Position numbers and translations under genes: made by a program
DNA from: Mobula birostris
Lineage: Eukaryota
DNA length: 64,000 nucleotides
Assembly: GCF_030028105.1 (NCBI RefSeq)
Contig: NC_092386.1
Coordinates: 17,291,258 to 17,355,257 of the forward strand
Direction: 5' to 3'
Shown: positions 1 to 64,000 of the stretch, one piece after another
Position numbering within the stretch: the first letter of the stretch is position 1
How the letters are laid out: every line of letters starts with the position of its first letter
The notes under the pieces: generated by a model
What the model saw: the letters and a program-made list of their open reading frames with translations, nothing else
Database searches by the model: none
Told to the model about the DNA's origin: nothing

Positions 1-197
1 CTTCAAAGTGGCCAACTTGAAGTCTCTGACAAACTATGACCAACAGGTCAGCTGTGGAACCAGAGGAGCCAACATATTCGATCGTTGATACACCACCAAC
101 AATGCTTACTTTGCCATCCCACACCTGCACTTTCGCAAGTCCAATCACCTGGCTGTACTCTACTCCCAGCATATAGGCAGAGATTGAAGACAGGATT

Positions 198-326
198 TAC
201 AAACACAAAAGATTCTGCAAATGCTGAAAACCAAGAGTAACACACGAAAAATGTTTTTACTCCGGTCAGGCAGCTCTATGGAGAAGAATAAACAGTTGAC
301 ATTTTGGGCTGAGACCCTTCATCAGC
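198..326 (-). mobile_element. Penelope terminal-repeat fragment with degenerate hammerhead
   Basis: Reverse complement CTGATGAAGGGTCTCAGCCCAAAATGTCAACTG followed by the family-typical GCTGCCTGACC. Confidence 0.7.
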
Positions 327-732
327 AATTACAAAATTGCTTTGAATCATTGGATCTGAATGATTAAACCACGGCCATCACTGACTTCATTAAGACCTGA
401 GTGGGTAAGTGTGATGCCTTCTAGAACATTAAGCTTTATCAAACCAGAAACCCTGGATGAACCAGGTTTGTAGTGTGCTAAGGGCTCCATTTGTGGCATT
501 CAGGACCAGCAATTCAGAATCCTGCAAATCTAGGTACAGCCTATGGATGGCCACTGCGACAGCAAAAAGATACTTCTGTGTGAGAGACAACCCAATGCGT
601 GACAGCTGTGGCAAGGTGAGACCTAGCAGTATAAATGACAGCAATAATTCACTTCCTAATGAATGCTAATCCTTTTATACCCACTTTGAAAGGGAAGATA
701 AAACTATGCCTGCTCAAAGCCCCACAACATCT

Positions 733-970
733 GGCACAGTAGCTTTGTGGTCAGCACAATGCTTTCCAGTTCAGTGACCCATTGCTATCTGTAAGGAGTT
801 TGTACGGTCTCACTGTGACCACGTGAGTTTCCTCCCACAGTCCAAAGGTGTATAAATTGGTCACTGCAAATTGTCCTGTGATTGAGCTAGGATTAAAATT
901 GAGGGATTACCGGACAGCATGGCTCAAAGGGTCTGAAGGGTTTAGTCCATGCTGTATCTCAATAAATAAA
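733..970 (+). mobile_element. tRNA-derived V-SINE (HE1-like)
   Basis: Decayed tRNA head, V-domain-like GGAGTTTGTACG...TTTCCTCCCACAGTCCAAAG, and an AATAAATAAA tail. Related minus-strand copies at ~24175-24375 and ~56730-56870. Confidence 0.7.
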
Positions 971-3619
971 CCCTGTGATCTTTGTCTTGAAAGCTAATGT
1001 CAGAACATCTTTCAAGAGGACAAACCCTTGGAAGGTGTCTGGCGCCAAGGGGGTACCTGACCAGGTACTGAAAATCTGTGCTTACAAGATGGCTGGTGCA
1101 TTTGAGGACATCTTCAACCTCTCAGCTCTGTGGTCTGGGGTTCCCACCTATTTCAAAAGGGCAGCACAGACCAGTATCCTAAAAGCGCAGGGTGAACAAC
1201 CTAACAACCTCAATGACTACTGACTAACTGTCACATCTACCACAATGAAGCGCTTCAAGAGGTTGGTTATGGCTAGAATTAATGCCCACTTAAGGACTCA
1301 GACCTGCTGCTGCCAAAACACAACAGCAAACACAAGCTCACTAGCACTTAATTTTGCTGTGGACCACATAGACAAGTGCAATTTATTGATTACAGATCAG
1401 TGTTGGATACCAACATTCCCTCAGTACTAATCACCAAATTTCTAAACATGGGCCTCTGTAACTGGATCCTCGACTCCCTCATTGGGGGACCACAGTAGGT
1501 GTGCATCAGTGATAACATCTCTTCAACTGACAATCCACACAGGTAACACCATTGTTGGCAAAATCTCAGATGGCAACGAGGAGACATACAGGATTGAGAA
1601 TCTCAGCTGGTTAAGTGGTGTTGCAACAACAATCTTCCACTCAACATCAGCAAGACCAATAAAGACTTCAGGAAGAGAAGTTGAGAAAACATGATCAGTT
1701 GTGGAAAGGGTGAACAGCTTTAAATTCTTGGGTGCCCTGACACTCAACCTCATTAAGAGTTTGATGAGATTTGGTAAGCCACCAAACACTCTTGCAAATT
1801 TCTACAGATTTATGCTGGAGAGCATTTGTCCAATTGCATCTTAGCTTGGTATTAAGTCTCCAATGCACAGGATCGTAAGAGGCTGCAGAAGATTTCAGAC
1901 ACAGCCAGCTCCATCAATGGCACAATCCTATCCACTACTGAGGGCATCTTCAAGATGTTGTGAGTCAAGAAGGCAATATCCATCATTAAGGAAGCTCACC
2001 ATCTTGTGTTACCACTGCCTGGGAGTTCATAATCTGAGGACCCACACTCAATGATTCAGGAATAGCTTCTGCCCCTTCATACTTCTGAATAGTCCATGAA
2101 CGCATAAACACTACCTCATTATTCCTTACTTTTTACAATATATTTTGTAATTTATACTAATTTTACATCTTTGCATGGTACAGATGTTGCAACACAACAT
2201 TTTACATTACATAAGTGAGATAATAAACCTGATTCTTGATATTTTTAAATCTAGTCACATTACTGCTCCAGATAATTGAGCCTCAATACACAACAACCCA
2301 ACTTTTCACCACAAAACATTTGTGTCACAAACTTGAAGATGTTCCAGAAAAAGGAGACAGCCAAAGGGAGTTACAAAAAATCAGTTCTGGAGACCTTTCA
2401 CAGAGTCCACATGAAGAAAATGCTCCCACTTGATTTGCAATCCAAAGCTTGGTGCCAGAATTCACAATATTTATGTGACGCCTTAAGAGGAGTAAAATGT
2501 CCAAAAGTGCTTCACTTGAAAACTTTCAAATCAAATTAGTCATATAAAGAAACAAATGACAAAAGGCACAGTCAAATAAATGTGTTTTAATTCTCTCATC
2601 GAAGCAGAGAGGCAGACAAATGGAGGAGAGAGAGATTTTGGTGGCAAGGGACGGCGGGAGTTGGTTAGTTCCAGTTCAAGGCTGCCAGCAGTGGAGTTAA
2701 ATTCTACAATCAAGTGGCATGTGGAAATGGGAAGAGGTAAGGCCATGAAATAACTTAAAAAGGAGGATTAGAAATTATAAAATCAAGCTCCAACATAACC
2801 TCAGCAGGTAAGTGGAACATGGGAGCAGCGCAGAAGTTTGGATGTTAATTTCCTACAAGGCAGAATGAGAAAAACTAATCTGCAATTTGCTGGATCAGGC
2901 AAATACAAAAAGATTTATATAATCCTGCATGAGATTCCAGTAGCAGATCACCTGATGTGGAGTCTGGATGCACTGTTATAGAACTGTATAGCCTGACATA
3001 TAAGCTGAGATCACATACGAGGATGCAATGCAGAACTCCTAAAGTTCCAGAAAATGGAAATGGAATTATAGCTATGGAAGTGAGCTGGTGGGAATGACTT
3101 TGACCATCAAAATACTGAGTTGCAGGAACATTCTTCCACCCGTTATCATACACAAGACAAGACAAGCTGCAATTTATAGATACTCCAGACATCCAACAAA
3201 TTCAAAACCATTTTTATCCAGGGAATGGTATGAAACTTTGAATGTTCCAATGTGGAACTTTCCAACAAAAACTAATTGAGGTATATATGCTTTAAGAGGA
3301 ATCTAGATGATTGAGACAAAGACAACTACCCAAAGGGGTAGTTCATTAAGCATCAGCATCACGGGAGAACAGTTGTACAAAATCGCTTAATTCTGTACAG
3401 CAATTTCTTAATTTCAATAATTCTACTTGTTCACTGGTTCCAGTTATCCCCTATTTAGATCCTCAATCACTTTTGCATGTTATATGGTTAATCATATGCT
3501 GAAAGTAACACACAAAGAATGTTTTATACAATAGACAAGGGGTTGGAAGAGAAAATAAGGTAATTGTCACAGTTATGGTATCCACATTATAAAATAGGAC
3601 AATATTTGAAAAGCAAAAT

Positions 3620-3870
3620 GTTCTGGACTTAATCCTAAAAAAAATACACATGATGAAAAGAGAGACCAACTCCATCATCAATACAGTACTTCACTGGATC
3701 CCTGAATAACGGAGGAAATACAGGAAAGCTAGGAAACCCAAGACAACTTGGCGCTGTACCAAAGAGACAGAAATGAGGCTCCTGAACCACACCTGGCACA
3801 CAACAGAGAATATGGCTAAGGACAGGGAGATGGAGGACCTTCATTGCTGCCAGCAGCGTAACAGACAGTA
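3620..3870 (+). mobile_element. RTE-clade LINE 3' fragment
   Basis: Translates to ..VLHWIPE*RRKYRKARKPKTTWRCTKETEMRLLNHTWHTTENMAKDR, a typical RTE ORF C-terminus. Confidence 0.65.
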
Positions 3871-4851
3871 ACTACCTTTAAGAAAAAAAGGACTAAGAAA
3901 ACCAAGTGTGCCACATTGATCATTAAACCATGCAACTGCATTCCTTCTCAAGAGTGGAACAATTTGATCTCTTTTTATTAAATCTCAATCAATATTTGGA
4001 TGTGTACTTGAACATATTTGAAAGATCACATACATAATAATTACTTAAGGTTCAACTGCAATTATAATCAGAAATCTGTGCATTTCATAACCTTGTCCTG
4101 CAAATGATGACATCACAACAGGGTCTAGTTTGAGGTCCATATCCCTCAAACAAAAGTGGCCATTAGTTATGTATGCATCATGATCTTTCATTTAGAGGGA
4201 GATTTGAACAATTTCCTTCTCCAAATTTTTATCAACTAATGTTTGGGAAGTATTTGTTAACTGGACAGTTCTTCAATGTAATGTAACCAATGCCTTGTCG
4301 AGACAATAAAAAAAACTACAGGTTTTACTTCTGCCTTTTGAGAACATATCTTTCAACAGTGCATCAATGGAAAGGCGATAAAAATTTACCGTCAACAAGC
4401 AGCATAATTTAAGTTTGCTCTGACATTCAAGCCTGAGAGCAAACTATCTACCACATACTATGAGGGCCATCCCTCTTAGTTAAATGCCAAAAGTAAAAAT
4501 AATAAAATGCATCCCAAGTAAAACAGGTGCAGGTATTAAATTCTGGGTATGGGACATTTTCCAGTTTGCAATACTAAAGCAAAAACCTTTACACAAGTTC
4601 TCTTAGTAAATACTTTAGGACATTTCTGATGTTTCACTGAGTAAGAGAACTTCACAAAATATCATATTAAACATATGAACAACAGCTTCATCACAAAAAT
4701 GTAATTGTAACAGTCATTTTAAAGTATTAAAACTTAAATATCACACATTTTTGTGATCTGTGGTTTCTCATGAAACGTAATTGTGTAAAACATTGGACAG
4801 TACACAAGGTGAGATGTCATTTTTCTTTTGCTGATGACCAGCAATGAAACA

Positions 4852-6285
4852 AGAGCATAAGATATAGGAGCAAAATTAGGTAGCCCATCGCATTTGCTCC
4901 ACCATTTCATCATGGCTGATACAGTGTTCCCTTCAGCCCAATCTCCAGCCCTGACAAATCAAGAATCTATTAACTCTGCCTTAAATACACATAAAGACTT
5001 GGCTTCCACAGCTGCCCATGGCAAAGAATTCCACAGATTCACCACTCTCTTGCTAAAGAAATCCCTCATCTCTGTTCTAATGGATGCCCCTCTATTCTGA
5101 GTTTGTGTCCTCTGGTCTTAAGACTCTCCCACCATAGCAAATATCCTGTTCACATCCACTCTATCAAGGCCTTCGACAGGTTTCAATGAGGCCACCCGTC
5201 ATTCTTCTGAATACCAATGAATGTAGGCCCAGAGCCATCAAACAGTCTTCATAAGACAAGCCATTCAATCCTGGAATCATTTTCATGAACCTCCTTTGAA
5301 CCCTCTCCAGTTTCAGCACATCCTTTCTTCGATAAGGGGCCCAAAGCTGCTCACAATACTTCAAGTAGGGCCTCACCAGTACTTTATAAAGTTTCTTGAA
5401 ATTGCATTTGCCTTCCTCACCACAGACTCAACCTGCAAACTAACGTTTTGGGAATCCTGCACAAGGTCTCAGAAATCCCCTTACACCTCAGTAATTTTGT
5501 ATTTTTTCTCCATTTAAAAAATAGTCTGCCCTTTCATTTCTTCTACCAAAGTACATGACCACAGAATTCCCGACGCTGTATTCTATCTGCCACTTCCTTG
5601 CCCATTCTCCAAATCTAAGTCCTTTCAAAGCTTCTCTACTTCCTCAAAACTACCTGCCCCTAGCTTCATAACATCTGCAAAGAACATTAAAATAATCAGT
5701 CCCAACACAGACCTCACCGGCAGCCAGCCAGGAGAAGCTCCCTTTATTCCCACACTTTGCCTCCTGCCAATTAGCTACTGCTTTATCCATGCTAGATTAT
5801 TTCCTGCAACACCATGGACTCGTAGCTTGTTAAGCAGTCTTATGTGTGACACCTTGTCGAAGGTCTTCTAAAAATCCAAAAACGCAACATCAACAGATTC
5901 TCCTTTGTCTATCCTGCTTGTTATTTCTTCAAAGAATTGCAACAGATTTGTCAGGCAAGATTTTCCCTCAAGGAAACCATGCTGACTGCAGACTATTTTA
6001 TCATGTGCCTCCAAGTACCCTGAAGCCTCATCCTTAACAATCGATTCCAACACCTTCCCATCCACTGAGGTCAGACTCTGCACCTCTGCCTTCTTGAAGA
6101 GTGGAGTGACAGTCTTCCAGAATCTAGTGATTCTTGAAAGATCTTTACTAATGCCCCCACAATCTCTTCAGCAACCTCTTTCAGAACTCTGGGGTGTACA
6201 CCACCTGGCCCAGGTGACTTATCTAACTTCAGACCTTTCAGTTTCCCCAAGAGCCTTTTGCCTAGTTATGGTAACTTCACACACT
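4852..6285 (-). mobile_element. CR1 LINE 3' portion (in CHD1 intron 2)
   Basis: ORFs 5868-6083 (QHGFLEGKSCLTNLLQFFEEIT..VDVAFLDF) and 5164-5376 (RPYLKYCEQLWAPY..LERVQRRFMKMIPGL) are CR1 RT; tail CTCCTATATCTTATG. Confidence 0.9.
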
Positions 6286-7078
6286 TCATGTTGGTGCCAG
6301 AACTCAGAGGTAAAACAAATTGCAGAATTAAATTAAATGGGACTTTCATTGCCAAATGCCTCCAGAAATGTCGATGGCTACTTGTTCCCCAGACAAATTT
6401 CCACCAGGGAATGGCTGATAATGAAACCTGCATGGCAATCAAACACGTAAAGGCACTCCACAGGCAATGGAAATTCTGCAGAGTATCTGACTGTAAACTG
6501 TTTGTGTTACACACTTAAAAAGTTAAGATGTCAAAGTATGAAAGCAAAAAAACACTAAGTGGTCTCATACGTTACACGATGTGGACATTCCAAACAACAC
6601 AAGCAAATGTTGCCCATCCCTGATTTTCCAAACTGAGGATGTGCGGGTTGAGAGTGACATTTTAGCTGGCCAGTAAAGGATGGTAAAAATTTATCCAAAA
6701 AGGCACGAGTCAACCAGTGGTTGCACAACTTTTAAAATTCTTGTTTCATTTAATTATTTAAAATTCATCAACTGCAGTGATAGAACCTTGTCAGTGAATA
6801 CTAGTTTAGTGTCTGCACGTCCAGTAGCTATTACTGCCTTAAATATGTCAAAGTTTCTCTTTGAGAATTTTATTTGATTTTGAAATTCTTGGCAGCATTA
6901 ACAACAGAATGCTAATTTTCAGATTATTGACAAAACTCTATACCATTCAATTTACTGAACCCACAGGGGTAGAAATACATTTTCAATTTTATATGCAGAA
7001 TACACCAGGAAATGCCACTTAAATATGTTGCAGCGCGCTAGCTCTGTTGCTTAGCGTTGAGCATAAAGCTTTTAATAC

Positions 7079-7131
7079 CTTGAGTCTCCACTACTGTTAC
7101 TGACGCTGTCCTCATCACCGTGACCCTCCAT
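7079..7131 (-). CDS. CHD1: First coding segment of chromodomain-helicase-DNA-binding protein 1 (53 nt, phase-2 donor); rest of gene lies left of the window
   Basis: Minus strand ATG GAG GGT CAC GGT GAT GAG GAC AGC GTC AGT AAC AGT AGT GGA GAC TCA AG|GTATTA = MEGHGDEDSVSNSSGDS(S). Matches the human CHD1 N-terminus as I recall it (MNGHSDEESVRNSSGESS) at 12/17 residues. Too short for the ORF track. Lies just downstream of a CpG island. Confidence 0.9.
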
Positions 7132-7269
7132 TTGCAGGTTCGAAAAGGAAAGTATCAAATGAGTCTTCACAAGCTAGAAAACTGCCAAGATCCCGCTTCG
7201 AAATAAAACAGATCGGCCCACACCGGTTCTTATATTTCTGTGTATTCTCCAAATGCGTGCCCCACGTTT
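7079..7269 (-). other. CHD1: CHD1 exon 2 (138 nt 5'UTR + 53 nt CDS)
   Basis: Acceptor cctaaatactatttctttccttgcAG| (AG at 7271-7270, branch-like CTAAA upstream) and donor AAG|GTATTA at 7078. Confidence 0.8.
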
Positions 7270-8222
7270 CTGCAAGGAAAGAAATAGTATTTAGGAATCT
7301 CTTTACAATCGCAAAAGCTAGCGTTACCCAAATTAGAGATAAATAGGGACCGAATACTACGACACTTATTACTGTCTGATAAAAGCAAATAACAAGCATC
7401 GATTTTGAACAGCTCTGTCAAAAAGCTCTTAAAATTAACGAAAACACAAAACGTTCTTCGTTCCTACATTCAATCGATTTCGATTGTCTAGCTTTCTTAT
7501 TTTACACTTGAGGGGGATCACCATGCGGACTCCTGTTACTCACAGTATACACGTTGATGTAAAAGACAATCTTGTTAATCAATACCCATGGCCGTATTGT
7601 AATGTCACTTCCACCATTACCGTCTAATGTAAATCGCCAATTTTGCCGGGAAACACCGGACCCCATGTTCGGTCGTCATTGAACATGTACGGATTAACTT
7701 ACTCCCGCAAAGTGAACATGTCAGACAAAGGAAGATGTGAGGGAGAAAAAAAATCCAAAAGGAGAGAAAAATAAAACAATTATGTCCTGCAAATGCCTAC
7801 AGTCTTCCAGCACAGCTTGTTCCCAACCTCAGGGTGGCTGTGCGCTGGGCCTTGGATGAACAACAAAGCGCCTGTGGCTGGGGCTGGCGGACCGCACTGT
7901 TCATCCACTTGCAGGCCTCGGCCTAGCGCGCTGCTGCGTCGGTGCGGGTCGGTGGGTCGGTCGGTCGGCCGGCCCGCCCGCCCGGGCCCCTCCACTCCGC
8001 CAACGCCGGCTGCTGATGGAATGTGCGCGGGCGCGCGAGCCCTCCTCTCGGGCTCCCTCCCCCCGGCTCGAGCCGCTTCCCCGGCGGCCGCACGTCAGCC
8101 CGGGAGCTCGCGCTCGGCGTTCCTTCCCCACGCGCCGGGGGCTAACCTTCAGTCCCACACCGCCCGCCCCAAAACGGAGCGGAGGGGAGGGGAAGGGGGG
8201 CAACTCCAGTACGGTTTCTCAC

Positions 8223-8450
8223 CCGGTGCGTCTGTTTTGTTCTCCTTCAGTGTTGCTGTCGTCTCGGGACCCTTGCCCCCTTCCGTTTTCTTCCCCCTTC
8301 CCTTTACTCGCGGGCACACAGACTTCTTTTTTCCTCTCTTCCTCTCTCTCTCTGTCCCTGCCCCCGCAGTTCGGCTGCCGACAGACAGTTTTATTTTGCG
8401 TTCACTATCGCCCTGCCGGCAGACACGGCCGCCATGACTCGCGTTCACAC
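8223..8450 (-). other. CHD1: CHD1 non-coding exon 1 (TSS approximate)
   Basis: Strong donor CGG|GTGAGA (GT at 8222-8221) inside the CpG island, a purine-rich leader and a YY1-like ATGGCGGC near the presumed start. The 5' end is estimated, not observed. Confidence 0.6.
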
Positions 8451-8520
8451 TTTGGGCCGGGAGTCGGACTCACTGCCGATGACGTCAGCCACACCCCGCG
8501 GGGGGGAGGAGGGGGAGAGC
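8428..8520. promoter_or_regulatory. Core promoter motifs: YY1-like, CRE, KLF/SP box, G-rich SP/MAZ tract
   Basis: GCCGCCATG 8428-8436; perfect CRE palindrome TGACGTCA 8480-8487; CCACACCC 8489-8496; G-rich tract ~8500-8519. Confidence 0.65.
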
Positions 8521-10801
8521 GGGACGCTTGACTGGAGAGTGGAGCATGACGGGAAGTTGGTTGACAGGCAGGCCAGGAGTCCCGAGCAGCGAGCGCAGCA
8601 TCTGACCGCTGGACGCGCAGTGCAGCGCAGGCATTTCAAATATGCAGGAGGTCCAAAGGAGGAAACCCCATCCGACCGATCCCAGCTCAAGCCCACGTCT
8701 GAATTCGTCCTCCGAATAGTGTACGGTGGAGTCGCTTTTAAGTAATGTGACTCAATGTCTGTGTGACACATTGAGACGCTGCTACAAGTTCTTCCGAATT
8801 CAAGGGTCAACCACTGAGTCAAAATCCGAATCTACGCTATCAGAGACGGGACTACTAAAATGAGCTCATTTAACACATGAGATACTGGAAATCCTGTTCA
8901 ACACGCACACAGAACGCCGGAGGAACTTTGTGTGTTGATCTACATTTAATACCGAATTTTGTGTATTGCCCAAATTGCTCTGGGGTGCCCTGTCAACTTC
9001 CTGTCCCATCTATTCAGGCTGAACCAAGATGCAAACCGTTTCTTGTAAACATCCTGCTTAATTCTTACCTAACCGTCATAAACCACAAACACAAGAAATT
9101 GTGCAGATGCTGAAAATCCAGAGTGACGCGCGAAATGCTGAGGAACTCAGCAGGGGTAGACAGCATCAGTTCTACAGAGATAAATAAAAGGTCGACGTTT
9201 TAAGTAGAGACCTTTCATCAGGGCTGGAAAGGAAGGGGGAAGAAGCCAGAATAAGAAAATGGGTGAGGGAAGGAGTACAAGCTGTAAAGTGATAGGTGAA
9301 ACCCGATGAGGGGGAAGGTGGTGGGTGGGGGAGGGAGGATGAGGTGAGAAACGAGGAGGTGATAGGTGGAAAGCGCTGAACGAGGAATGTGACAGGAGAG
9401 GAGAGTGGACCATCAGAATCAGGTTTATTATCACCGGCATGTGACGTGAAAGTTGTTAACTTAGCAGCAACAGTTCAATGCAATACATAATATGGAAGAA
9501 AAAAACTAATAATAAATATATAAATTAAAGTATACATATATAAAATAGATTTAAAAAGTGCAAAAAACAGAAATACTATATATTAAAATGTGAGATAGTA
9601 TCCAAGGGTTCAATGTCCATTTAGGAACTGGATGGCAGAAGGGAAGCTGTTCCTGAATTGTTGAGTGCGTGCCTCCAGGCTTCTGTACCTCCTACCTGAT
9701 GGTAACAGTGAGAAAAGGGCATGCACTGGGTGCTGGAGGTCCTAAATAATGGATGCTGCCTTTCTGAGACACTGTTCCCTGAAGATGTCCTGGGAACTTT
9801 GCAGGCTAGTACCCAAGATGGAGCTAACTAGATTTACAACCCCCTGCAGCTACTTTAGGTCCAGTGCAATAGCAACCCCCCTCCCCACAACTCCATACCA
9901 GACAGTGATGCAGCCTGTCAGAATGCTCTCCACAGTACATCTATAGAAGTTTTTGCGTGTATCTATTGACATGCCAAATCTCTCAAAACTCCTAATAAAG
10001 TATAGTGCTGTCTTGCCTTCTTTATAACTACATTGATATGTTGGGACCAGGTTAGATCCTCAGAGATCTTGACACCCAGAAACCTGAAGATGCTCACTCT
10101 CTCCACTTCTGATCCCTCCATGAGGATTGGTGTGTGTTCCTTGATCTTACCCTTCCTGGTACACAATCAGCTCTTTCGTCTTACTGACGTTGAGTACCAG
10201 ATTGTTGCTGCGGCATCACTCTACTAGTTGGCATATCTCACTCCTGTACACCCTCTCGTTACCACCTGAGATTCTACCAACAAGGGTTGTATTGTCAGCA
10301 AATGGTATTTGAGCAATGCCTAGCCACACAGTCATGTGCATATAGAGAATAGAGCAGTGGGTTAAGCACACACCCCTGAGGTGCGCCAGTATTGATAGTC
10401 AGTGAGAAGGATATGTTATCACCAATCTGCACAGACTGTGGTCTTCCGGTTAGTAAGTCAAGAATCCAATTGCAGAGAGAGGACCAGAGGCCCAGGATCT
10501 GCAACTTCTCAATCAGGATTGTGGGAATGATGGTATTAAATGCTGAGCTATGGTTGATGAACATCATCCTGACATGGGTGATTGTATAACCCAGGTGGTC
10601 TAAAGCCATGTGGAGAGCCACTGAGATTGTATCTGCTGTTGACCTATTGTGGCGATAGGCAAATTGCAATGGGTCCAGGTCCTTGCTGAGGCAGGAGATC
10701 AGTGTAGTCATGACCAACCTCACAAAGCATTTCATCACTGTCGATGTGAGTGCTATCAGGCGATAGTCATTAAGGCAGCCCACATTATTCTTCTTGGGCA
10801 C

Positions 10802-10938
10802 CCTCCCCCCACCCTCTTTATAGGGCCTCTGCCCTTCCCTCTTCAGTCCTGATGAAGGGTTCTGGCCTGAAACGTTGACTGATCGTCTCCACAGATGCTG
10901 CCTGACCTGCTGAGTTCCTCCAGCATGTTGTGACAGTT
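10802..10938 (+). mobile_element. Short Penelope terminal-repeat fragment inserted in the Rex1/Babar RT
   Basis: Near-identical to ~46975-47115. Flanked by GCAC (10798-10801, 10939-10942); removing it restores the LINE motif IIPV|PKK. Confidence 0.85.
10843..10882 (+). ncRNA. Minimal type I hammerhead ribozyme (intact core)
   Basis: TCAGTC-CTGATGA-AGG gttctgg CCT-GAAAC-GTT-GACTGA: 6-bp stem I, CUGAUGA box, 3-bp stem II, GAAA, palindromic AACGUU stem III, GUU cleavage triplet. Confidence 0.75.
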
Positions 10939-13019
10939 GCACTGGTATAATTGTTGCCTTTTTGAAGCAAGTGGGAACTTCTGCCCGTAGCAGTGAGAGG
11001 TTGAAAATGTCTTTGAATACTCCCGCTAGTTGGTTGGCACTGGTTTTCAGAGCCTTACCAGGTACTCCATCGGAACCGTCTGTCTTGCAAGGGTTCACTC
11101 TCTTTAAAGACAGCCTAACATCAGCCTCTGAGACAGGGATCACAGGATCGTCAGGTGCAGCAGGGATCTTCACAGCTGTAGTTAGGTTCTCCCTTTCAAT
11201 GTGGGCATAGAAGACGTTGAGTTCATCTGGTAGTGAAGCATTGCTACCATTCATGCTATTGGGTTTCGCTTTGTAGTAAGTAATGTCTTGCAAACCCTTC
11301 CAGAGTTGCCGTGCATCCGGTGTCACCTCCAACCTCATTCGAACTTGTCTCTTTGCCCTTGAAATAGCCCTCTGCAAATCATACCTGGTGTTTTGGTACA
11401 GGCCGGGGTCGCCAGACTTGAAGCCACAGCTCTAGCCTTCAGCAGACGACGTACTTCCTGGTTCACCCATGGCCTTTGGTTTGGGAATGTACAGTAAGTC
11501 TTTGTAGGCACACATTCATCCACACAGGTTTTAATGAAGTCAGTAACAACTGCAGCATTCTCATCCAGGTTCGAAGATGAATCCCTGAATACTGTCCAGT
11601 CCACTGATTCAAAGCAGTCCTGTAAGTGCTCCTGTGCTTCCCTTGTCCAAACCTTCTTGGTCCTTACAACTGGTGCTGCAGTCTTCAGTCTCTGCTTATA
11701 CTCAGGGAGTAGAAGTACAGCCAGGTGGTCAGACTTCCCGAAGTGAGGGTGTGGAATAGCGCAGTAGGCATTCTTGATGGTGGTGTAGCAACGATCCAGT
11801 GTGTTGTTTCCTCTGGTATTGCAAGTGATCTGTTGATGGTAATTGTTCAGTGGTTTTTTTTCAAACTGGCCCGGTAAAAATCCCCCAAAACGATGGTGAA
11901 GGCGTTAGGGTGCGCTGTTTCGTACATGTTGATCCCTTTGCTCAGATCATCTAAAGCCTGCTCACTAGATGAGAAAGGGAAGGTGGACCAGCACTAGAGG
12001 GATTGATAGGCAGGTGACCAGAAGAGAAAGGGTAAGAAGGGAGCCAGAATGGGGACTGGATAAAGGGAGAGGAGGATATACCAGAAGATGAAGAAATCAA
12101 TGTTCATGCTTCAGGCTGGAGACTACCCGAATGGAATAAGAGTTGTTGCTCCTTTAACCTGAGAATGGCCATGCCATGGCAGGAGAGAAGGCCATAGACC
12201 AACATGTTGGAATGGGAATAGGGAGTTCCTCTGCTTAGATGCTGCCTGACCTACTGAGTTGCCTCAGCATTTTGTATGCTACTTCATAAACTCTAAAAAG
12301 TTAATTACTAAATTATCTCTATTTGGTGAAAAGAATGCTGAGTACCTATGCGTCTAACTTTTTTATCCTGGTTTACTCCTTGTCTTTAGAATGGTGGCAC
12401 GTTTAATGAAATGCATTCACACTCTTTGGATAACTCCTGGCTTAGAGAAGAAGGGAAGACAAAGAGGGAACATTAGGCCTAAAGGCTGACAATGAAATTG
12501 AATAGCAAATGTTAGTGGTTAGATTTCCCCCTGGAAATATTCATCATTTGGCTACTGTGTGCATGAATATTGTCACACATCAGCCCACGCTTAAATATCA
12601 TTTATTGCCACATGGAAAAATGGGTTGCTCATTTGCTGAGGACATGACCTTGTGCTTGGTAGATAGCTTTGGAGTGTCTTTGTGAATCATCGTTTACTGA
12701 TGAGATATGAATGGAATTGAACCTTGTACAGTCACCAGCCAGCATTCCCATGCCTGAACTTGCCATGCAAGGAAAGATCACTTATGAAGCAGCTGAGGAT
12801 ACTTAGGATACTGTCCTGAGAAACTCCTCCAGGGAAATCCATCGCTAAGATGTTTGACCTCCAAAAATTGTGGCTTAGTTCCTTTGTCCAAGCATTGGAC
12901 TATTTTCCCTCTGATTTTAGTTTTACTCAGGCTTATGGATGGCACACTTGGTCAAATACTGCCTTGATGCCAAAATCGGTCAATCTCACCTCTGTCTTTG
13001 AATTCAGTTCCTTCTTCCA

Positions 13020-13880
13020 TTAAAACCATAAGACCTAGAAGCAGAATTAGGCCACTCAGCCCATTGAGTAAGCTCTGCCATTTCATCATGGCTGATTTAT
13101 TATCCTTCTCAAGCTTATTCTCCTGCCTTCTCCCCAGAACCTTTGACACCCTTCCCAATCAAGAATATATCAACCAATATATTAATTCAAATTCCACAGG
13201 GCATTTAAGAGACTTGTAGATGGGCACCTGGATGAAAGAAAATTGGAGGGCTACGTAGATGGGAAGGGTCAGACTGATCTTGGAATAAGTAAAAGGATGG
13301 GCACAACATTGTGGGCTGAAGCGCCTGTATTGTGCTGTACCGTTCTGTGTTGTTTGTTTGCAATAAGGCTGTGATGAACTCTGATACTCAGTAATCCTAC
13401 TGAAAGCAAACTGGGCATCTGGAGTAGATTATTGGTAATAAAGTGGCTCTTGATAAAACTGTACTTCTTCCAACTTTGTGTAGAACTTAGTGGTTATAAT
13501 GTTGTCTCTGCATTGGATAAACCATTTGCAGATTGAAACATAGAAAACCTACAGCACAATACAGGCCCTTCGGCCCACAAAGCTGTGCCAAACATGTCCT
13601 TACCTGAGAAACTACCTAGGGTTACCCATAGTCCTCTATTTTTCTGTGCTCCATGTATCTATCCAGGAGTTTTTGTTAAAAGACCCTATCGTTTCCGCCT
13701 CCACCACCATGGCCGGCAGCCCATTCCACGCACTCACCACTCTCTGCGTAAAAAACTTACCACTGATATCTCCTCTGTACCTGCTTCCAAGCACCTTAAA
13801 ACTGTGCCCTCTCACACTAGCCATTTCAGCCCTGAGATAAAGCCTCTGACTATCCACACGATCAATGCCTCTCATTGGTG
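13020..13880. mobile_element. Cluster of three CR1 3' ends (13020-13180 minus, 13195-13350 plus, 13540-13880 minus)
   Basis: ORF 13636-13884 (RGHSFKVLGSRYRGDISGKFFTQRVVSAWNGLP) and CR1 3'UTR motifs (GGGCCGAAGGGCCTGT). Confidence 0.8.
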
Positions 13881-14695
13881 TCAACTTTGCAAAGGATTTC
13901 AGTTTGGTCCCCTATGACTTTCCACTCACCTATCATTTTAATTTGCCATCCCACTCACAAGTTGACCTCATTGTCTCAGGCTTCTTAAGCTGTTCTTCAA
14001 AGCCGGTGCAGAGTCATGGAATAACATATGGCTGTTCGAACTGGGCACGTGTACCGTTAGCCACCCAGGGGAGGGGCGCCAGACACAGTGTGGCAGAGAA
14101 CAGTTGGACAGAGGATGTGCTGAGTTGGGGACTGGCCCCTACAGGCTGGCTTTCTCATCAGTGCTGCCCTCCAGTCTGTGCTCCCTGGAAGGCAAGCTGA
14201 ATTCCCATCATCTGCACCTGACTCAGTGCGAGATGAGAAACTGCTGCATTCTTGTTATTGCAAAAGCATGGCTCCAAGACAACATTCCATGCACTATCAT
14301 CTTCAGATGACGCCACTCAGGGACTTGTGTTAATATTATTTTGTGCCTGTATATGCTATCGTAACTAAATGTGCTCTGTGTGACTGTATATACTTTGTTT
14401 AGCATCTTGGTCCCAGCGGAATGATGTTTTGTTTCCCTGTATACATATGTGTGATTTTGTCGGCCGGTGGTGTAGTGGCGTCAGCACTGGACTTTGAGGT
14501 GAGTGGTCTTGGTTTCGAATCCAGCCAACTCCTTGCATGCTTTCCATCTGTGTTGGGTCGAGCTAACAACTCAGCCTTGTAAAAAAAGGCAATGCCAAAG
14601 AAATGGCAAGGTTGCTTCCCGATGCACCACAAGGCGTGGAGAGGAACAACAAAAACAACTATTATGTATGGTTGAACATTAAATTTGAATCTGAT
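13880..14695 (+). mobile_element. Internally deleted Rex1/Babar-like element (5' region/APE N-term joined to 3'UTR)
   Basis: SSLCSLEGKL..TQCEMRNCCILVIAKAWLQDNIP (APE N-terminus) runs directly into a LINE-type 3'UTR ending ATTAAATTTGAATCTGA. Confidence 0.55.
14459..14660 (+). mobile_element. tRNA-derived SINE with (AAC)n tail, probably RTE-mobilised
   Basis: A box TGGTGTAGTGG, B box GGTTTCGAATCC, tail GAACAACAAAAACAAC. Confidence 0.75.
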
Positions 14696-15089
14696 TACAG
14701 CTTCCAGGGATTAACTGCAGTGTTTTGTTCCAGCATCATTTTTATTTTAATTCTCATTCTTCTCCCTTTCTTTACATCTCCTTTAGAATGATCTGTGATT
14801 AGCAAAATTTTACCAGACCCCTGAAGCTGACATCACCACCACCTATGCCATTGTCGCTATTGATCTCCACCCTATTACAGACATTTCCTTCATTCTTTCG
14901 TCTCTGCAACTTTTAATTGATAACTTTTTCTTGATCATATGAAATGTTACTGACCTGAAATATTAATTCTGTTTCCCTCTTCATAGATGCTGCCTGACCT
15001 GCTGAGTATTTCCAGCATTTTCGAAGTGAAGAAGTCTGCTGCCGGTGTTAGTTAATCACCAGGGATGGTCTGAAAGCAGCTGAAGCCAA

Positions 15090-15335
15090 GGAGGAAAACC
15101 TGACAGACATTGCAGATGTGCAAAGCTTTCTGGGATACATCAACTTTCTGAACAAATTAGTGCCCCATCATGAGTCACTCAGAACTGGGCCAAGAAAAAT
15201 ATGGAATTATGTTTGATACTCATGAACAAGCAACAAAATTAATCAATATAATAGTCACAGCAGGCAACATTCCATTGTTTTAGAGCTACTACACAATGAT
15301 AACATCTATTCTAAAATGTGCTTGTTCTATGTATG
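15090..15335 (+). mobile_element. Old Gypsy/Ty3 pol fragment
   Basis: Translates NLTDIADVQSFLGYINFLNKLVP, resembling the RT thumb/connection motif of Gypsy pol. Confidence 0.55.
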
Positions 15336-16619
15336 AAATGCCAATCTCGGTACGTTAGCCTAAATTGGTAATGCCAAATTCTCATGATGCTGGCGTTGTG
15401 GCAGAAGTCTTCTGTTTATGTCCTTGTTTTTGAACCAGGATTAGGCTAATGTTGGGACCGAAGGCCCTAAAAGTGGGGGGGGGGGGGGGGAGAAAAGGGT
15501 CTGACAAATAAATAATAAAGGGATATAGAAGGGTCTGGGCATGAAATGTCAAGCGACTATTTATTCCTCTCCATAGATACTGCCTGACCTGCTGAGTTCC
15601 TCCAACACTTTGTATGCGTCACTCTGGATTTCTGGCATATGAAGAATTTTTTTGTGTTTATAAATTAGAGGGAATCTATCTGTGCTAGGTTTGCAGAACC
15701 CGTTCAAGATCTGGTCAGGAGGGAGAATTCCTTAAAATTGTACCACTACCAGTTAAGCAGCACTATTCAAAATCTAGCTTGGATGGCAATCTTAGATTGC
15801 AAGAAATTGATCCAAAGTGCAGGCTGCTTTCTCCCTGCAACACTCTAAATGAGTGATATAGAAGGAATAACATCCTTTTGTGTTCATCTGACACGGAAAA
15901 TGAATCATCTGTGCATGTAGGAATAGTGGCAGAGAGTACTCTGTGATTAATGGAGTGATGTCGTTTAAAATTTTAAAACAGACCTTCTGCCAGCATTTTC
16001 CTCCTGTTCTCAGTAGTATTTGAAGACGGCCATCGGATTGAACTGTGTGCAGAAGATGCCCCCAGGAAGCTGCTTTGAAGTGGTTTGATATAATTTGAGT
16101 CGATATAAAGTTACTTTGAAAGGCAGCTACGAATCAAGAATGCTAGTGAGGAACTGGAAGCACTTACAGGCCACACCAGGTAAAATGACCTAAAGTAAGT
16201 TCTTCTGATTATTTACAAAAATCATCCAGATTACATGGGCTTTGTTAAAAAGTGCAGGCCAGAGTGCAAATACTGTGTGCTTGAATGTGCCTGAACATTG
16301 GTAATTGACCTCAAGCTTATATGTGTACTCATGACCAGGTCTTCCAAGAGAGAGATGCAGGGTCAGAGACTACACATGCACAACTGACACAGGAGTGGCA
16401 AATGCAGTCACCTGAGTCTAGCCTGCAGCCTGAAATGTCTCAAGGTCAGCTCTCAGGATATCTAGATCGCCATTGCTAAAGTTCATGAGAGAAACTGCTA
16501 GGTTTTAGCATCAGTGCGAATGATGTTGGTTTCTTTTACAAAGGCCCAAGCTGTTAACAATTTACATCAATGATTTGAAAGAGGAGTGCAAGTGTAGTAT
16601 ATCATCATTACCTGATTAC

Positions 16620-18025
16620 ACTGAGCTGTACATGCTCTATTCTCACTGCAACCATCAGGAAGAAGGTATAGGAGCCTCGGGATACACACCAATAGGTTCA
16701 TGAACGGTTATTACCCTCAACCATCAGGCTCTTGAACCAAAGGGGATAACTTCACTCAACTTCACTTGCCCCATTATTGAAATGTTCCCACAACCTATGG
16801 AATCACTTTCCATCTCATGTTCTTGATATTTATTATTTATTTATTTTCATATTGTTGCCTTTTGCACAGTGGTTGAACAAAAGACAAATGATCTTTCATT
16901 GATACTATTATGGATTTATTGGGTATGCCTGCAAGAAAATTAATCTCAAGGTTGTATATGGTGACAGACATGTGCTTTGATAATAAATTTACTTTGAACT
17001 TTCAATGACAGTGTGGAAAATACAGGGTATTTAGAGAATATTGGAAATATAGATAGGCTAAGAGTGTGAATGATAGCATGGTCAAAAAGGTCATCAATAT
17101 CTCTACATCCTCAGGTGGATTTAAAAGCTTGGCAGGACCCATAGACCATTACCATCTTTTTTTGATGCACCTATAAAGCATCCTATCTGGATGCATCATG
17201 GCTTGGTAAATCAACTGCTCTGTATGTGATTGCAAGAAACAGCAGAGAGTTATGGACATGCCTCAGCATTTGGAAACCCAGCCTCCCTTCCATGAACTGT
17301 CTGTAATTCTCACTGCCTTAGTAAAGTAGCCAGCCTTATTAAAGACCTCACCCACCCGAGACATTCTCCCTTCTTCCCTCTCCCATTGGGCAGGAGATAC
17401 AAAAGCCTGAAAGTGAGTACTTTCAAGTTTATTGTCATCTGACTGTACACTTATACAACCAAATGAAACAACATTCCTCTGGACCATGCTGCACCCTCAA
17501 AACATGCATCACACACAACACATAAAAACAACATATTGCCATAAATAAGTTCATAAAATACAATTCAAAATGCATTTAGTGCACAGTACAGGTAAAGTGA
17601 ACAACTTGATGTCCTAGTGATGAGACCTTGGTGGCGGTGGCTGGGTATTCATTTGTCTCACAGCCTGAGGGAAGAAGGTGTTAGCCAGTCTGGCAGTCCT
17701 GGTCCTGTACCTCCTTCCTGATGACAGTGGATCAGAGAGATTGTGGGTGGGTGGTAGGGATCCCCAACAATGCTTCTGGGCCCTTCCTCTACAACAGGCT
17801 CAAGGAAAGATTCTGTTGTAAGATTATCGAATGATCCCCTGGTATGAGATGGCTCCTGGCCTCGCCATCTACCTCATTATGTTTTTGCACCTTACCAGTT
17901 ACCTGCACCACACTTTTTTGGTATTGCTTACACTTTATGTATTGTTTTTTGCTTTACTTTATTCAAGTTCAATGGACTGCGTATTGATTTGATCTGTATA
18001 AAGAGATGCAAGACAAGCCTGTTAC
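16620..18025. mobile_element. Nested Rex1/Babar 3' fragments
   Basis: Family-typical RT C-terminal and 3'UTR sequence with AATAAA...(CTTTGAA)n tails; a minus-strand copy (~17420-17790) sits inside a plus copy. Confidence 0.7.
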
Positions 18026-18049
18026 AATAATAAACACTAATGAGCTCTT

Positions 18050-18455
18050 TAGGCTTGTGCAGGGAGCCAGACAGCATTGGGCTCCAAGGTTTTTAGTGCA
18101 CCTGAATTGGTTAATTTTTGTTTTATGAAAATGGTTAATCGATTAGAATTCCTTGTGTTTTTCTCGAGCGACTCGCTCTTTGTAATACTGACTCTTGGTG
18201 CTTTCTGTTCAAGCTTGTTAGGTTTACTTTGATAGGCGCTGCGACTCCGTGTTAATTGCATTATTTAAGCAGATGCCTGATTAGCACTAATCACATGGTC
18301 CTAGTTTAGAGAATGTAACATCTCGTGGTGCCTCTCAGCTGAGCCATCGATGTCCTGTTGGAGTTCTTATAAATAAACGCTGGTCGCCATCTCTACACTG
18401 GAGTCTGTCTTTCCTTCGCACTTGGGTTCCGACATTGCCAGCGCACATTGTGACA
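18050..18455 (+). mobile_element. Solo LTR-like element (Gypsy-type)
   Basis: AATAAA at ~18372 and a 3' end GCACTTGGGTTC...TGTGACA that matches the reverse of the 36703 LTR start (GAACCCAAGTGC); 5' boundary unclear. Confidence 0.55.
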
Positions 18456-18819
18456 TTAACCACGTGACAATGACAAACAAATACTAATCTCAATTTCTGG
18501 ATGCAGTGAGATGGTCAGTGTTTCAGGCTGAGGCTATGTATCAGGGCTGAGGGTAAAAAATGGCAATACCCAGGAAAAGAAGTGAGTTCAGCTTCTCTTT
18601 CTACAGAGGCAGCCTAACCTGCTATGTATTTCCAGCATTTTCTGTCACTACTGGGAATATTTTAACCTGTAATACTGCAGTGCCTCTTTATTCATTCCAA
18701 GCTGCTGACTCATCCCCTTCATGCTATAAAGCCATAATATATATGAGCATCATTTAGACCATTGAGTTTGCTCTATAACTCAGTCTTTACTGCAATTGTC
18801 CACTCTTTGGCCATCTCCC

Positions 18820-19340
18820 ATTTACTCTTAATCTCCTTACCAATCAAGAACCTATCAATCTCTGCCTTAAATACACCCAGTGACTTGGCCTGCAGAACCC
18901 TCTGTTGCTATGAATGCCACAGATGCCCCACTCAGAGGCTCAGAAATTCTTCAGCATCTCAGTTTTACAGAGATGTTTCTTCATTCTGAGGCTCTGCCCT
19001 TGGATCCCACACTCACCTAATAATGGAAGCATCCTCTCCACGCCCACTGAGTATCCAGTGGGTTTCAATGAGATTCTCCTCATCCTTAGGAGCTGCAATA
19101 GATACAGGCCCAGAGGAATCAAGTGCTCCTCGTTTGTAAAATCTTTCATTCTGGGATTATCCTTGCGGACCCTTTTTGGATCCTTTCCAGGCCAGCATAT
19201 TCTTCTTTAGATATGCGGGTCCAAAATTGCTCACAGTATTCCAGATGCGTTCTGACTAATGACTTATAACAGTTTCAGAAGTCCATTCTAGCTCTCTTGA
19301 AATGAATGCTAACATTGTATTTGACCCCTTTACTACTGAC
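18820..19340 (-). mobile_element. CR1 3' fragment
   Basis: ORF 18940-19149 and flanks match the CR1 copy at 4852-5450. Confidence 0.75.
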
Positions 19341-19429
19341 TCAAGTCTCTGAAATTCTCCTGAACCACCCTGATCAACTAGACCATGTCATGTCACCAAC
19401 ATCACCAGTTGAACCCTCCTCACATCTCC

Positions 19430-19732
19430 TAGTTTCATCTCTCTGGTGGAATGTTCATCTGTTCCATGTGAGCAAAAGTTCCACCATGGATGGTCCCAAG
19501 CCCGACTGCAAAAAGAAGTGGGTTTGGCAGGGAGCTAGTAACAACATCCCGTAAAAACTCAGTGCTATTGAAATGCCAACAGAAGCTCCAAGGACCTCAT
19601 TCCTGAGAGAGGAAGGATATTCCCCTAGAAGACACTTGGGGACAACTTGAAAGACTGGCCCAGGAAGGAGGACTTGGTGAGCTCCCGTCAACAGCCTATG
19701 CCCCAGTAGGACCAATGAGGATAGGTAAGTAA
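19430..19732 (+). mobile_element. Bipartite non-autonomous RTE-derived element
   Basis: RTE 5'UTR-like GGTCCCAAGCCC...GCTAGTAACAACATCCCGTAAAAAC joined to an RTE-like 3' end (TWGQLERLAQE..) and a (GTAA)n tail. Confidence 0.55.
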
Positions 19733-20684
19733 TTAACTATATATTCTGATGTTTTACGTGACTTCAAATATCCTACGGAGAAACTTGCTGCGCTATATAA
19801 ACTCAGTGACCACTTTATTAGATACAGGAGGTACCTAATAAAATGGCCACTGGCTGTATTTCATGGTCTTCAGCTGCTGGTGTAATGTTGCTGTACTTTC
19901 AGAGATACCCTTCTGCACAATACTGTTATTGGGTAGATAAGTTGTGAGATCATAAAGAATTAATGAAAGTGGAAGTGTGGATGATAGTTGAACAAAAATT
20001 TTAATTCATAGGTCAAACCAGAAAACTCAGTTGACAAGACAGTGATTAGTAAAGAAAAGAGTGCTGTAAGAACATACAGGTTACATCCCCTAGGCAGGAA
20101 AACCACAACTTGGGAAACGAAAAATGCCTTTGATGTGTAAACTTGTATAAGTAAATAAGTGAAGCAAAAATAAACAAAAGGAGAAACCCTGGTGATGGAA
20201 GAAATAATAGAATGAAGGATTAAGGATTAGTTAGTAAGAGTTCCTAAAGAATTCAAAAGATATTTGGATAGGATATCTAAACCAGCACAAAACACTTGCA
20301 ATTATATTAGAGAAAATAATGCTTAAGAGCAATGTGAGTTTTATAAAAATTGCCAATAAGGAGTTATAAATGAAAATAAGGGAAATAGTGAGAATATTAA
20401 GTAATTACTTCACATCACTGTTACACTGGAGCAGGGGTTCCCAGCCCCCTTGCTGAATGGTAAGGCTCCATGGCATAAAATGTTTGGGAACCCCAGACAG
20501 GAAGGACATGCTGAATATTACAATAATGAATCAAGGACTGAAACTCAACAATTTGGCACATGCTGCATACCAATTCCCATAACTGAACTGACTTATGTGA
20601 AAACTATGGAGAGTTGCACAACATTGTGGACCAAAGGCCTGTTCCTGAATGTTCTATATTCTAACGTGTCTAATTTATTTATAT

Positions 20685-22210
20685 ACACTCAGTGGCAACT
20701 TTATTTGGTAAATCTATACAGCTGCTCATTAATGCAAAATGTCTAATCAGCCAATCATATGGCAGGAACTCAATGCATAAGAGCATGCAGACATGACCTA
20801 GGTGTTCAGATCAAACACCAGTATGGGGAAGAAATGTGATCTAAGCGACTTGGACCGTGGGATGATTGTTGGTCATAGGCCACTGTCCTAGGCCGAAACA
20901 AAAGTGGTGATATATTAGCATATAGTGGGGAGATTGAAAATCTGGCGAAGTGGTGCCATAACAACCATCTCTTACCCAACACCATCAAGATGAAGAACCT
21001 AATTATTGACTTCAGGAGGAGAAAACCAGGGGTCCATTAGCCAGACCTCATCTGAGGATCAGAGGTGGAGAGGGTCATCAACTTTAAATTCTTCTGTGTT
21101 ATCATTTTGGAGGGTCTGTCCTGGGCTGAGCATGTAATTATGCAGAAAGTACAGCAAGGCCTCTAACTTGTTAGGAGTTTATGAGGTTTCAGCATGACAC
21201 CCGAAACTGACAAACTTCTATAGATGCGTCATAGAGAATATATTGACTGGCTGCATCTCAGCCTTGTATGGAAACAGTAAATCCCTTGTATGCCCGCGGA
21301 TGGAAAATCCTATAAGTAGTGGATACGGCCCAGTCCATCATGGGTAAGGCCCTCCCAACCAGTGAGCACATTCACACAAAGTGTTGTCGCGGAAAAACGA
21401 CATCCGTCAAGAGGGATCCCTCACCCACGTCATGCTCTATTCTCACTGCTGCCATGAGGAGCCTCAGGACTCACACCACCAGGTTCAGGAACAATTAATA
21501 CTCCTCAACCTTCTGGCACTTGAACCAATGGGGATAACTCCACTTAAACTTCACCAGCCCCATCACTGACATTTTCCCACAGACTATAGGCTCACTTTCA
21601 AGGACCCTTCATCTGATGTTCTTTATATTTATTACTAACTTATTTATTATTATTTCTTTCTTTTTGTATTTGCATAGGTTGTTGTCTTTTGTATACTGGT
21701 TGAACACCCAAGGTGGTACGGTCTTTCATTAATTCTATTATGGTTATTAATCTATTAAGCATTTATTGAGTACGCCCACAAGAAAATGAACCTCAGGATT
21801 GTATATGGTGACATATATGTGCTTTGATAGTACTTTCAACTTTGGTGCCATATGGGGCGGTTTGGATATCTCAGAAACTGATCTCCTGGGATTTTCACAC
21901 AACAATCTCCAAAGATTACAGAGAATGGTGCGATAAACAAAAAAAAAAATTCCACTGTGTAGCAGTTCTGTAGGCAAAAATGCCTTGGTGATAAGCGAGG
22001 TTAGAGGAGAATGACCGGACTGGTTCAAGCTAACAGGAAGGTAACAGTAACTCAATCATGCGTTACAACAATGGTGTGCAGAAGAGCATCCCTGAATGCA
22101 TAACACATTGAACCTTGAAGTGAGTGGCTACAGCAGCAGAAGACCGCGACCACACACTCAGTGGCCACTTTGTTAGCTGCAGGAGGTACCTAGAAAAGTG
22201 ACCACTGAGC
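20685..22210 (+). mobile_element. Tc1-like non-autonomous element (TIR CACTCAGTGGCCACTTTATT), split by a Rex1/Babar 3' fragment (~20885-21843)
   Basis: TA-flanked TIRs at ~20685 and ~22195-22210. Same family at 19800-19930, 43393-45020 and 49046-52210. Confidence 0.7.
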
Positions 22211-22794
22211 ATATATTAACTCAAGGTGAATATTTTTTCAAGTTTCTTCCCCCAAGCCATCAGACTCCTCAATACCCAGAGCCTGGCTTGACACCAACCT
22301 ACTATACCCTCTACTGTGCCTACTGTCTTGTTTATTATTTATTGTAGTGCCTGCACTGTTTTGTGCACTTTACGCAGTCCTGGATAGATCTGTAGTCTAG
22401 TGTAGTTTTTGTGTTTTTTCTTACGTAGTTTAGTGTAGTTTTTGTATTGCTTCATGTAGCACCATGGTCCTGGAAAACGTAGTCTCATTTTTACTATGTT
22501 CTGTGCCAGCAGTTATGGTTGAAGTGACAATAAAGTGACTTGACTTGATATTGTGAGAAAAGTAATTTCTGATTTCTGTTTTTAAAATCAAAAAATCATC
22601 AGTATTCGTTAGCCACATATTCAATTTTCCCATAGCTACAACATCTGTGAGATCTCAAATATAGTTGTTTCTCAAACACATTCCATTCACTTATCTCTTC
22701 TTTTCTTTTTCCCAAATTGCCCTTCAGTTTAATCTCAACTGTACGCAGTTTATTGCTAGCTCTCGATTCTAATAAAAAGCCTATCATTTGCTCA

Positions 22795-23310
22795 GTCAAT
22801 TGTGTGCAGTTCTGCTCACCAACCTACAGGAAAGATATCAATAAGGTTGAAAGAGTGCAAAGACAATTACAGGGATGTTGCTGGGACTTGAGTACCTGAG
22901 TTATAGGGAATGACTGAATAAGTTAGTACTTTATTCCCTGGAGCGTTGGAGAATAAGGGGGGAATTGAGATAATAAAATTATGAGAGGCATACATAGGCT
23001 AAACGAATGCAGGCTTTTTCTACTGAGGTTGGGTCGAACTAGAACATTGAGGGTAAAAGGTGAAATTACAGAGATCCTGAGCAGGAACTTATTCACTCAA
23101 AGGGTGGTGTGAGTGCAGAATGGGCTGCCAGCGGAAGTGGTGGATGCGGGAACAACTGCAATATTTAAGAGAATTTTGGATAAGTATATGCATAGGAGGT
23201 GTAAGGAACGTTATAGTCCATGTGTGGATTGATGGGATCAGGCGGGTTAACAGTTGGCATGGACTAGATGAGCCAAAGGGCATGTTTCTGTGCTGTAGCC
23301 TTATGACTCT
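22795..23310 (+). mobile_element. CR1 3' fragment
   Basis: CVQFCSPTYRKDINKVERVQRQ plus a CR1 3'UTR and (TGACTCT)-like tail. Confidence 0.85.
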
Positions 23311-23744
23311 TCTCCCTCCCACTTTATTTCACTTTCCATCGTTCTTGATATTTCCAAATTCCTGCCACCATCCTGCTCTTTAAATGGCGGACTTGATTGT
23401 TCCATTTTCATTAACTACTGATTTAATCTTTCTTAATAATTTCTTCCAATGCATAGTTATTTCAGCACCACTGTTGATGTTGGATCCGCTTTCAGCTATT
23501 TGATTCTTATCAACCTTCTCTGGATCACTCAAGCATTTGCAATTCCAGGGTCAAACTCAATGGTCACACCCTGGCTCCAACATTCAGGTCCACCTTTCAT
23601 ACCACCAACTTATGTTCTGTATTTAATGTCCAATTATGCCTTTCACAATTCCAAACAGTTGTTTTCTTATCTATGCCTACAGCATTAACTGTGGGTTGTC
23701 ACAGAAATCCATGTTTAGATTCCTCAAAGTTAAATAGATCGAAT

Positions 23745-24160
23745 CACAAACAAGAGAAAATCTGCAGATGCTGGAAATCAAACTAATACACATGAAATGC
23801 TGGAGGAACTCAGCAGGCCAGGCAGCATCTATGGAAAACAGTAAACAGTCGATGTTTTGGGCCAAGAACCTTCATCGTGATCAGAAAAAAGGATTAGGAG
23901 GAAGAGTAAGAAGGTGGGGGAGGAGAGGAAGAAGTACAAGGTAGTAAGCGATAGGTGAAACTGGGAAAGGAGAACTGTGAAGTAAATGGCTGGAAAGTTG
24001 ATCGGTGAAAGAGGGAAAGGGCTGGTGAAAGGGGAATCTGAAAGGACAGGACAGAAGGCCATGGAAGAAAGGGAAGGGAGAGGAGCACCAGAGGGAGGTG
24101 TTGGGCAATTAAGGAGAGAAGGTGCGAAGGGGAAATGGGAATAGTGAAGGAGAAGGGCCC
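23745..24160 (-). mobile_element. Penelope terminal repeat with degenerate hammerhead
   Basis: Matches the 3' region of the Penelope copies; reverse complement ..CGATGAAGGTTCTTGGCCCAAAACATCGACTG. Confidence 0.8.
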
Positions 24161-25134
24161 CCTTTCTCCTTCCAGCCCTTCAAACCGTGCCACTCAGCAA
24201 TCCCCCAATTTTAATCCTAGCCTAGTCTCAGGACAATTTACAGTGACCATTTGACCTACCAATCGGTACATCTTTGGACTGTGGAAGGAAACTGGAGCGC
24301 CCAGAGGACACATGATTACGGGGAAAACATAGAAACTGTAAAGTGTTGTGCTAACCACTACACTACCGTGCTACCCCTTTCTATAGTACTGTGACCACAA
24401 CTGCATACAACATTCCGACTGTGACTTTAACCTAGGTCTTCTCGGGCTGCAACAGGCACCCCATCTCTTATTCTCAATACACCAGCCTACGAAAATATTT
24501 AAGCACCTTCTTTAATACCCTGTCCACCCGTGTCACCTCTTTCATGGAGCAATAAGCTTGCACCCAAGAATCAGAATCAGGTTTATTATCACTGGCATGT
24601 GTCATGAAATGTCTTGTTTTGTGGCAGTGGTAGAGTGCAATACATAAAACAATTCTGTAAGTTACAATAAGGAATATATAAAAACAATATACGTAGTGCA
24701 AAAATAGAGCAAAATAGTGCGGTACTTCTCATGGGTTCATGAAACATTCAGAAATCTGATGACAGAGGGGAAGTAGCTGTTCCTAAAATGTTACGTGTGC
24801 ATCTTCCTCCTCCCTGATGCTAGCAATGGGAAAGAGGGCATGTGGAAGATTGGTCTGTATTAGGTGTTGATTGTCTTTGGAGTTGATTTAATCTCCTATC
24901 CATGATTCTACATATCAGAGTATCAGCAAGGGATGATGTGAGAATTATCATTGACACCGTCAATTATGAATTCATTGAATCAGGAATTAATTTAGTCTCA
25001 TTTAATTCTTTGATTTCATGTTGCTTAATGTAAGGACTAAAATTGTTCATTCCCAGGATACTTCAGTCGTTAACTTTGCCAAAGTAACACTTAGCTGACA
25101 CTGTAGTTTAGTATAATTTCTGTCACTTCTGCCT

Positions 25135-26145
25135 GGATTAGAAAACATGTCTTGAGGATAGGCTGAGTCAGCTTGGGCTTTGCTGTCTGGGGTGAAGGAG
25201 GATGACAGGCAACTTGATAGAGATGTACAAGACAATAAGGGGCATGGATCAAGGGAGCAGCCAGCACCAGTGTGGAAATGGTTAATATGAGAAGGCATAA
25301 TTTTACAGAGATTGGTGGAAAGTATAGAGGGAATGTCAGAGGTAAGTTTTGAGAGGGTGTGTTTGTGGAAAGCCCTGTCAGGGGTGGTGGGGAAGGCAGA
25401 TACATTAAGGGCATTTAATAAACTCTTAGATAGGCACATGGATGATAAAAGTTGGAGAGCTATGTGGAAGAGAGGAGTTAGATTGACCTTAAAGTTAAAA
25501 GGTCAGCACATTATGGGGTGCAGGGCCTGTATTGTGCTATAATGTTTTCTATTCCTTTTAATGTTTCTTTTAATAATGGTCTGTACATACTGGCTGTGTG
25601 GTGAAAAAGGCACAACAGCATCTCTTTCGCCTCAGACGATTGAGGAAGTTTGGTATAGGTCCCTAAATCCTAAGAACTTCCTACAGAGGCACAATTGAGA
25701 GCATCTTGGCTGGCTGCATCACTGTCTGGTATGGGAACTGTACCTCCCCTATTCGCATGACTTTGCGGAGTGTGGTGCAGACAGCCCGGCGCATCTGTAG
25801 TTGCGAACTTCCCACGATTCAGGATATTTACAAGGACAGATGTGTAAAAAGGGCCCATAGGATCATTGGGGACCTGAGTCATCCCAACTACAATCTATTC
25901 CAGCTGCTACCGTCCAGAAAACAATACTGCAGCATAAAAGCCAGGACCAACAGGCTCCAGGACAGCTTCTTCCACCAGGCCATCAAACTGATGAACTCAT
26001 GCTGACTTGAGGGTACTCTATATCACATTAATTGTTCTATTTATTATAAATTATGATTGCACATTGCACATTTAGATGGAAATGTAACATAAAGATTTTT
26101 ACTCATGTACGGTATGTGAAGGATGTAAGAAATAAAGTCAATTTA
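25135..26145 (+). mobile_element. CR1 3' fragment (25135-25550) followed by Rex1/Babar 3' fragment (25585-26145)
   Basis: ORF 25312-25542 (CR1 C-term) and ORF 25706-26005 (AGCITVWYGNC..LPSRKQYCSIKARTNRLQDSFFHQAIKLMN). Confidence 0.85.
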
Positions 26146-26754
26146 ATAATGTTTCCTAGAGGTTTGCATGACCTTACGAGGAAAATGGTTATCTAGACAG
26201 TTGTAAGATAAGGGATGACAAGGTGAAATCAGTTGCCATCTGTTATTCTGAAAGGAAATACATCCTTTTGGAAGATTTTTATTTTCAAAATAAGTTCTGT
26301 CATGCCATAAACAAAGTAAACAGAAACACACTACATTTGGTATTAGTGTTAAAACTGAAATGCAATATTAGTTACAAGTTCTCCTGACTATATGAGGCCA
26401 AATTCAAGGACAGATGTTGTGTTTTATCCTCGGGTAGTTTGATAAAACAGTATTATCATGGAAGGGAACATTTGTCATATAACAACGGAGATTCTTTTGA
26501 CCACTATTATGATCTATATTGCAGTGAATAGTCCAAATCGGAGAGGGTGATCAGGGAAATATATTAGTAATTTAAAAAATGAAGTTTAAAAGCAGCAAAG
26601 CACTTAAGACTTATGGTTAACTTTTAAATTTGCAGAGATGAAAAATAAATGAATTGATATGTTAATAATAAATTGATAATGATCAGAGATTTTTAGTTTT
26701 GTTAGCACATCTATAATCAGCCATTACAACAGCCCAAGGTCAGCCACCAATAAA

Positions 26755-27335
26755 AGTTCCTGGGTGTCAGGGTCTATCCTGGTCCAACATATTGATGCAA
26801 TTACAAAGAGTAATTATAAAGCACAAATAGCTATATTGCATTAGGAGTTTGAAGAGAATATTTATGTCACCAAAGATACTTGCAAATTTCTACAGGTGGA
26901 GAGCATTCTAATTGGTTGCATCACTGTCTGGTATGGAGGGGCCACTGCATAGGATCAGAAAAAGCTGCAGAAAGTTGTAAACTCAGCCAGCTCTATCATG
27001 GGCATTAGCCTCCCCAGCATCCAGGACACCTTCAAAAGGCGATGGCTCAAAAAGGCAGCATCATCATTAAGGATGTCCTTCACATTGGACTTGCCCTCTT
27101 TTCAGTTCTAACATCAAGGAAGAGCTACAGGATCCTGAAGACACACACTCAACATTCCAGATACAGCATCTTCCCCTCTACCATCAGATTTCTGAATGGA
27201 CAATGATCCCATGAACACCACCTCAGTATTATCCTCTTCTTTTTACACTACATATTTAATTTATATGTTATTATATATACTTATTGGAATTTATAGTTTT
27301 TATTGCTATGCATTGCAATGTACTGCTGCCACAGT
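26755..27335 (+). mobile_element. Rex1/Babar 3' fragment
   Basis: ESILIGCITVWYGG..RKKLQKVVNSA-type RT C-terminus and 3'UTR; similar copy at 31765-32270. Confidence 0.75.
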
Positions 27336-28229
27336 AGATGGATGGCACATGATTACACAACCACATCATTAGCTCCTAATTGCCTCTGAGGAGACAATTA
27401 ATAGTCAATAACATTGGTTGGTCTACAAACACATACTCGTGAAGAAAGGTAAGGATTACTATTGATTGTAATTTCCTGGTTCATAATCTGCATCACTGTT
27501 ATAAAGCTGTTCTTTTTGGACCAGACTTTTGTCACGTGATACCAGAGATCAAAACCACCTTCTATCATCCTAATGACTTTCACTATGACTCATAAGGAGG
27601 CCAGATTGAAAAATGTTTTACTGTTCTGTACTGTAACCATTCACTCTGTGTAATGGAAATAGAGAATGACTGGCAACTACTTGACTGATATACTTGCATT
27701 GGCACAAGATAATGATGTGCTTTTATGTAGGAAAGGAATGTCAAAGAGTATGGAAAACCAGATCAAATTTTCTTTTTAATTACATGTAATCTTTCTAAAA
27801 TGCATGGATAACTGAGTGATGAGTGATAGACATACATTTGGGATTGTATTGTCATAGCTGTACAATACGACATGAAGGTACCACATTCATGTCAACCATT
27901 CGGCACCTGATAAAGTAGCCACTGAGTGTAAACTCGTGGAAATTTATCATTTAACATAACTTACTAGTATGTTGCTTGGATGCAAAGAGAAATCAGAGAA
28001 CCTCTGGAAAACCAACAAGATCACAGGAGATCAGGCAAACTCAAAAAGACACAGCAACAAATTTTTGGAATTTTAAGGCTGCCGCATTCGGCTACTCTGT
28101 GTTTTACTCTGTCTTACCTTACCAGCCATCCAACAGGCAGAAATAGCATTAAATATATCTGAGTATAGATCAGGTCAATATAGGTATTAAATATACCTAT
28201 GTATCAACCAGGTACTATAAATATAGATG

Positions 28230-28790
28230 CAGTGGATTCCAGTTGATTGGGCCATCGGTTAATCAGGACAGCCACTTATTTGGCACAATTCTTAAAGAAC
28301 AAAAACTAATCAAGAAAATAGCCAGGATTCCCTTCGTTTATTTGAGACACAATGCCACTTAATTGGGGCAGGAAACAGTTGCCAAACAATTTCTAGCTAG
28401 CATCTGAGGCATGCACGTGTGTGGTAGTTGACACTACACCATGTTTAGAGAGAACAGATTTTAGATAGTGCCAGTTGTGTGCACTTGTGTTCAAAACAAC
28501 AACGATTTTTGTCACTGATAGTTGGCAATTAGTAAGCAGTAGGGCAATTCAGAACTGTTTTGCTTACTGTCGTTTCAATCATTCGGGCTTGAAGATGTCA
28601 GAAATGGACAGCAGCAAAAATGAAATGATTTCACTACTTCAACAAGTTAAGAACTACAAAGAAGTTGAAGGTAGTGACCACTATCTCCAATGTTACAATG
28701 GAACTGAAGATTTGGACCATGCAATTATTGATACCATTTAATGAAGACAGTCCATTATCTACATTAGGTAGATAATCAAGAGCATAGTAA
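28230..28790 (+). mobile_element. pogo/Tigger-like DNA transposon remnant
   Basis: TIR-like CAGTGGATTCCAGTTGATTGGG and ORF 28475-28741 (DSWQLVSSRAIQNCFAYCRF), resembling the Tigger transposase C-terminus. Confidence 0.55.
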
Positions 28791-28802
28791 AGAATTTTTA
28801 CA

Positions 28803-29835
28803 ATTCAATTGAATTGACTTTATTTCTTACATCCTTCACACACGAGTGAAAATCTTTATGTTACATCTCCATCTAAATGTGCAATTATTGTAATTTATAA
28901 TAAATAGAACAGTTAATGTAACAAATACACTCAGATGGCCTGGTGGAAGAAGCTGTCCCATAGCCTGTTGGTCCCAGCTTTTATGCTGTGATACCATTTC
29001 CTGGATGGAAGCAACTGGAATAGATTATGGTTGGGGTGACTCGGGGCCCCAAAGATTCTACGGCTCTTTTTACACACCTGCCTTTGTAAATATCCTGAAT
29101 CATGGAAAGTTCATGACTGCAGATGCGCTGGGCTGTCCGCACCACTCTCTACAGAGTTCTGCGATTAAGGCAGGTACAGTTCCCATACCAGGCAGTGATG
29201 CAGCCAGTCAGGATGCTCTCAATTGTGCCCCTATAGAAAGTTCTTATGATTTGGGGGCCCATACCAAACTTCCTCAAATGTCTGTGGTAAAGGGGCGCTT
29301 TTGTGCCTTTTTCTCCACATAGCTGGTGTGTACAGACCATGTGAGATTCTTGGTGATGTAGATGCCAAGGAACAAAGCTGCTTACACTCTCAACCCCAGA
29401 TCCATTGATGTCAATAGGGGTTAGCCAGTCTCCATTTTTCCTGTAAGCCACGTCCAGCTCCTTTGTTTTTGCAACATTGAGGGAGAAGTTGTTTTCTTGA
29501 CACTGCTGTGTCAGAGAAATGACTTCTTCCCTGTAGGCCACCTTGTTATTTCTTGAGATTAGGCCAATCAATGTAGTGTCGTCAGCAAATTTAATTAGCA
29601 GATTAGAGCGGCGGGTGGCGAACAGTCATGGGTATATAGGGAGTAAAGGAGGGGACTTAGTACACAGCCATGAGGGGTTCCTGTGCTGAGAGTCAGAGGG
29701 TTGGAGGTGACGGAGCCCACTCTTACCACCTGCCGGTGATCTGACAGGAAGTCTAGGATCCAGTTGCACAAGGCAGGGTCAAGGCTGAGGTCTCTGAGCT
29801 TCCTGTTGAGTCTGGATGGAATTATGGTGTTGACA
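28803..29835 (-). mobile_element. Rex1/Babar 3' part
   Basis: [15 protein letters not shown] motif at ~29560-29595, ORF 29149-29571, (TTCAA)n tail. Same subfamily as 25585-26145 and 58105-59378. Confidence 0.9.
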
Positions 29836-30214
29836 CTTCTAACCTAACATTCTAAATCCATTCCTCAAACTGAGGGATGATACCTTGGATAAACAGATGC
29901 TTCTTTTGTCCCAGTTACTGTTGGCCACAGAGGTATCAACTACTAAAACTATCAGTTTGATAGTACTAACACTACTTCTCAGGCTTGGAAGATTGTGCGA
30001 TTCATGTGGCTGTTTACTAGGCTTCCCCATAATATATCAAAGACTCAGCCTAAGTATAGAAACAGTCTTTCAATATTCAGTTTCACCACTGTCAGAAGTG
30101 TGGGCGGCTGGCATTAGAAAGTTCCAGCCAGAGTTTTTAAAACTGCAAACAGAGGTGTAACAGGGGCCTGTGTAAAGAGGATCACTCAAAGACAACAATA
30201 AGATTGGAATCACC

Positions 30215-31750
30215 AACAAAAAAAAAAAAATCTGCAGATGCAGGAAATCTGAGCAACGCACACAAAATGCTGGAGGAGCTCAACAGGCCAGGCAGCATCG
30301 ATGGAAAAAAGTACCGTCGACGTTTTGGGCAAAAACCCTTCAGCAGGACTGGAGAAAAAAAGCTGAGGAGTAGGTTTAAAAGGTAGGGGGAGGGGAGAGA
30401 GCATCACCAGGTGATAGGTGAAACCTGGAGGGGGAAGGATGAAGCAAAGAGCTGGGAAGTTGACTGGTGAAAGAGACAGAAGGCTATGGAAGAAAGAAAA
30501 AGGAGGAAGGAGCGCCAGAGGGAAGTGATGGGTGGGCAAGGAGATAAGGTGAGAGAGGCAAAAGGGGATGGGAAATGGAGAAGGGTGGGAGGGATGTCTG
30601 GGGGGCATTACCAGATTTTGAGAAATTGAGGTTCATGCCATAGGGTTGGAGGCTACCCAAATGGAATATAAGGTGTTGTTCCTCCAAGCTAAGTGTGGCC
30701 TTATCATGACAGTGGAGGAGGCCATGGATGGACATATCGGAATGGCAATGGGAAGTGGAATTAAAATGGGTGGCCACTGGGAGATCCCACTTTTTCTGGC
30801 GTAGATGCCCAGTGAAGCAGTCTCCCTATCTATGCCAGGTCTCAATGTACAGGAGCACCGAACACAGTAAATGACCCCAACAGACTCACAGGTGAAGTGT
30901 TGCCTCACCCAGAAGGACTCTTTAGGGCCCTGGATAATAGTGAGGGATCCACAGGGGCAGGTGTAGCAGTTGCTCTGCTTGCAAGGATAAGTGCCAGGAG
31001 GGAGATCAGAGGGGAGGGACAACTGGACATGGAGCCGCATAGGCAGCGATCCCTGTGGAAAGCAGAAAGTTGGGGGGGGAGGGAAAGATGTGCTTGGTAG
31101 TGGGATCCCGTTGGAGATGGCGGAAGTTTTGGAGAATTATGTGCTGGATGTGGAGGCTGGTCAGGTGGTAGATGAGGACAACAGGAACCCTATCCCTGGT
31201 AGGGTGGCGGGAGGACTGGGTGCGTGAAATGGAAGAGATGCGGTTGAGGGCAGTGTTGATGGTGGAGGAAAGGAAGCTCCTTTCTTTGAAAAAGGAGGAC
31301 ATCTCCTTCATTCGAGAATGAAAAGCCTCATTCTGAGAGCAGATGTGGTGGAGACGATGGGTGGGATGAGGTGTAGTTCAGGTAGCTGTGAAAGTCCGTG
31401 AGTTTGTAATAGATATTGGTGGATAAGCTGTCTCCAGAGATAGAGATAGTGAGATCAAGAAAGGGAAGAGAGGTGTCGGAAATGAAACAGGTAAATTTGA
31501 GGTCAGGGTGGAAGTTGGAGGCAAAGTGGATGAAGTTGACAAGTTCAGCATGGGTGCAGGAAGCAGAACAATGCAGTCGATGTAGCATAGCAAAAGTTAA
31601 AGACGGTCACCTGGGTAGGCTTGGAACACAAGACTGTTCCACGTAGCTGACAAACAGGCAGGCATAGCTACGACCCATACGAGTGCCCATGCCTACCCCT
31701 TTTATTTGATGGAAGTGGAGGCGCCAAGGGAGAAATTATTGAGAGTGAGG
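30215..31750 (-). mobile_element. Penelope-like element (Neptune-type), 5'-truncated and frameshifted
   Basis: ORFs 31328-31588, 31006-31311, 30633-31040 and 30484-30777: RT thumb, Cys-rich linker (PCKQSNCYTCP), GIY-YIG (VIYCVRC), then a terminal repeat with a mutated hammerhead. Confidence 0.9.
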
Positions 31751-33134
31751 TCATTCCTCTAGCACACTTCTACAGATGTACTATGGAGAACATTCTAACT
31801 GGTTGCATCACCATCTGGCACTGAGGGGCCACTGCACAGGATGAGAAAAAGCTTGAGAGGGTTTGAAACTCAGCCAGTTCCATCAGAGGCACTGGCCTCT
31901 CCAGGACTGAAGACATTTCCAAAAGGCGATGCCTCAAAAAGGCGGCATCCATCATTAAGAACCCCCATCACCCAGGACTTGTTCTCTTCTTATTACTACT
32001 GTCAGGGAAGAGGTACAGGAGCTTGAAGACACACACTCAATGTTTTAGCTCTTCCCTTTTGCCATCAGATTTCTGAATAGACAATGAACCCATGAACACA
32101 ACCTCACTATTTTTGGTCTCCTTTTGCACTGCTTCTTTAATTTAATGTGTGTGTGAATTTCTTTTGTAATTTATTGTATTTTAATGTATTGTATTGCACC
32201 GCTGCTGCAAAAGAACAAATTTGACAACATATGTCAGTGATATTAAACCTGAATCTGATTCTGATTCTGAATTGAAACTCAAGACTTTGGGGTGCCTGAC
32301 GCAGCTGGTGCTGAGTAGATACTCTCTTCCTTCCCCTTTCAGCCAGGCTGACCGAATTGTGGCAACTCAGCTGAAATGGGACCTATATCCTCGCAAGGGG
32401 GCTTGACTGGACATTGGGACAGGGCAATAAGATTGGAACTTAATGGGGATTCAGTAAGGAGAGGAACTGTTACAAAGTGCACTGGCAATGTCAGAACCCA
32501 AGTGCGGAGGAAAGGCAGACTTCAAAAGAACATCGGTGGCTTGGCTAAGCGACATTGCGAGACATAACATTATCCAAACTAGGACCCAACAATTTCTGTC
32601 TGCTTAAATAATGCAAGTAACAAGAAATCCCAGAGTTATCAAAATAAATTGAAGAAGTTCAAACAGAAAGCACCAGGAGATCCCATTACAAAGAGCGAGT
32701 CGTTCAAGAGAGAAAAAACACAAGGAACTCTAAATGATTAACGACTCTCATTAGAAACAATTAACCAATTCAGGCACTCTAAAAACCTGCGCCAAAAACT
32801 CTCTGGTGCCCTGCACATGCCTGAAGAGCTCATTACAGAAACAAAACATAAATGGAAGTTGGAAAAGTAGCAAGCAAAATAAATAGTCAACTGAAACAAA
32901 GGCAAACAGCAACTGGGTCAAAATAGGAGGAAAAAACACTTCTTAAAATGGCAAAATTGAAAGTGTACCAAAAGGCTTACAGTACTCACAGCAATGTAGA
33001 TGGAATGACACAGAGTTAAATCTAATTGCTGTTAAAGAAAAGCATCTTAGGCTGACCAAAGCTGGAAGAAAGACATTCAAGAATATTTGTCATCTTAGCA
33101 AGAACAGTCAAAAGGGGAAAGAGAGTGTACTGAG

Positions 33135-33530
33135 CAGACCCCAACCTGATGGCATGAACATCCATTTCTCTAACTTCCTGTTATAAAAGGTGGGATTTCC
33201 TAGTGGCCACCTATTTCACTTCAACTTCCCATTCCAACATGTTGGTCCATGACCTCCTCTGCTGCCACCATGAGGTCACACTCAGATTGGAGGAGCAACA
33301 GTCCATATTCTGTCTGGATAGCCTCCAACCTGATGGCATGAATATTGATTTCTCTAACTTCAGGTATTTCTCTTCCCTCCCCCTACTCTCTTTTTTCACT
33401 CCCCATTCTGGTCCCTTCTCTTGTCCTCCCATGCCCATCACCTCCCTCCGATGCCTATCCTCCTTCCCTTTGTCCCATGATCCACTGTCCTCTCCTATCA
33501 GATTCCTTCCCCTTCAGCCCTTTACCATTA
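33135..33530 (+). mobile_element. Penelope GIY-YIG C-terminal fragment
   Basis: ORF 33203 (ATYFTSTSHS..LRLEEQQSIFCLDSLQPDGMNIDFSNFR). Confidence 0.75.
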
Positions 33531-33779
33531 TGCTTACAAAACAAACTGGATATCAAAAGATCAGATTTAGCTATTACTGGGTGAACAGACAGTTCATAAA
33601 GGAGTTTGGGGAAAGCATATAGAGCCATTCACAGATATTTCCCTTTCTGACAAGCCTCAATAGAGACTGGGTAGATTACCCCACTCTTGTAGTGACTGTT
33701 ATGTTAGTTCTGTTTGTGAAACTCCTGATCATTCTGTGATCAATACCCCCAGATAACCAAGGCTTCCTAGCCACGTTTC

Positions 33780-34500
33780 CAATAGCCTGTCCTGGTCGAA
33801 CCATGTTAATGTCACAGTCAAGAAAGCTCACCAATGCTTCGACTTTCTCAGGAATCTAAAGAAATTCGGCATGCCCCGCTCTTACTAATTTTTATCAATG
33901 CTCCATAGAAAGCATTCTGTCTGGACGCCTAACGGCTCGGCGTAGTAACTGCTCGGCACACGACCGCAAGAAACTGCAGAGTGTTAATGACTGCAGCTCA
34001 GCACATCACAGGAACCAGCCTCCTCTCTATGGACTCAGTCTATACGCTCGCCGTCTCAGCCAGCTTAGTGAAAACACAACCACCTCGATCGACGTTATCT
34101 CTTCTCATCTCTCCCTTCAGGGAAAAAATACAAAGGCCTGAAAGCACGGACCACCAGGCTCAAGGATAGCTTCTATCCTACTGTTATCGGACTCTTGAAC
34201 AGCCCTCTTGTACAATAAAGACAGCAAGCCAGGCAGTATCTATCGAAAAGAGTAAACAGTCAAAGTTTCTGGCCGAGAAACGAAGGGGCTCGGCCCGAAA
34301 CGTCCACAGATGCTGCCTGGCCTGCTGAGTTCCTCCAGCATTTTGTGCGTATCGCTTGGATTTCCAGCATCTTGTGTTTGTGTTCTTGTACGATAAGATG
34401 GACTCTTGGTCTTACTACTTACCTAGTATTATGATCTGGCACTTTATTATTTACCTGCATTGCACTTTTTTCGGTAGTTTTTACATTCGTAATTATTATT
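33780..34500 (+). mobile_element. Rex1/Babar 3' fragment containing a fold-back Penelope-derived insert (34219-34383)
   Basis: The insert has head-to-head terminal-repeat halves flanked by TCTTGTAC(A/G)ATAA at 34206-34218 and 34384-34396. Confidence 0.75.
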
Positions 34501-35644
34501 GTTTTATAATTTAGACACGATACCTGGTTACAAGTATAAAGATGTGATAATGACAACACCAAAGTAAACGGTTTCTTCATCCTCAATGGCAGCTACCCTA
34601 TTGGATTCATACCTAATCACAATTAACTTTACTCGTAATACATGAATTACAAATTACTGCTGGAATTAAACGTTTTCAAAAGAATTCCTAGGAAACTTTA
34701 ATTTATTTGGTCGAGTACAGTTTTGCCGATGCTGTAATTTAGTTTGCTGAAGCGACAAGATGAGGAAAATGCGCACCTCTTGAATTGTTTTCAAAGCCTC
34801 AAAGGGAAATGATTAGCATGCAGGCCAATGGAAGGCAGGTAGAAATAGTTTGCTTTGAAGCATCTATTTTGTTTTGAACGCCTTTGAAGGGGTTCGTTCA
34901 TAAAAGCACAAGTCATACTATAATTATCAAAGACAGACTCCGCCAGTAGTCGTTAAAAGCTCATGCCTGTTTTTTTCCTCCACAAATTCTAGTGGGAGGC
35001 AAATTTGGAAACCGGGTACAGTAAAGTTTATCACCTTTTATCTCCTCTGTTCGGGGAGATAAAAAAAAACAGTGGAACGATCGTTTTGTTCTCCTTCGAC
35101 AGCTGAAAGACTTGCGGCAGAAGTGCATGTTTGGTTGCCCACCCAAACATGCAAAACAATGGCATACGTTTTATAAAAAAGAACTGAATCTCGAAAGCAG
35201 AGTCCCACACATAGCTGTCAGTATGTAGCATAGTGCGTGTGACACATATGACTAAGGACCCGTTGTGGTCACATTTTGTCCATCTGGTCCTGGTCTCATC
35301 CAAGGTCTCCATCACCTGTTAAACCACGTTCCGTCACCAACATATTTGCACCAAATTTGAGAGCATGAAGGGGATGTTCCTCCAAAAATGAGAGAAGATT
35401 TTAAAGGAAAGGAATACCAGGAACAGGTATTCACGTTAACAGGTTTTAAATAGTTGGTTAATATAAAATATTTCCAATTGGTTGTCTTTTTGATTTAATA
35501 AGTTTTCTCCCCAGTACTCCTGAATTTAGTCAATGGCTTGTTAATTTGTCTTTTTGTTACATTTCTGCAAATCTTTAAAATGTTTTGAAAGCGTTTTAAA
35601 TGTTCCTATACAATTCTGGAGCCATTCCAGTTATCTCTCTCGGA

Positions 35645-36022
35645 AGTACTCAGCAAGTCTTAGGCACCCTAGGCTTTAATATGTTGTCGATGGTGTAGTC
35701 TCCACAGAGCCCTGTTCTCAACATCATCGAGGCTGTTTGGGATGACCTGGAGAGACAGCGGGAAGAACTGTGGTAAGTTCTCCAAGATGCTTGAAACAAC
35801 CTACCAGCCGATTTTCTTATAAAACTGCACAAGCGTACGCAAGAGAATTAACGCCTTTTAAAAGCAAAGGGTGGTTACACCAAATATTGATTTGATTTAG
35901 TTTTCTACAGTTTATTGCTCTTTATAATATTTTTGATATTTAGAAACTTTTCATTTTATTATTTTTGAAAGCATCTGCACTTTACGTAATTATTTACATG
36001 TGCCCAAGACTTTTGCACAGTA
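35645..36022 (+). mobile_element. Internally deleted Tc1 transposon; TIR-only minis at ~36402-36478 and 37267-37343
   Basis: PQSPVLNIIEAVWDDL..KGGYTKY* transposase C-terminus; TIR CAGTACTGTGCAAAAGTCTTAGG. Confidence 0.75.
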
Positions 36023-36702
36023 TAGACTTACAACAACATTTCCCCCCTAAACGGATCACGATGAGTGGTAAAACCCATTTTTTAAAAATGCAAGTCAGAA
36101 GTAGCTATGGTTAGTTCGCTGGTGACCACAAAATCCGGACCACTGTATTCGTTCCTACTACCTATGGCGATGGGAAGACAAATGGGTTACTTGTCTACTT
36201 CAACCCAAATTATGTTCATTAAAAAGGAAGCTCTGCATAAGGTCCCCAGCAATACTTGATGTATAGCATCACGATTTTGCTGTCTTCCTTACACCATTTT
36301 TCAAAAGAATTCCCTTGTATACGAGAAGCAGCCATTTAACTTGAGTTTTTAAATCTCAGGCTGTTTGTGTATGGCTGAAGAGAAGAGTGAAAGAATATCT
36401 ACAGTAGAGTGCGAAGAGGTCTTAAGCACATACTGTACATACGTAGCTAGGATGCCTAATACTTTTGGCACGGTACTATAGTAATTTTATGTATTTCACT
36501 ATACTGCTGCCGCAAAACAAAAAAAAACATATTTCAAGACATATGTGAGCGATGATAAATCTGATTCTGATATGCGTTTCTATTGTGGACTGAAAGTGGA
36601 AAGGGGGCAGGGAGAGGGGGTCATGGTTGGGAAAAGAGGAAGGGAGAGGGGAGAGAGCGGGAAGCACCAGAAAGACGTTCTGTAAAGAACAATAAACTAT
36701 TT

Positions 36703-37089
36703 TGTTACACGAGCGTGGCGGTGGGCGAACCCAAGTGCAGGACAAGGGCGCGGGTCAGAGTCTGGAGGCGTTATTGCCGTAGCGAGCGTGGAATCGGTTT
36801 CCAGGAGAGTCTTTACCTGAAGTCTTGGGTTTGGAGAGAATCCAGCAGCGATACTAGACTTAGAACTGATAGTCCTAAGGCCCATGAAACGAGTTTACTC
36901 ACACCGGAGTCGACCAATGAACTGGCAGCTCCTTATTGTGACCACAGGACCTTTATCCCGCATTTTTTGACGGAAAGCAGGTGTGTGTAGTTCGTGGAAC
37001 CTGGAATGATTGGAATTAAACGAGGGGATTGAGGCCCAATTCCTGAAGTAAATAGCAAGGTGGGGGGATTGCCAGAAGGGACCATGACA
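36703..37089 (-). mobile_element. Solo LTR (387 bp)
   Basis: TG...CA termini with a 5-bp TSD TATTT (36698-36702, 37090-37094). Orientation inferred from the related 18050 LTR. Confidence 0.75.
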
Positions 37090-37499
37090 TATTTTAAAAA
37101 AATCAGATGACGTTGCCTGGCGTCTCAGGTCTGGGTGCGTCTGCAGATGCGCTACACTTCACCCCTTCTCGGCCTCCTGTCCCACACGGCGCACCACCCT
37201 GGACATTCCCAACTTCCTTCGCTCCCGCCACATTTACAAACTCGTTCTCCGCTCCTGGTTGACAAGCAGTCCTGTGCAAAAGTCTTAGGCGTTCTAGATT
37301 TCTATATATATATATGTCCCTAAGACTTTTGCACAGTACTGTATTACAACATGCCAAAGTTGGAAAATTACCTGGATTGACACATGCGCAGCACATGCAT
37401 TGTAGTCGTGTCTGGCCGGAAATGTTCCACGGTAAAACAATCAGTGACATCATCAAAAGGACACAATTTGAATAATTTAATGCAACAGTTTCAATTGCA

Positions 37500-37875
37500 A
37501 CAAGACACACAAATTGCTGGAGGAACTCAGCAGGTCGGACAGCATCTATGGAGGGGAATAATCAGCAGCTGTTTAGGGCTCAGACGCTTTATCTAGCCTT
37601 GACGTCTTCCAGCTGTCACTTCCCAGCTTCTTATGTAGTCCCCACTTCATCATCCCCACTTTACCCCTCACCAGTTTCACCAATCAGCTACAGACGTGTA
37701 TTCCTTACCTTCCCCCTTTCCTATTCTGGCTTCTGCCCCCTTCTTGTCCTGTTCTGATGGCCCAAAACATCAACAGTTTATTCCTCTCCAAAGATGCTGC
37801 AACATTTGCATATTTCCTCCACCATTTTGTGTTTGCTCATCAAGATGTCCAGCATCTACAGAATCTCATGTGCTT
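37500..37875. mobile_element. Old fold-back pair of Penelope terminal repeats
   Basis: Minus-strand half (37500-37595) joined to a plus-strand half (37600-37875). Confidence 0.65.
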
Positions 37876-38697
37876 ACGATTTTCAGTTGTAGTTTTTTAA
37901 AATCATTTGCCTCTTTCTTCTACTGTGGCATCAAGTTAGTGCTATAATATATTTCAAATACGATATTAAAATGCCTTGCCTAGAATGCTTCCAATTAAAC
38001 TCTCTTCATTATGTTTATTGTGTTTTTCCCCGCAGATGCTGACTGACCTTCTAGGTATTTTCTTGTTCTCTTTAAGTTCATGTGTTACATTTTCTCTACT
38101 CATTTTAACGGAAAAAGTAGACTTGAGTAACAAGCAGGGAACTCTAGTTTATAAGAAAAGTATTGAAAGGGGGAAATAAATCTCTCCAAAATTATTCACT
38201 TTTTAAAGTGACTACAACCATAGAAATAATGTCAAGTGTAATTTGGTGTTAACATTCTTGGCCCCACATCAGCTAGTTTGGATTCTAAAGTACACAATTT
38301 AAAATAACTTCCAGAGCAATAGTACAGTGATGCTGCTCTTATTTAACTTTGCTGTTTTTTCTTCAACTAGTGCTTAAGAATAGATACTGCACCTCAAAAA
38401 CACATTTTTGGTGTGAGGTGGGGAAGGTTTTATGTAATTACAGTTATTTTATATACACTTCGATTAAGTTTTCTGAAATGTGAATAACTGTAAAATACTA
38501 ACATGGAGACTAGTCGGCTTATGCATTTAACGTAATTGTTGTTGTCTTGTTTTGTCCCTTATTACAAAGGTTTGGAATTTGTTTTGAAAGTTTCCAGTGT
38601 ACTTCCATACTCTGAATGAACTGTAATCACTTATCCTGATCGTTTCTGTTAAAGATTTATTTGCATTCCAAAATAAATTATGCATATCAATATGACA

Positions 38698-38875
38698 GGG
38701 GTATAGGGGGCTCTGGATAGAGGTAGTACCTTTGATATCTGGCATGCTGCTCCCTACTAGACAGGGTGGACGGGCATCATTGGTACTCATCCATCTCCTA
38801 AATCTCTCACGGGTTGGCTCCAAGCGCCATACCCTGGTAAACCGCTTCAGCTGGCGGGCTAAAACACGTGAGAGG
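38698..38875 (+). ncRNA. HDV-like self-cleaving ribozyme (nested double pseudoknot)
   Basis: P1 GGGGUAU (38698-704)/AUACCCU (38829-835) with G1.U wobble. P2 CUCUCACGGGUU (38804-815)/AACACGUGAGAG (38863-874), 1 mismatch. P3 GGC/GCC, L3 UCCAAGC, P1.1 CC/GG (38836-37). P4 CCGCU/GGCGG. J4/2 GCUAA with catalytic C at 38859. Confidence 0.85.
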
Positions 38876-39169
38876 GTGATATTAACACGGCACCACTGGG
38901 CGAAAGACTTCCATGATGAAGTCACCGGCCGGGGCGGAAAAGTTCTCAGATGAACTATAACGGCCACGTGTTCACGACCAAGGCAAGCCAGCTAGTTGGA
39001 GGAAATCGGCTGTGGTCAAACCTGGAGAGGGATGGGCTCCACCAGGTTTCAGATGCCCAAGACACGCCACATGATGAGCACACCAAACTGGTGCAAAGCT
39101 TGTCATGACAGCGCCCCAACGACTCCATCAGGAGTTAAGGGCGCATGAAGAAGAAGAAGAAAGAAGAAG
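38698..39169 (+). mobile_element. 472-bp non-autonomous RTE/RTEX-like retroelement with a 5' HDV-like ribozyme
   Basis: TSD ATCAAT(A/C)TGACA at 38686-38697 and 39170-39181; (GAA)n tail; no RT ORF; no Pol III A/B boxes seen. Confidence 0.8.
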
Positions 39170-40547
39170 ATCAATCTGACACAGTGATTTAAAAAATTAC
39201 GGAGTACCCATGAGATGCTTCAATGGAAAAATCTTAATGGCACAGATCAGAGAGGCATAAAGCTCATTTCAGGCTATGCTAAGTCAGAGTATCTCAGCAA
39301 GCAGGTGGAGTGGAGGACAGATTGGTTTCCTGTGTCTTACCACTATCCAAGAATAATTTCCTGGAAAATAATGTTTAAGTTTTTGAATGAGGATGGGTTT
39401 TAACATAATTTATTTTAAAGTTGACTATCAGTAGATCAGAAAATTTCTATATTACATTGCATCAACTATTTGAATATTTGAAGTTAATTTATTGTACATA
39501 ATCACAATTATAGTGGTTTCAAATATATCACTAGCAGCATACAATTGACATAATAACACCAGAAGATGTTATATAAATATTAATCGTGTGCTGCTGTTAT
39601 TAATTTCATCACACATTCTTGAACAATTGCACATTGTAACACTGAATACAAAATTTACATATTAAAAATCCTGGCTCAATCAGACTATTTTCAATTTGAA
39701 AATTTGCATTTGGAACTAATGAAGAATTTATGCTGCTTCATAATTCATTGTTGGCCTTATATTTGAAATGATGGAACAGATATATATGTAATTTACATTT
39801 CATTTTTATCACAACTTGGTTCCTGCTGTTATGTGGTTTACTTATTTTTCACGAAGTATGGTTAACCATAAAAGTATGGTTGCCAACAACAAAGCAAAAT
39901 AGCACTAACTCCCTGATAAAGCAGTGTTTCTATTTTGAGACCATATTGGTCCTTTTTGTTTCGAACTGATAAATGTACAAGTTTAAAGTTTGAAGTTCAA
40001 TCTCTGATATTTATAAGGGTAAATATAGACATGAAATCAATGAATTCTGCTTCTTTAATTGTTTGATAGAAATCTGAAATCGTCTTTTCTAGTAAAATTT
40101 GGAATGCTATTTTCCATACATTACCACTTTGCATTTACTATTGAATAGGAAGGCTCCTGAATTATTCGATTATCCTTTTAAAATTGGAAATGATAGTAAT
40201 CAGGATCAGAAGTAATGCCAAAAACCTACTAATACTGGGAAGTTGAAGAAACGAAAATTCTGCCTGTGTATAGGTGGCTTACTCTCTGCATGGTCAGCAA
40301 GGTAGTAGGTGAGGATGTTTCAAGGCTTACTTACATGATTTTTGAACATAAGCTAACTTTCTTGCTATTTTCCCTGGCTGCATGCAGCTGAGAATTATGG
40401 TTTCCCAGCTTTACCACCTCACTGAAGCTACAAGTGTCCAACCTTTTTTTTTCCCATCTAGTATATTGAGGAAGCCAGCTTCAGAGGCACAACATATAGC
40501 CGTGCAAATACATTTTATATATATACATAAGCGCACATACATACAAC

Positions 40548-40683
40548 NNNNNNNNNNNNNNNNNNNNNNNNNNNNNNNNNNNNNNNNNNNNNNNNNNNNN
40601 NNNNNNNNNNNNNNNNNNNNNNNNNNNNNNNNNNNNNNNNNNNNNNNNNNNNNNNNNNNNNNNNNNNNNNNNNNNNNNNNNNN
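40548..40683. other. Assembly gap (136 N) inside an AT/AC-rich tandem repeat
   Basis: Both flanks carry the unit AAATA(C/T)ATTTTATATATATACAT...CACATA. Confidence 0.95.
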
Positions 40684-42559
40684 AAATATATTTTATATAT
40701 ATACATGAACACACATAACATACACACATAAAAGAGGCATCCTTCCCGATGCACTAAATTAGCTAACATTATTTTATTTTGCAGATGGCACTATTACAAA
40801 AAGGGTAAAAAGCTGATAATCTAATTGCCCGTGAGACATTATTTGTCAGTGCTAAACACCGTCAGGCAAAACTGCACGACCGTAGATCTCTCCGGGGTTT
40901 TAACAAAAGTCAGGTTGATATCCGATAGCTTTAAATTGATATCGTCAAACAGTAACTACAATACGTTAACAATAGTGACGAGACTACAAATAAAACTCGC
41001 TCGATTAGACGTGACAGTAAACAATGTTGGATGCAATACTTTTTTTCTCTCTTCTGGATATCATGATGTGGCCACTGTATGATAGCGATTCCGAAAAAAA
41101 GCTGGACATTTACTTTATATTTGTATAAACTGAGTTTGATTTATCCTCTTAGCCCATCAGTCTTCGAATCCTGAATACATTTTTCCTTTGGAGTATCCAA
41201 ACAACAAAAAAGTATGAAAAGTTAACGATATTTCTAAGAAAGTTTAACAAGATTCATTTTCGTCATTTTAAATTCTATGCTGTTCAAGTTCTTATGATTT
41301 TGATGAAAGTAAAAATGCGTCAACATGCCAAATATAAGCAACCCAACGCTATTTACTTACAGAGTCGAGGGTGTTGTAGAAAACGCTCCGTTAATTTCAA
41401 CTTCTATCCAAGTCTTGATGAAGCAGAAAAGTTGATTGATTGGTGCTCCACAGAGCGAAGAAAAAAAGTTTTCGCCATGAGATACTAATGCAAAAAAAAA
41501 GGTTGTATGCACAAATCTACGGAAAAAGAGCTAGAGTTTATCACGCATTGCCTTGTAAGGAGCACTTTCTCATCCGCGTATCATTGCTTTTCGTTTATAA
41601 AGTGCGCACAACGTTCCTGCTTTGCGCCGCTTTGTGGCAGTTGGCACTCTCGGGGCGAACAGCGGGAAGCGAAGACCTCACTTTCCCGGGATGCAGCCGT
41701 CCAGGTGGCAGATAGAAGGGGAGTCGGCAGCTGCTGCCCTGATTATTCCTCACGGACGAGCTGGTACACAATCTAATACTGAAGGCTGATATTTCAGCAA
41801 TATTAAATTAAAATGAAGTCTGTTTAACCTTAAATTTTAATCGTAACTTGGAGCAAAATAAATTGCAAGCGCCCATCAAACACGCACAGATTTGCTACAT
41901 GCACGACAGAGCTGGAAAGACATCTGGAGTTTCACAATTGTGCTTATGTCAACTATTTCATATTACGTATAACATTGCGATTTTATTAATTCAATATTTA
42001 CAAGCTGTCCGTGACTCGAAAAGTCACGTATGATCCCCAGAGCTACCTCGAAAAAAGTCAGAATTTCATATTTTATGTGTCATGCTTTTTAAATCAAATT
42101 ATAAACACTTTAGAAAGTGAGCTTCGCGCATACTGCAGTTCTGGCGAGTAATACGTTTGTTTACCTTTTGAGATTTATATTAAAAATACAAATACTGATT
42201 TTGGCAACAATTCCACCCTCGTTCGGAGTTCGATGAAACTTCAAAACATGATTAACTGACACATTTCGTGCCAGCTAATTTCCTAAATAATAAAATGAAG
42301 CGTAATCGCTTCCTAATCTAGTAATAATCCCCAATAGCTCAATGTTAACTAGCACAACCCAGATATTCAATTAATCCCGGTCATCTGTTCAGTATGCAAT
42401 TTTTAAAAAAATATCGTTTCAATACATATGAACGCTAAGTCATCTCGGCTTGATTAGATTGCTAAACGTCTTTGAAACCCATTGATTTTTTTTCAGGATA
42501 GCGGCACAAATTTGAATGGATCGAATTTCATCAACAAATCTAACTATGTTCAGTTCGAT

Positions 42560-43050
42560 TGACCATAGGACGTAGGAGCAGAATTAGGCCATTCGGCCCA
42601 CGGAGTCTGCTCCGCCATTGTGATCGAATTTACTATCCCTCTCAAACCCACTACCTTTACTGAACTCTACTGGCTTCTCCGCTCGAATCAAAAACCTGTC
42701 AATTCTCCGCTTTAAGTATACAGTACTCAATGATTCGGCTTCCAGAACCGTCTCCGGCAATGAATTCCACAGATTTACCACCCTCTGGCTAAAGAAATCC
42801 CTCGTCATCTCTGTTCTAAATGTCTTTGCTTAAATCGAGATCTAATAGAATGTATCCTGAGCACTTATGAGTAATTTAATCTGTATAAATGTGCTCGCTC
42901 TTTATGCATTTAGCAAACAGATCACATCATAATGTGCACTTCACCAGTCGCTGTGACCTCAGAGCAAGCGTCCCTGACCTTTTTTGACGTCATGGACCCC
43001 TAGCGTTTACCAAATGGTCTGTGGACCCCAGGTCAGGAAACGCTGCCCTA
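42560..43050. mobile_element. CR1 3' end (42560-42825, minus) and small hAT-like MITE (~42964-43046)
   Basis: ORF 42584-42808 (FFSQRVVNLWNSLPE). The MITE has inverted termini AGCGTCCCTGACCT / AGGTCAGGAAACGCT. Confidence 0.7.
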
Positions 43051-43097
43051 GGGGAACAGATTTATAGTAATGTCAGCAAAAGGCAATCGAGGCAGTG

Positions 43098-43329
43098 GAT
43101 CAAAGTAGCTGGTGAACGCAGCAGGACAGGCAGCATCTCTAGGAAGAGGTGCAGTCGAGGTTTCATGCTGAGACCCTTAGTCAGGACTAACTGAAGTCCT
43201 GACGAAGGGTCTCGGCCTGAAACGTCGACTGTACCTCTTCCTAGAGATGCTGCCTGGCCTGCTGCGTTCACCAGCTACTTTGATGTGTGTTGCTTGAATT
43301 TCCAGCATCTGCGGAATTCCTGTTGTTTG
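43098..43329. mobile_element. 232-bp fold-back Penelope-derived element
   Basis: 90-bp inverted arms (43099-43188 / 43195-43284) with a 6-nt spacer; perfect 10-bp TSD CGAGGCAGTG (43088-97, 43330-39). Confidence 0.9.
43195..43230 (+). ncRNA. Minimal type I hammerhead ribozyme (intact core, GUC triplet)
   Basis: AGTC-CTGACGA-AGG gtctcgg CCT-GAAAC-GTC-GACT. Confidence 0.8.
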
Positions 43330-43392
43330 CGAGGCAGTGAATGTTCGCTGCAAAGCCCCACAGATAACCTTCTAAAAAATTACTAGCTAATT

Positions 43393-45020
43393 TACATTGA
43401 GTGGCCATTTTATTAGGTGTTTCCTGTATGTAATAAAATGGCTACTGCGTGTGGGTTCATGGTCTTCTGCTGTTGTAGACCATCCACTTAAAAGTTCGAT
43501 GTGCTGTGTATTCAGAGATGCTCACCTAAGTACCAGCGTTGTAACATCGTGGTTACTCGAGTTACTGTGCCTTCCTGTCAGTTTAAACCACTCTTGCCAT
43601 TCTCCTCTGACTTCTCACACAAACAAAGCATTTTTTGCCCACAGAACGGCTATTCACCGGACGTATTTTGTATTTTGAACCGTTCTCTGTAAACTCCAGA
43701 GATGTTGTCTGTGAAAATCTCAGGATATCGGCAATTTCTGAGATACTCAAACCATCCCATCTGACACCAGCAAACATTCCATTGTCAAAGTCATCTAGAT
43801 CACAATTCTTCCCCATTCTGTTGTTTGGTCTGAACAACTGAGCCTTTTCTTTTCCTTTTGACTTTTTATGGCTGTTGGCAGTCCAACAAAGGTGCATTAC
43901 TACCACCAACTGAACTGGAGTGTGGTGTAGAGGGTTGGGAAAAATAACGCATACTTCTCTTTTAAACAAAAGCCAAATTAACCCAATAAGCCCTATAGAT
44001 TGTAAATAATGAAGGAAGATACCTTGAATTGAATTAAAATCACTCTCATAACAAAATAAAGTTTTTAAATGAAAACTATCAACCCAAAAGATTGTAGTGA
44101 AGCATGCATTTGTTTTCTGTCAACCTTGTATGCTTCACACTGTAATAGTGCATGTTCAACTGTTTCATGATGATGACAAAACCTGCGCAACCCAGAATGA
44201 TGTTTTCCAACAAAATACAAGGAATAATTAAGCATAGTATGTCCAATTCTATGTCATGTCCAAATAATGCCTTCCTTTCTTATCTTACCTCCTTCTGCCA
44301 TAAACCCAAGTTTTGTGTATTCTATAAAGGCATCTTCTCTTATGCCCATTATCCCACAGATCTTGCCATAACCCTCCACTTCTTAACCCTACTAACCCCT
44401 GAGCTTCTCATTTGTTAAGTGGAAGTTGTATATCCATGGCTGAATGTTTTTTTTTTAGTTAAACAGTCAACCCGCTCATTCCCCTCAACTCTCCTATGGA
44501 CATGGACCCAAATGTATCAGCCAATGCTTTGAAGATGAAATAATGTTTGATAAGCTTCCAACAGTAAATCTGATCTACTGCTAGAATGACCTGTTTTAAG
44601 ACTCAAAACTGAAAAAGGAATCTGAACAAATTACAAGTTTCTTCCACTCACTATAAGCCTAAAATAATGACAACCAATTCTGCTGTATATACTGATAAAT
44701 GGTTAGTAAGTCATTTCTTTATCATGGCCTGTAATTCAGGCACAAAAAAAGCCATACCAACATTTCCAGTTAAATTATCTTTTGACCCATCTGTAAAAAT
44801 GGTTAACAAACCCTACTAATTTTCCTTCATATATTGATGACTCTCAGTCATAACAGAATCCTTAGGCTTTATTAAATCATGTAACTAAAGTCAACTGAAC
44901 CTTTGGATCATGTGTACATACTTTTATGCACTGAGTTGCTGCCGCATGATTGGTTGATTAGATATTTGCATTAAAAATTAGGTGCACAGGTGTATCTAAT
45001 AAAATGGCCATTGCATGTAT
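43393..45020 (-). mobile_element. Tc1-like non-autonomous element split by a Nimb/I LINE
   Basis: TIRs at ~43393 and ~45000-45020; the internal sequence resumes across the insert. Confidence 0.7.
43842..44891 (-). mobile_element. I-group (Nimb-like) LINE 3' fragment with RNase H and zinc knuckle
   Basis: Manual translation: IFTDGSKD..SVYTAEL..WVHVHRRVEGNERVD (RNase H) and RIGHTMLNYSLYFVGKHHSGLRRFCHHHETVEHALLQC. TSD CAACTGA (43835-41, 44892-98). Confidence 0.85.
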
Positions 45021-45357
45021 TTTGATATTGTAGGTTGAGGAATACGTATTGGCATGACATTTAGGGATCTTCCTTATTTTCGGTCCATATTTCCTTATGA
45101 CATAGAGGAGGCTATGCAGTCCATTGACTGACTAACAGAACAACCCAATTCTCCAAGTAATATTCCCTATGACCTCATCTCCCTAAACCTCATCAACTTG
45201 CTCAGATGGTACTTATTACCCATTAGGGCCAATTAAGAGTAGCTATTAAACCTTCCTAATTTATTGTATAGAGTGTTTAATGTCAACTGAGTAAGTCAGT
45301 CATATGGCATCCCTCCAGAAATACTCTGTCAGCGTTTTTCAACTCAATGTATTCCAA

Positions 45358-45406
45358 TGTATCCCTGATGAAGATGACAGAGTTTGTCATCGAAACATCA
45401 GTTATA
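45358..45406 (+). ncRNA. Second-family minimal hammerhead ribozyme (partly decayed)
   Basis: TGTATCC-CTGATGA-A-GATGACA gagtt TGTCATC-GAAAC-ATC-AGTTATA: perfect 7-bp stem II; ATC/AGTT explained as CpG decay of GTC/GGTT. Confidence 0.7.
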
Positions 45407-45408
45407 AT

Positions 45409-47149
45409 TAAGGCCTCAAAGCATGTCCAATCCCTATGCACCTCCACTCTCCATCAAGAAGGCCTCAAAGCCCTCCGCTACTTTCTGGATAATAGACCTC
45501 ACCAGTTCCCCACCACCACTACCCTCCTCTGTTTGGTGGAACTGGTTCTCACACTCAATAACTTCTCTTTTGGCTCTTCCCACTTTCTTCAGACTAAGGG
45601 TGTGGCTATGGGAACTCGTATGGGCCCCAGCTATGCCCGCCTCTTCGTTGGTTATGTGGAATAGTCTGTGCTCCAAACCTATTCTGGTACTGCTCCCCAA
45701 CTTTTCCTTCGCTACATTGACAACTATATTGGTGCTGCTTCCTGCACCCATGCTGAGCTCGTCAATTTCATCGACTTTACTTCAAACTTCCACCCAGCCC
45801 TCAACTTCACTTGGTCTTTCTTGGACACTTCTCTCCCCTTTCTCGATGCCTCGGTCTCCATCTCTGGAGACAGACTGTCAACTGACATCTTCTACAAGCC
45901 CACTGACTCTCATAACTACCTCAACTATACCTCTTCCCACCCCGCCACATGCAAAAATGCCATTCCCTATTCCCAGTTCCTCCGCCTCTGCTGCATCTGC
46001 TCCCAGGATGAGGCTTTCCGTTCCAGGACATCTCAAATGTCCTCTTTCTTTAAGGATCGTGGTTTCCCTTCTACCGTCATCAATGATGCCCTCACCCGCA
46101 TCTCCTCCATTTCCCGCACTTCAGCCCTCACCCCATCCTCCCGTCACCGCAACAGGGACAGAGTTCCCCTTGTCCTCACCTACCACCCCACCAGCCTCCA
46201 GATCCAACACATTATCCTCTGCAACTTCCGCCACCTTCAACAGGACCCCACCACTAAGCACATCTTTCCCTCTCCACCCTTCTCCACTTTCTGCAGGGAT
46301 CGTTCCCTCCGCGACTCCCTGGTCCACATGTCCATCCCCACGGATCTCCCACCCGGCACTTATCCCTGTAAGCATAAGTGCTACACCTGTCCCTACACCT
46401 CCTCTCTTGCCTCCCTTCAGGTCCCCAAACAGTCCTTCCAGGTGAGGCAACACTTCACTTGTGAGTCTGTTGGGGTCATCTATTGCATCCAGTGCTCCCA
46501 GTGCGGCCTCCTCTACATCGGTGAAACCTGACGCAGATTGGGGGATCACTTCGTCAAGCACCTCCGCTCCGTCCGTCACAACAAACAGTATCTCCCGGTT
46601 GCCACGCACTTCAACTCTGCTTCCCATTCCCATTCGGATATGTCCATACATGGCCTCCTCTACTGCCATGATGAGGCTAAACTCAGGTTGGAGGAGCAAC
46701 ACCTCATATACCATCTAGGTAGTCTCCAGCCCCTTGGTATGAACATAGAATTCTCCAACTTCTGGTAATTTCCTCCCCCTCCCTTCCCCTATCCCTATTT
46801 CACTCTGCCCCCTCCCCCAGCTGCCTATCACTTCCCTCATGTTTCCACCTCCTTCTACTACCCATTGTGTTTCCCCTATTCCTTCTTCACCTTTCCTGCC
46901 TATCCCCTTCCTTACCCCTTTATCTTTCCCCTTACTGGTTTTTCATCTGGAACCTACCAACCTTCTCCTTCCCACCCTCCCCCCACCTTCTTTATAGGGC
47001 CTCTGCCCCTTCCCTCTACAGTCCTGACGAAGGGTTCCGGCCTGAAACATTGACTCATCGTTTCCACGGATGCTGCCTGACCTGCTGAGTTCCTCCAGCG
47101 TGTTGTGAGTGTTGCTTTGACCCCAGCATCTGCAGAGTATTTTGTGTTT
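45409..47149 (+). mobile_element. Penelope-like element (Neptune-type), 5'-truncated, RT + GIY-YIG + terminal repeat
   Basis: One frame broken by stops: GVAMGTRMGPSYA, RYIDN, YKPTD, PCKHKCYTCP, VIYCIQCSQCGLLYIGET, HFNS..QPLGMNIEF. Hammerhead at 47020-47055 (AUU). TSD AGTTATAAT (45400-08, 47150-58). Confidence 0.95.
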
Positions 47150-48309
47150 AGTTATAATCGATACTTGTACCTTGCTGGAAGCCCAAGTAAAGTCTATTTA
47201 TCAATGTATTCCATATTAGAAGGAATCTGTCTTCTCATTCATTTACAGATCAAAGCCTACTTGCTGAGGTGTGCCTCAGATTTTTCGGTCACTGAGGGGC
47301 TTTTCCTGCCTGCGGCAATGTCCTCCTCTTGGTACTCAGCTTGGTACTTGGAAACTCCCTGAGAGAGTTCTCCCTTTGTTCTCCAGTGAGGTACTTTTCC
47401 AGTAGTCTCTCCCCACATCCCTACAAACACAACGTGAAGCACCTTCCCTACTTCTGTGCTCTTCCGATCAGTTTATCAAGCTGTCAGTTTCTCACAGTGG
47501 TCCTCTCTCAACTCCACAATTCTTGTCTTCAAAAAATAGTTGATATCATGAATTAACATCTGGTGTATACTCATACTAGTACACTCAAGCTATTCAATTT
47601 CCTTCTACAACAATTCATGTTCTATCACTGAGTGGTGCCGGAGGATGATACATTTCCAATATCCTTAAATTTTGATATTATTTACTGACCAATGGAAACA
47701 ATATATGGGTTACAAAACCCTGACTTATGGCCACTCAAACAGATGAATGAGCTCCCATAATATTATTAAACTCAGAAGTCCTCTGTATTGTATGTGCAAA
47801 TGTTTCTTCCTAAGACATCAGATTTAGCTTTCTCTCCACTTTTAGTAAACGTTTTTTTTTCTTATCAGTCTTCTATGTTTTTGATGCCATTCCTTACAGT
47901 ATTGTTCAATATGTTTAACATGTCTAGCAACTTTTGTGTACTTTCCGACATGGACAAAATCATGTCTGGTAACACAGAATCCGTTTATTACCCAGGAATG
48001 GTTTATATCACTTTTTATTTCATAATGCTTTGTAATATGCCCTGTACTGCTTAAAAAAAAAGAACTAAAATGTGAAACATCATGGGAAACAAGTCTTAGT
48101 ACTTCTTAGGAGTGAACATTTATCTTCATTACACCTTGTAGTATGACTTGTCCATCAGGAGTACATCAGGAAGTTACTTCACGGGTTAGATCCTTTGCTC
48201 TGATGATTCTTTTCAACATTATTGAACATTGTAAGACTTTTGCAATTACTTTCTAAGCCTCTCACCTACCTTGGCGGGATGAGCAATCATTTATAACGTT
48301 TCGAACATC

Positions 48310-48730
48310 AAACACAGAAAAGTACAACACAGCATAGGCTCATGATGTTGTGCCGAACTTTTAACCTACTTTAAGATCAATCTAATCTTTCTCCCTAACA
48401 TAGCCCTTCATTTTTCTATCATCCATGTACCTTTCTAAGAGTTAAATGTCCCTAATATATCTGCTTCTAGTACCACCCTTGACAGGGAGTTCCACGTACC
48501 CCCCACTCTCTGTGTAAAAAAACATCCCTCTGATATCCCTCTTCTGCTGTAATTTTCTCCGATCGCCTTAAAAATTTGCCCCCTTGTATTAGCCAGTCCT
48601 GCCCTGGGAAAAAAGTCTCTGGCTGCCCACTTGATCTATACTTCTCATCATCTTACATACTTCTATCAATTCACCTCTCATTCTCCTTCATTCCAAAGGG
48701 AACTGTTCTAGTTAGCTTAACCTATCTGCC
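48310..48730 (-). mobile_element. CR1 3' fragment
   Basis: Matches other CR1 3' ends (reverse complement TTTTTACACAGAGAGTGG..). Confidence 0.7.
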
Positions 48731-49496
48731 CAGTTATGGGCAGATCAATTTTGTTTACCATCTCCAGTCTGTCAGTTTGACCATTTATTCACTAGAGGGT
48801 TCAAGTAAATCAATTTAATTTTAAAAATAAGACATTCTTGAAAGGCTTCAGGTTACGTGATTTCTCAGCCTGTATCGTTCATACTGTACATCTCTAATAT
48901 TAGTTCATGTATATTTTTCTCTTTATTTCCCTCTGAGAATGGAGGACACACACAGCTTTCCCCTTTGGGACTTGACCTGTTCTTCCTCTACAGTTTGCAA
49001 ATCTCACATTCTTTTGTCTAGGTTCTTTGTGTAAAGCTTGGGGCGTACACACAGTGGCCAATTTATTCAGTGCCTCCTGTACCTAATAGTGGCCACTGAA
49101 TGTATGCTCGTGGTGTTACGCTGCTGTAGCCCGTCTATTTCAAGGTTCGATGTATTGTGCATGCAGAGATACTCTTCTACGCACCACTTTACTATCGCTT
49201 TCCTGTCAGCGTGCACCAGTCCAGCCACTCTCCTTTGACTCCTCTCATTAACAAAGCATTTTCACCCACAGAACTGCTGCTCACTTGATTATTTTGTTTT
49301 TCACTCTATTCTCTGAAAACTCTAGAGACTGTTGTGAGTGAAAATTCCAGGAGATCAGCAGTTTCTGAGATACTCAAGCCTCCCCTTCTGGCACCAACAA
49401 TCATTCTATGGTCAAAGTCACTTAGTCAGGTCTAGTTTATTGTCATTTAACTATATACATGTATATTATGTATATAACCATATAATATATATGGAG

Positions 49497-51590
49497 CAAC
49501 ACACAAAAAAATTGCTGGTGAACGCAGCAGGCCAGGCAGCGTCTATAGGAAGAGGTACAGTTGACGTCTTGGGTCGGGATCCTTCGTCAGGACTAACTGA
49601 AAGAAGAGATAGTAAGAGATTTGAAAGTAGGAGGGGGAGATCCAAAATGATAGGAGAAGACAGGAGGGGAGGGGTGGATCTAAGAGCTGGAAAGTTGGTT
49701 GGCAAAAGGAATACCAGGCTGGAGAAGGGAGAGGATCATTGGACGGAAAGCCTGGGGAGAAAGAGAAGTGGGGAGGGGAGCCCGGAGGGTGGAGAGCAGG
49801 CAAGGAGTTATAGTGAGAGGGATAGAGGGAGAAAAAAGAGAGAGAGAGAAAAAAAGGGGGGAATTAAATAAATATATAAGGGATGGGGTGTGAAGGGGAG
49901 GAGGTGCATTAACAGAAGTTAGAGAAAGCAATATTCATGCTATCAGGTTGGAGGCTACCCAGACGGAATATAAGGTGTTGTTCCTCCAACCTGAGTGTGG
50001 CTTTACCTTTACAGTAGAGGAGGCCGTGGATAGACAGATCAAAATGGGAATGGAACATGGAATTAAAATATGTGGCCACTGGGAGATCTTGCTTTCTCTG
50101 GCGGACAGAGCATAGGTGTTCAGCAAAGCGGTCTCCCAGTCTGTGTCAGGTCTCGCCAATATATAAAAGGCCACATTGGGAGCACCGGATGCAGTATATC
50201 ACCCCAGTTGACTCACAGGTGAAGTGTTGCCTCATCTGGAAGGACTGTCTGGGGCCCTGAATGGTGGTGAGGGAGGACGTGTAAGGGCATGTGTAGCACT
50301 TGCTCCGCTTACAAGGAAAAGTGCCGGGAGGGAAGGGATGGGGGGGGTGACGAATGGACAAGGGAGTCGCGTAGGGAGTGATCCTGCGGAAAGCAGAAAG
50401 CGGGGGGGAGGGAAAGATGTGGTTAGTGGTGGGATCCCATTGGAGGTGGCGGAAGTTACGGAGAATTATATGTTGGACCCGGAGGCTGGTGGGGTGGTAG
50501 GTGAGGACAAGGGGAACCCTATTCCTAGTGGGGTGGCGGGAGTATGGGGTGAGAGTAGATGTGCGTGAAATGGGAGAGGTGCGTTTGAGAGCAGAGTTGA
50601 TGGTGGAGGAAGGGAAGCCTCTTTCTTTAAAAAAGGAAGACATCTCCTTTGTCCTGGAATGAAAAGCCTCATCCTGAGAGCAGATGCAGCAGAGATGGAG
50701 GAATTGTGAGAAGGGGATGGCATTTTTGCAAGAGACAGGGTAGGAAGAGGAATAGTCCAGGTAGCTGTGAGAGTCCGTAGGCTTTTTGTAAACATCAGTA
50801 GATAAGCTGTCTCCAGAGGTAGAGACAGGAAGATCTAGAAAGGGGAGGGAGGTGTCGGAAATGGACCAGGTAAACTTGAGGGCAGGGTGAAAGTTGGAGG
50901 CAAAATTAATGAAGTCAATGAGCTCAGCATGCGTGCAGGAAGCAGCGCCAATGCAGTCGTCAGTGTAGCGAAGGAAAAGTGGGGGACAGATACCAGAATA
51001 GGTTTGGAACATGGATTGTTCCACAAAGCCAACGAAAAGGCAGGCATGGCTGGGACCCATATGGGCGCCCATGGCTACACCTTTAGTTTGAAGGAAGTGG
51101 GAGGAGCCAAAGGAGAAATTATTAAGAGAAAGGACTAATTCCGCTAGATGGAGGAGAGTAGTGGTAGAGCGGAACTGGTTAGGTCTGGAATCCAAAAAGA
51201 AGTGGAAAGCTTTGAGACCTTCCTGGTGGGGGATGGAGGTATATAGGGACTGAACATCCATGGTGAAAATAAAGTGGTGGGGCCCAGGAAACTTAAAATC
51301 ATTGAAAGGATTCAGAGCGTGAGAAGTGTCACGAACATAGGTGGGAAGGGATTGAACAAGGGGGGATAAAACCATGTCGAAGTATGCAGAAATGAGTTCG
51401 GTGGGGCAGGAGCAAGCTGAGACAATAGGTCGGCCAGGACAGGTAGGTTTGTGGATCTTGGGTAGGAGGTAGAAACGGGAAGTGCGGGGTGTGGGAACTA
51501 TAATGTTGGTAGCAGTGGATGGGAGATCCCCTGAGCGGATAAAGTTGGTGATGGTGTGGGAGACAATGGCCTGGTGCTCCTTAGTAGGGT
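49497..51590 (-). mobile_element. Penelope-like element (Neptune-type), longest copy; nested in a Rex1/Babar 3'UTR that sits in a Tc1-like element (49046-52210)
   Basis: ORF 50146-51672 (element-derived from ~51590): FYLLPKIHKP..GRPIVS, MDVQSLYTSIP, GVAMG, RYTDD, Cys linker, VIYC..LYIGET. Terminal repeat with mutated hammerhead at 49557-49594. Confidence 0.95.
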
Positions 51591-52229
51591 TTCCTCGTGT
51601 GTGCGTTTTTAATATATATGGAGACAACGTTTCTCCGAACCAGGGTGTAAAGAACAGTAATACACATAACACACAATAACTTATGGAGGTAAGGATAACA
51701 CCTACAGATGAATTAACACATAAATAACAGCCTAATGTGTTTGTACATTATTATTAACTATTGTAAGGTACGAAGCAGATTAGCCAGTGACACTTCGAAT
51801 ATGATGATGTTGGGAGTTCAGAGGCCTAATGGCCTGAGGGAAGAAAGTGTTTCTCATCCTGACTCTTCTTGTTTTTATGCATCATAGTCTTCTGCCTGAT
51901 GGTAGAAAGTCAAAGAAGATTCTGGATGGATGGGTGGGATCCTTAATAATACTAAGGACCCTATGTACACAGCGCTCCTGCTGAATGTCCCCAATGGATG
52001 GTAGGGAGTCCCCTGTGATCTTCTCAGCTGTTCTCAGTCCTTTGTAGGGATTTCTGGTCCAATGCTCGTTTCTTTCTCATTCTGATGTTTGCTCTGAACA
52101 ACAAAACCCTTTGACCAAGTCTGTGCGCTTTTATGCGTTGAGTAGCTGCCACATGATTGGCTGATTTGCATCAACAAGCATGTGTACCTAATAAAGTGGT
52201 CATTGAGTGAATATTGGAGCCATGTAAGA

Positions 52230-52970
52230 TATTGTTTAATCACACCTCAGACTAATGTGCGCAGTCCCAGTCACTACACTGTTGAAAGATCATGGAAGCA
52301 CTAGAGAGGATACAGAAGACATTCATCCGTGTTTGCTTGGAGTGGATGACTTTAGTTACAGGAAGAGATTGGCTAGGCTGGAATTGTTCTCACTGAACAC
52401 ACAAGGCTGACGCGTGACCTTGTTGAAGTCTATAAAGTTAATGGAGACCATAGACAAGGCGGATACTCATAAACAGAAGAGATTTTGCAGTTGCTGGAGA
52501 TCCAGAGTAACACACGCAAAATGGTGGAGGAACTCAGCAGCTCAGGCAGCATCAACAAAGAGAAATAAACAGTTGACATTTTGGGTGAGACCCTTCATCA
52601 GGACAGGAAAGGAAGAGGGAAGACACTGCCTCACCTGCCGAGTTCCTCAAGCATTTTGTGAGTGTAACTCTATTCAAAGTTCAAAGTTTTTACAAAGTTA
52701 CAGCAATCTAAAACTAGAGGAGAGGGGAATATAGGGTGAGAGGAGAAGCATTTAACGGTGATCTGAAGGAATTTCTTTTCTCACAGAGGGTAATATGGAA
52801 CCAGAGGAGGTGGTAGAAGCAGGTATAACCACTACATTTAAAAAGCATTTGGACAGTTACATAGAGAGGAAAAGAACAGAGAGAAACGGGGTAAATGCGG
52901 GAAAAAGGAATTAGTGTCTCAGCTGGCTTGGATGAATTGGGCCGAAGAGCCTGTTTCTGTGCTGTATGAT
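52230..52970 (+). mobile_element. CR1 3' fragment with a fold-back Penelope insert (~52470-52672)
   Basis: CR1 RT C-term and 3'UTR on both sides; the insert matches the terminal-repeat family. Confidence 0.7.
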
Positions 52971-53544
52971 GCTGTGGTATGGCTCACTTTCCAATCTCCC
53001 TATTACTTGCTTATCCTCATTATCTCCTCAGCTTTATCTTCTCACAGACATCCATCTCCCCTAACCTCTCAGTGGCTCACTTATCTCCTTTTCAGCTCTG
53101 ATTAGGGATCTCTGGCCCAAAACGTTGACTATGATTCCAAGAAAAACTAGGTAAAGTGCCTTAATGAGTACCTTAAGGTGGCTCTGGCATCCACCTTCAT
53201 GAAGCGCTGGTCATGACCCATACTAACTCCAGCCTTCCAGACAACTCGAACTCCAACTACAATTCACCCTCTGCTTGTTTTTTTCTGTTGTCGCAACTGC
53301 TTGTGCTGTTTCGCTGAACAACGTGGGCACACTTGCGTTAGTGCTGGAACGTGCGGCGCCACTTGCAAGCAACCCCCAGCACATTCTCGGATGTGTTGGT
53401 TATTAACGCAAATAACGCATTTCACTGTATGTTTTGATGTACATGTGATAAATAAATCTGAATCTCCATTGGGATCTGAAACCGGCCCATGGTAGATGCC
53501 ATTTCCCCGACCCTATAATCACCTCTGAAATATCTGGACAATAA

Positions 53545-55090
53545 GTTCAAAGTAAGTTTATTATTAAAGTACACAAATGTCATGATATACAACCCTGAGG
53601 TTTATTTTCTTCTAGGCATACTCAATGAATCCATAAAATAATAACCATACCAGAATCAATAAAAGACCATACCAACTTCAGCATTCAAGCGGTGTGCAAA
53701 AGGCAGCAAACACTGCAAATACAAAAGAAAGCACTAATAATAAAGTGAGTCCATAGGTTGTGGGAACATTTCAACAAAGGGCAAGTGAAGTTATCCCCTT
53801 TGGTTCAGGAGCCTGATGGTTGAGGGGTAATAACTGTTCCTGAACCTGCTGGTGTGAGTCCTGAGGCTCCTGTACCTTCTTCCTGATGGCAGCAATGAGA
53901 AGGGGGCATGACCCGGGCAGTGAAGATCCCTGGTGATCCCTTCCTGCAACAGAGTTTTGTGTAGGTGCGCTCAATGGTGGAGAGGGCTTTCCCCGCAATG
54001 GACTGGACCGTATCCATTTCTTTTTGTAGGATTTACCACTTACTTTAGACTATTATTTATTAATGACCTCTGGATGACCAGACTGCAATCATTAAGGAAT
54101 CCGCTATATTCATCCTCGACACTGGTGCCCCATGCACTGTGTCCTCGGCCCCCTGCTCTACTCCCTGTACACTCATGACTGTGTGTCTATATTCTGCTCT
54201 AACTTCATCTACGAGTTTGCAGATGATACCACCATAGTGGGTTGTCTCTCAAATAATGATGAACTGGAATACAGGAGCGAGATAGAGGGGTCTTGTAACA
54301 TGGTGTCATGACAACAACCTTTCCCTCAGTGTTAGCAAAGCAGAAGAGTTGTTCATTGACCTTAGGAAGTGGGGAGTGGTGAACATTCTCCTGTTTACTT
54401 CAACGGTGCTGAGGTCAAGAGGGTTGAGAGCCTCAAGTTCCTAGAAGAGAACATCACCAAAAGACTGTCTTGGTCCAATCACGTAGATGCCACAGCCAAG
54501 AAAGCTCACCAATGCCTCTATGTCCTCAGGAGGCTAAAGGAATTCGGCATGACCTCTTTGACCTTCACCATATTTTATTGGTGCACCAGAGGAAGTATGC
54601 TATCTGGTTGCATCATTGGTCTGGTATGGCAACTGCTCTGCCTGGAACCTCAAGAAACTGGAGAGTTGTGGATGCAGATCAGCGCATCATAGGAAACCAG
54701 CCCCCCATGATGACTCTCTCGGTCAAGCAGCCAACATATTAAAGACCACACACACACGTTCTCTCTTCTCCTTCCTCCTTTCTGGCAGAAGATACAAATG
54801 TCTGAATGCACATTCCACCAAGCTCAAGGGCAGCTCTATTCCATTACCAGAAGACTACTGAGCAGTCCCCTAGTATGATAAGAGGGACTCTTGACCTCAT
54901 AATCTACCTTGTTATTGCCGTACAGCTTATTGTCTACCTGTACTGCATTTTTTTCTGTAACTGTAGCACCTTATTCTGCTTTCTTTTATTGTTTTAGCTC
55001 AATGCACTGCTCAGATGAAATGACCTGCATGCATGGCATTCAAGACAAGTTTTTTTTTACTGTACATCAGCACATTTGACAATAATAAAC
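53545..55090. mobile_element. Two Rex1/Babar fragments (53545-54040 minus; 54090-55090 plus)
   Basis: EFADDTTIVG, VESLKFLE..LSWSNHVDATAKKAHQCLYVLRRLK and 3'UTRs. Confidence 0.8.
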
Positions 55091-55587
55091 AAATTTATCA
55101 ATTTACCAATCTATTTCACTTTCTATAGATGCACCTTGACCTACATTTTCTTTTATTTTGTTTTGGAAAGACTGCTGAAGTCTACGCCCAGTGTATTTTC
55201 CAAAGTGGAGAAGAAGTGTGAAGTATCTGTCATATCAGATGTTCAGCAAATAATATTTTCCAATATCCAGCATGGTAGAGTAGTAGAAAAAACCTGCTGA
55301 GTTCCTCCAGAATTTTGTGTGTATTACCTTTAAAGTAATTTTACAGACACTAAGATATGATATGATATGACAGATTCTTCACACTTCTCCACTTTGGAAC
55401 ATACACTGGGCTTGGACTTCAGCAGTCTTCCTAAAACAAAAAAAAGAAAATGTAAGTCAGGGTGCATCAATAGAAAGTGAAATAGATTGGTGAATTGATA
55501 CATTTGCTTATTATTGTGAAAAACTTGTCTTGCATGCCATCCATTTAAAGGTACGGCAGTTAATTTTTTCCAATACTCAGTATGGTA

Positions 55588-55881
55588 GTAGAGGCATCTG
55601 TTAGTCTTGCGAGACCATGTCTTCACTCTCCAGGGCACAGGCCTGGGCAAGGTTGTATGGAAGACCGGCAGTTGCCCATGCTACAAGTCTCTCCTCTCCA
55701 CGACACCGATGTTGTCCAAGGGAAGGGCATTAGGACCCATACAGCTTGGCACCAGTGTCGTCGCAGAGCAATGTGTGATTAAGTGCCTTGCTCAAGGACA
55801 CAACACGTTGCCTTGGCTGGGGCTCAAACTCATGACCTTCAGGTCACTAGTCCAATGCCTTAACCACTTGGCCATGTGCCC
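55588..55881 (-). mobile_element. Full-length tRNA-derived SINE
   Basis: A box TGGCCAAGTGG, B box GTTTGAGCCC, core GTGTCCTTGAGCAAGGCACTTAA; 13-bp TSD ACTCAGTATGGTA (55575-87, 55882-94). Confidence 0.85.
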
Positions 55882-56097
55882 ACTCAGTATGGTACAGCAG
55901 TAGTAAAAACAAGCTGTTCCTACAGCGTTATGTGTGTATTACCATCAATGTACTTTTACAGACACTAAGCATTAACAGTTGTTATTTGTTTTATTTATTC
56001 TTATGAGGGGGACCTCCTCATTATCTTCTTATTCATAAATGGTTGAATATGCAATATATATACAAAATCTTTAAGCTCGATAGGTACACTATAGCAC

Positions 56098-56240
56098 TTG
56101 AGTCCTGATGAAGGGTCTCTGCCTGAAATGTCCTCTGTTTATTCCTCTTCATAGATGCTGCCTGACCTGCTGAGTTTTTCCAGCATTTTGTGTGTGTTGC
56201 TCTGCAGTTCCTGCATCTGCAGAAACTCTTGGGTTCACTT
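56098..56240 (+). mobile_element. Penelope terminal-repeat fragment with near-intact hammerhead core
   Basis: AGTC-CTGATGA-AGG gtctctg CCT-GAAAT-GTC-ctct (stem I damaged). Confidence 0.75.
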
Positions 56241-57199
56241 TAATGGCTATCCTTTCTCAGCTTCTGAGAAATTTCTGCATATAAATTATATCATACCTGA
56301 TCTGTACCTAACTCTATCTACCTACTTTGCTATAGTAACCATTGACATGCATACCTATCCAAAATCTTTCCACCACAGTTTTGAAACTTCCTGTTCACCT
56401 CTTGTGAGCTCCATTCTGGGAGAGGCTGTTTAAACATTCACTGTTCTTACCGTGAATAAGTGCTTTTGTGCAGTACTCTTGTATAGATAAGTTTTAATTT
56501 TGTTTAGCTCCTTGTTCTGAATCACAGAACAGAAGAAATAGCTAATTCCATTGTCAATGGAAGATTAAAATTTGATCTAAATGATTTATATAGTAAATAG
56601 CATTAATCAAAACTCTTGTCCATTGTGAGTTCAAATTCTGTCATGGCAGCTAGGGAATTATATTTAAGCAATTATGTAATTCTCTGAGAAAAAAGCTATT
56701 GTCAACCATGTACTGTTGAACCAATTATTTATTTAGCGAAACAGCTCAGAACAGGCCCTTTCGAGACACACCACCCAGAAATTCACCTATTTAACTCTAG
56801 CCTAATCACAGGACAAAGTACAATAACCAATTAACCTATTTAACCAGTACATCTTTGGACTGCAGGAGGATGCAAGAACAAAACATCTGGTTGTCCAATA
56901 CCTTCATGGAAAATATCTGTTCATCCTCATCGAATCTAGCCTTAAACTACTCCAGACTAAACAAATTCATTAGCTTTTAACAGCCATAGCTCAGGGTTCT
57001 GAAAAATGAACTATTAATCCCATTTTGCTAGTTCCATAAACAAATAAATTGTATTGCTTTAGATCCTAACTAAACCATTTGATGTGTACAAAAATATGGC
57101 TATCATATAATTGTTTAGGATGGAGAATACAGACTTTGTGTACATTTGTGATTATAGAGATAATCATGTTTTGATATTTCAGTTTTAGTTATCTTGTTA

Positions 57200-57530
57200 G
57201 AGATAGTCAGAGTCTTTCTCCCAGGGCTAAAATGGCTAACGTGAGGGGGCATAGTTTTAGGGTGCTTGGAAGTAGGTACAAGGGGCATGTCAGAGTAAAT
57301 TTTTCACACAGAGAGTGGTGAGTTTATGGAATGCACTGCCAGTGATGGTGGTAGAGGTGGATACAATAGAGTATTTTAAGAGACTGTGAGGTACATGGAA
57401 CTTAGAAAATTAGAGGGCTATGCGGTATGGAAATTCTTGGCAGCTTCTAGAGCAGGTTACATGGTCGGCACAACATTGTGGGCCGAAGGGCCTGTAACGT
57501 GCTGTAGATTTTCTATGTTTCTGTGTTATG
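57200..57530 (+). mobile_element. CR1 3' end
   Basis: Same subfamily as 13540-13880. Confidence 0.8.
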
Positions 57531-58104
57531 TTTTGTAACTTAAAGACATTAAATTAATTCAAAGGAAGACACCAAAGTCCAAAATGTGAGTCTAACTTCA
57601 GGTTTACTTTAAGCGAGGTGCAGACATGATAGCAATTCATGTATTTATACATATAACCCAAAATGAATTATTTAAACTAACAAGAATGCTTAATCAAACA
57701 ATATGTGTACAAGGTTGCACAAACATTGCTTAAATATTAAATATGCACCATATCTAATTGCACATTCAATTTTCATTTGATGATAAAAAACAAAAGATTT
57801 TGTCAAGTCACAGAATAAGTCCAACAGATAAAGTAAATATGAAAGAAAATGTTTTTGTTCATTATCTTGATTACACTGCCAAAAGATTGTTAGAGCTAAT
57901 AACGATCCATGTGAGATTGACAGTAGGCAGATTATAAATGTTTAAATATAAGGAAGCACTTCATGAAGTTCAGCTGTGTGCATAGCATACTTACAATCTG
58001 TTAACTAAGTACCTTCAGAATTTCTCTCAGTGCTCCTAAAGGGTAAGAGTCCCGACCAACAGTAGCACATTGACTGATACTCCTTTATTCTACCATATTT
58101 TAGA

Positions 58105-59378
58105 ATTGAACTGAATTGAATCGAATTGACTTTATTTCTTACATCCTTCTCATACATGAGGAATAAAAATTTTTACGTTACGTCTCCATCTAAATGTGCA
58201 ATATGCAATCATAGTAATTTATAATAATTTATAATAAATAGAACAGTCAATGTAATATAGAGTACACTCTAACCATCGTGAGTTCATCAGTCTGATGGCC
58301 TGGTGGAAGAAGCTGTCCTGGAGCCTGTTGGTCCTGGCTTTTATGCTGCGGTACCATTTCCCGGATGGTAGCAGCTGGAATAGATTGTGGTTTGGGTGAC
58401 TCGGGTCCCCAATGATCCTACGGGCCCATTTTACACACCTGTCTTTGTAAATGTCCTGAATCATGGGAATTTCACAACTACAGATGCGCTGGGTTATCCA
58501 CACCACTCGCTGCAGAGTCCTGCGATTGAGGGAAGTACAGTTCCCATACCAGGCAGTGATGCAGCCAGTCAGGATGCTCTCAATTGTGCCCCTGTAGAAA
58601 GTTCTTAGGGTTTGGGGGCCCACATCAAACTTCTTCAACTGTCTGAGGCAAAAGAGGCGCTGTTGTGCCTTTTTCACCACACAGCTGGTGTGTACAGACC
58701 ATGTGAGGTCCTCAGTGATGTGGATGCTGAGGAACAAAGCTGTTTACCCTCTCAACCCCAGATCCATTGATGTCAATATGGGTTAGCCCGTCTCCATTCC
58801 TCCATAATCCAGAACCAGCTCTTTTGTTTTTGTGACACTGAAGGAGAGGTTGTTTTCTTGACACCGCTGTGTCAGAGAGAAGACTTCTTCCCTGTAGGCC
58901 ACCTTGTTATTGTTTGAGATAAGGCCGATTAATGTAGTGTCATTGGCAAATTTAATTAGCAGATTGGAGCTGTGAGTGGCAATACAGTCAAGAGTATACA
59001 GAGAGTAAAGGAGGGGACTCAGTACACAGCTCTGAGGAGCTCCTGGATTGAGAGTCAGAGGGGTGGAGGTGAGGGAGCCCACTCTTACCACCTGCTGGTG
59101 ATCTAACAGAAAGTCCAGGATCCAATTGCACAAGGCAGGGTCAAGGCCGAGTTCTCTAAGCTTCTTGTCGAGCCTGCATGGAACTATGGTGTTGAATGCT
59201 GAACTGTAGTCCAAGAACAGCATTCTCACATAAGCATCCTTCTTCTCCAGATGTGTAAGGACGGTATGTAGAGCAGTGGCTATTTCGTCATCTGTCGATC
59301 AATTGTGTCAGTAGGCGAATTGTAGGGGGTCCAGTTTGTGTGGTAGCAAGCTGCAGATGTAATCCTTGACCAGCCATC
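58105..59378 (-). mobile_element. Rex1/Babar 3' part (RT)
   Basis: ORFs 58783-59229 ([38 protein letters not shown]) and 58219-58737; (TTCAA)n tail. Confidence 0.92.
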
Positions 59379-61219
59379 AAAGGATGCTTTTCAGAGTTAG
59401 TTGATGAATAGAGTGCCACCGAAGTACCTCACATTAGTGTTATTCTTTCCAAAAGTGCCTGTAGACTTAGTGCAGTAGATGAATTGACTTGGCTGCCAGT
59501 GTAGCTGAACCTGAGCCAACTTGTCACATATTCTGCTTTCGGGCAGGTGTTGTCGGCTGCTGGTCAAGAATGAAAACTTTCAGATTTCATGTAATCTTTA
59601 CTCGATACAGTTTGTATTATTTGATGTGTTTCCAAATTTAAATGGAATTTTTCTGTCAATTTAAAATGCAGAATTTACTGTATATAATTTTGCATTTAAT
59701 TTCATGTTCTCACTCACATGAATATGAGAGTATTCAACAAACTATTTGGAACCTCAATTCTAAAATATTTATCCCTTTTAAAAAGATCTAAGTAATTTGA
59801 TTCAGGAAACTGCTAAAATGCCTCCTAAATTTAAGCAAAAATTGCAATGCGCATGTATTGTTTTTAGGTTGACTTAGTATAGATTCAGGAGATACAATGG
59901 CAATTAACATATAAAGTAGGCGACTAGGTCTATTTTCTCTCCTACATTGTAGATTCTAATCATTTGCTTAATTGCAATTATATTTTGAACTTTGACACAT
60001 TTGGTTATATTCAATGCATCCTGCATACATTAGGAACCAATGTATAATAGATATAGTGCTTTGTACAGAATTCATCAAAAGTGGGTGCACGATTACCAGA
60101 TGACGATGGCTTTAAGTAAATCTGTATAGTAATTGTCATAAGACCTTCACGATTACTTTCTGAGTCTCTGACCTTCTTTCTCCCGCTGTGGTGATCGCTA
60201 CTGGCCTGTTGTACAAACGTGTCACATCTGTCCACCTACATGCATAGTTGCCACCTCCGGGGTGCCAATCTGTCCCATGTGCACCAAAAGCCTTCTTTCT
60301 ACCTTTTTCGTTCTGTGACACTTCTCTTTTTATTTTTAAAGAAAACAGCTTGTTGGTAGGCACAAAATTGACTTGGCTGCTCAAAAATGGCACGTACTTT
60401 CATTTAAATAATAAATTAAGTTAGAAACATCTTGCATAGTATATCCACCTCAGACAATCTCAATAATTAAGTATATAATTGCTTAGAAATACTTCTTAGT
60501 AATAGTGTGAAGGATTTATTTTGGAAGTGATGTGAAATAATTGAAAAGAAATAATCAAATACACATTATATTGGAAAGCTTCATTCATGTATTAGAAACT
60601 ATATCCAGGATAAGTTTATCGATCACATTGAAATAGAACAAACACAACATTACAATCACCAGAAGCTAAAACATGAGAAATTAAAATTTGTGTTTTTACG
60701 TGCCTGCAGATGCTCAAAGATGTCAGGACTGTTAGATTTACAGCTGTATTTATACAGTACTTCCATAGATGGTGATTTTAGTGCAGTCTTGATATAGTTA
60801 AAATCTATCATGTCTCACATCTATTCAAATTGATCATCACTGAAACAACAACTGTAATAAAGGAGGCTGGTATGCAAAGCATGGTTGGTGGCTGATGGCA
60901 TAATCCAGTTAATTTAACATTATTTCAGATAGGAGAGAATAGTCAGGACATCAACAGCAGACATAGATTACTTAGTTGTTTTTGTCTGTTCTGCAATTCA
61001 ATTAAATCCTAATTGGTCTTTGCTTTAACTCCATTTATCCACCTTGAACCAATTATTTTGAGACCAGATCTCTTAAGGTACTTTAGATGGACTCTAGTAT
61101 ATAACTGGCCAGCTCCCCCTGAAGTCTAGTTAGCTGCCTAAGCATGAAGCCTTATGCAGTACAATTGTTCTAACAGCCCACACTCAAGTTTTACTGTTGT
61201 TGGAATTATATGAGGAGGC

Positions 61220-61950
61220 TGCTGTGTTTGAGACAAATGGAGGAGATCTTAAAAGGTTTTTTGCATCTGCATTCACCCAGATGCTGGACACAGAATCCAC
61301 AGAAGTGAGGCAAAATAGCAGTGAGGTGATGGGCTGCTTACAGATTACAGTGGAGAGGGGATTTGTGCCAGGGCCTGAGAAAGTGTTCCCTTGAATCCTA
61401 TGGAGGTTAGTGCAGAAATTGAAGGGGGCCGAGCAGAAATACTTAAAATATCCTTGGCTGTGGGTGGGGTGCCAGAGGATTGGAGGATAACTAACGTTGT
61501 TTTGTTGTTTAAGAAAACCTCTGAGAATATGAGCAATTATAGGCCCATGAGCCTGACACCAGTATTGGGTAAGTTATTGGAAGGTATTCTAAAAGGGATG
61601 GGATATATAAGTATATGGATAGATGGGGACTGTATAGGAATAGTGAACATGGCTTTGTGCATGATGGCTAACCAATCTTAAGAGTTTTTCAAGGAAGTTG
61701 ACTGGAAAGTTGATGAAGGCAAGGTGATGGAAATTTCTTCACTCAGGGTGTGGAACTAGCTGCCAGAGGAAGTGATGTATGCAGGTTTGATTTCAAGAGA
61801 GATTTGGATGGGTACATGGATGGGAGGGTTATGGAGGGCTATGGTCCAGGTGCTGGTTGGTGGGACTGGGCAGGTATATAGATTGGCACGGGCTAGATGG
61901 GCAGAAGGGCCTGTTTCTGTGCTGTAGTGTTCTGTGACTCCACGATTCTA
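61220..61950 (+). mobile_element. Internally deleted CR1
   Basis: VPEDWRITNVVLLFKK..NYRPMSLTPVLGKLLE joined to a CR1 3'UTR. Confidence 0.8.
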
Positions 61951-61974
61951 TGACTTCCCATTACTGAAACCAAT

Positions 61975-63945
61975 TGTCCATGTGTGTGCCTGAAGATGCG
62001 TTGTTTTGAAAGAAACGTGCCAGGCTAACGACTGTCACCTGCACATGTATTGTCCTAGTTAAGATTTCTACAGCTATGCTGTGAGGTATTTTATTTCAGT
62101 AGTTTTCTGTTAAAGCAGTGTGTCCTGTTGGAAAGAGTGTGTTGGCTTCGGCTGAAGATAAGGAGCCATGTTGTCCAACTTGGGAATGTGTGTCTACCAA
62201 TCAGGATTGTGGGATGTGAGAGAAGGTTCGAGAGAGCTGTGGGGAAGAGTTTTCGGGAAAACAGTGGTCTGGTTTGGGGTCTTTTGGTTGGAGCTGCGGA
62301 GCAGGGCACAAGGGAAGGTGCAGCAGAATGCCATTGGAAAGACAGTCCCCATTGCAAGAAGTGCTTTGTACAGATGAGTACCTTCAAGGAGTGAGGGCCA
62401 GTACTCCTGAGAGAGCCAGTTCATTCGAGAGGGTCTTCGAGGGGAGTTTGGAATGTGGCATGTGCTTTCACACAGACAGTGGGTCCAGCACATGAGTAAA
62501 GACTCCCTGACTACTCCAAATGAGCTCCAGTGTTGTGTGCACATTGGACTGGTTTAGCTATAATGGGTGCTTTTATTTTTCTTTTCTTTTTCTGTAACTC
62601 TCTGTATCAATATTGCTCAATATCATCATCATCATCGGGTGCTGTGCCCAGTTTGAGCTTTGACTGCCATGGCCCACACGCTCCTGTTTTGGGTCAAATG
62701 GATCAGTTCATTGGTATTCATTTCCAGTTCTCTGGCTGCTGTCTCCATCATCATTTGTCTTTGTCTTCCTCTTGCTTTCTTCCCTTCAATCTTTCCCATA
62801 ATTACCATGCATTCTAACCCCTCTTTCCTAATCACATGTGCAATGATGTTATATTGCCTTTTCATGATCTCATACATTATTCCTCTTTTTCTGTTTGCTC
62901 TGTTCATGACATCCTTGTTAGATATTCATTTTGTCCATGATATTCCTTGCATCCTCTTCAAAAACCATATCTCTGCTGCTACAATTCGTTTCCTCGTGTT
63001 ACTAGATATTGTCCAACATTCTGAGCCATATAACATAACTGGATAAACGTAACATTTCAGTACTCTGAGGTGGGTTGTCATGCCTAGTTTACTCTTCATT
63101 CTCATAAAGGTGTCTTTTGCCATCCCTATTCTTCTTTTGATGTCCATGTCGCATCTGCCATCTGATGTCACCCAGCTTCCTAAGGAGCAAAAGTTCTGTA
63201 CTTGTTTTATGTCTTCCCCATTTATTCTCAGCCTGCAAATAGATTCTCCTTCTTTTTGGATATCACCATACATTCTGTCTTTTTGCAATTGATAGATAGA
63301 CTCATTTTTGCACTTTCTTCAACAGCTATATCAATTAAGTTTTGTAGTTCTTCCTCCTTGCTTGCAATTAACAGTGTCATCTGCATATCTGAAATTATTG
63401 ATGTTTTCACCACCAACTTTGATTCCCAAGATGTCTCTTATTTTTTGTAATATTGTTTCACTGTACACAATAAATAAATCAGGGGAGCAAACACACCCTT
63501 GTCTAACGCCTCTCTTGATTTTCGTAAACTGACTCACTTCTCCATCTATTCTTACAGCGGCAGTTTGTTCCCAGTACAGATTCCTGATTAGGTGGAGGTC
63601 CTTCAAATCTAGTTTTGAATTTTCTGTAATATTTCAAATAACTTATTGTGCTTCACTTTATCAAATGCTTTTGTGTAGTTGATAAAACAAATATACTTGC
63701 TCAATATACTTCCTTTATAACTCTATGCTGGTGTGCAATCTGTCATTTTGGGCTACAGGTAACAGTGCATTTACACAGCATTCGCTACAACCTCTGGTCC
63801 GTAATTGGGACATCCTAACTTTCCTGTTTGGTTGAACCCCAAATCATACCAGCTCTAGACGTATATTGTATATGAAAGGTGGCCTTCTCACTGCTGAGTC
63901 ACATGACCATTAGCAGAGTTGGCTAACGAGCCAAGTTGCTGTACA
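61975..63945. mobile_element. Possible solo LTR hosting the RTE insertion
   Basis: Non-coding and LTR-like in composition, continuous across the RTE TSD; termini not established. Confidence 0.35.
62624..63696 (-). mobile_element. RTE-clade LINE, 5'-truncated
   Basis: GVRQGCVCSPDLF, RYADDT, PVMLYGSECWT, GKIEGKKARGRQR; (TGA)n tail; 11-bp TSD TTGCTCAATAT (62613-23, 63697-707). Confidence 0.92.
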
Positions 63946-64000
63946 AGCCCTGGTGAGAGGTTTGCACTGACTTGAACATTTCCTTATTAGATTTCCAATA

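Follow-up and report, generated by a model that had tools for sequence, protein, structure and literature searches.

A repeat with a minimal hammerhead motif as the probable 3' end of Neptune-type Penelope-like elements in Mobula birostris

The window analysed here, i.e., the whole 64-kb stretch of Mobula birostris DNA, holds 23 arms of a repeat module, which reduce to 17 insertions when six head-to-head pairs are merged, and long copies of Penelope-like elements (PLEs) that carry the same module (Table 1). Part of a minimal type-I hammerhead is present in 19 of the 23 arms. A strict hammerhead descriptor matched the window twice, compared to no match in each of 100 dinucleotide shuffles, and a relaxed descriptor matched five times against a shuffle mean of 0.07 and a maximum of 1; an Rfam search of the window returned no hammerhead family at E<=5. 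The initial annotation had listed about 17 copies, and a recognisable arm was found on the given strand at all 18 positions, those at 14935 and 18525 being very degenerate. Absent from that list were a hammerhead-bearing arm at 37570 (-), tag-only arms at 12238, 18600, 52625 and 55292, and the hammerhead of an unrelated family at 45365. The latter, family E, is an insertion of ~95 nt with a minimal hammerhead of its own, interrupted by copy A. When families were probed with 11 seeds, the module gave 21 matches and the best LINE fragment 14, in agreement with its description as one of the commonest short repeats.

Table 1. Module copies, long PLE copies and associated duplications in the window
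Feature	Position	Strand	Remarks
Long PLE copy A	45410..47149	+	Neptune-type RT to GIY-YIG; 5'-truncated, broken ORF; stop ends 46768; hammerhead C3 47024; long tail; 9-bp target duplication
Long PLE copy B	49497..51609	-	stop ends 49909; hammerhead C3 49590; G12 and A14 mutated; short 3' end; 14-bp exact target duplication
Long PLE copy C	30215..31749	-	stop ends 30608; hammerhead C3 30346; A6 and G12 mutated; long tail
PLE fragment without module	33130..33530	+	endonuclease end and UTR; partial duplication
Forward arm, head-to-head insertion	43195..43329	+	best-preserved hammerhead (43195-43230), C11.1 to U; long tail
Inverted arm, same insertion	43101..43195	-	no tail
Duplication, 43101/43195 pair	43088-43100 and 43330-43342		13 bp, 1 mismatch
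Short family-A copy inside LINE	10788..10940	+	hammerhead 10843-10882, passes strict descriptor, C11.1 decayed, GUU site; short 3' end
Long inverted arm, 3' part	9085..9407	-	hammerhead near 9190, G12 mutated
9190 arm, upstream part	11971..12226	-	endonuclease end and UTR; split off by inserted LINE
Tag-only forward arm, partner of 9190 arm	12228..12283	+	
Duplication, 9190/12238 pair	about 9076-9083 and 12284-12291		8-10 bp
Inverted arm	34219..34278	-	starts in stem II
Forward arm	34279..34383	+	starts in core; only arm with CG at 11.1-12
Duplication, 34219/34279 pair			13 bp, 1 mismatch
Degenerate inverted arm	37498..37602	-	short 3' end
Forward arm, partner of 37498..37602	37607..37880	+	~150 nt UTR; core deletion; long tail
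Duplication, 37570/37750 pair			9 bp, weak
Inverted arm	52470..52620	-	long tail; G12 mutated
Tag-only forward arm, adjoins 52470..52620	52621..52670	+	short 3' end; no duplication found
Old degenerate hammerhead arm	18490..18565 (approximate)	-	
Old tag-only arm	18587..18645	+	head-to-head with 18525 arm
Solo short copy	197..328	-	starts at core; G12 mutated
Old, very degenerate copy	14924..15028 (approximate)	+	divergent subfamily
Solo short copy	15528..15660	+	starts inside core
Copy with nearly whole 3' UTR	23746..24155	-	core mutated
Degenerate copy with UTR	52960..53135 (by eye)	+	ends just past hammerhead
Tag-only remnant	55292..55330	+	
Solo short copy	56101..56235	+	starts at stem I; core intact; stem I and palindrome broken
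Family-E insertion, 5' half	45357..45408	+	C3 at 45365; stem II of 6 or more bp
Family-E insertion, 3' half	47150..47200	+	
Family-E duplication	45344-45356 and 47201-47213		13 bp exact

The long copies are EN+ PLEs of the Neptune/Nematis type, the clade being read from motifs, not from a tree of reference elements. Their ORF has a weak RVT_1 match; its homologues carry PF00078, PF26215 and, in some cases, PF01541, and the translations contain YCI..LYIGET motifs together with the CX2-5CxxC linker motif given for Neptune/Nematis (Craig et al., 2021). In all three, the stop codon is followed by a pyrimidine-rich UTR, the minimal type-I hammerhead motif and a tail, with 256, 319 and 262 nt from stop to core, as expected from the claim that the module lies ~250-350 nt past the GIY-YIG stop. 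Relative to an 889-aa relative, each of the three has lost its first 330-490 residues. The description of the module as a terminal repeat holds for the 3' end, the only place where it is seen here, since each of the three long copies is truncated at its 5' end; the 64-kb window contains no full-length element flanked by two direct pseudo-LTRs (pLTRs).

Across the 19 arms the majority state at every core column is that of the CUGANGA and GAAAN-NUH boxes. All 11 invariant core bases are kept in four arms, and these bases together with ACGU in two (10843 and 43195), whereas no arm has the full motif, i.e., the 11 bases, ACGU and C11.1. The dinucleotide at 11.1-12 is TG in 8 arms, CA in 7, CG in 1 and other in 3, a signature of CpG decay from which the ancestral base at 11.1 is taken to be C; in contigs, C makes up 55, 52 and 63% of the depth at this position in X1, X5 and X9. 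The extra position between 9 and 10.1 is A in 16/19 arms. As read from these columns, the ancestral stem II is closed by a G10.1-C11.1 pair after the extra A, and a register with an A-U pair at the base of stem II was dropped in its favour. Thus the cores at 10843 and 43195, called intact in the initial annotation, do keep the 11 core bases and ACGU, but have lost C11.1 to CpG decay. Stem III is, as had been described, a loopless ACGU palindrome; its 15.2-16.2 step is CG in 7 arms, TG in 4 and CA in 5, and G at 16.2 accounts for 72% of the contig depth in X1. CpG decay was detected at four sites of the module in all. The palindromic 15.2-16.2 and the missing loop III place the motif in the minimal class, and the helix III and loop-loop contacts of a canonical type-I hammerhead were not found in it. 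When 12 window copies were folded with RNAalifold, a 4-bp hairpin lacking covariation was all that resulted, as expected for copies that decay neutrally. Since G12, a catalytic base, is part of a decaying CpG and same-strand partners are absent for all window copies, the genomic copies are likely dead, to judge from their letters; cutting of RNA by the hammerhead is likely in the active element.

We further analysed the motif in invertebrate relatives. With the relaxed scan, the same core was found 98-159 nt past the ORF in 12 of 31 invertebrate loci (7/31 with the strict scan), compared to 0/31 in the antisense control and 0/31 in the ORF-interior control; in the other 19 loci even the relaxed scan detected no motif within 400 nt of the ORF end. 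In one of these relatives, L004, stems and loop are identical to those of the Neptune hammerhead of Acropora digitifera (PMC4209133 supplement). The initial annotation had named equal conservation of core and flanks across families as the outcome that would count against it; when this comparison was made, identity was about 0.9/0.84 in the core and 0.29/0.27 in the flanks. Among 18 aligned sequences, 7/9 stem pairs showed two-sided changes, with eight each in pair 2.1-1.1 and the next pair, and the covariation score was reached by 0/500 shuffles. These sequences are related to one another and the invertebrate rows were picked by a descriptor that demands pairing, so that the count of two-sided changes is biased upward. 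The post-ORF position (12/31 versus 0/31) is evidence independent of that choice of rows.

One explanation for such conservation is that the hammerhead-shaped motif owes its retention chiefly to a role as a signal for protein binding or folding, and that it cleaves little, if at all, in vivo. Published activity of PLE hammerheads as dimers is low or protein-assisted, metazoan minimal hammerheads are without activity as monomers, and 8/9 Xenopus dimer elements failed to cleave. In the Anolis element, insertion did not depend on cleavage, which itself required protein, and RNA-seq reads ending at the cleavage site were absent. Our computed fold points the same way: for the ray consensus monomer, the hammerhead is less stable by 2.2 kcal/mol than an inactive rod in which the core is buried. 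However, rays and invertebrates have the catalytic boxes, the NUH site and compensatory pairs of stem I in common while their flanks are at random identity, as predicted by selection for a catalytic fold, and we consider a mainly structural role unlikely.

The ends of the arms bear on how the copies arose. The 3' ends fall at +124 to +131 in 11/23 arms, at +75 to +95 in 9/23 and elsewhere in 3/23, i.e., there are two discrete ends ~35 nt apart, a long tail and a short 3' end. All adjacent arms are inverted relative to each other; the six head-to-head pairs all run minus-then-plus, and in five of them exactly one arm is long, so that the ~35-nt tail is one-sided. Target duplications surround four of the six pairs; two of these four (scores 7-8) are within background, a score of 7 or more having been reached in 33/150 random pairs. 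Over 18 insertions, the duplication search found nothing for seven and only background-level repeats at 296, 18525/18600, C and 37570/37750. From this arrangement the head-to-head pairs look like single insertions. The 5' ends spread from +56 to about -2000, and the upstream sequence of short copies is collinear with the long copies. In 9/23 arms the 5' end falls between -22 and +14 relative to the core (p 0.02 nominally and 0.15 after scan correction, with several 5' positions judged by eye), so that families B and C may have a preferred short form.

These results suggest, with a probability of about 0.8, that the repeat is the 3' end of Neptune-type PLEs and that its short copies are 5'-truncated and inverted insertions, not a separate element. 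An inverted, 5'-truncated copy with a one-sided tail of 30-40 bp matches the known PLE insertion pattern, and the two 3'-end classes and one-tailed head-to-head pairs match two-strand, two-site internal priming. Judging from published PLE biochemistry, the element protein would nick both target strands and reverse transcription would start on uncleaved RNA from two positions that lie 90-130 nt beyond the hammerhead on its downstream side; the module would then be the first part copied in any insertion, even a very short one. Priming from both strands would yield a head-to-head pair of arms, only one of them tailed. As a monomer the hammerhead is predicted to be closed, and in tandem element RNA cleavage by it after GUC would require a dimer or the help of protein.

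Short copies had been described in the initial annotation as retrozyme-like non-autonomous units that would usually be annotated as SINEs. On this view they would form a separate retrozyme- or SINE-like family that borrows the PLE protein, possibly via circular RNA cut by the hammerhead. Most arms are indeed shorter than 300 nt, those starting near the 5' edge of the core have a counterpart in family E, whose unit likewise starts at stem I, and pLTR-derived retrozymes are reported from vertebrates, one chondrichthyan among them, in a preprint (10.64898/2026.07.22.740005). Against this, retrozymes are by definition tandem repeats, mostly with canonical type-I hammerheads, whereas TRF found no array of period above 15 nt in the 64 kb examined. 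The 5' ends are heterogeneous, their clustering is not significant once corrected, and no arm starts at the cleavage site. Short arms and long copies group into common subfamilies (identity is 92% between 10843 and copy A and 86% between 43195 and copy B), and family-A contig depth shows no step, being 1.07M just upstream of and 0.83-1.18M inside the hammerhead. In this window the description is not supported, and a separate family appears highly improbable.

Alternatively, many short arms could be solo pLTR copies. Reverse transcription would then have begun at the upstream one of the initiation sites of a tandem RNA and have run to where that RNA has a defined 5' end, set by a transcription start or by a splice acceptor located at stem I. 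Such an origin does not conflict with truncated, inverted insertions, but calls for a sharp 5' boundary. An Anolis PLE has been shown in vitro to initiate internally, just past its hammerhead on the downstream side, the D. virilis intron ends at helix I, stem I of families A and C is directly preceded by a pyrimidine tract that ends in CAG, and nine arm starts lie within -22 to +14. The corrected p of their clustering does not favour a boundary, however; arms starting at stem I share no common upstream exon, the AG at stem I is absent from invertebrate relatives such as L004, and contig data reveal no site where many molecules begin or end. We regard such an origin for many arms as doubtful. 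Truncated and inverted 3' ends of the long PLEs remain our preferred account of the repeat.

The kind of system is known since 2014, when minimal hammerheads were described in the pLTRs of metazoan PLEs (Cervera & De la Pena, 2014; PMC4209133). They share with the ray motif the CUGANGA core, the extra nucleotide 9/10.1, the G10.1-C11.1 pair, a loopless palindromic helix III, a short helix I and a U-rich 5' flank, and occur mostly as solo copies from truncated elements and as close opposite-strand pairs; chondrichthyans are absent from the supplementary alignment and table consulted. Helix II is 4 bp here and 7-8 bp in the schistosome motifs. In the Anolis Poseidon element PAc (Frangieh et al., 2024; PMC11167929) the hammerhead likewise lies in the pLTR, with the ORF start inside it and two 3' ends a tail length apart downstream, and PAc acts on both target strands, features that match the two classes of 3' end and the head-to-head pairs here; unlike the Neptune-type ray element, PAc belongs to the Poseidon clade. 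Metazoan non-LTR retrozymes (Cervera & de la Pena, 2020, PMC7229834; Li et al., preprint 10.64898/2026.07.22.740005) are similar in being short type-I-hammerhead repeats related to PLE pLTRs. Their units of 150-450 nt, in which the hammerhead is canonical, are repeated in tandem on one strand and have circular RNAs, whereas ray copies are dispersed or inverted, minimal in type, 5'-variable and contiguous with an RT-endonuclease ORF. A literature search, outside which most subscription journals lie, found no paper on hammerheads in ray PLEs.

A rough estimate from contig depth, which is not a true count, gives ~10^5 decayed PLE-end copies per genome, and the very large genomic hammerhead complement proposed in the initial annotation is plausible on this basis. 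DNA-pattern scans gave 0 matches among viral contigs and metagenome contigs, and a protein scan of viral contigs found no relatives. The apparent copy number is above the 4,000 descriptor hits given for coelacanth and the 9,000 given for Xenopus (PMC4209133), measures that are not comparable with ours, and very high counts of the retrozyme type exist, i.e., 126,247 motifs in axolotl. Module counts overstate working ribozymes, the catalytic G12 being part of a CpG that is decaying. It is conceivable, albeit a long shot, that ray genomes hold several hundred thousand PLE hammerhead ends, 10^4-10^5 of them with intact cores, as the largest minimal-hammerhead complement reported, and that their head-to-head insertions, in which one arm is tailed and 5' junctions are concentrated within the ribozyme, form a genome-scale in vivo record of two-strand internal priming, with the hammerhead setting the cDNA end. 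A specialist would not be surprised by a known kind of system, and its value is that of a resource. A vertebrate lineage apparently rich in these insertions offers a sequence-only test of the priming model, which so far stands mainly on in vitro work with one lizard element, and a way to learn whether introns are under selection against intact hammerheads in sense orientation.

Aligned to an 889-aa relative, the three long Penelope-like element (PLE) copies in the window begin at residues 442, 331 and 494 and run to its end; all are 5′-truncated, and stops or frameshifts break each of them. A CX3-4CxxC linker precedes the GIY-YIG region in 3/3 copies, a feature that Craig et al. (bioRxiv 2021.04.23.441226) assign to Neptune and Nematis and describe as absent from Penelope/Poseidon. 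The hammerhead core lies 256, 319 and 262 nt past the stop, in agreement with the ~250-350 nt given for all three copies in the initial annotation. The surrounding DNA is eukaryotic, ~42% G+C and rich in retroelement fragments, and the top protein relatives of the ORF at 50146-51693 are in Mobula and Hypanus (73-87% identity), with sharks next, which makes a stingray-like ray the probable source.

Motif and BLAST scans of the window recovered 23 arms (an arm being one module copy on one strand), 19 with hammerhead sequence and 4 with the downstream tag alone; each of the 18 positions annotated initially proved to hold an arm, and five further arms were added. Of the families that 11 seeds probed, the module came out first, its 21 matches exceeding the 14 of the best LINE fragment and the 12 strand-hits of a palindromic MITE, which bears out its description as one of the commonest short repeats here. 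A strict minimal-hammerhead descriptor matched at 10849 and 43199 and in 0 of 100 shuffles, and a relaxed one gave 5 matches vs a shuffle mean of 0.07. An Rfam search of the window returned no hammerhead match. The MITE-like repeat gave sub-threshold Rfam matches to mir-9256 (best E 0.009), which suggests a transposon-like character for this miRNA family. A CpG-island-like region, one frame of which had no Pfam match, is possibly a gene promoter.

Features of the window (window-relative coordinates)
Feature	Position	Remark
PLE copy A	45410..47149 (+)	long copy
PLE copy B	49497..51609 (-)	long copy
PLE copy C	30215..31749 (-)	long copy
Family E	45357-45408 and 47150-47200 (halves)	unrelated ~95-nt insertion; own minimal hammerhead at 45365
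Family-E duplication	45344-45356 and 47201-47213	13 bp, exact
Nested insertions	9085-12291	three: head-to-head PLE, in it ~2.6-kb LINE, in that PLE copy 10788-10940
Deletion in forward arm	34295-34312	~17-20 nt, from hammerhead cleavage position
Splice-acceptor-like site, adjoining helix I	47005-47023, 30347-30365	pyrimidine tract + YAG
Splice-acceptor-like site, directly 5′ of tag ATG	before tag at 47069, 56154 and others	pyrimidine tract + YAG
Palindromic MITE-like repeat	19795-19861, 20680, 22150-22216, 43390-43456, 44977, 49046, 52183	~65 nt
CpG-island-like region	7775-8750	G+C-rich, long open frames
Assembly gap	40548-40683	136 N

Positions follow the hammerhead numbering scheme; G12 acts as a catalytic base. 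By majority state, the arms have a helix I of 5 bp, CUGANGA, an extra A, a helix II of 4 bp with a tetraloop, GAAAC and GUC. Four CpGs of the hammerhead arms show a TG/CA decay pattern; since dinucleotide 11.1-12 reads TG in 8, CA in 7, CG in 1 and otherwise in 3 of the 19 arms, the ancestral closing pair of helix II was G10.1-C11.1. G12 is gone in 9/19 arms. Among the variant rows listed (40 of 186), C at 11.1 makes up 55, 52 and 63% and G at 16.2 makes up 72, 72 and 69% of depth in contigs of the sequencing runs X1, X5 and X9, respectively. The cores at 10843 and 43195, reported as intact, are so only in part: both carry U at 11.1, a G-U wobble that is tolerated at best. The 11 invariant bases are kept in 4/19 arms, and none of the 19 also keeps both C11.1 and ACGU. 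The copies in the window are probably mostly dead. Folding of the majority sequence predicted helix I with probability 0.93 and helix II with 1.0, an inactive rod with the core paired to the GUC strand (-13.3 vs -11.1 kcal/mol), and an ACGU duplex worth just -1.7; this prediction would fit a motif dependent on a partner or protein. The core features agree with the consensus of Cervera and De la Pena 2014 (PMC4209133), and the identification as a hammerhead ribozyme is correct in kind.

Family E carries a second hammerhead, its insertion beginning 8 nt 5′ of the core. Copy A was inserted directly after the family-E cleavage triplet, the first base of its 9-bp duplication being exactly one after the triplet (n=1), a position that may be due to chance. 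PLEs tend to insert into or beside existing PLEs, according to a review (PMC6765202); an ORF linking family E to a PLE was not found here.

Counted from C3 (position 0), the 3′ end is at +124 to +131 for 11 of the 23 arms and at +75 to +95 for another 9, the remaining 3 ending elsewhere. Six pairs are head-to-head, always minus then plus, and the 23 arms therefore represent 17 insertions. Exactly one arm is long in 5/6 pairs, the layout of an inverted 5′-truncated copy with a 30-40-bp tail at one end that Craig et al. (bioRxiv 2021.04.23.441226) describe for PLEs. Target duplications surround 4/6 pairs: two are weak, and the other two span 13 bp with a single mismatch, a score that 0/150 random trials attained. 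A LINE, in which the 10843 copy lies, interrupts the pair 9190/12238. In the system of Frangieh et al. 2024 (PMC11167929), the PLE protein cuts and extends both strands from two internal tail-bounding sites; the template RNA is uncleaved, and the hammerhead is protein-assisted and dispensable. Priming just 3′ of the hammerhead would account for the module being more numerous than the ORF.

The initial annotation had proposed that many short units are retrozyme-like and would pass as SINEs. By definition a retrozyme consists of repeats in tandem (PMC7229834; preprint 10.64898/2026.07.22.740005) and TRF found no tandem array in the window, so that the retrozyme label fails here. Moreover, 5′ ends spread from +56 to about -2000, sequence upstream of short arms follows that of the long copies collinearly, and short arms are similar to individual long copies (92% and 86% identity). 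The 64-kb window does not support the proposal. Counter to reading the short copies as truncations, 9/23 arms start at -22 to +14 (p 0.02 nominal, 0.15 scan-corrected); these belong to module families B and C, the contig-depth comparison having resolved family A. Short microhomology could have caused the deletion in the forward arm at 34295. One of the two splice-acceptor-like sites adjoins helix I; in D. virilis Penelope, an intron ends at helix I (PMC4209133).

For abundance, run contigs were compared with 46341-47240 at 80% likeness and word depth was summed. In X1, depth was 5.6 million for the tag, 0.83-1.18 million for the family-A hammerhead, 0.51-0.68 million for the UTR and 14.5 for unique flank; in X5 it was 8.7 million vs 15.7 for unique flank. 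The ratios, ~4-6 x 10^5 and 6-8 x 10^4, are not a copy number and have a single bin as denominator; they hint at the order of magnitude. Long copies are not rare, because depth of the endonuclease ORF reached 2.7 million. A large complement has precedent in the published counts of about 4,000 minimal motifs in coelacanth and 9,000 in Xenopus (PMC4209133), and of 126,247 canonical motifs in axolotl (PMC7229834).

Of 80 metagenome loci that encode relatives, 31 reached the ORF end with >=400 nt downstream and were retained. A same-strand hammerhead lay 98-159 nt past the ORF match in 7/31 (strict) or 12/31 (relaxed), with 0/31 in each of two controls; the other 19/31 had no downstream hammerhead even by the relaxed scan. 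Locus L004 has helix I, helix II and loop identical to those of the Neptune motif that the 2014 supplement gives for A. digitifera (PMC4209133). L004 and L008 hold an additional inverted hammerhead copy 5′ of the ORF match, and minimal hammerheads also occur 5′ of or within it at L009:323, L011:2868 and L038:2083, the last having a helix III with a longer palindrome. Comparison of 4 ray with 6 invertebrate motifs gave identities of 0.90 and 0.84 for the two boxes vs 0.29 and 0.27 for 30-nt flanks, and each of the inner pairs of helix I has 8 two-sided changes (n=18 sequences); both tests are biased upward by preselection of motifs for boxes and pairing, a bias from which the positional enrichment is free. 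Taken together, these three results argue against a core no more conserved than its flanks, the outcome posed initially as refuting the module.

The hammerhead module is real. This kind of system has been known since 2014 (PMC4209133), and the ray module is a further member.

What the first reader, a model, noticed from the sequence alone, without database searches (positions are those of the whole stretch)
38698..39169. A ribozyme-headed short retroelement: complete HDV-like ribozyme whose cleavage site is exactly the element's first base
Seen: a 472-bp non-coding insert with a 12-bp TSD (1 mismatch) and a (GAA)n tail. Its first 178 nt form every element of the HDV fold. P1 is 7 bp and opens with a G.U wobble (GGGGUAU/AUACCCU); P2 is 12 bp with one mismatch; P3 is GGC/GCC. 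L3 UCCAAGC keeps the U20, C21, C22 and G25 equivalents, P1.1 is CC/GG, P4 is present, and J4/2 GCUAA carries the catalytic C (38859). The 99-nt J1/2 folds into two hairpins of its own (38705-38755, ~38765-38795). G1 is the first base after the left TSD, as expected if the inserted cDNA copied a self-cleaved RNA to its very end. Established: HDV-like ribozymes define the 5' ends of R2, L1Tc and several RTE LINEs, and Drosophila R2 SIDEs are non-autonomous elements that keep the ribozyme. Inference: this is a promoter-less SINE-like family that cuts itself out of host read-through transcripts and borrows RTE/RTEX machinery. I am not aware of one described in cartilaginous fish. Each sense-oriented copy could also truncate host RNAs.
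Basis: partly seen in the sequence, partly recalled or inferred. Interest (0 to 1): 0.9.

Follow-up and report, generated by a model that had tools for sequence, protein, structure and literature searches.

The report
Ribozyme-headed short retroposon in a ray
A 472-base jumping-gene copy in a ray genome starts exactly where its own hepatitis-delta-type self-cutting RNA fold would cut; this is a well-supported new example of an arrangement already known from flies and trypanosomes.

Summary
38698-39169 is a non-coding insert with an 11/12 target-site duplication and a (GAA)n tail. Its first 178 nt satisfy a full HDV-like descriptor: 1 hit in the window, 0 in 200 shuffles. The predicted cut site is the first base after the duplication.

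Contigs of three coded species show single-copy flanks and depth of 10^3-10^4 inside the element. In 31, 30 and 13 contigs the match ends at 38698. The family majority repairs this copy's P2 mismatch, and one subfamily flips the middle P3 pair.

Points against:
- The family majority reads C, not T, at 38835. The canonical G.U at the cut site is therefore a minority state and probably CpG decay.
- No Rfam HDV family matches.
- J1/2 is no more structured than shuffles.
- No RNA evidence was found, and no partner LINE. The RTE attribution is untested.

The kind is known from R2 SIDEs, NARTc/SIDER and ribozyme-headed RTE/baggins. This scan had already noted such elements on other DNA of this genome (49 notes, three follow-ups).

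Verdict: new member of a known kind, moderate interest.

The parts
38686..38697 (+). left target-site duplication, ATCAATATGACA
   Evidence: 11 of 12 identical to 39170-39181
38698..38704 (+). P1 5' strand, GGGGUAU; the predicted cleavage is 5' of G38698, the first base of the element
   Evidence: contigs of other copies stop matching here (table 7)
38705..38803 (+). J1/2 insert, 99 nt
   Evidence: it folds, but no better than shuffles. Long J1/2 loops are known in R2 ribozymes (PMC3774820).
38804..38815 (+). P2 5' strand
   Evidence: G38812 is mismatched in this copy; the family majority has T there, which pairs with A38866.
38816..38828 (+). P3 (GGC/GCC) enclosing L3 (UCCAAGC); C38820 and C38821 form P1.1
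   Evidence: A subfamily in run X11 reads GCC/GGC, with the middle pair flipped (loose end behind 38811).
38829..38837 (+). P1 3' strand (AUACCCU) followed by the P1.1 GG
   Evidence: T38835 gives G.U here; the family majority is C, 77%, 67% and 55% of depth in X1, X6 and X11.
38842..38857 (+). P4 hairpin, 5 pairs with a 6-nt loop
   Evidence: -6.7 kcal/mol, z -2.07
38858..38862 (+). J4/2, GCUAA, with the putative catalytic C at 38859
   Evidence: its position matches the CNRA rule of the descriptor (recalled)
38863..38874 (+). P2 3' strand
   Evidence: The family majority has C at 38864 and G at 38873.
38875..39004 (+). body of unknown origin
   Evidence: Depth is similar to the head (table 2). 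A weak, unproven likeness to an RTE C-terminal motif was seen.
39005..39146 (+). structured 3' module of three hairpins; from about 39018 it is shared with a far more abundant family
   Evidence: -57.2 kcal/mol, z -3.99, 0 of 200 shuffles as good; depth 13,000-45,000 at 39012-39083, and loose ends before 39018 in 28, 30 and 58 contigs.
39147..39169 (+). (GAA)n tail
39170..39181 (+). right target-site duplication, ATCAATCTGACA

Best explanation
This is an aged copy of a high-copy, non-autonomous, non-LTR retroposon family of rays. It differs from the family majority at 17 or more sites. The family has no promoter-type head.

Proposed mechanism:
1. A source copy is transcribed as part of a longer host or neighbouring transcript (inferred).
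2. The first 178 nt fold into an HDV-like double pseudoknot, which cuts the RNA just 5' of G1 (inferred from fold and boundary).
3. The freed RNA carries a three-hairpin 3' module and a (GAA)n tail. A LINE reverse transcriptase uses these in trans for target-primed reverse transcription.
4. Copying runs to the very 5' end and leaves a roughly 12-bp duplication. The duplication, tail and boundary are shown; the enzyme is not identified.

I cannot tell whether the family arose as an internally deleted LINE (SIDE type) or as a head-plus-tail composite.
For: Fold and boundary in this copy:
- All parts of the fold are present.
- There is 1 descriptor hit in the window against 0 in 200 shuffles.
- The ordinary minimum-energy fold recovers P2, P3 and P4 unaided.
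- The predicted cut site is the first base after an 11/12 duplication.

Family evidence (1214, 1270, 1142 and 15 contigs laid for X1, X6, X11 and X17):
- Flanks have depth 5-11, the element 10^3-10^4.
- Contigs of other copies stop matching at 38698 in 31 (X1), 30 (X6, plus 14 at 38699) and 13 (X11) cases. What lies beyond agrees poorly between copies (0.41-0.46).
- The family majority has T at 38812 (96-97% of depth), which removes this copy's only P2 mismatch.
- In the 40 best-supported difference rows shown, no row falls in P3, L3, P1.1, P4 or J4/2 except 38835.
- A subfamily of 8 contigs (agreement 0.87) has P3 GCC/GGC instead of GGC/GCC, a change on both sides that keeps the pair.

Other support:
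- No pol III-type head: ARAGORN finds 0 tRNAs, and there is no tRNA, 5S or 7SL match in Rfam at E up to 10.
- The 3' module has z -3.99.
- Parts of the element occur in runs of 7 coded organisms.

Precedent: ribozyme-started LINEs and their short derivatives are described in PMC3414825 (abstract), PMC4035085 (passages) and PMC6765202 (passages). J1/2 loops of 216-498 nt occur in R2 ribozymes (PMC3774820).
Against: - No cleavage assay was done and no RNA data exist. All runs are contigs and none is on record as RNA.
- No Rfam HDV-like family matches, even at E up to 10 on 651 nt or on 90 nt.
- The family majority at 38835 is C, giving a G-C pair at the cut site. HDV itself needs the G1:U37 wobble (PMC1874588 passage; PMC8495972 passage). 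T accounts for only 23%, 33% and 45% of depth, and the site is a CpG.
- The family majority C at 38864 would mismatch T38814, unless 38814 also differs. No such row is among those shown; 118 rows are hidden.
- Covariation evidence is one pair in one subfamily.
- The letters just before G1 in other copies end in the same AAATT in all three runs. A few shared letters 5' of G1 in part of the family therefore cannot be excluded.
- J1/2 is not more structured than chance.
- No partner LINE was found. The descriptor is partly post hoc.
Confidence: 0.7

Rival explanations
1. The family is specifically a SIDE-type internal deletion of an RTE LINE. The LINE's 5' ribozyme is joined to its last few hundred bases, and the parent RTE moves the element.
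For: - Earlier follow-ups of this scan reached this reading for other short ribozyme-headed elements of the same genome (not checked here).
- RTE and baggins LINEs carry HDV-like ribozymes (PMC6765202 passage).
- The RTE fragment in the window also ends in a trinucleotide repeat, (GAT)n.
- A profile of 16 RTE C-termini aligns to two collinear stretches of the element. Only 1 of 1000 shuffled strands scores as well.
Against: - The profile score is only 4.3 bits in all. Its first stretch overlaps the 3' third of the ribozyme, which makes no sense for a coding remnant.
- There is no DNA or translated similarity to the window's RTE.
- The tail repeat differs: (GAA)n here against (GAT)n.
- The 3' module is far more abundant than the head, 18-45 times in X11. 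Contigs diverge before 39018 into a semi-conserved A-rich stretch, which looks like a shared tail module rather than one parent.
Confidence: 0.35
2. The fold is a fossil or a structural element and does not cut. The fixed 5' end comes from transcription starting at G1 from an internal promoter, as Pr77 of L1Tc/NARTc also does.
For: - The majority G-C at the cut-site pair should weaken an HDV-type ribozyme.
- No Rfam match.
- Pr77 is both a promoter and a ribozyme (listing abstracts; PMC4035085 passage).
Against: - No pol III-type head was detected.
- A complete double pseudoknot whose P1 starts at base 1 is unexplained by a promoter alone.
- The family majority keeps or repairs P2, and P3 covaries in a subfamily.
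Confidence: 0.12
3. The HDV-like fold is a chance resemblance in an ordinary retroposon copy.
For: The descriptor was written after seeing the candidate. J1/2 up to 120 nt gives freedom in placing P1. Rfam finds nothing.
Against: - 0 hits in 200 shuffles of 64 kb on both strands.
- Only one P1 placement fits, and it is the first base after the duplication.
- The family majority repairs P2.
Confidence: 0.04

Closest known systems
R2 SIDEs and R2/R1 hybrid SIDEs of Drosophila (PMC3414825; abstract read)
   Same: Both are short non-coding elements made of a 5' HDV-like ribozyme and a LINE-type 3' end, moved in trans by target-primed reverse transcription. The ribozyme makes the exact 5' end. The hybrid SIDEs show that head and tail can come from different elements.
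   Different: SIDEs sit in rRNA genes at fixed sites, are rare, and have identified parents. This family is dispersed and high-copy in several ray species, has a (GAA)n tail and a 12-bp duplication, and has no identified parent.
NARTc, RIME and SIDER elements of trypanosomatids with the Pr77/L1TcRz head (PMC4035085 passages; PMC3185411 and PMC3383444, listing abstracts only)
   Same: [quoted passage not shown] For several of the trypanosomatid elements co-transcriptional cleavage was shown.
   Different: Pr77 is 77 nt and is also an internal promoter. The ribozyme here is 178 nt with a 99-nt J1/2. No promoter function is known for it, and the host is a vertebrate.
RTE, baggins, R4/Dong and R2 LINEs with 5' HDV-like ribozymes (PMC6765202 passages; PMC3774820 passages and section 15; Ruminski 2011 is not held)
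   Same: The cut lies at the element's first base, a long J1/2 is tolerated, and the elements have no promoter and rely on co-transcription.
   Different: Those are autonomous and coding. This element has no ORF with relatives.
Hammerhead-bearing SINE-like elements of schistosomes, and Penelope-like elements (PMC6765202 passages)
   Same: A self-cleaving ribozyme is carried by a short retroelement.
   Different: The ribozyme class and the logic differ. Those elements process multimers and depend on pol III or on tandem copies.

Membership tests
HDV-like self-cleaving ribozymes | Nested double pseudoknot with P1, P1.1, P2, P3 and P4 in the canonical order | tested here: met
   every helix was checked base by base. 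1 hit in the window, 0 in 200 shuffles.
HDV-like self-cleaving ribozymes | G at +1 opening a P1 of at least 6 bp, with the cut 5' of it (PMC8495972 passage) | tested here: met
   G38698 opens a 7-bp P1.
HDV-like self-cleaving ribozymes | G.U wobble as the cut-site pair (PMC1874588 passage; PMC8495972 passage) | tested here: inconclusive
   This copy has G38698.U38835. The family majority is C at 38835: 77%, 67% and 55% of depth in X1, X6 and X11.
HDV-like self-cleaving ribozymes | L3 with U and G for the reverse wobble and two C for P1.1. The G in L3 is needed in Nasonia R2 (PMC3774820 passage). | tested here: met
   L3 is UCCAAGC at 38819-38825. CC pairs with G38836 and G38837.
HDV-like self-cleaving ribozymes | Catalytic C in J4/2 | tested here: met
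   C38859 lies in GCUAA, between P4 and the P2 3' strand. Its role is inferred from position only.
HDV-like self-cleaving ribozymes | Divalent-ion-dependent self-cleavage | not testable with these tools
   Needs an in vitro transcription and cleavage assay.
Rfam HDV-type families (HDV, CPEB3, drz and others) | Match to a curated covariance model | tested here: not met
   Searches (gathering threshold, whole window; E up to 10, 651 nt; E up to 10, 90 nt): no HDV-type family was listed. The 99-nt J1/2 and the sequence diversity of this class make this a weak negative.
SIDE-type internally deleted LINE | Shares both the 5' head and the 3' end with an autonomous parent LINE | tested here: inconclusive
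   No parent is in the window. Other genomic DNA could not be fetched. The RTE-remnant test scored 4.3 bits.
Classical SINE | Head derived from a pol III gene (tRNA, 7SL or 5S) with an internal promoter | tested here: not met
   ARAGORN finds 0 genes. No such Rfam match at E up to 10.
Non-LTR retroposon inserted by target-primed reverse transcription | Target-site duplication, 3' repeat tail, and dispersed copies with a common 3' end | tested here: met
   11/12 duplication and (GAA)n tail. High-copy family with unrelated flanks in three species.

The most novel reading that the evidence does not exclude
Rays carry a vertebrate SINE-like family, of roughly hundreds to thousands of copies by a crude depth ratio, shared by several species. 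Its RNA 5' end is made by a 178-nt HDV-like ribozyme rather than by a pol III promoter. Its source copies work with a Watson-Crick G-C at the cut-site pair, where HDV requires G.U. The head is coupled to a 3' module borrowed from a much larger repeat family. If so, it is a natural, large-J1/2, G-C-tolerant HDV-like variant and a genome-wide source of self-cutting sites inside host transcripts.
Probability: 0.2. Interest if true: 0.6.

Novelty: new member of a known kind. Interest (0 to 1): 0.4.

Why it matters
It adds a vertebrate, high-copy, multi-species case to the short list of non-autonomous retroposons that start at an HDV-like ribozyme (R2 SIDEs, NARTc/SIDER).

It offers a natural test of how strict the G.U rule at the cut site is, because the family majority reads G-C while this copy reads G.U.

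If the ribozyme is active, sense copies in introns would cut host pre-mRNAs, which is testable in ray transcriptomes.

The principle is already in print, and this scan had already met such elements elsewhere in the same genome. The gain is in breadth and detail, not in kind.

Tried and rejected
1. Other copies in the window. blastn with word size 7 found none; the best other hit was 22 nt at E 0.3.

2. Rfam. Nothing at gathering scores in the whole window. No HDV-type family at E up to 10 on 38600-39250 or on 38796-38885.

3. A spurious 73-aa ORF across the ribozyme, used as a handle to find other copies in the protein collection. 2 candidates shared words and none scored.

4. The RTE route to a partner LINE.
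- The window's RTE piece found 7569 relatives at E up to 0.001, and the best 150 were listed.
- Local tblastn of those 150 against the element gave only weak hits, best E 0.008.
- A profile of 16 C-termini gave 3.7 and 0.6 bits. 1 of 1000 shuffled strands did as well.
- I treat this as unproven.

5. An exact 19-letter core searched in metagenome contigs. 2 loci were returned. They share only the 19 letters and have no HDV-like context, so they are chance matches.

6. J1/2 as a structured domain is not supported.

7. tRNA-like head: none.

8. Host gene and its orientation were not determined. RNA evidence was not available.

9. The search of earlier findings by sequence was blank.

10. Ruminski 2011 and Webb 2009 are not held. 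What I say of them comes from a review's passages and reference list. Supplementary files were not opened.

Full report
WHAT IS THERE

Positions 38698-39169 form a 472-bp insert.
- It is flanked by ATCAATATGACA (38686-38697) and ATCAATCTGACA (39170-39181), 11 of 12 alike.
- Both repeats abut the insert, which ends in a 23-nt (GAA)n tail at 39147-39169.
- A given 12-mer recurring with at most one mismatch at a fixed place has a chance of 37 in 4^12, about 2 in a million. This is my arithmetic and ignores the freedom in choosing the boundaries.
- The longest sense ORF is 73 aa and has no relatives.
- The window holds no second copy.

THE FOLD

I checked each helix base by base.
- P1: 38698-38704 with 38829-38835, seven pairs, the first G.U.
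- P2: 38804-38815 with 38863-38874, eleven pairs and one G/A mismatch at 38812/38866.
- P3: GGC/GCC.
- L3: UCCAAGC.
- P1.1: C38820 and C38821 with G38837 and G38836.
- P4: 38842-38846 with 38853-38857.
- J4/2: GCUAA, with C38859.

An ordinary minimum-energy fold of the 179 nt recovers P2, P3 and P4 unaided. P1 crosses P2, so such a fold cannot show it.

I wrote a descriptor from recalled HDV-like rules: P1 of 7 bp starting with G, J1/2 up to 120 nt, P2 of 6 or more pairs with one mismatch allowed, P3 of 3 bp, L3 TYCNNGN(N), P1.1, P4 of 4 or more pairs, and CNRA.
- It finds one hit on both strands of the window, 38698-38875.
- It finds none in 200 dinucleotide shuffles of the window.
- A laxer version also finds only this site; it was not shuffled.
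- The descriptor came after the candidate, so the figure is somewhat flattering.
- The independent point is that the only P1 placement that fits starts at the first base after the duplication.

Negative results:
- No Rfam HDV-type model matches, at gathering scores or at E up to 10 on 651 nt or 90 nt.
- A long J1/2 is not odd in itself. R2 ribozymes have J1/2 loops of 216-498 nt in silkmoths (PMC3774820, passages).

THE FAMILY

Parts of the element occur in contigs of 20 runs from 7 coded organisms. None is on record as RNA, and no run holds more than 0.45 of the sampled words.

I laid four runs on 38400-39470 at 80% likeness. The runs were X1 (organism A), X6 (C), X11 (E) and X17 (A, labelled "RNA? 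probably DNA"). The numbers of contigs laid were 1214, 1270, 1142 and 15.

Depth:
- The flanks have depth 5-11.
- From the bin 38688-38723 to the bin 39120-39155 the summed depth is 10^3 to 10^4. The tool warns that this is not a copy number.
- The highest depth, 13,060, 25,020 and 44,788, is at 39012-39047.

Loose ends:
- Contigs of other copies stop matching at 38698 in 31 (X1), 30 (X6, plus 14 at 38699) and 13 (X11) cases.
- The median loose length is 255 letters, and those letters agree poorly between copies (0.41-0.46).
- So what lies 5' of G1 differs from copy to copy.
- Only 24 loose-end rows were shown; 373 were not.

Caveats:
- The place of a loose end is set by where this copy's flank begins.
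- All three consensus strings end in the same AAATT just before G1, whereas this copy has GACA there.
- This may be target preference, a repeated context, or a few extra letters in part of the family. I cannot tell which (note).

WHAT THE FAMILY SAYS ABOUT THE FOLD

One search showed 40 of 158 difference rows, the best supported. In 17 of the rows that fall within the element, the other letter holds more than half of the X1 depth. This copy is therefore an aged one.

Four of those 17 lie in the 38804-38875 core:
- 38812: this copy has G, the majority T (96-97% of depth). T pairs with A38866, so this copy's only P2 mismatch is private.
- 38873: the majority has G (81-99%), which turns a U-A pair into U.G.
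- 38864: the majority has C (89-94%), which would mismatch T38814. No row for 38814 is among those shown.
- 38835: the majority has C (77%, 67% and 55%), which turns the cut-site G.U into G-C.

The site 38835-38836 is a CpG in the majority, so this copy's T is most simply CpG decay. HDV itself needs the G1:U37 wobble, and changes reduce activity (PMC1874588, introduction passage; PMC8495972, passage). This is the main point against an efficient ribozyme in the source copies. I recall, without a call, that Watson-Crick pairs there slow HDV rather than kill it.

No shown row touches P3, L3, P1.1, P4 or C38859.

One subfamily in X11 (8 contigs, agreement 0.87) diverges behind 38811. It reads P3 as GCC/GGC in place of GGC/GCC, with L3 UCCAAGA. 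The middle P3 pair is changed on both sides and still pairs. That is the only two-sided change I could see. The contig sequences themselves are not available to me.

THE 3' END

Positions 39005-39146 fold into three hairpins at -57.2 kcal/mol, z -3.99, with 0 of 200 shuffles as good. The last hairpin ends just before the tail.

From about 39018 the sequence is shared with something far more abundant.
- Contigs diverge before 39018 in 28, 30 and 58 cases, into a half-conserved stretch ending in a run of A.
- In X11 the 3' module has 18-45 times the depth of the head.

This is what a LINE-derived tail module shared by several repeat families looks like.

THE PARTNER

The partner was not found.
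- The window holds a 5'-truncated RTE at about 62627-63780 on the minus strand, ending in (GAT)n. It has no DNA or translated likeness to the element.
- I searched its 120-aa piece against the representative library. There were 7569 hits at E up to 0.001, and 150 were listed.
- A profile of 16 of their C-termini aligned to the element at 3.7 and 0.6 bits. 1 of 1000 shuffled strands did as well.
- The first stretch overlaps the ribozyme's 3' third, so I do not trust it.
- Two exact 19-mer matches in metagenome contigs are chance.
- The RTE/RTEX attribution therefore rests on tail type and on analogy.

NOT A CLASSICAL SINE

ARAGORN finds no tRNA in 38500-39400. Rfam at E up to 10 lists no tRNA, 5S or 7SL match.

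AGE AND SHARING

X1 contigs cover both junction regions without a difference: record 1 covers 38400-38726 and record 8 covers 39116-39470. Organism A is therefore the window's species.

An X6 contig covers 38452-38725 with 4 differences. That is only 28 letters inside the element, below the tool's 31-letter rule. Presence at the same site in organism C is likely but not shown.

WHAT IS KNOWN

- R2 SIDEs are a 5' ribozyme joined to a 3' end, and hybrid SIDEs combine an R2 ribozyme with an R1 tail (PMC3414825, abstract).
- NARTc, RIME and SIDERs keep the HDV-like Pr77 head, and several were shown to cut (PMC4035085, passages).
- A review states that baggins and RTE elements carry HDV-like ribozymes and lack promoters. 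[quoted passage not shown]
- A full-text search combining HDV-like, ribozyme and retrotransposon with shark, skate or elasmobranch (at least 4 of 6 terms) matched 24 papers, of which 15 were listed. None of those listed describes such an element in cartilaginous fish. That is one search of one library, not proof of absence. Repbase and Dfam were not available.
- This scan already holds 49 notes with the words HDV and ribozyme in this genome. Three follow-ups on other pieces called such elements ribozyme-headed deletion copies of an RTE LINE and an already known kind. I did not test those. By length and drawing they seem to be other families.

VERDICT

  - The ribozyme-defined 5' end is the best reading (0.7).
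  - The partner and the cutting itself are open.
  - The G.U is not a family feature.
- This is a new member of a known kind, interest 0.4.

Noticed in passing
window 62627-63780 (-): 5'-truncated RTE-type LINE fragment. Its ORF runs to within a few bases of a (GAT)n tail. Its 120-aa piece has 7569 relatives at E up to 0.001.
   Followed up: partly
window 45668-46531 (+) and 50146-51672 (-): Two related long ORFs with a weak RVT_1 match (27.9 bits, below the cut-off, for the second). Their C-terminus looks like the GIY-YIG end of Penelope-like elements; that motif is recalled, not tested.
   Followed up: no
window 43088-43339: Another first-stage note on this window reports a 232-bp fold-back with two opposed hammerhead motifs. 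It lies next to the Penelope-like ORFs. I did not examine it.
   Followed up: no
window 10295-11377 (-), 58219-59229 (-), 29149-29571 (-): Fragments of another LINE family with RVT_1 matches (53.9 and 40.5 bits) and ALKBH8_N Pfam matches on the part behind the RT. The window is rich in retroelements.
   Followed up: no
window 39018-39087: This stretch of the element's 3' module is shared with a far more abundant repeat family. Depth reaches 44,788 in X11, and contigs diverge before 39018 into a half-conserved stretch ending in a run of A.
   Followed up: partly
just 5' of 38698, in other copies (table 7): The consensus of the flanks of other copies ends in the same AAATT in all three DNA runs. 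This may be a target-site preference or a few extra 5' letters; it is unexplained.
   Followed up: no
window 7793-8822: G+C-rich stretch with long ORFs on both strands that look non-coding and have no Pfam match for the one tested. It may be a CpG island; the host gene was not identified.
   Followed up: no
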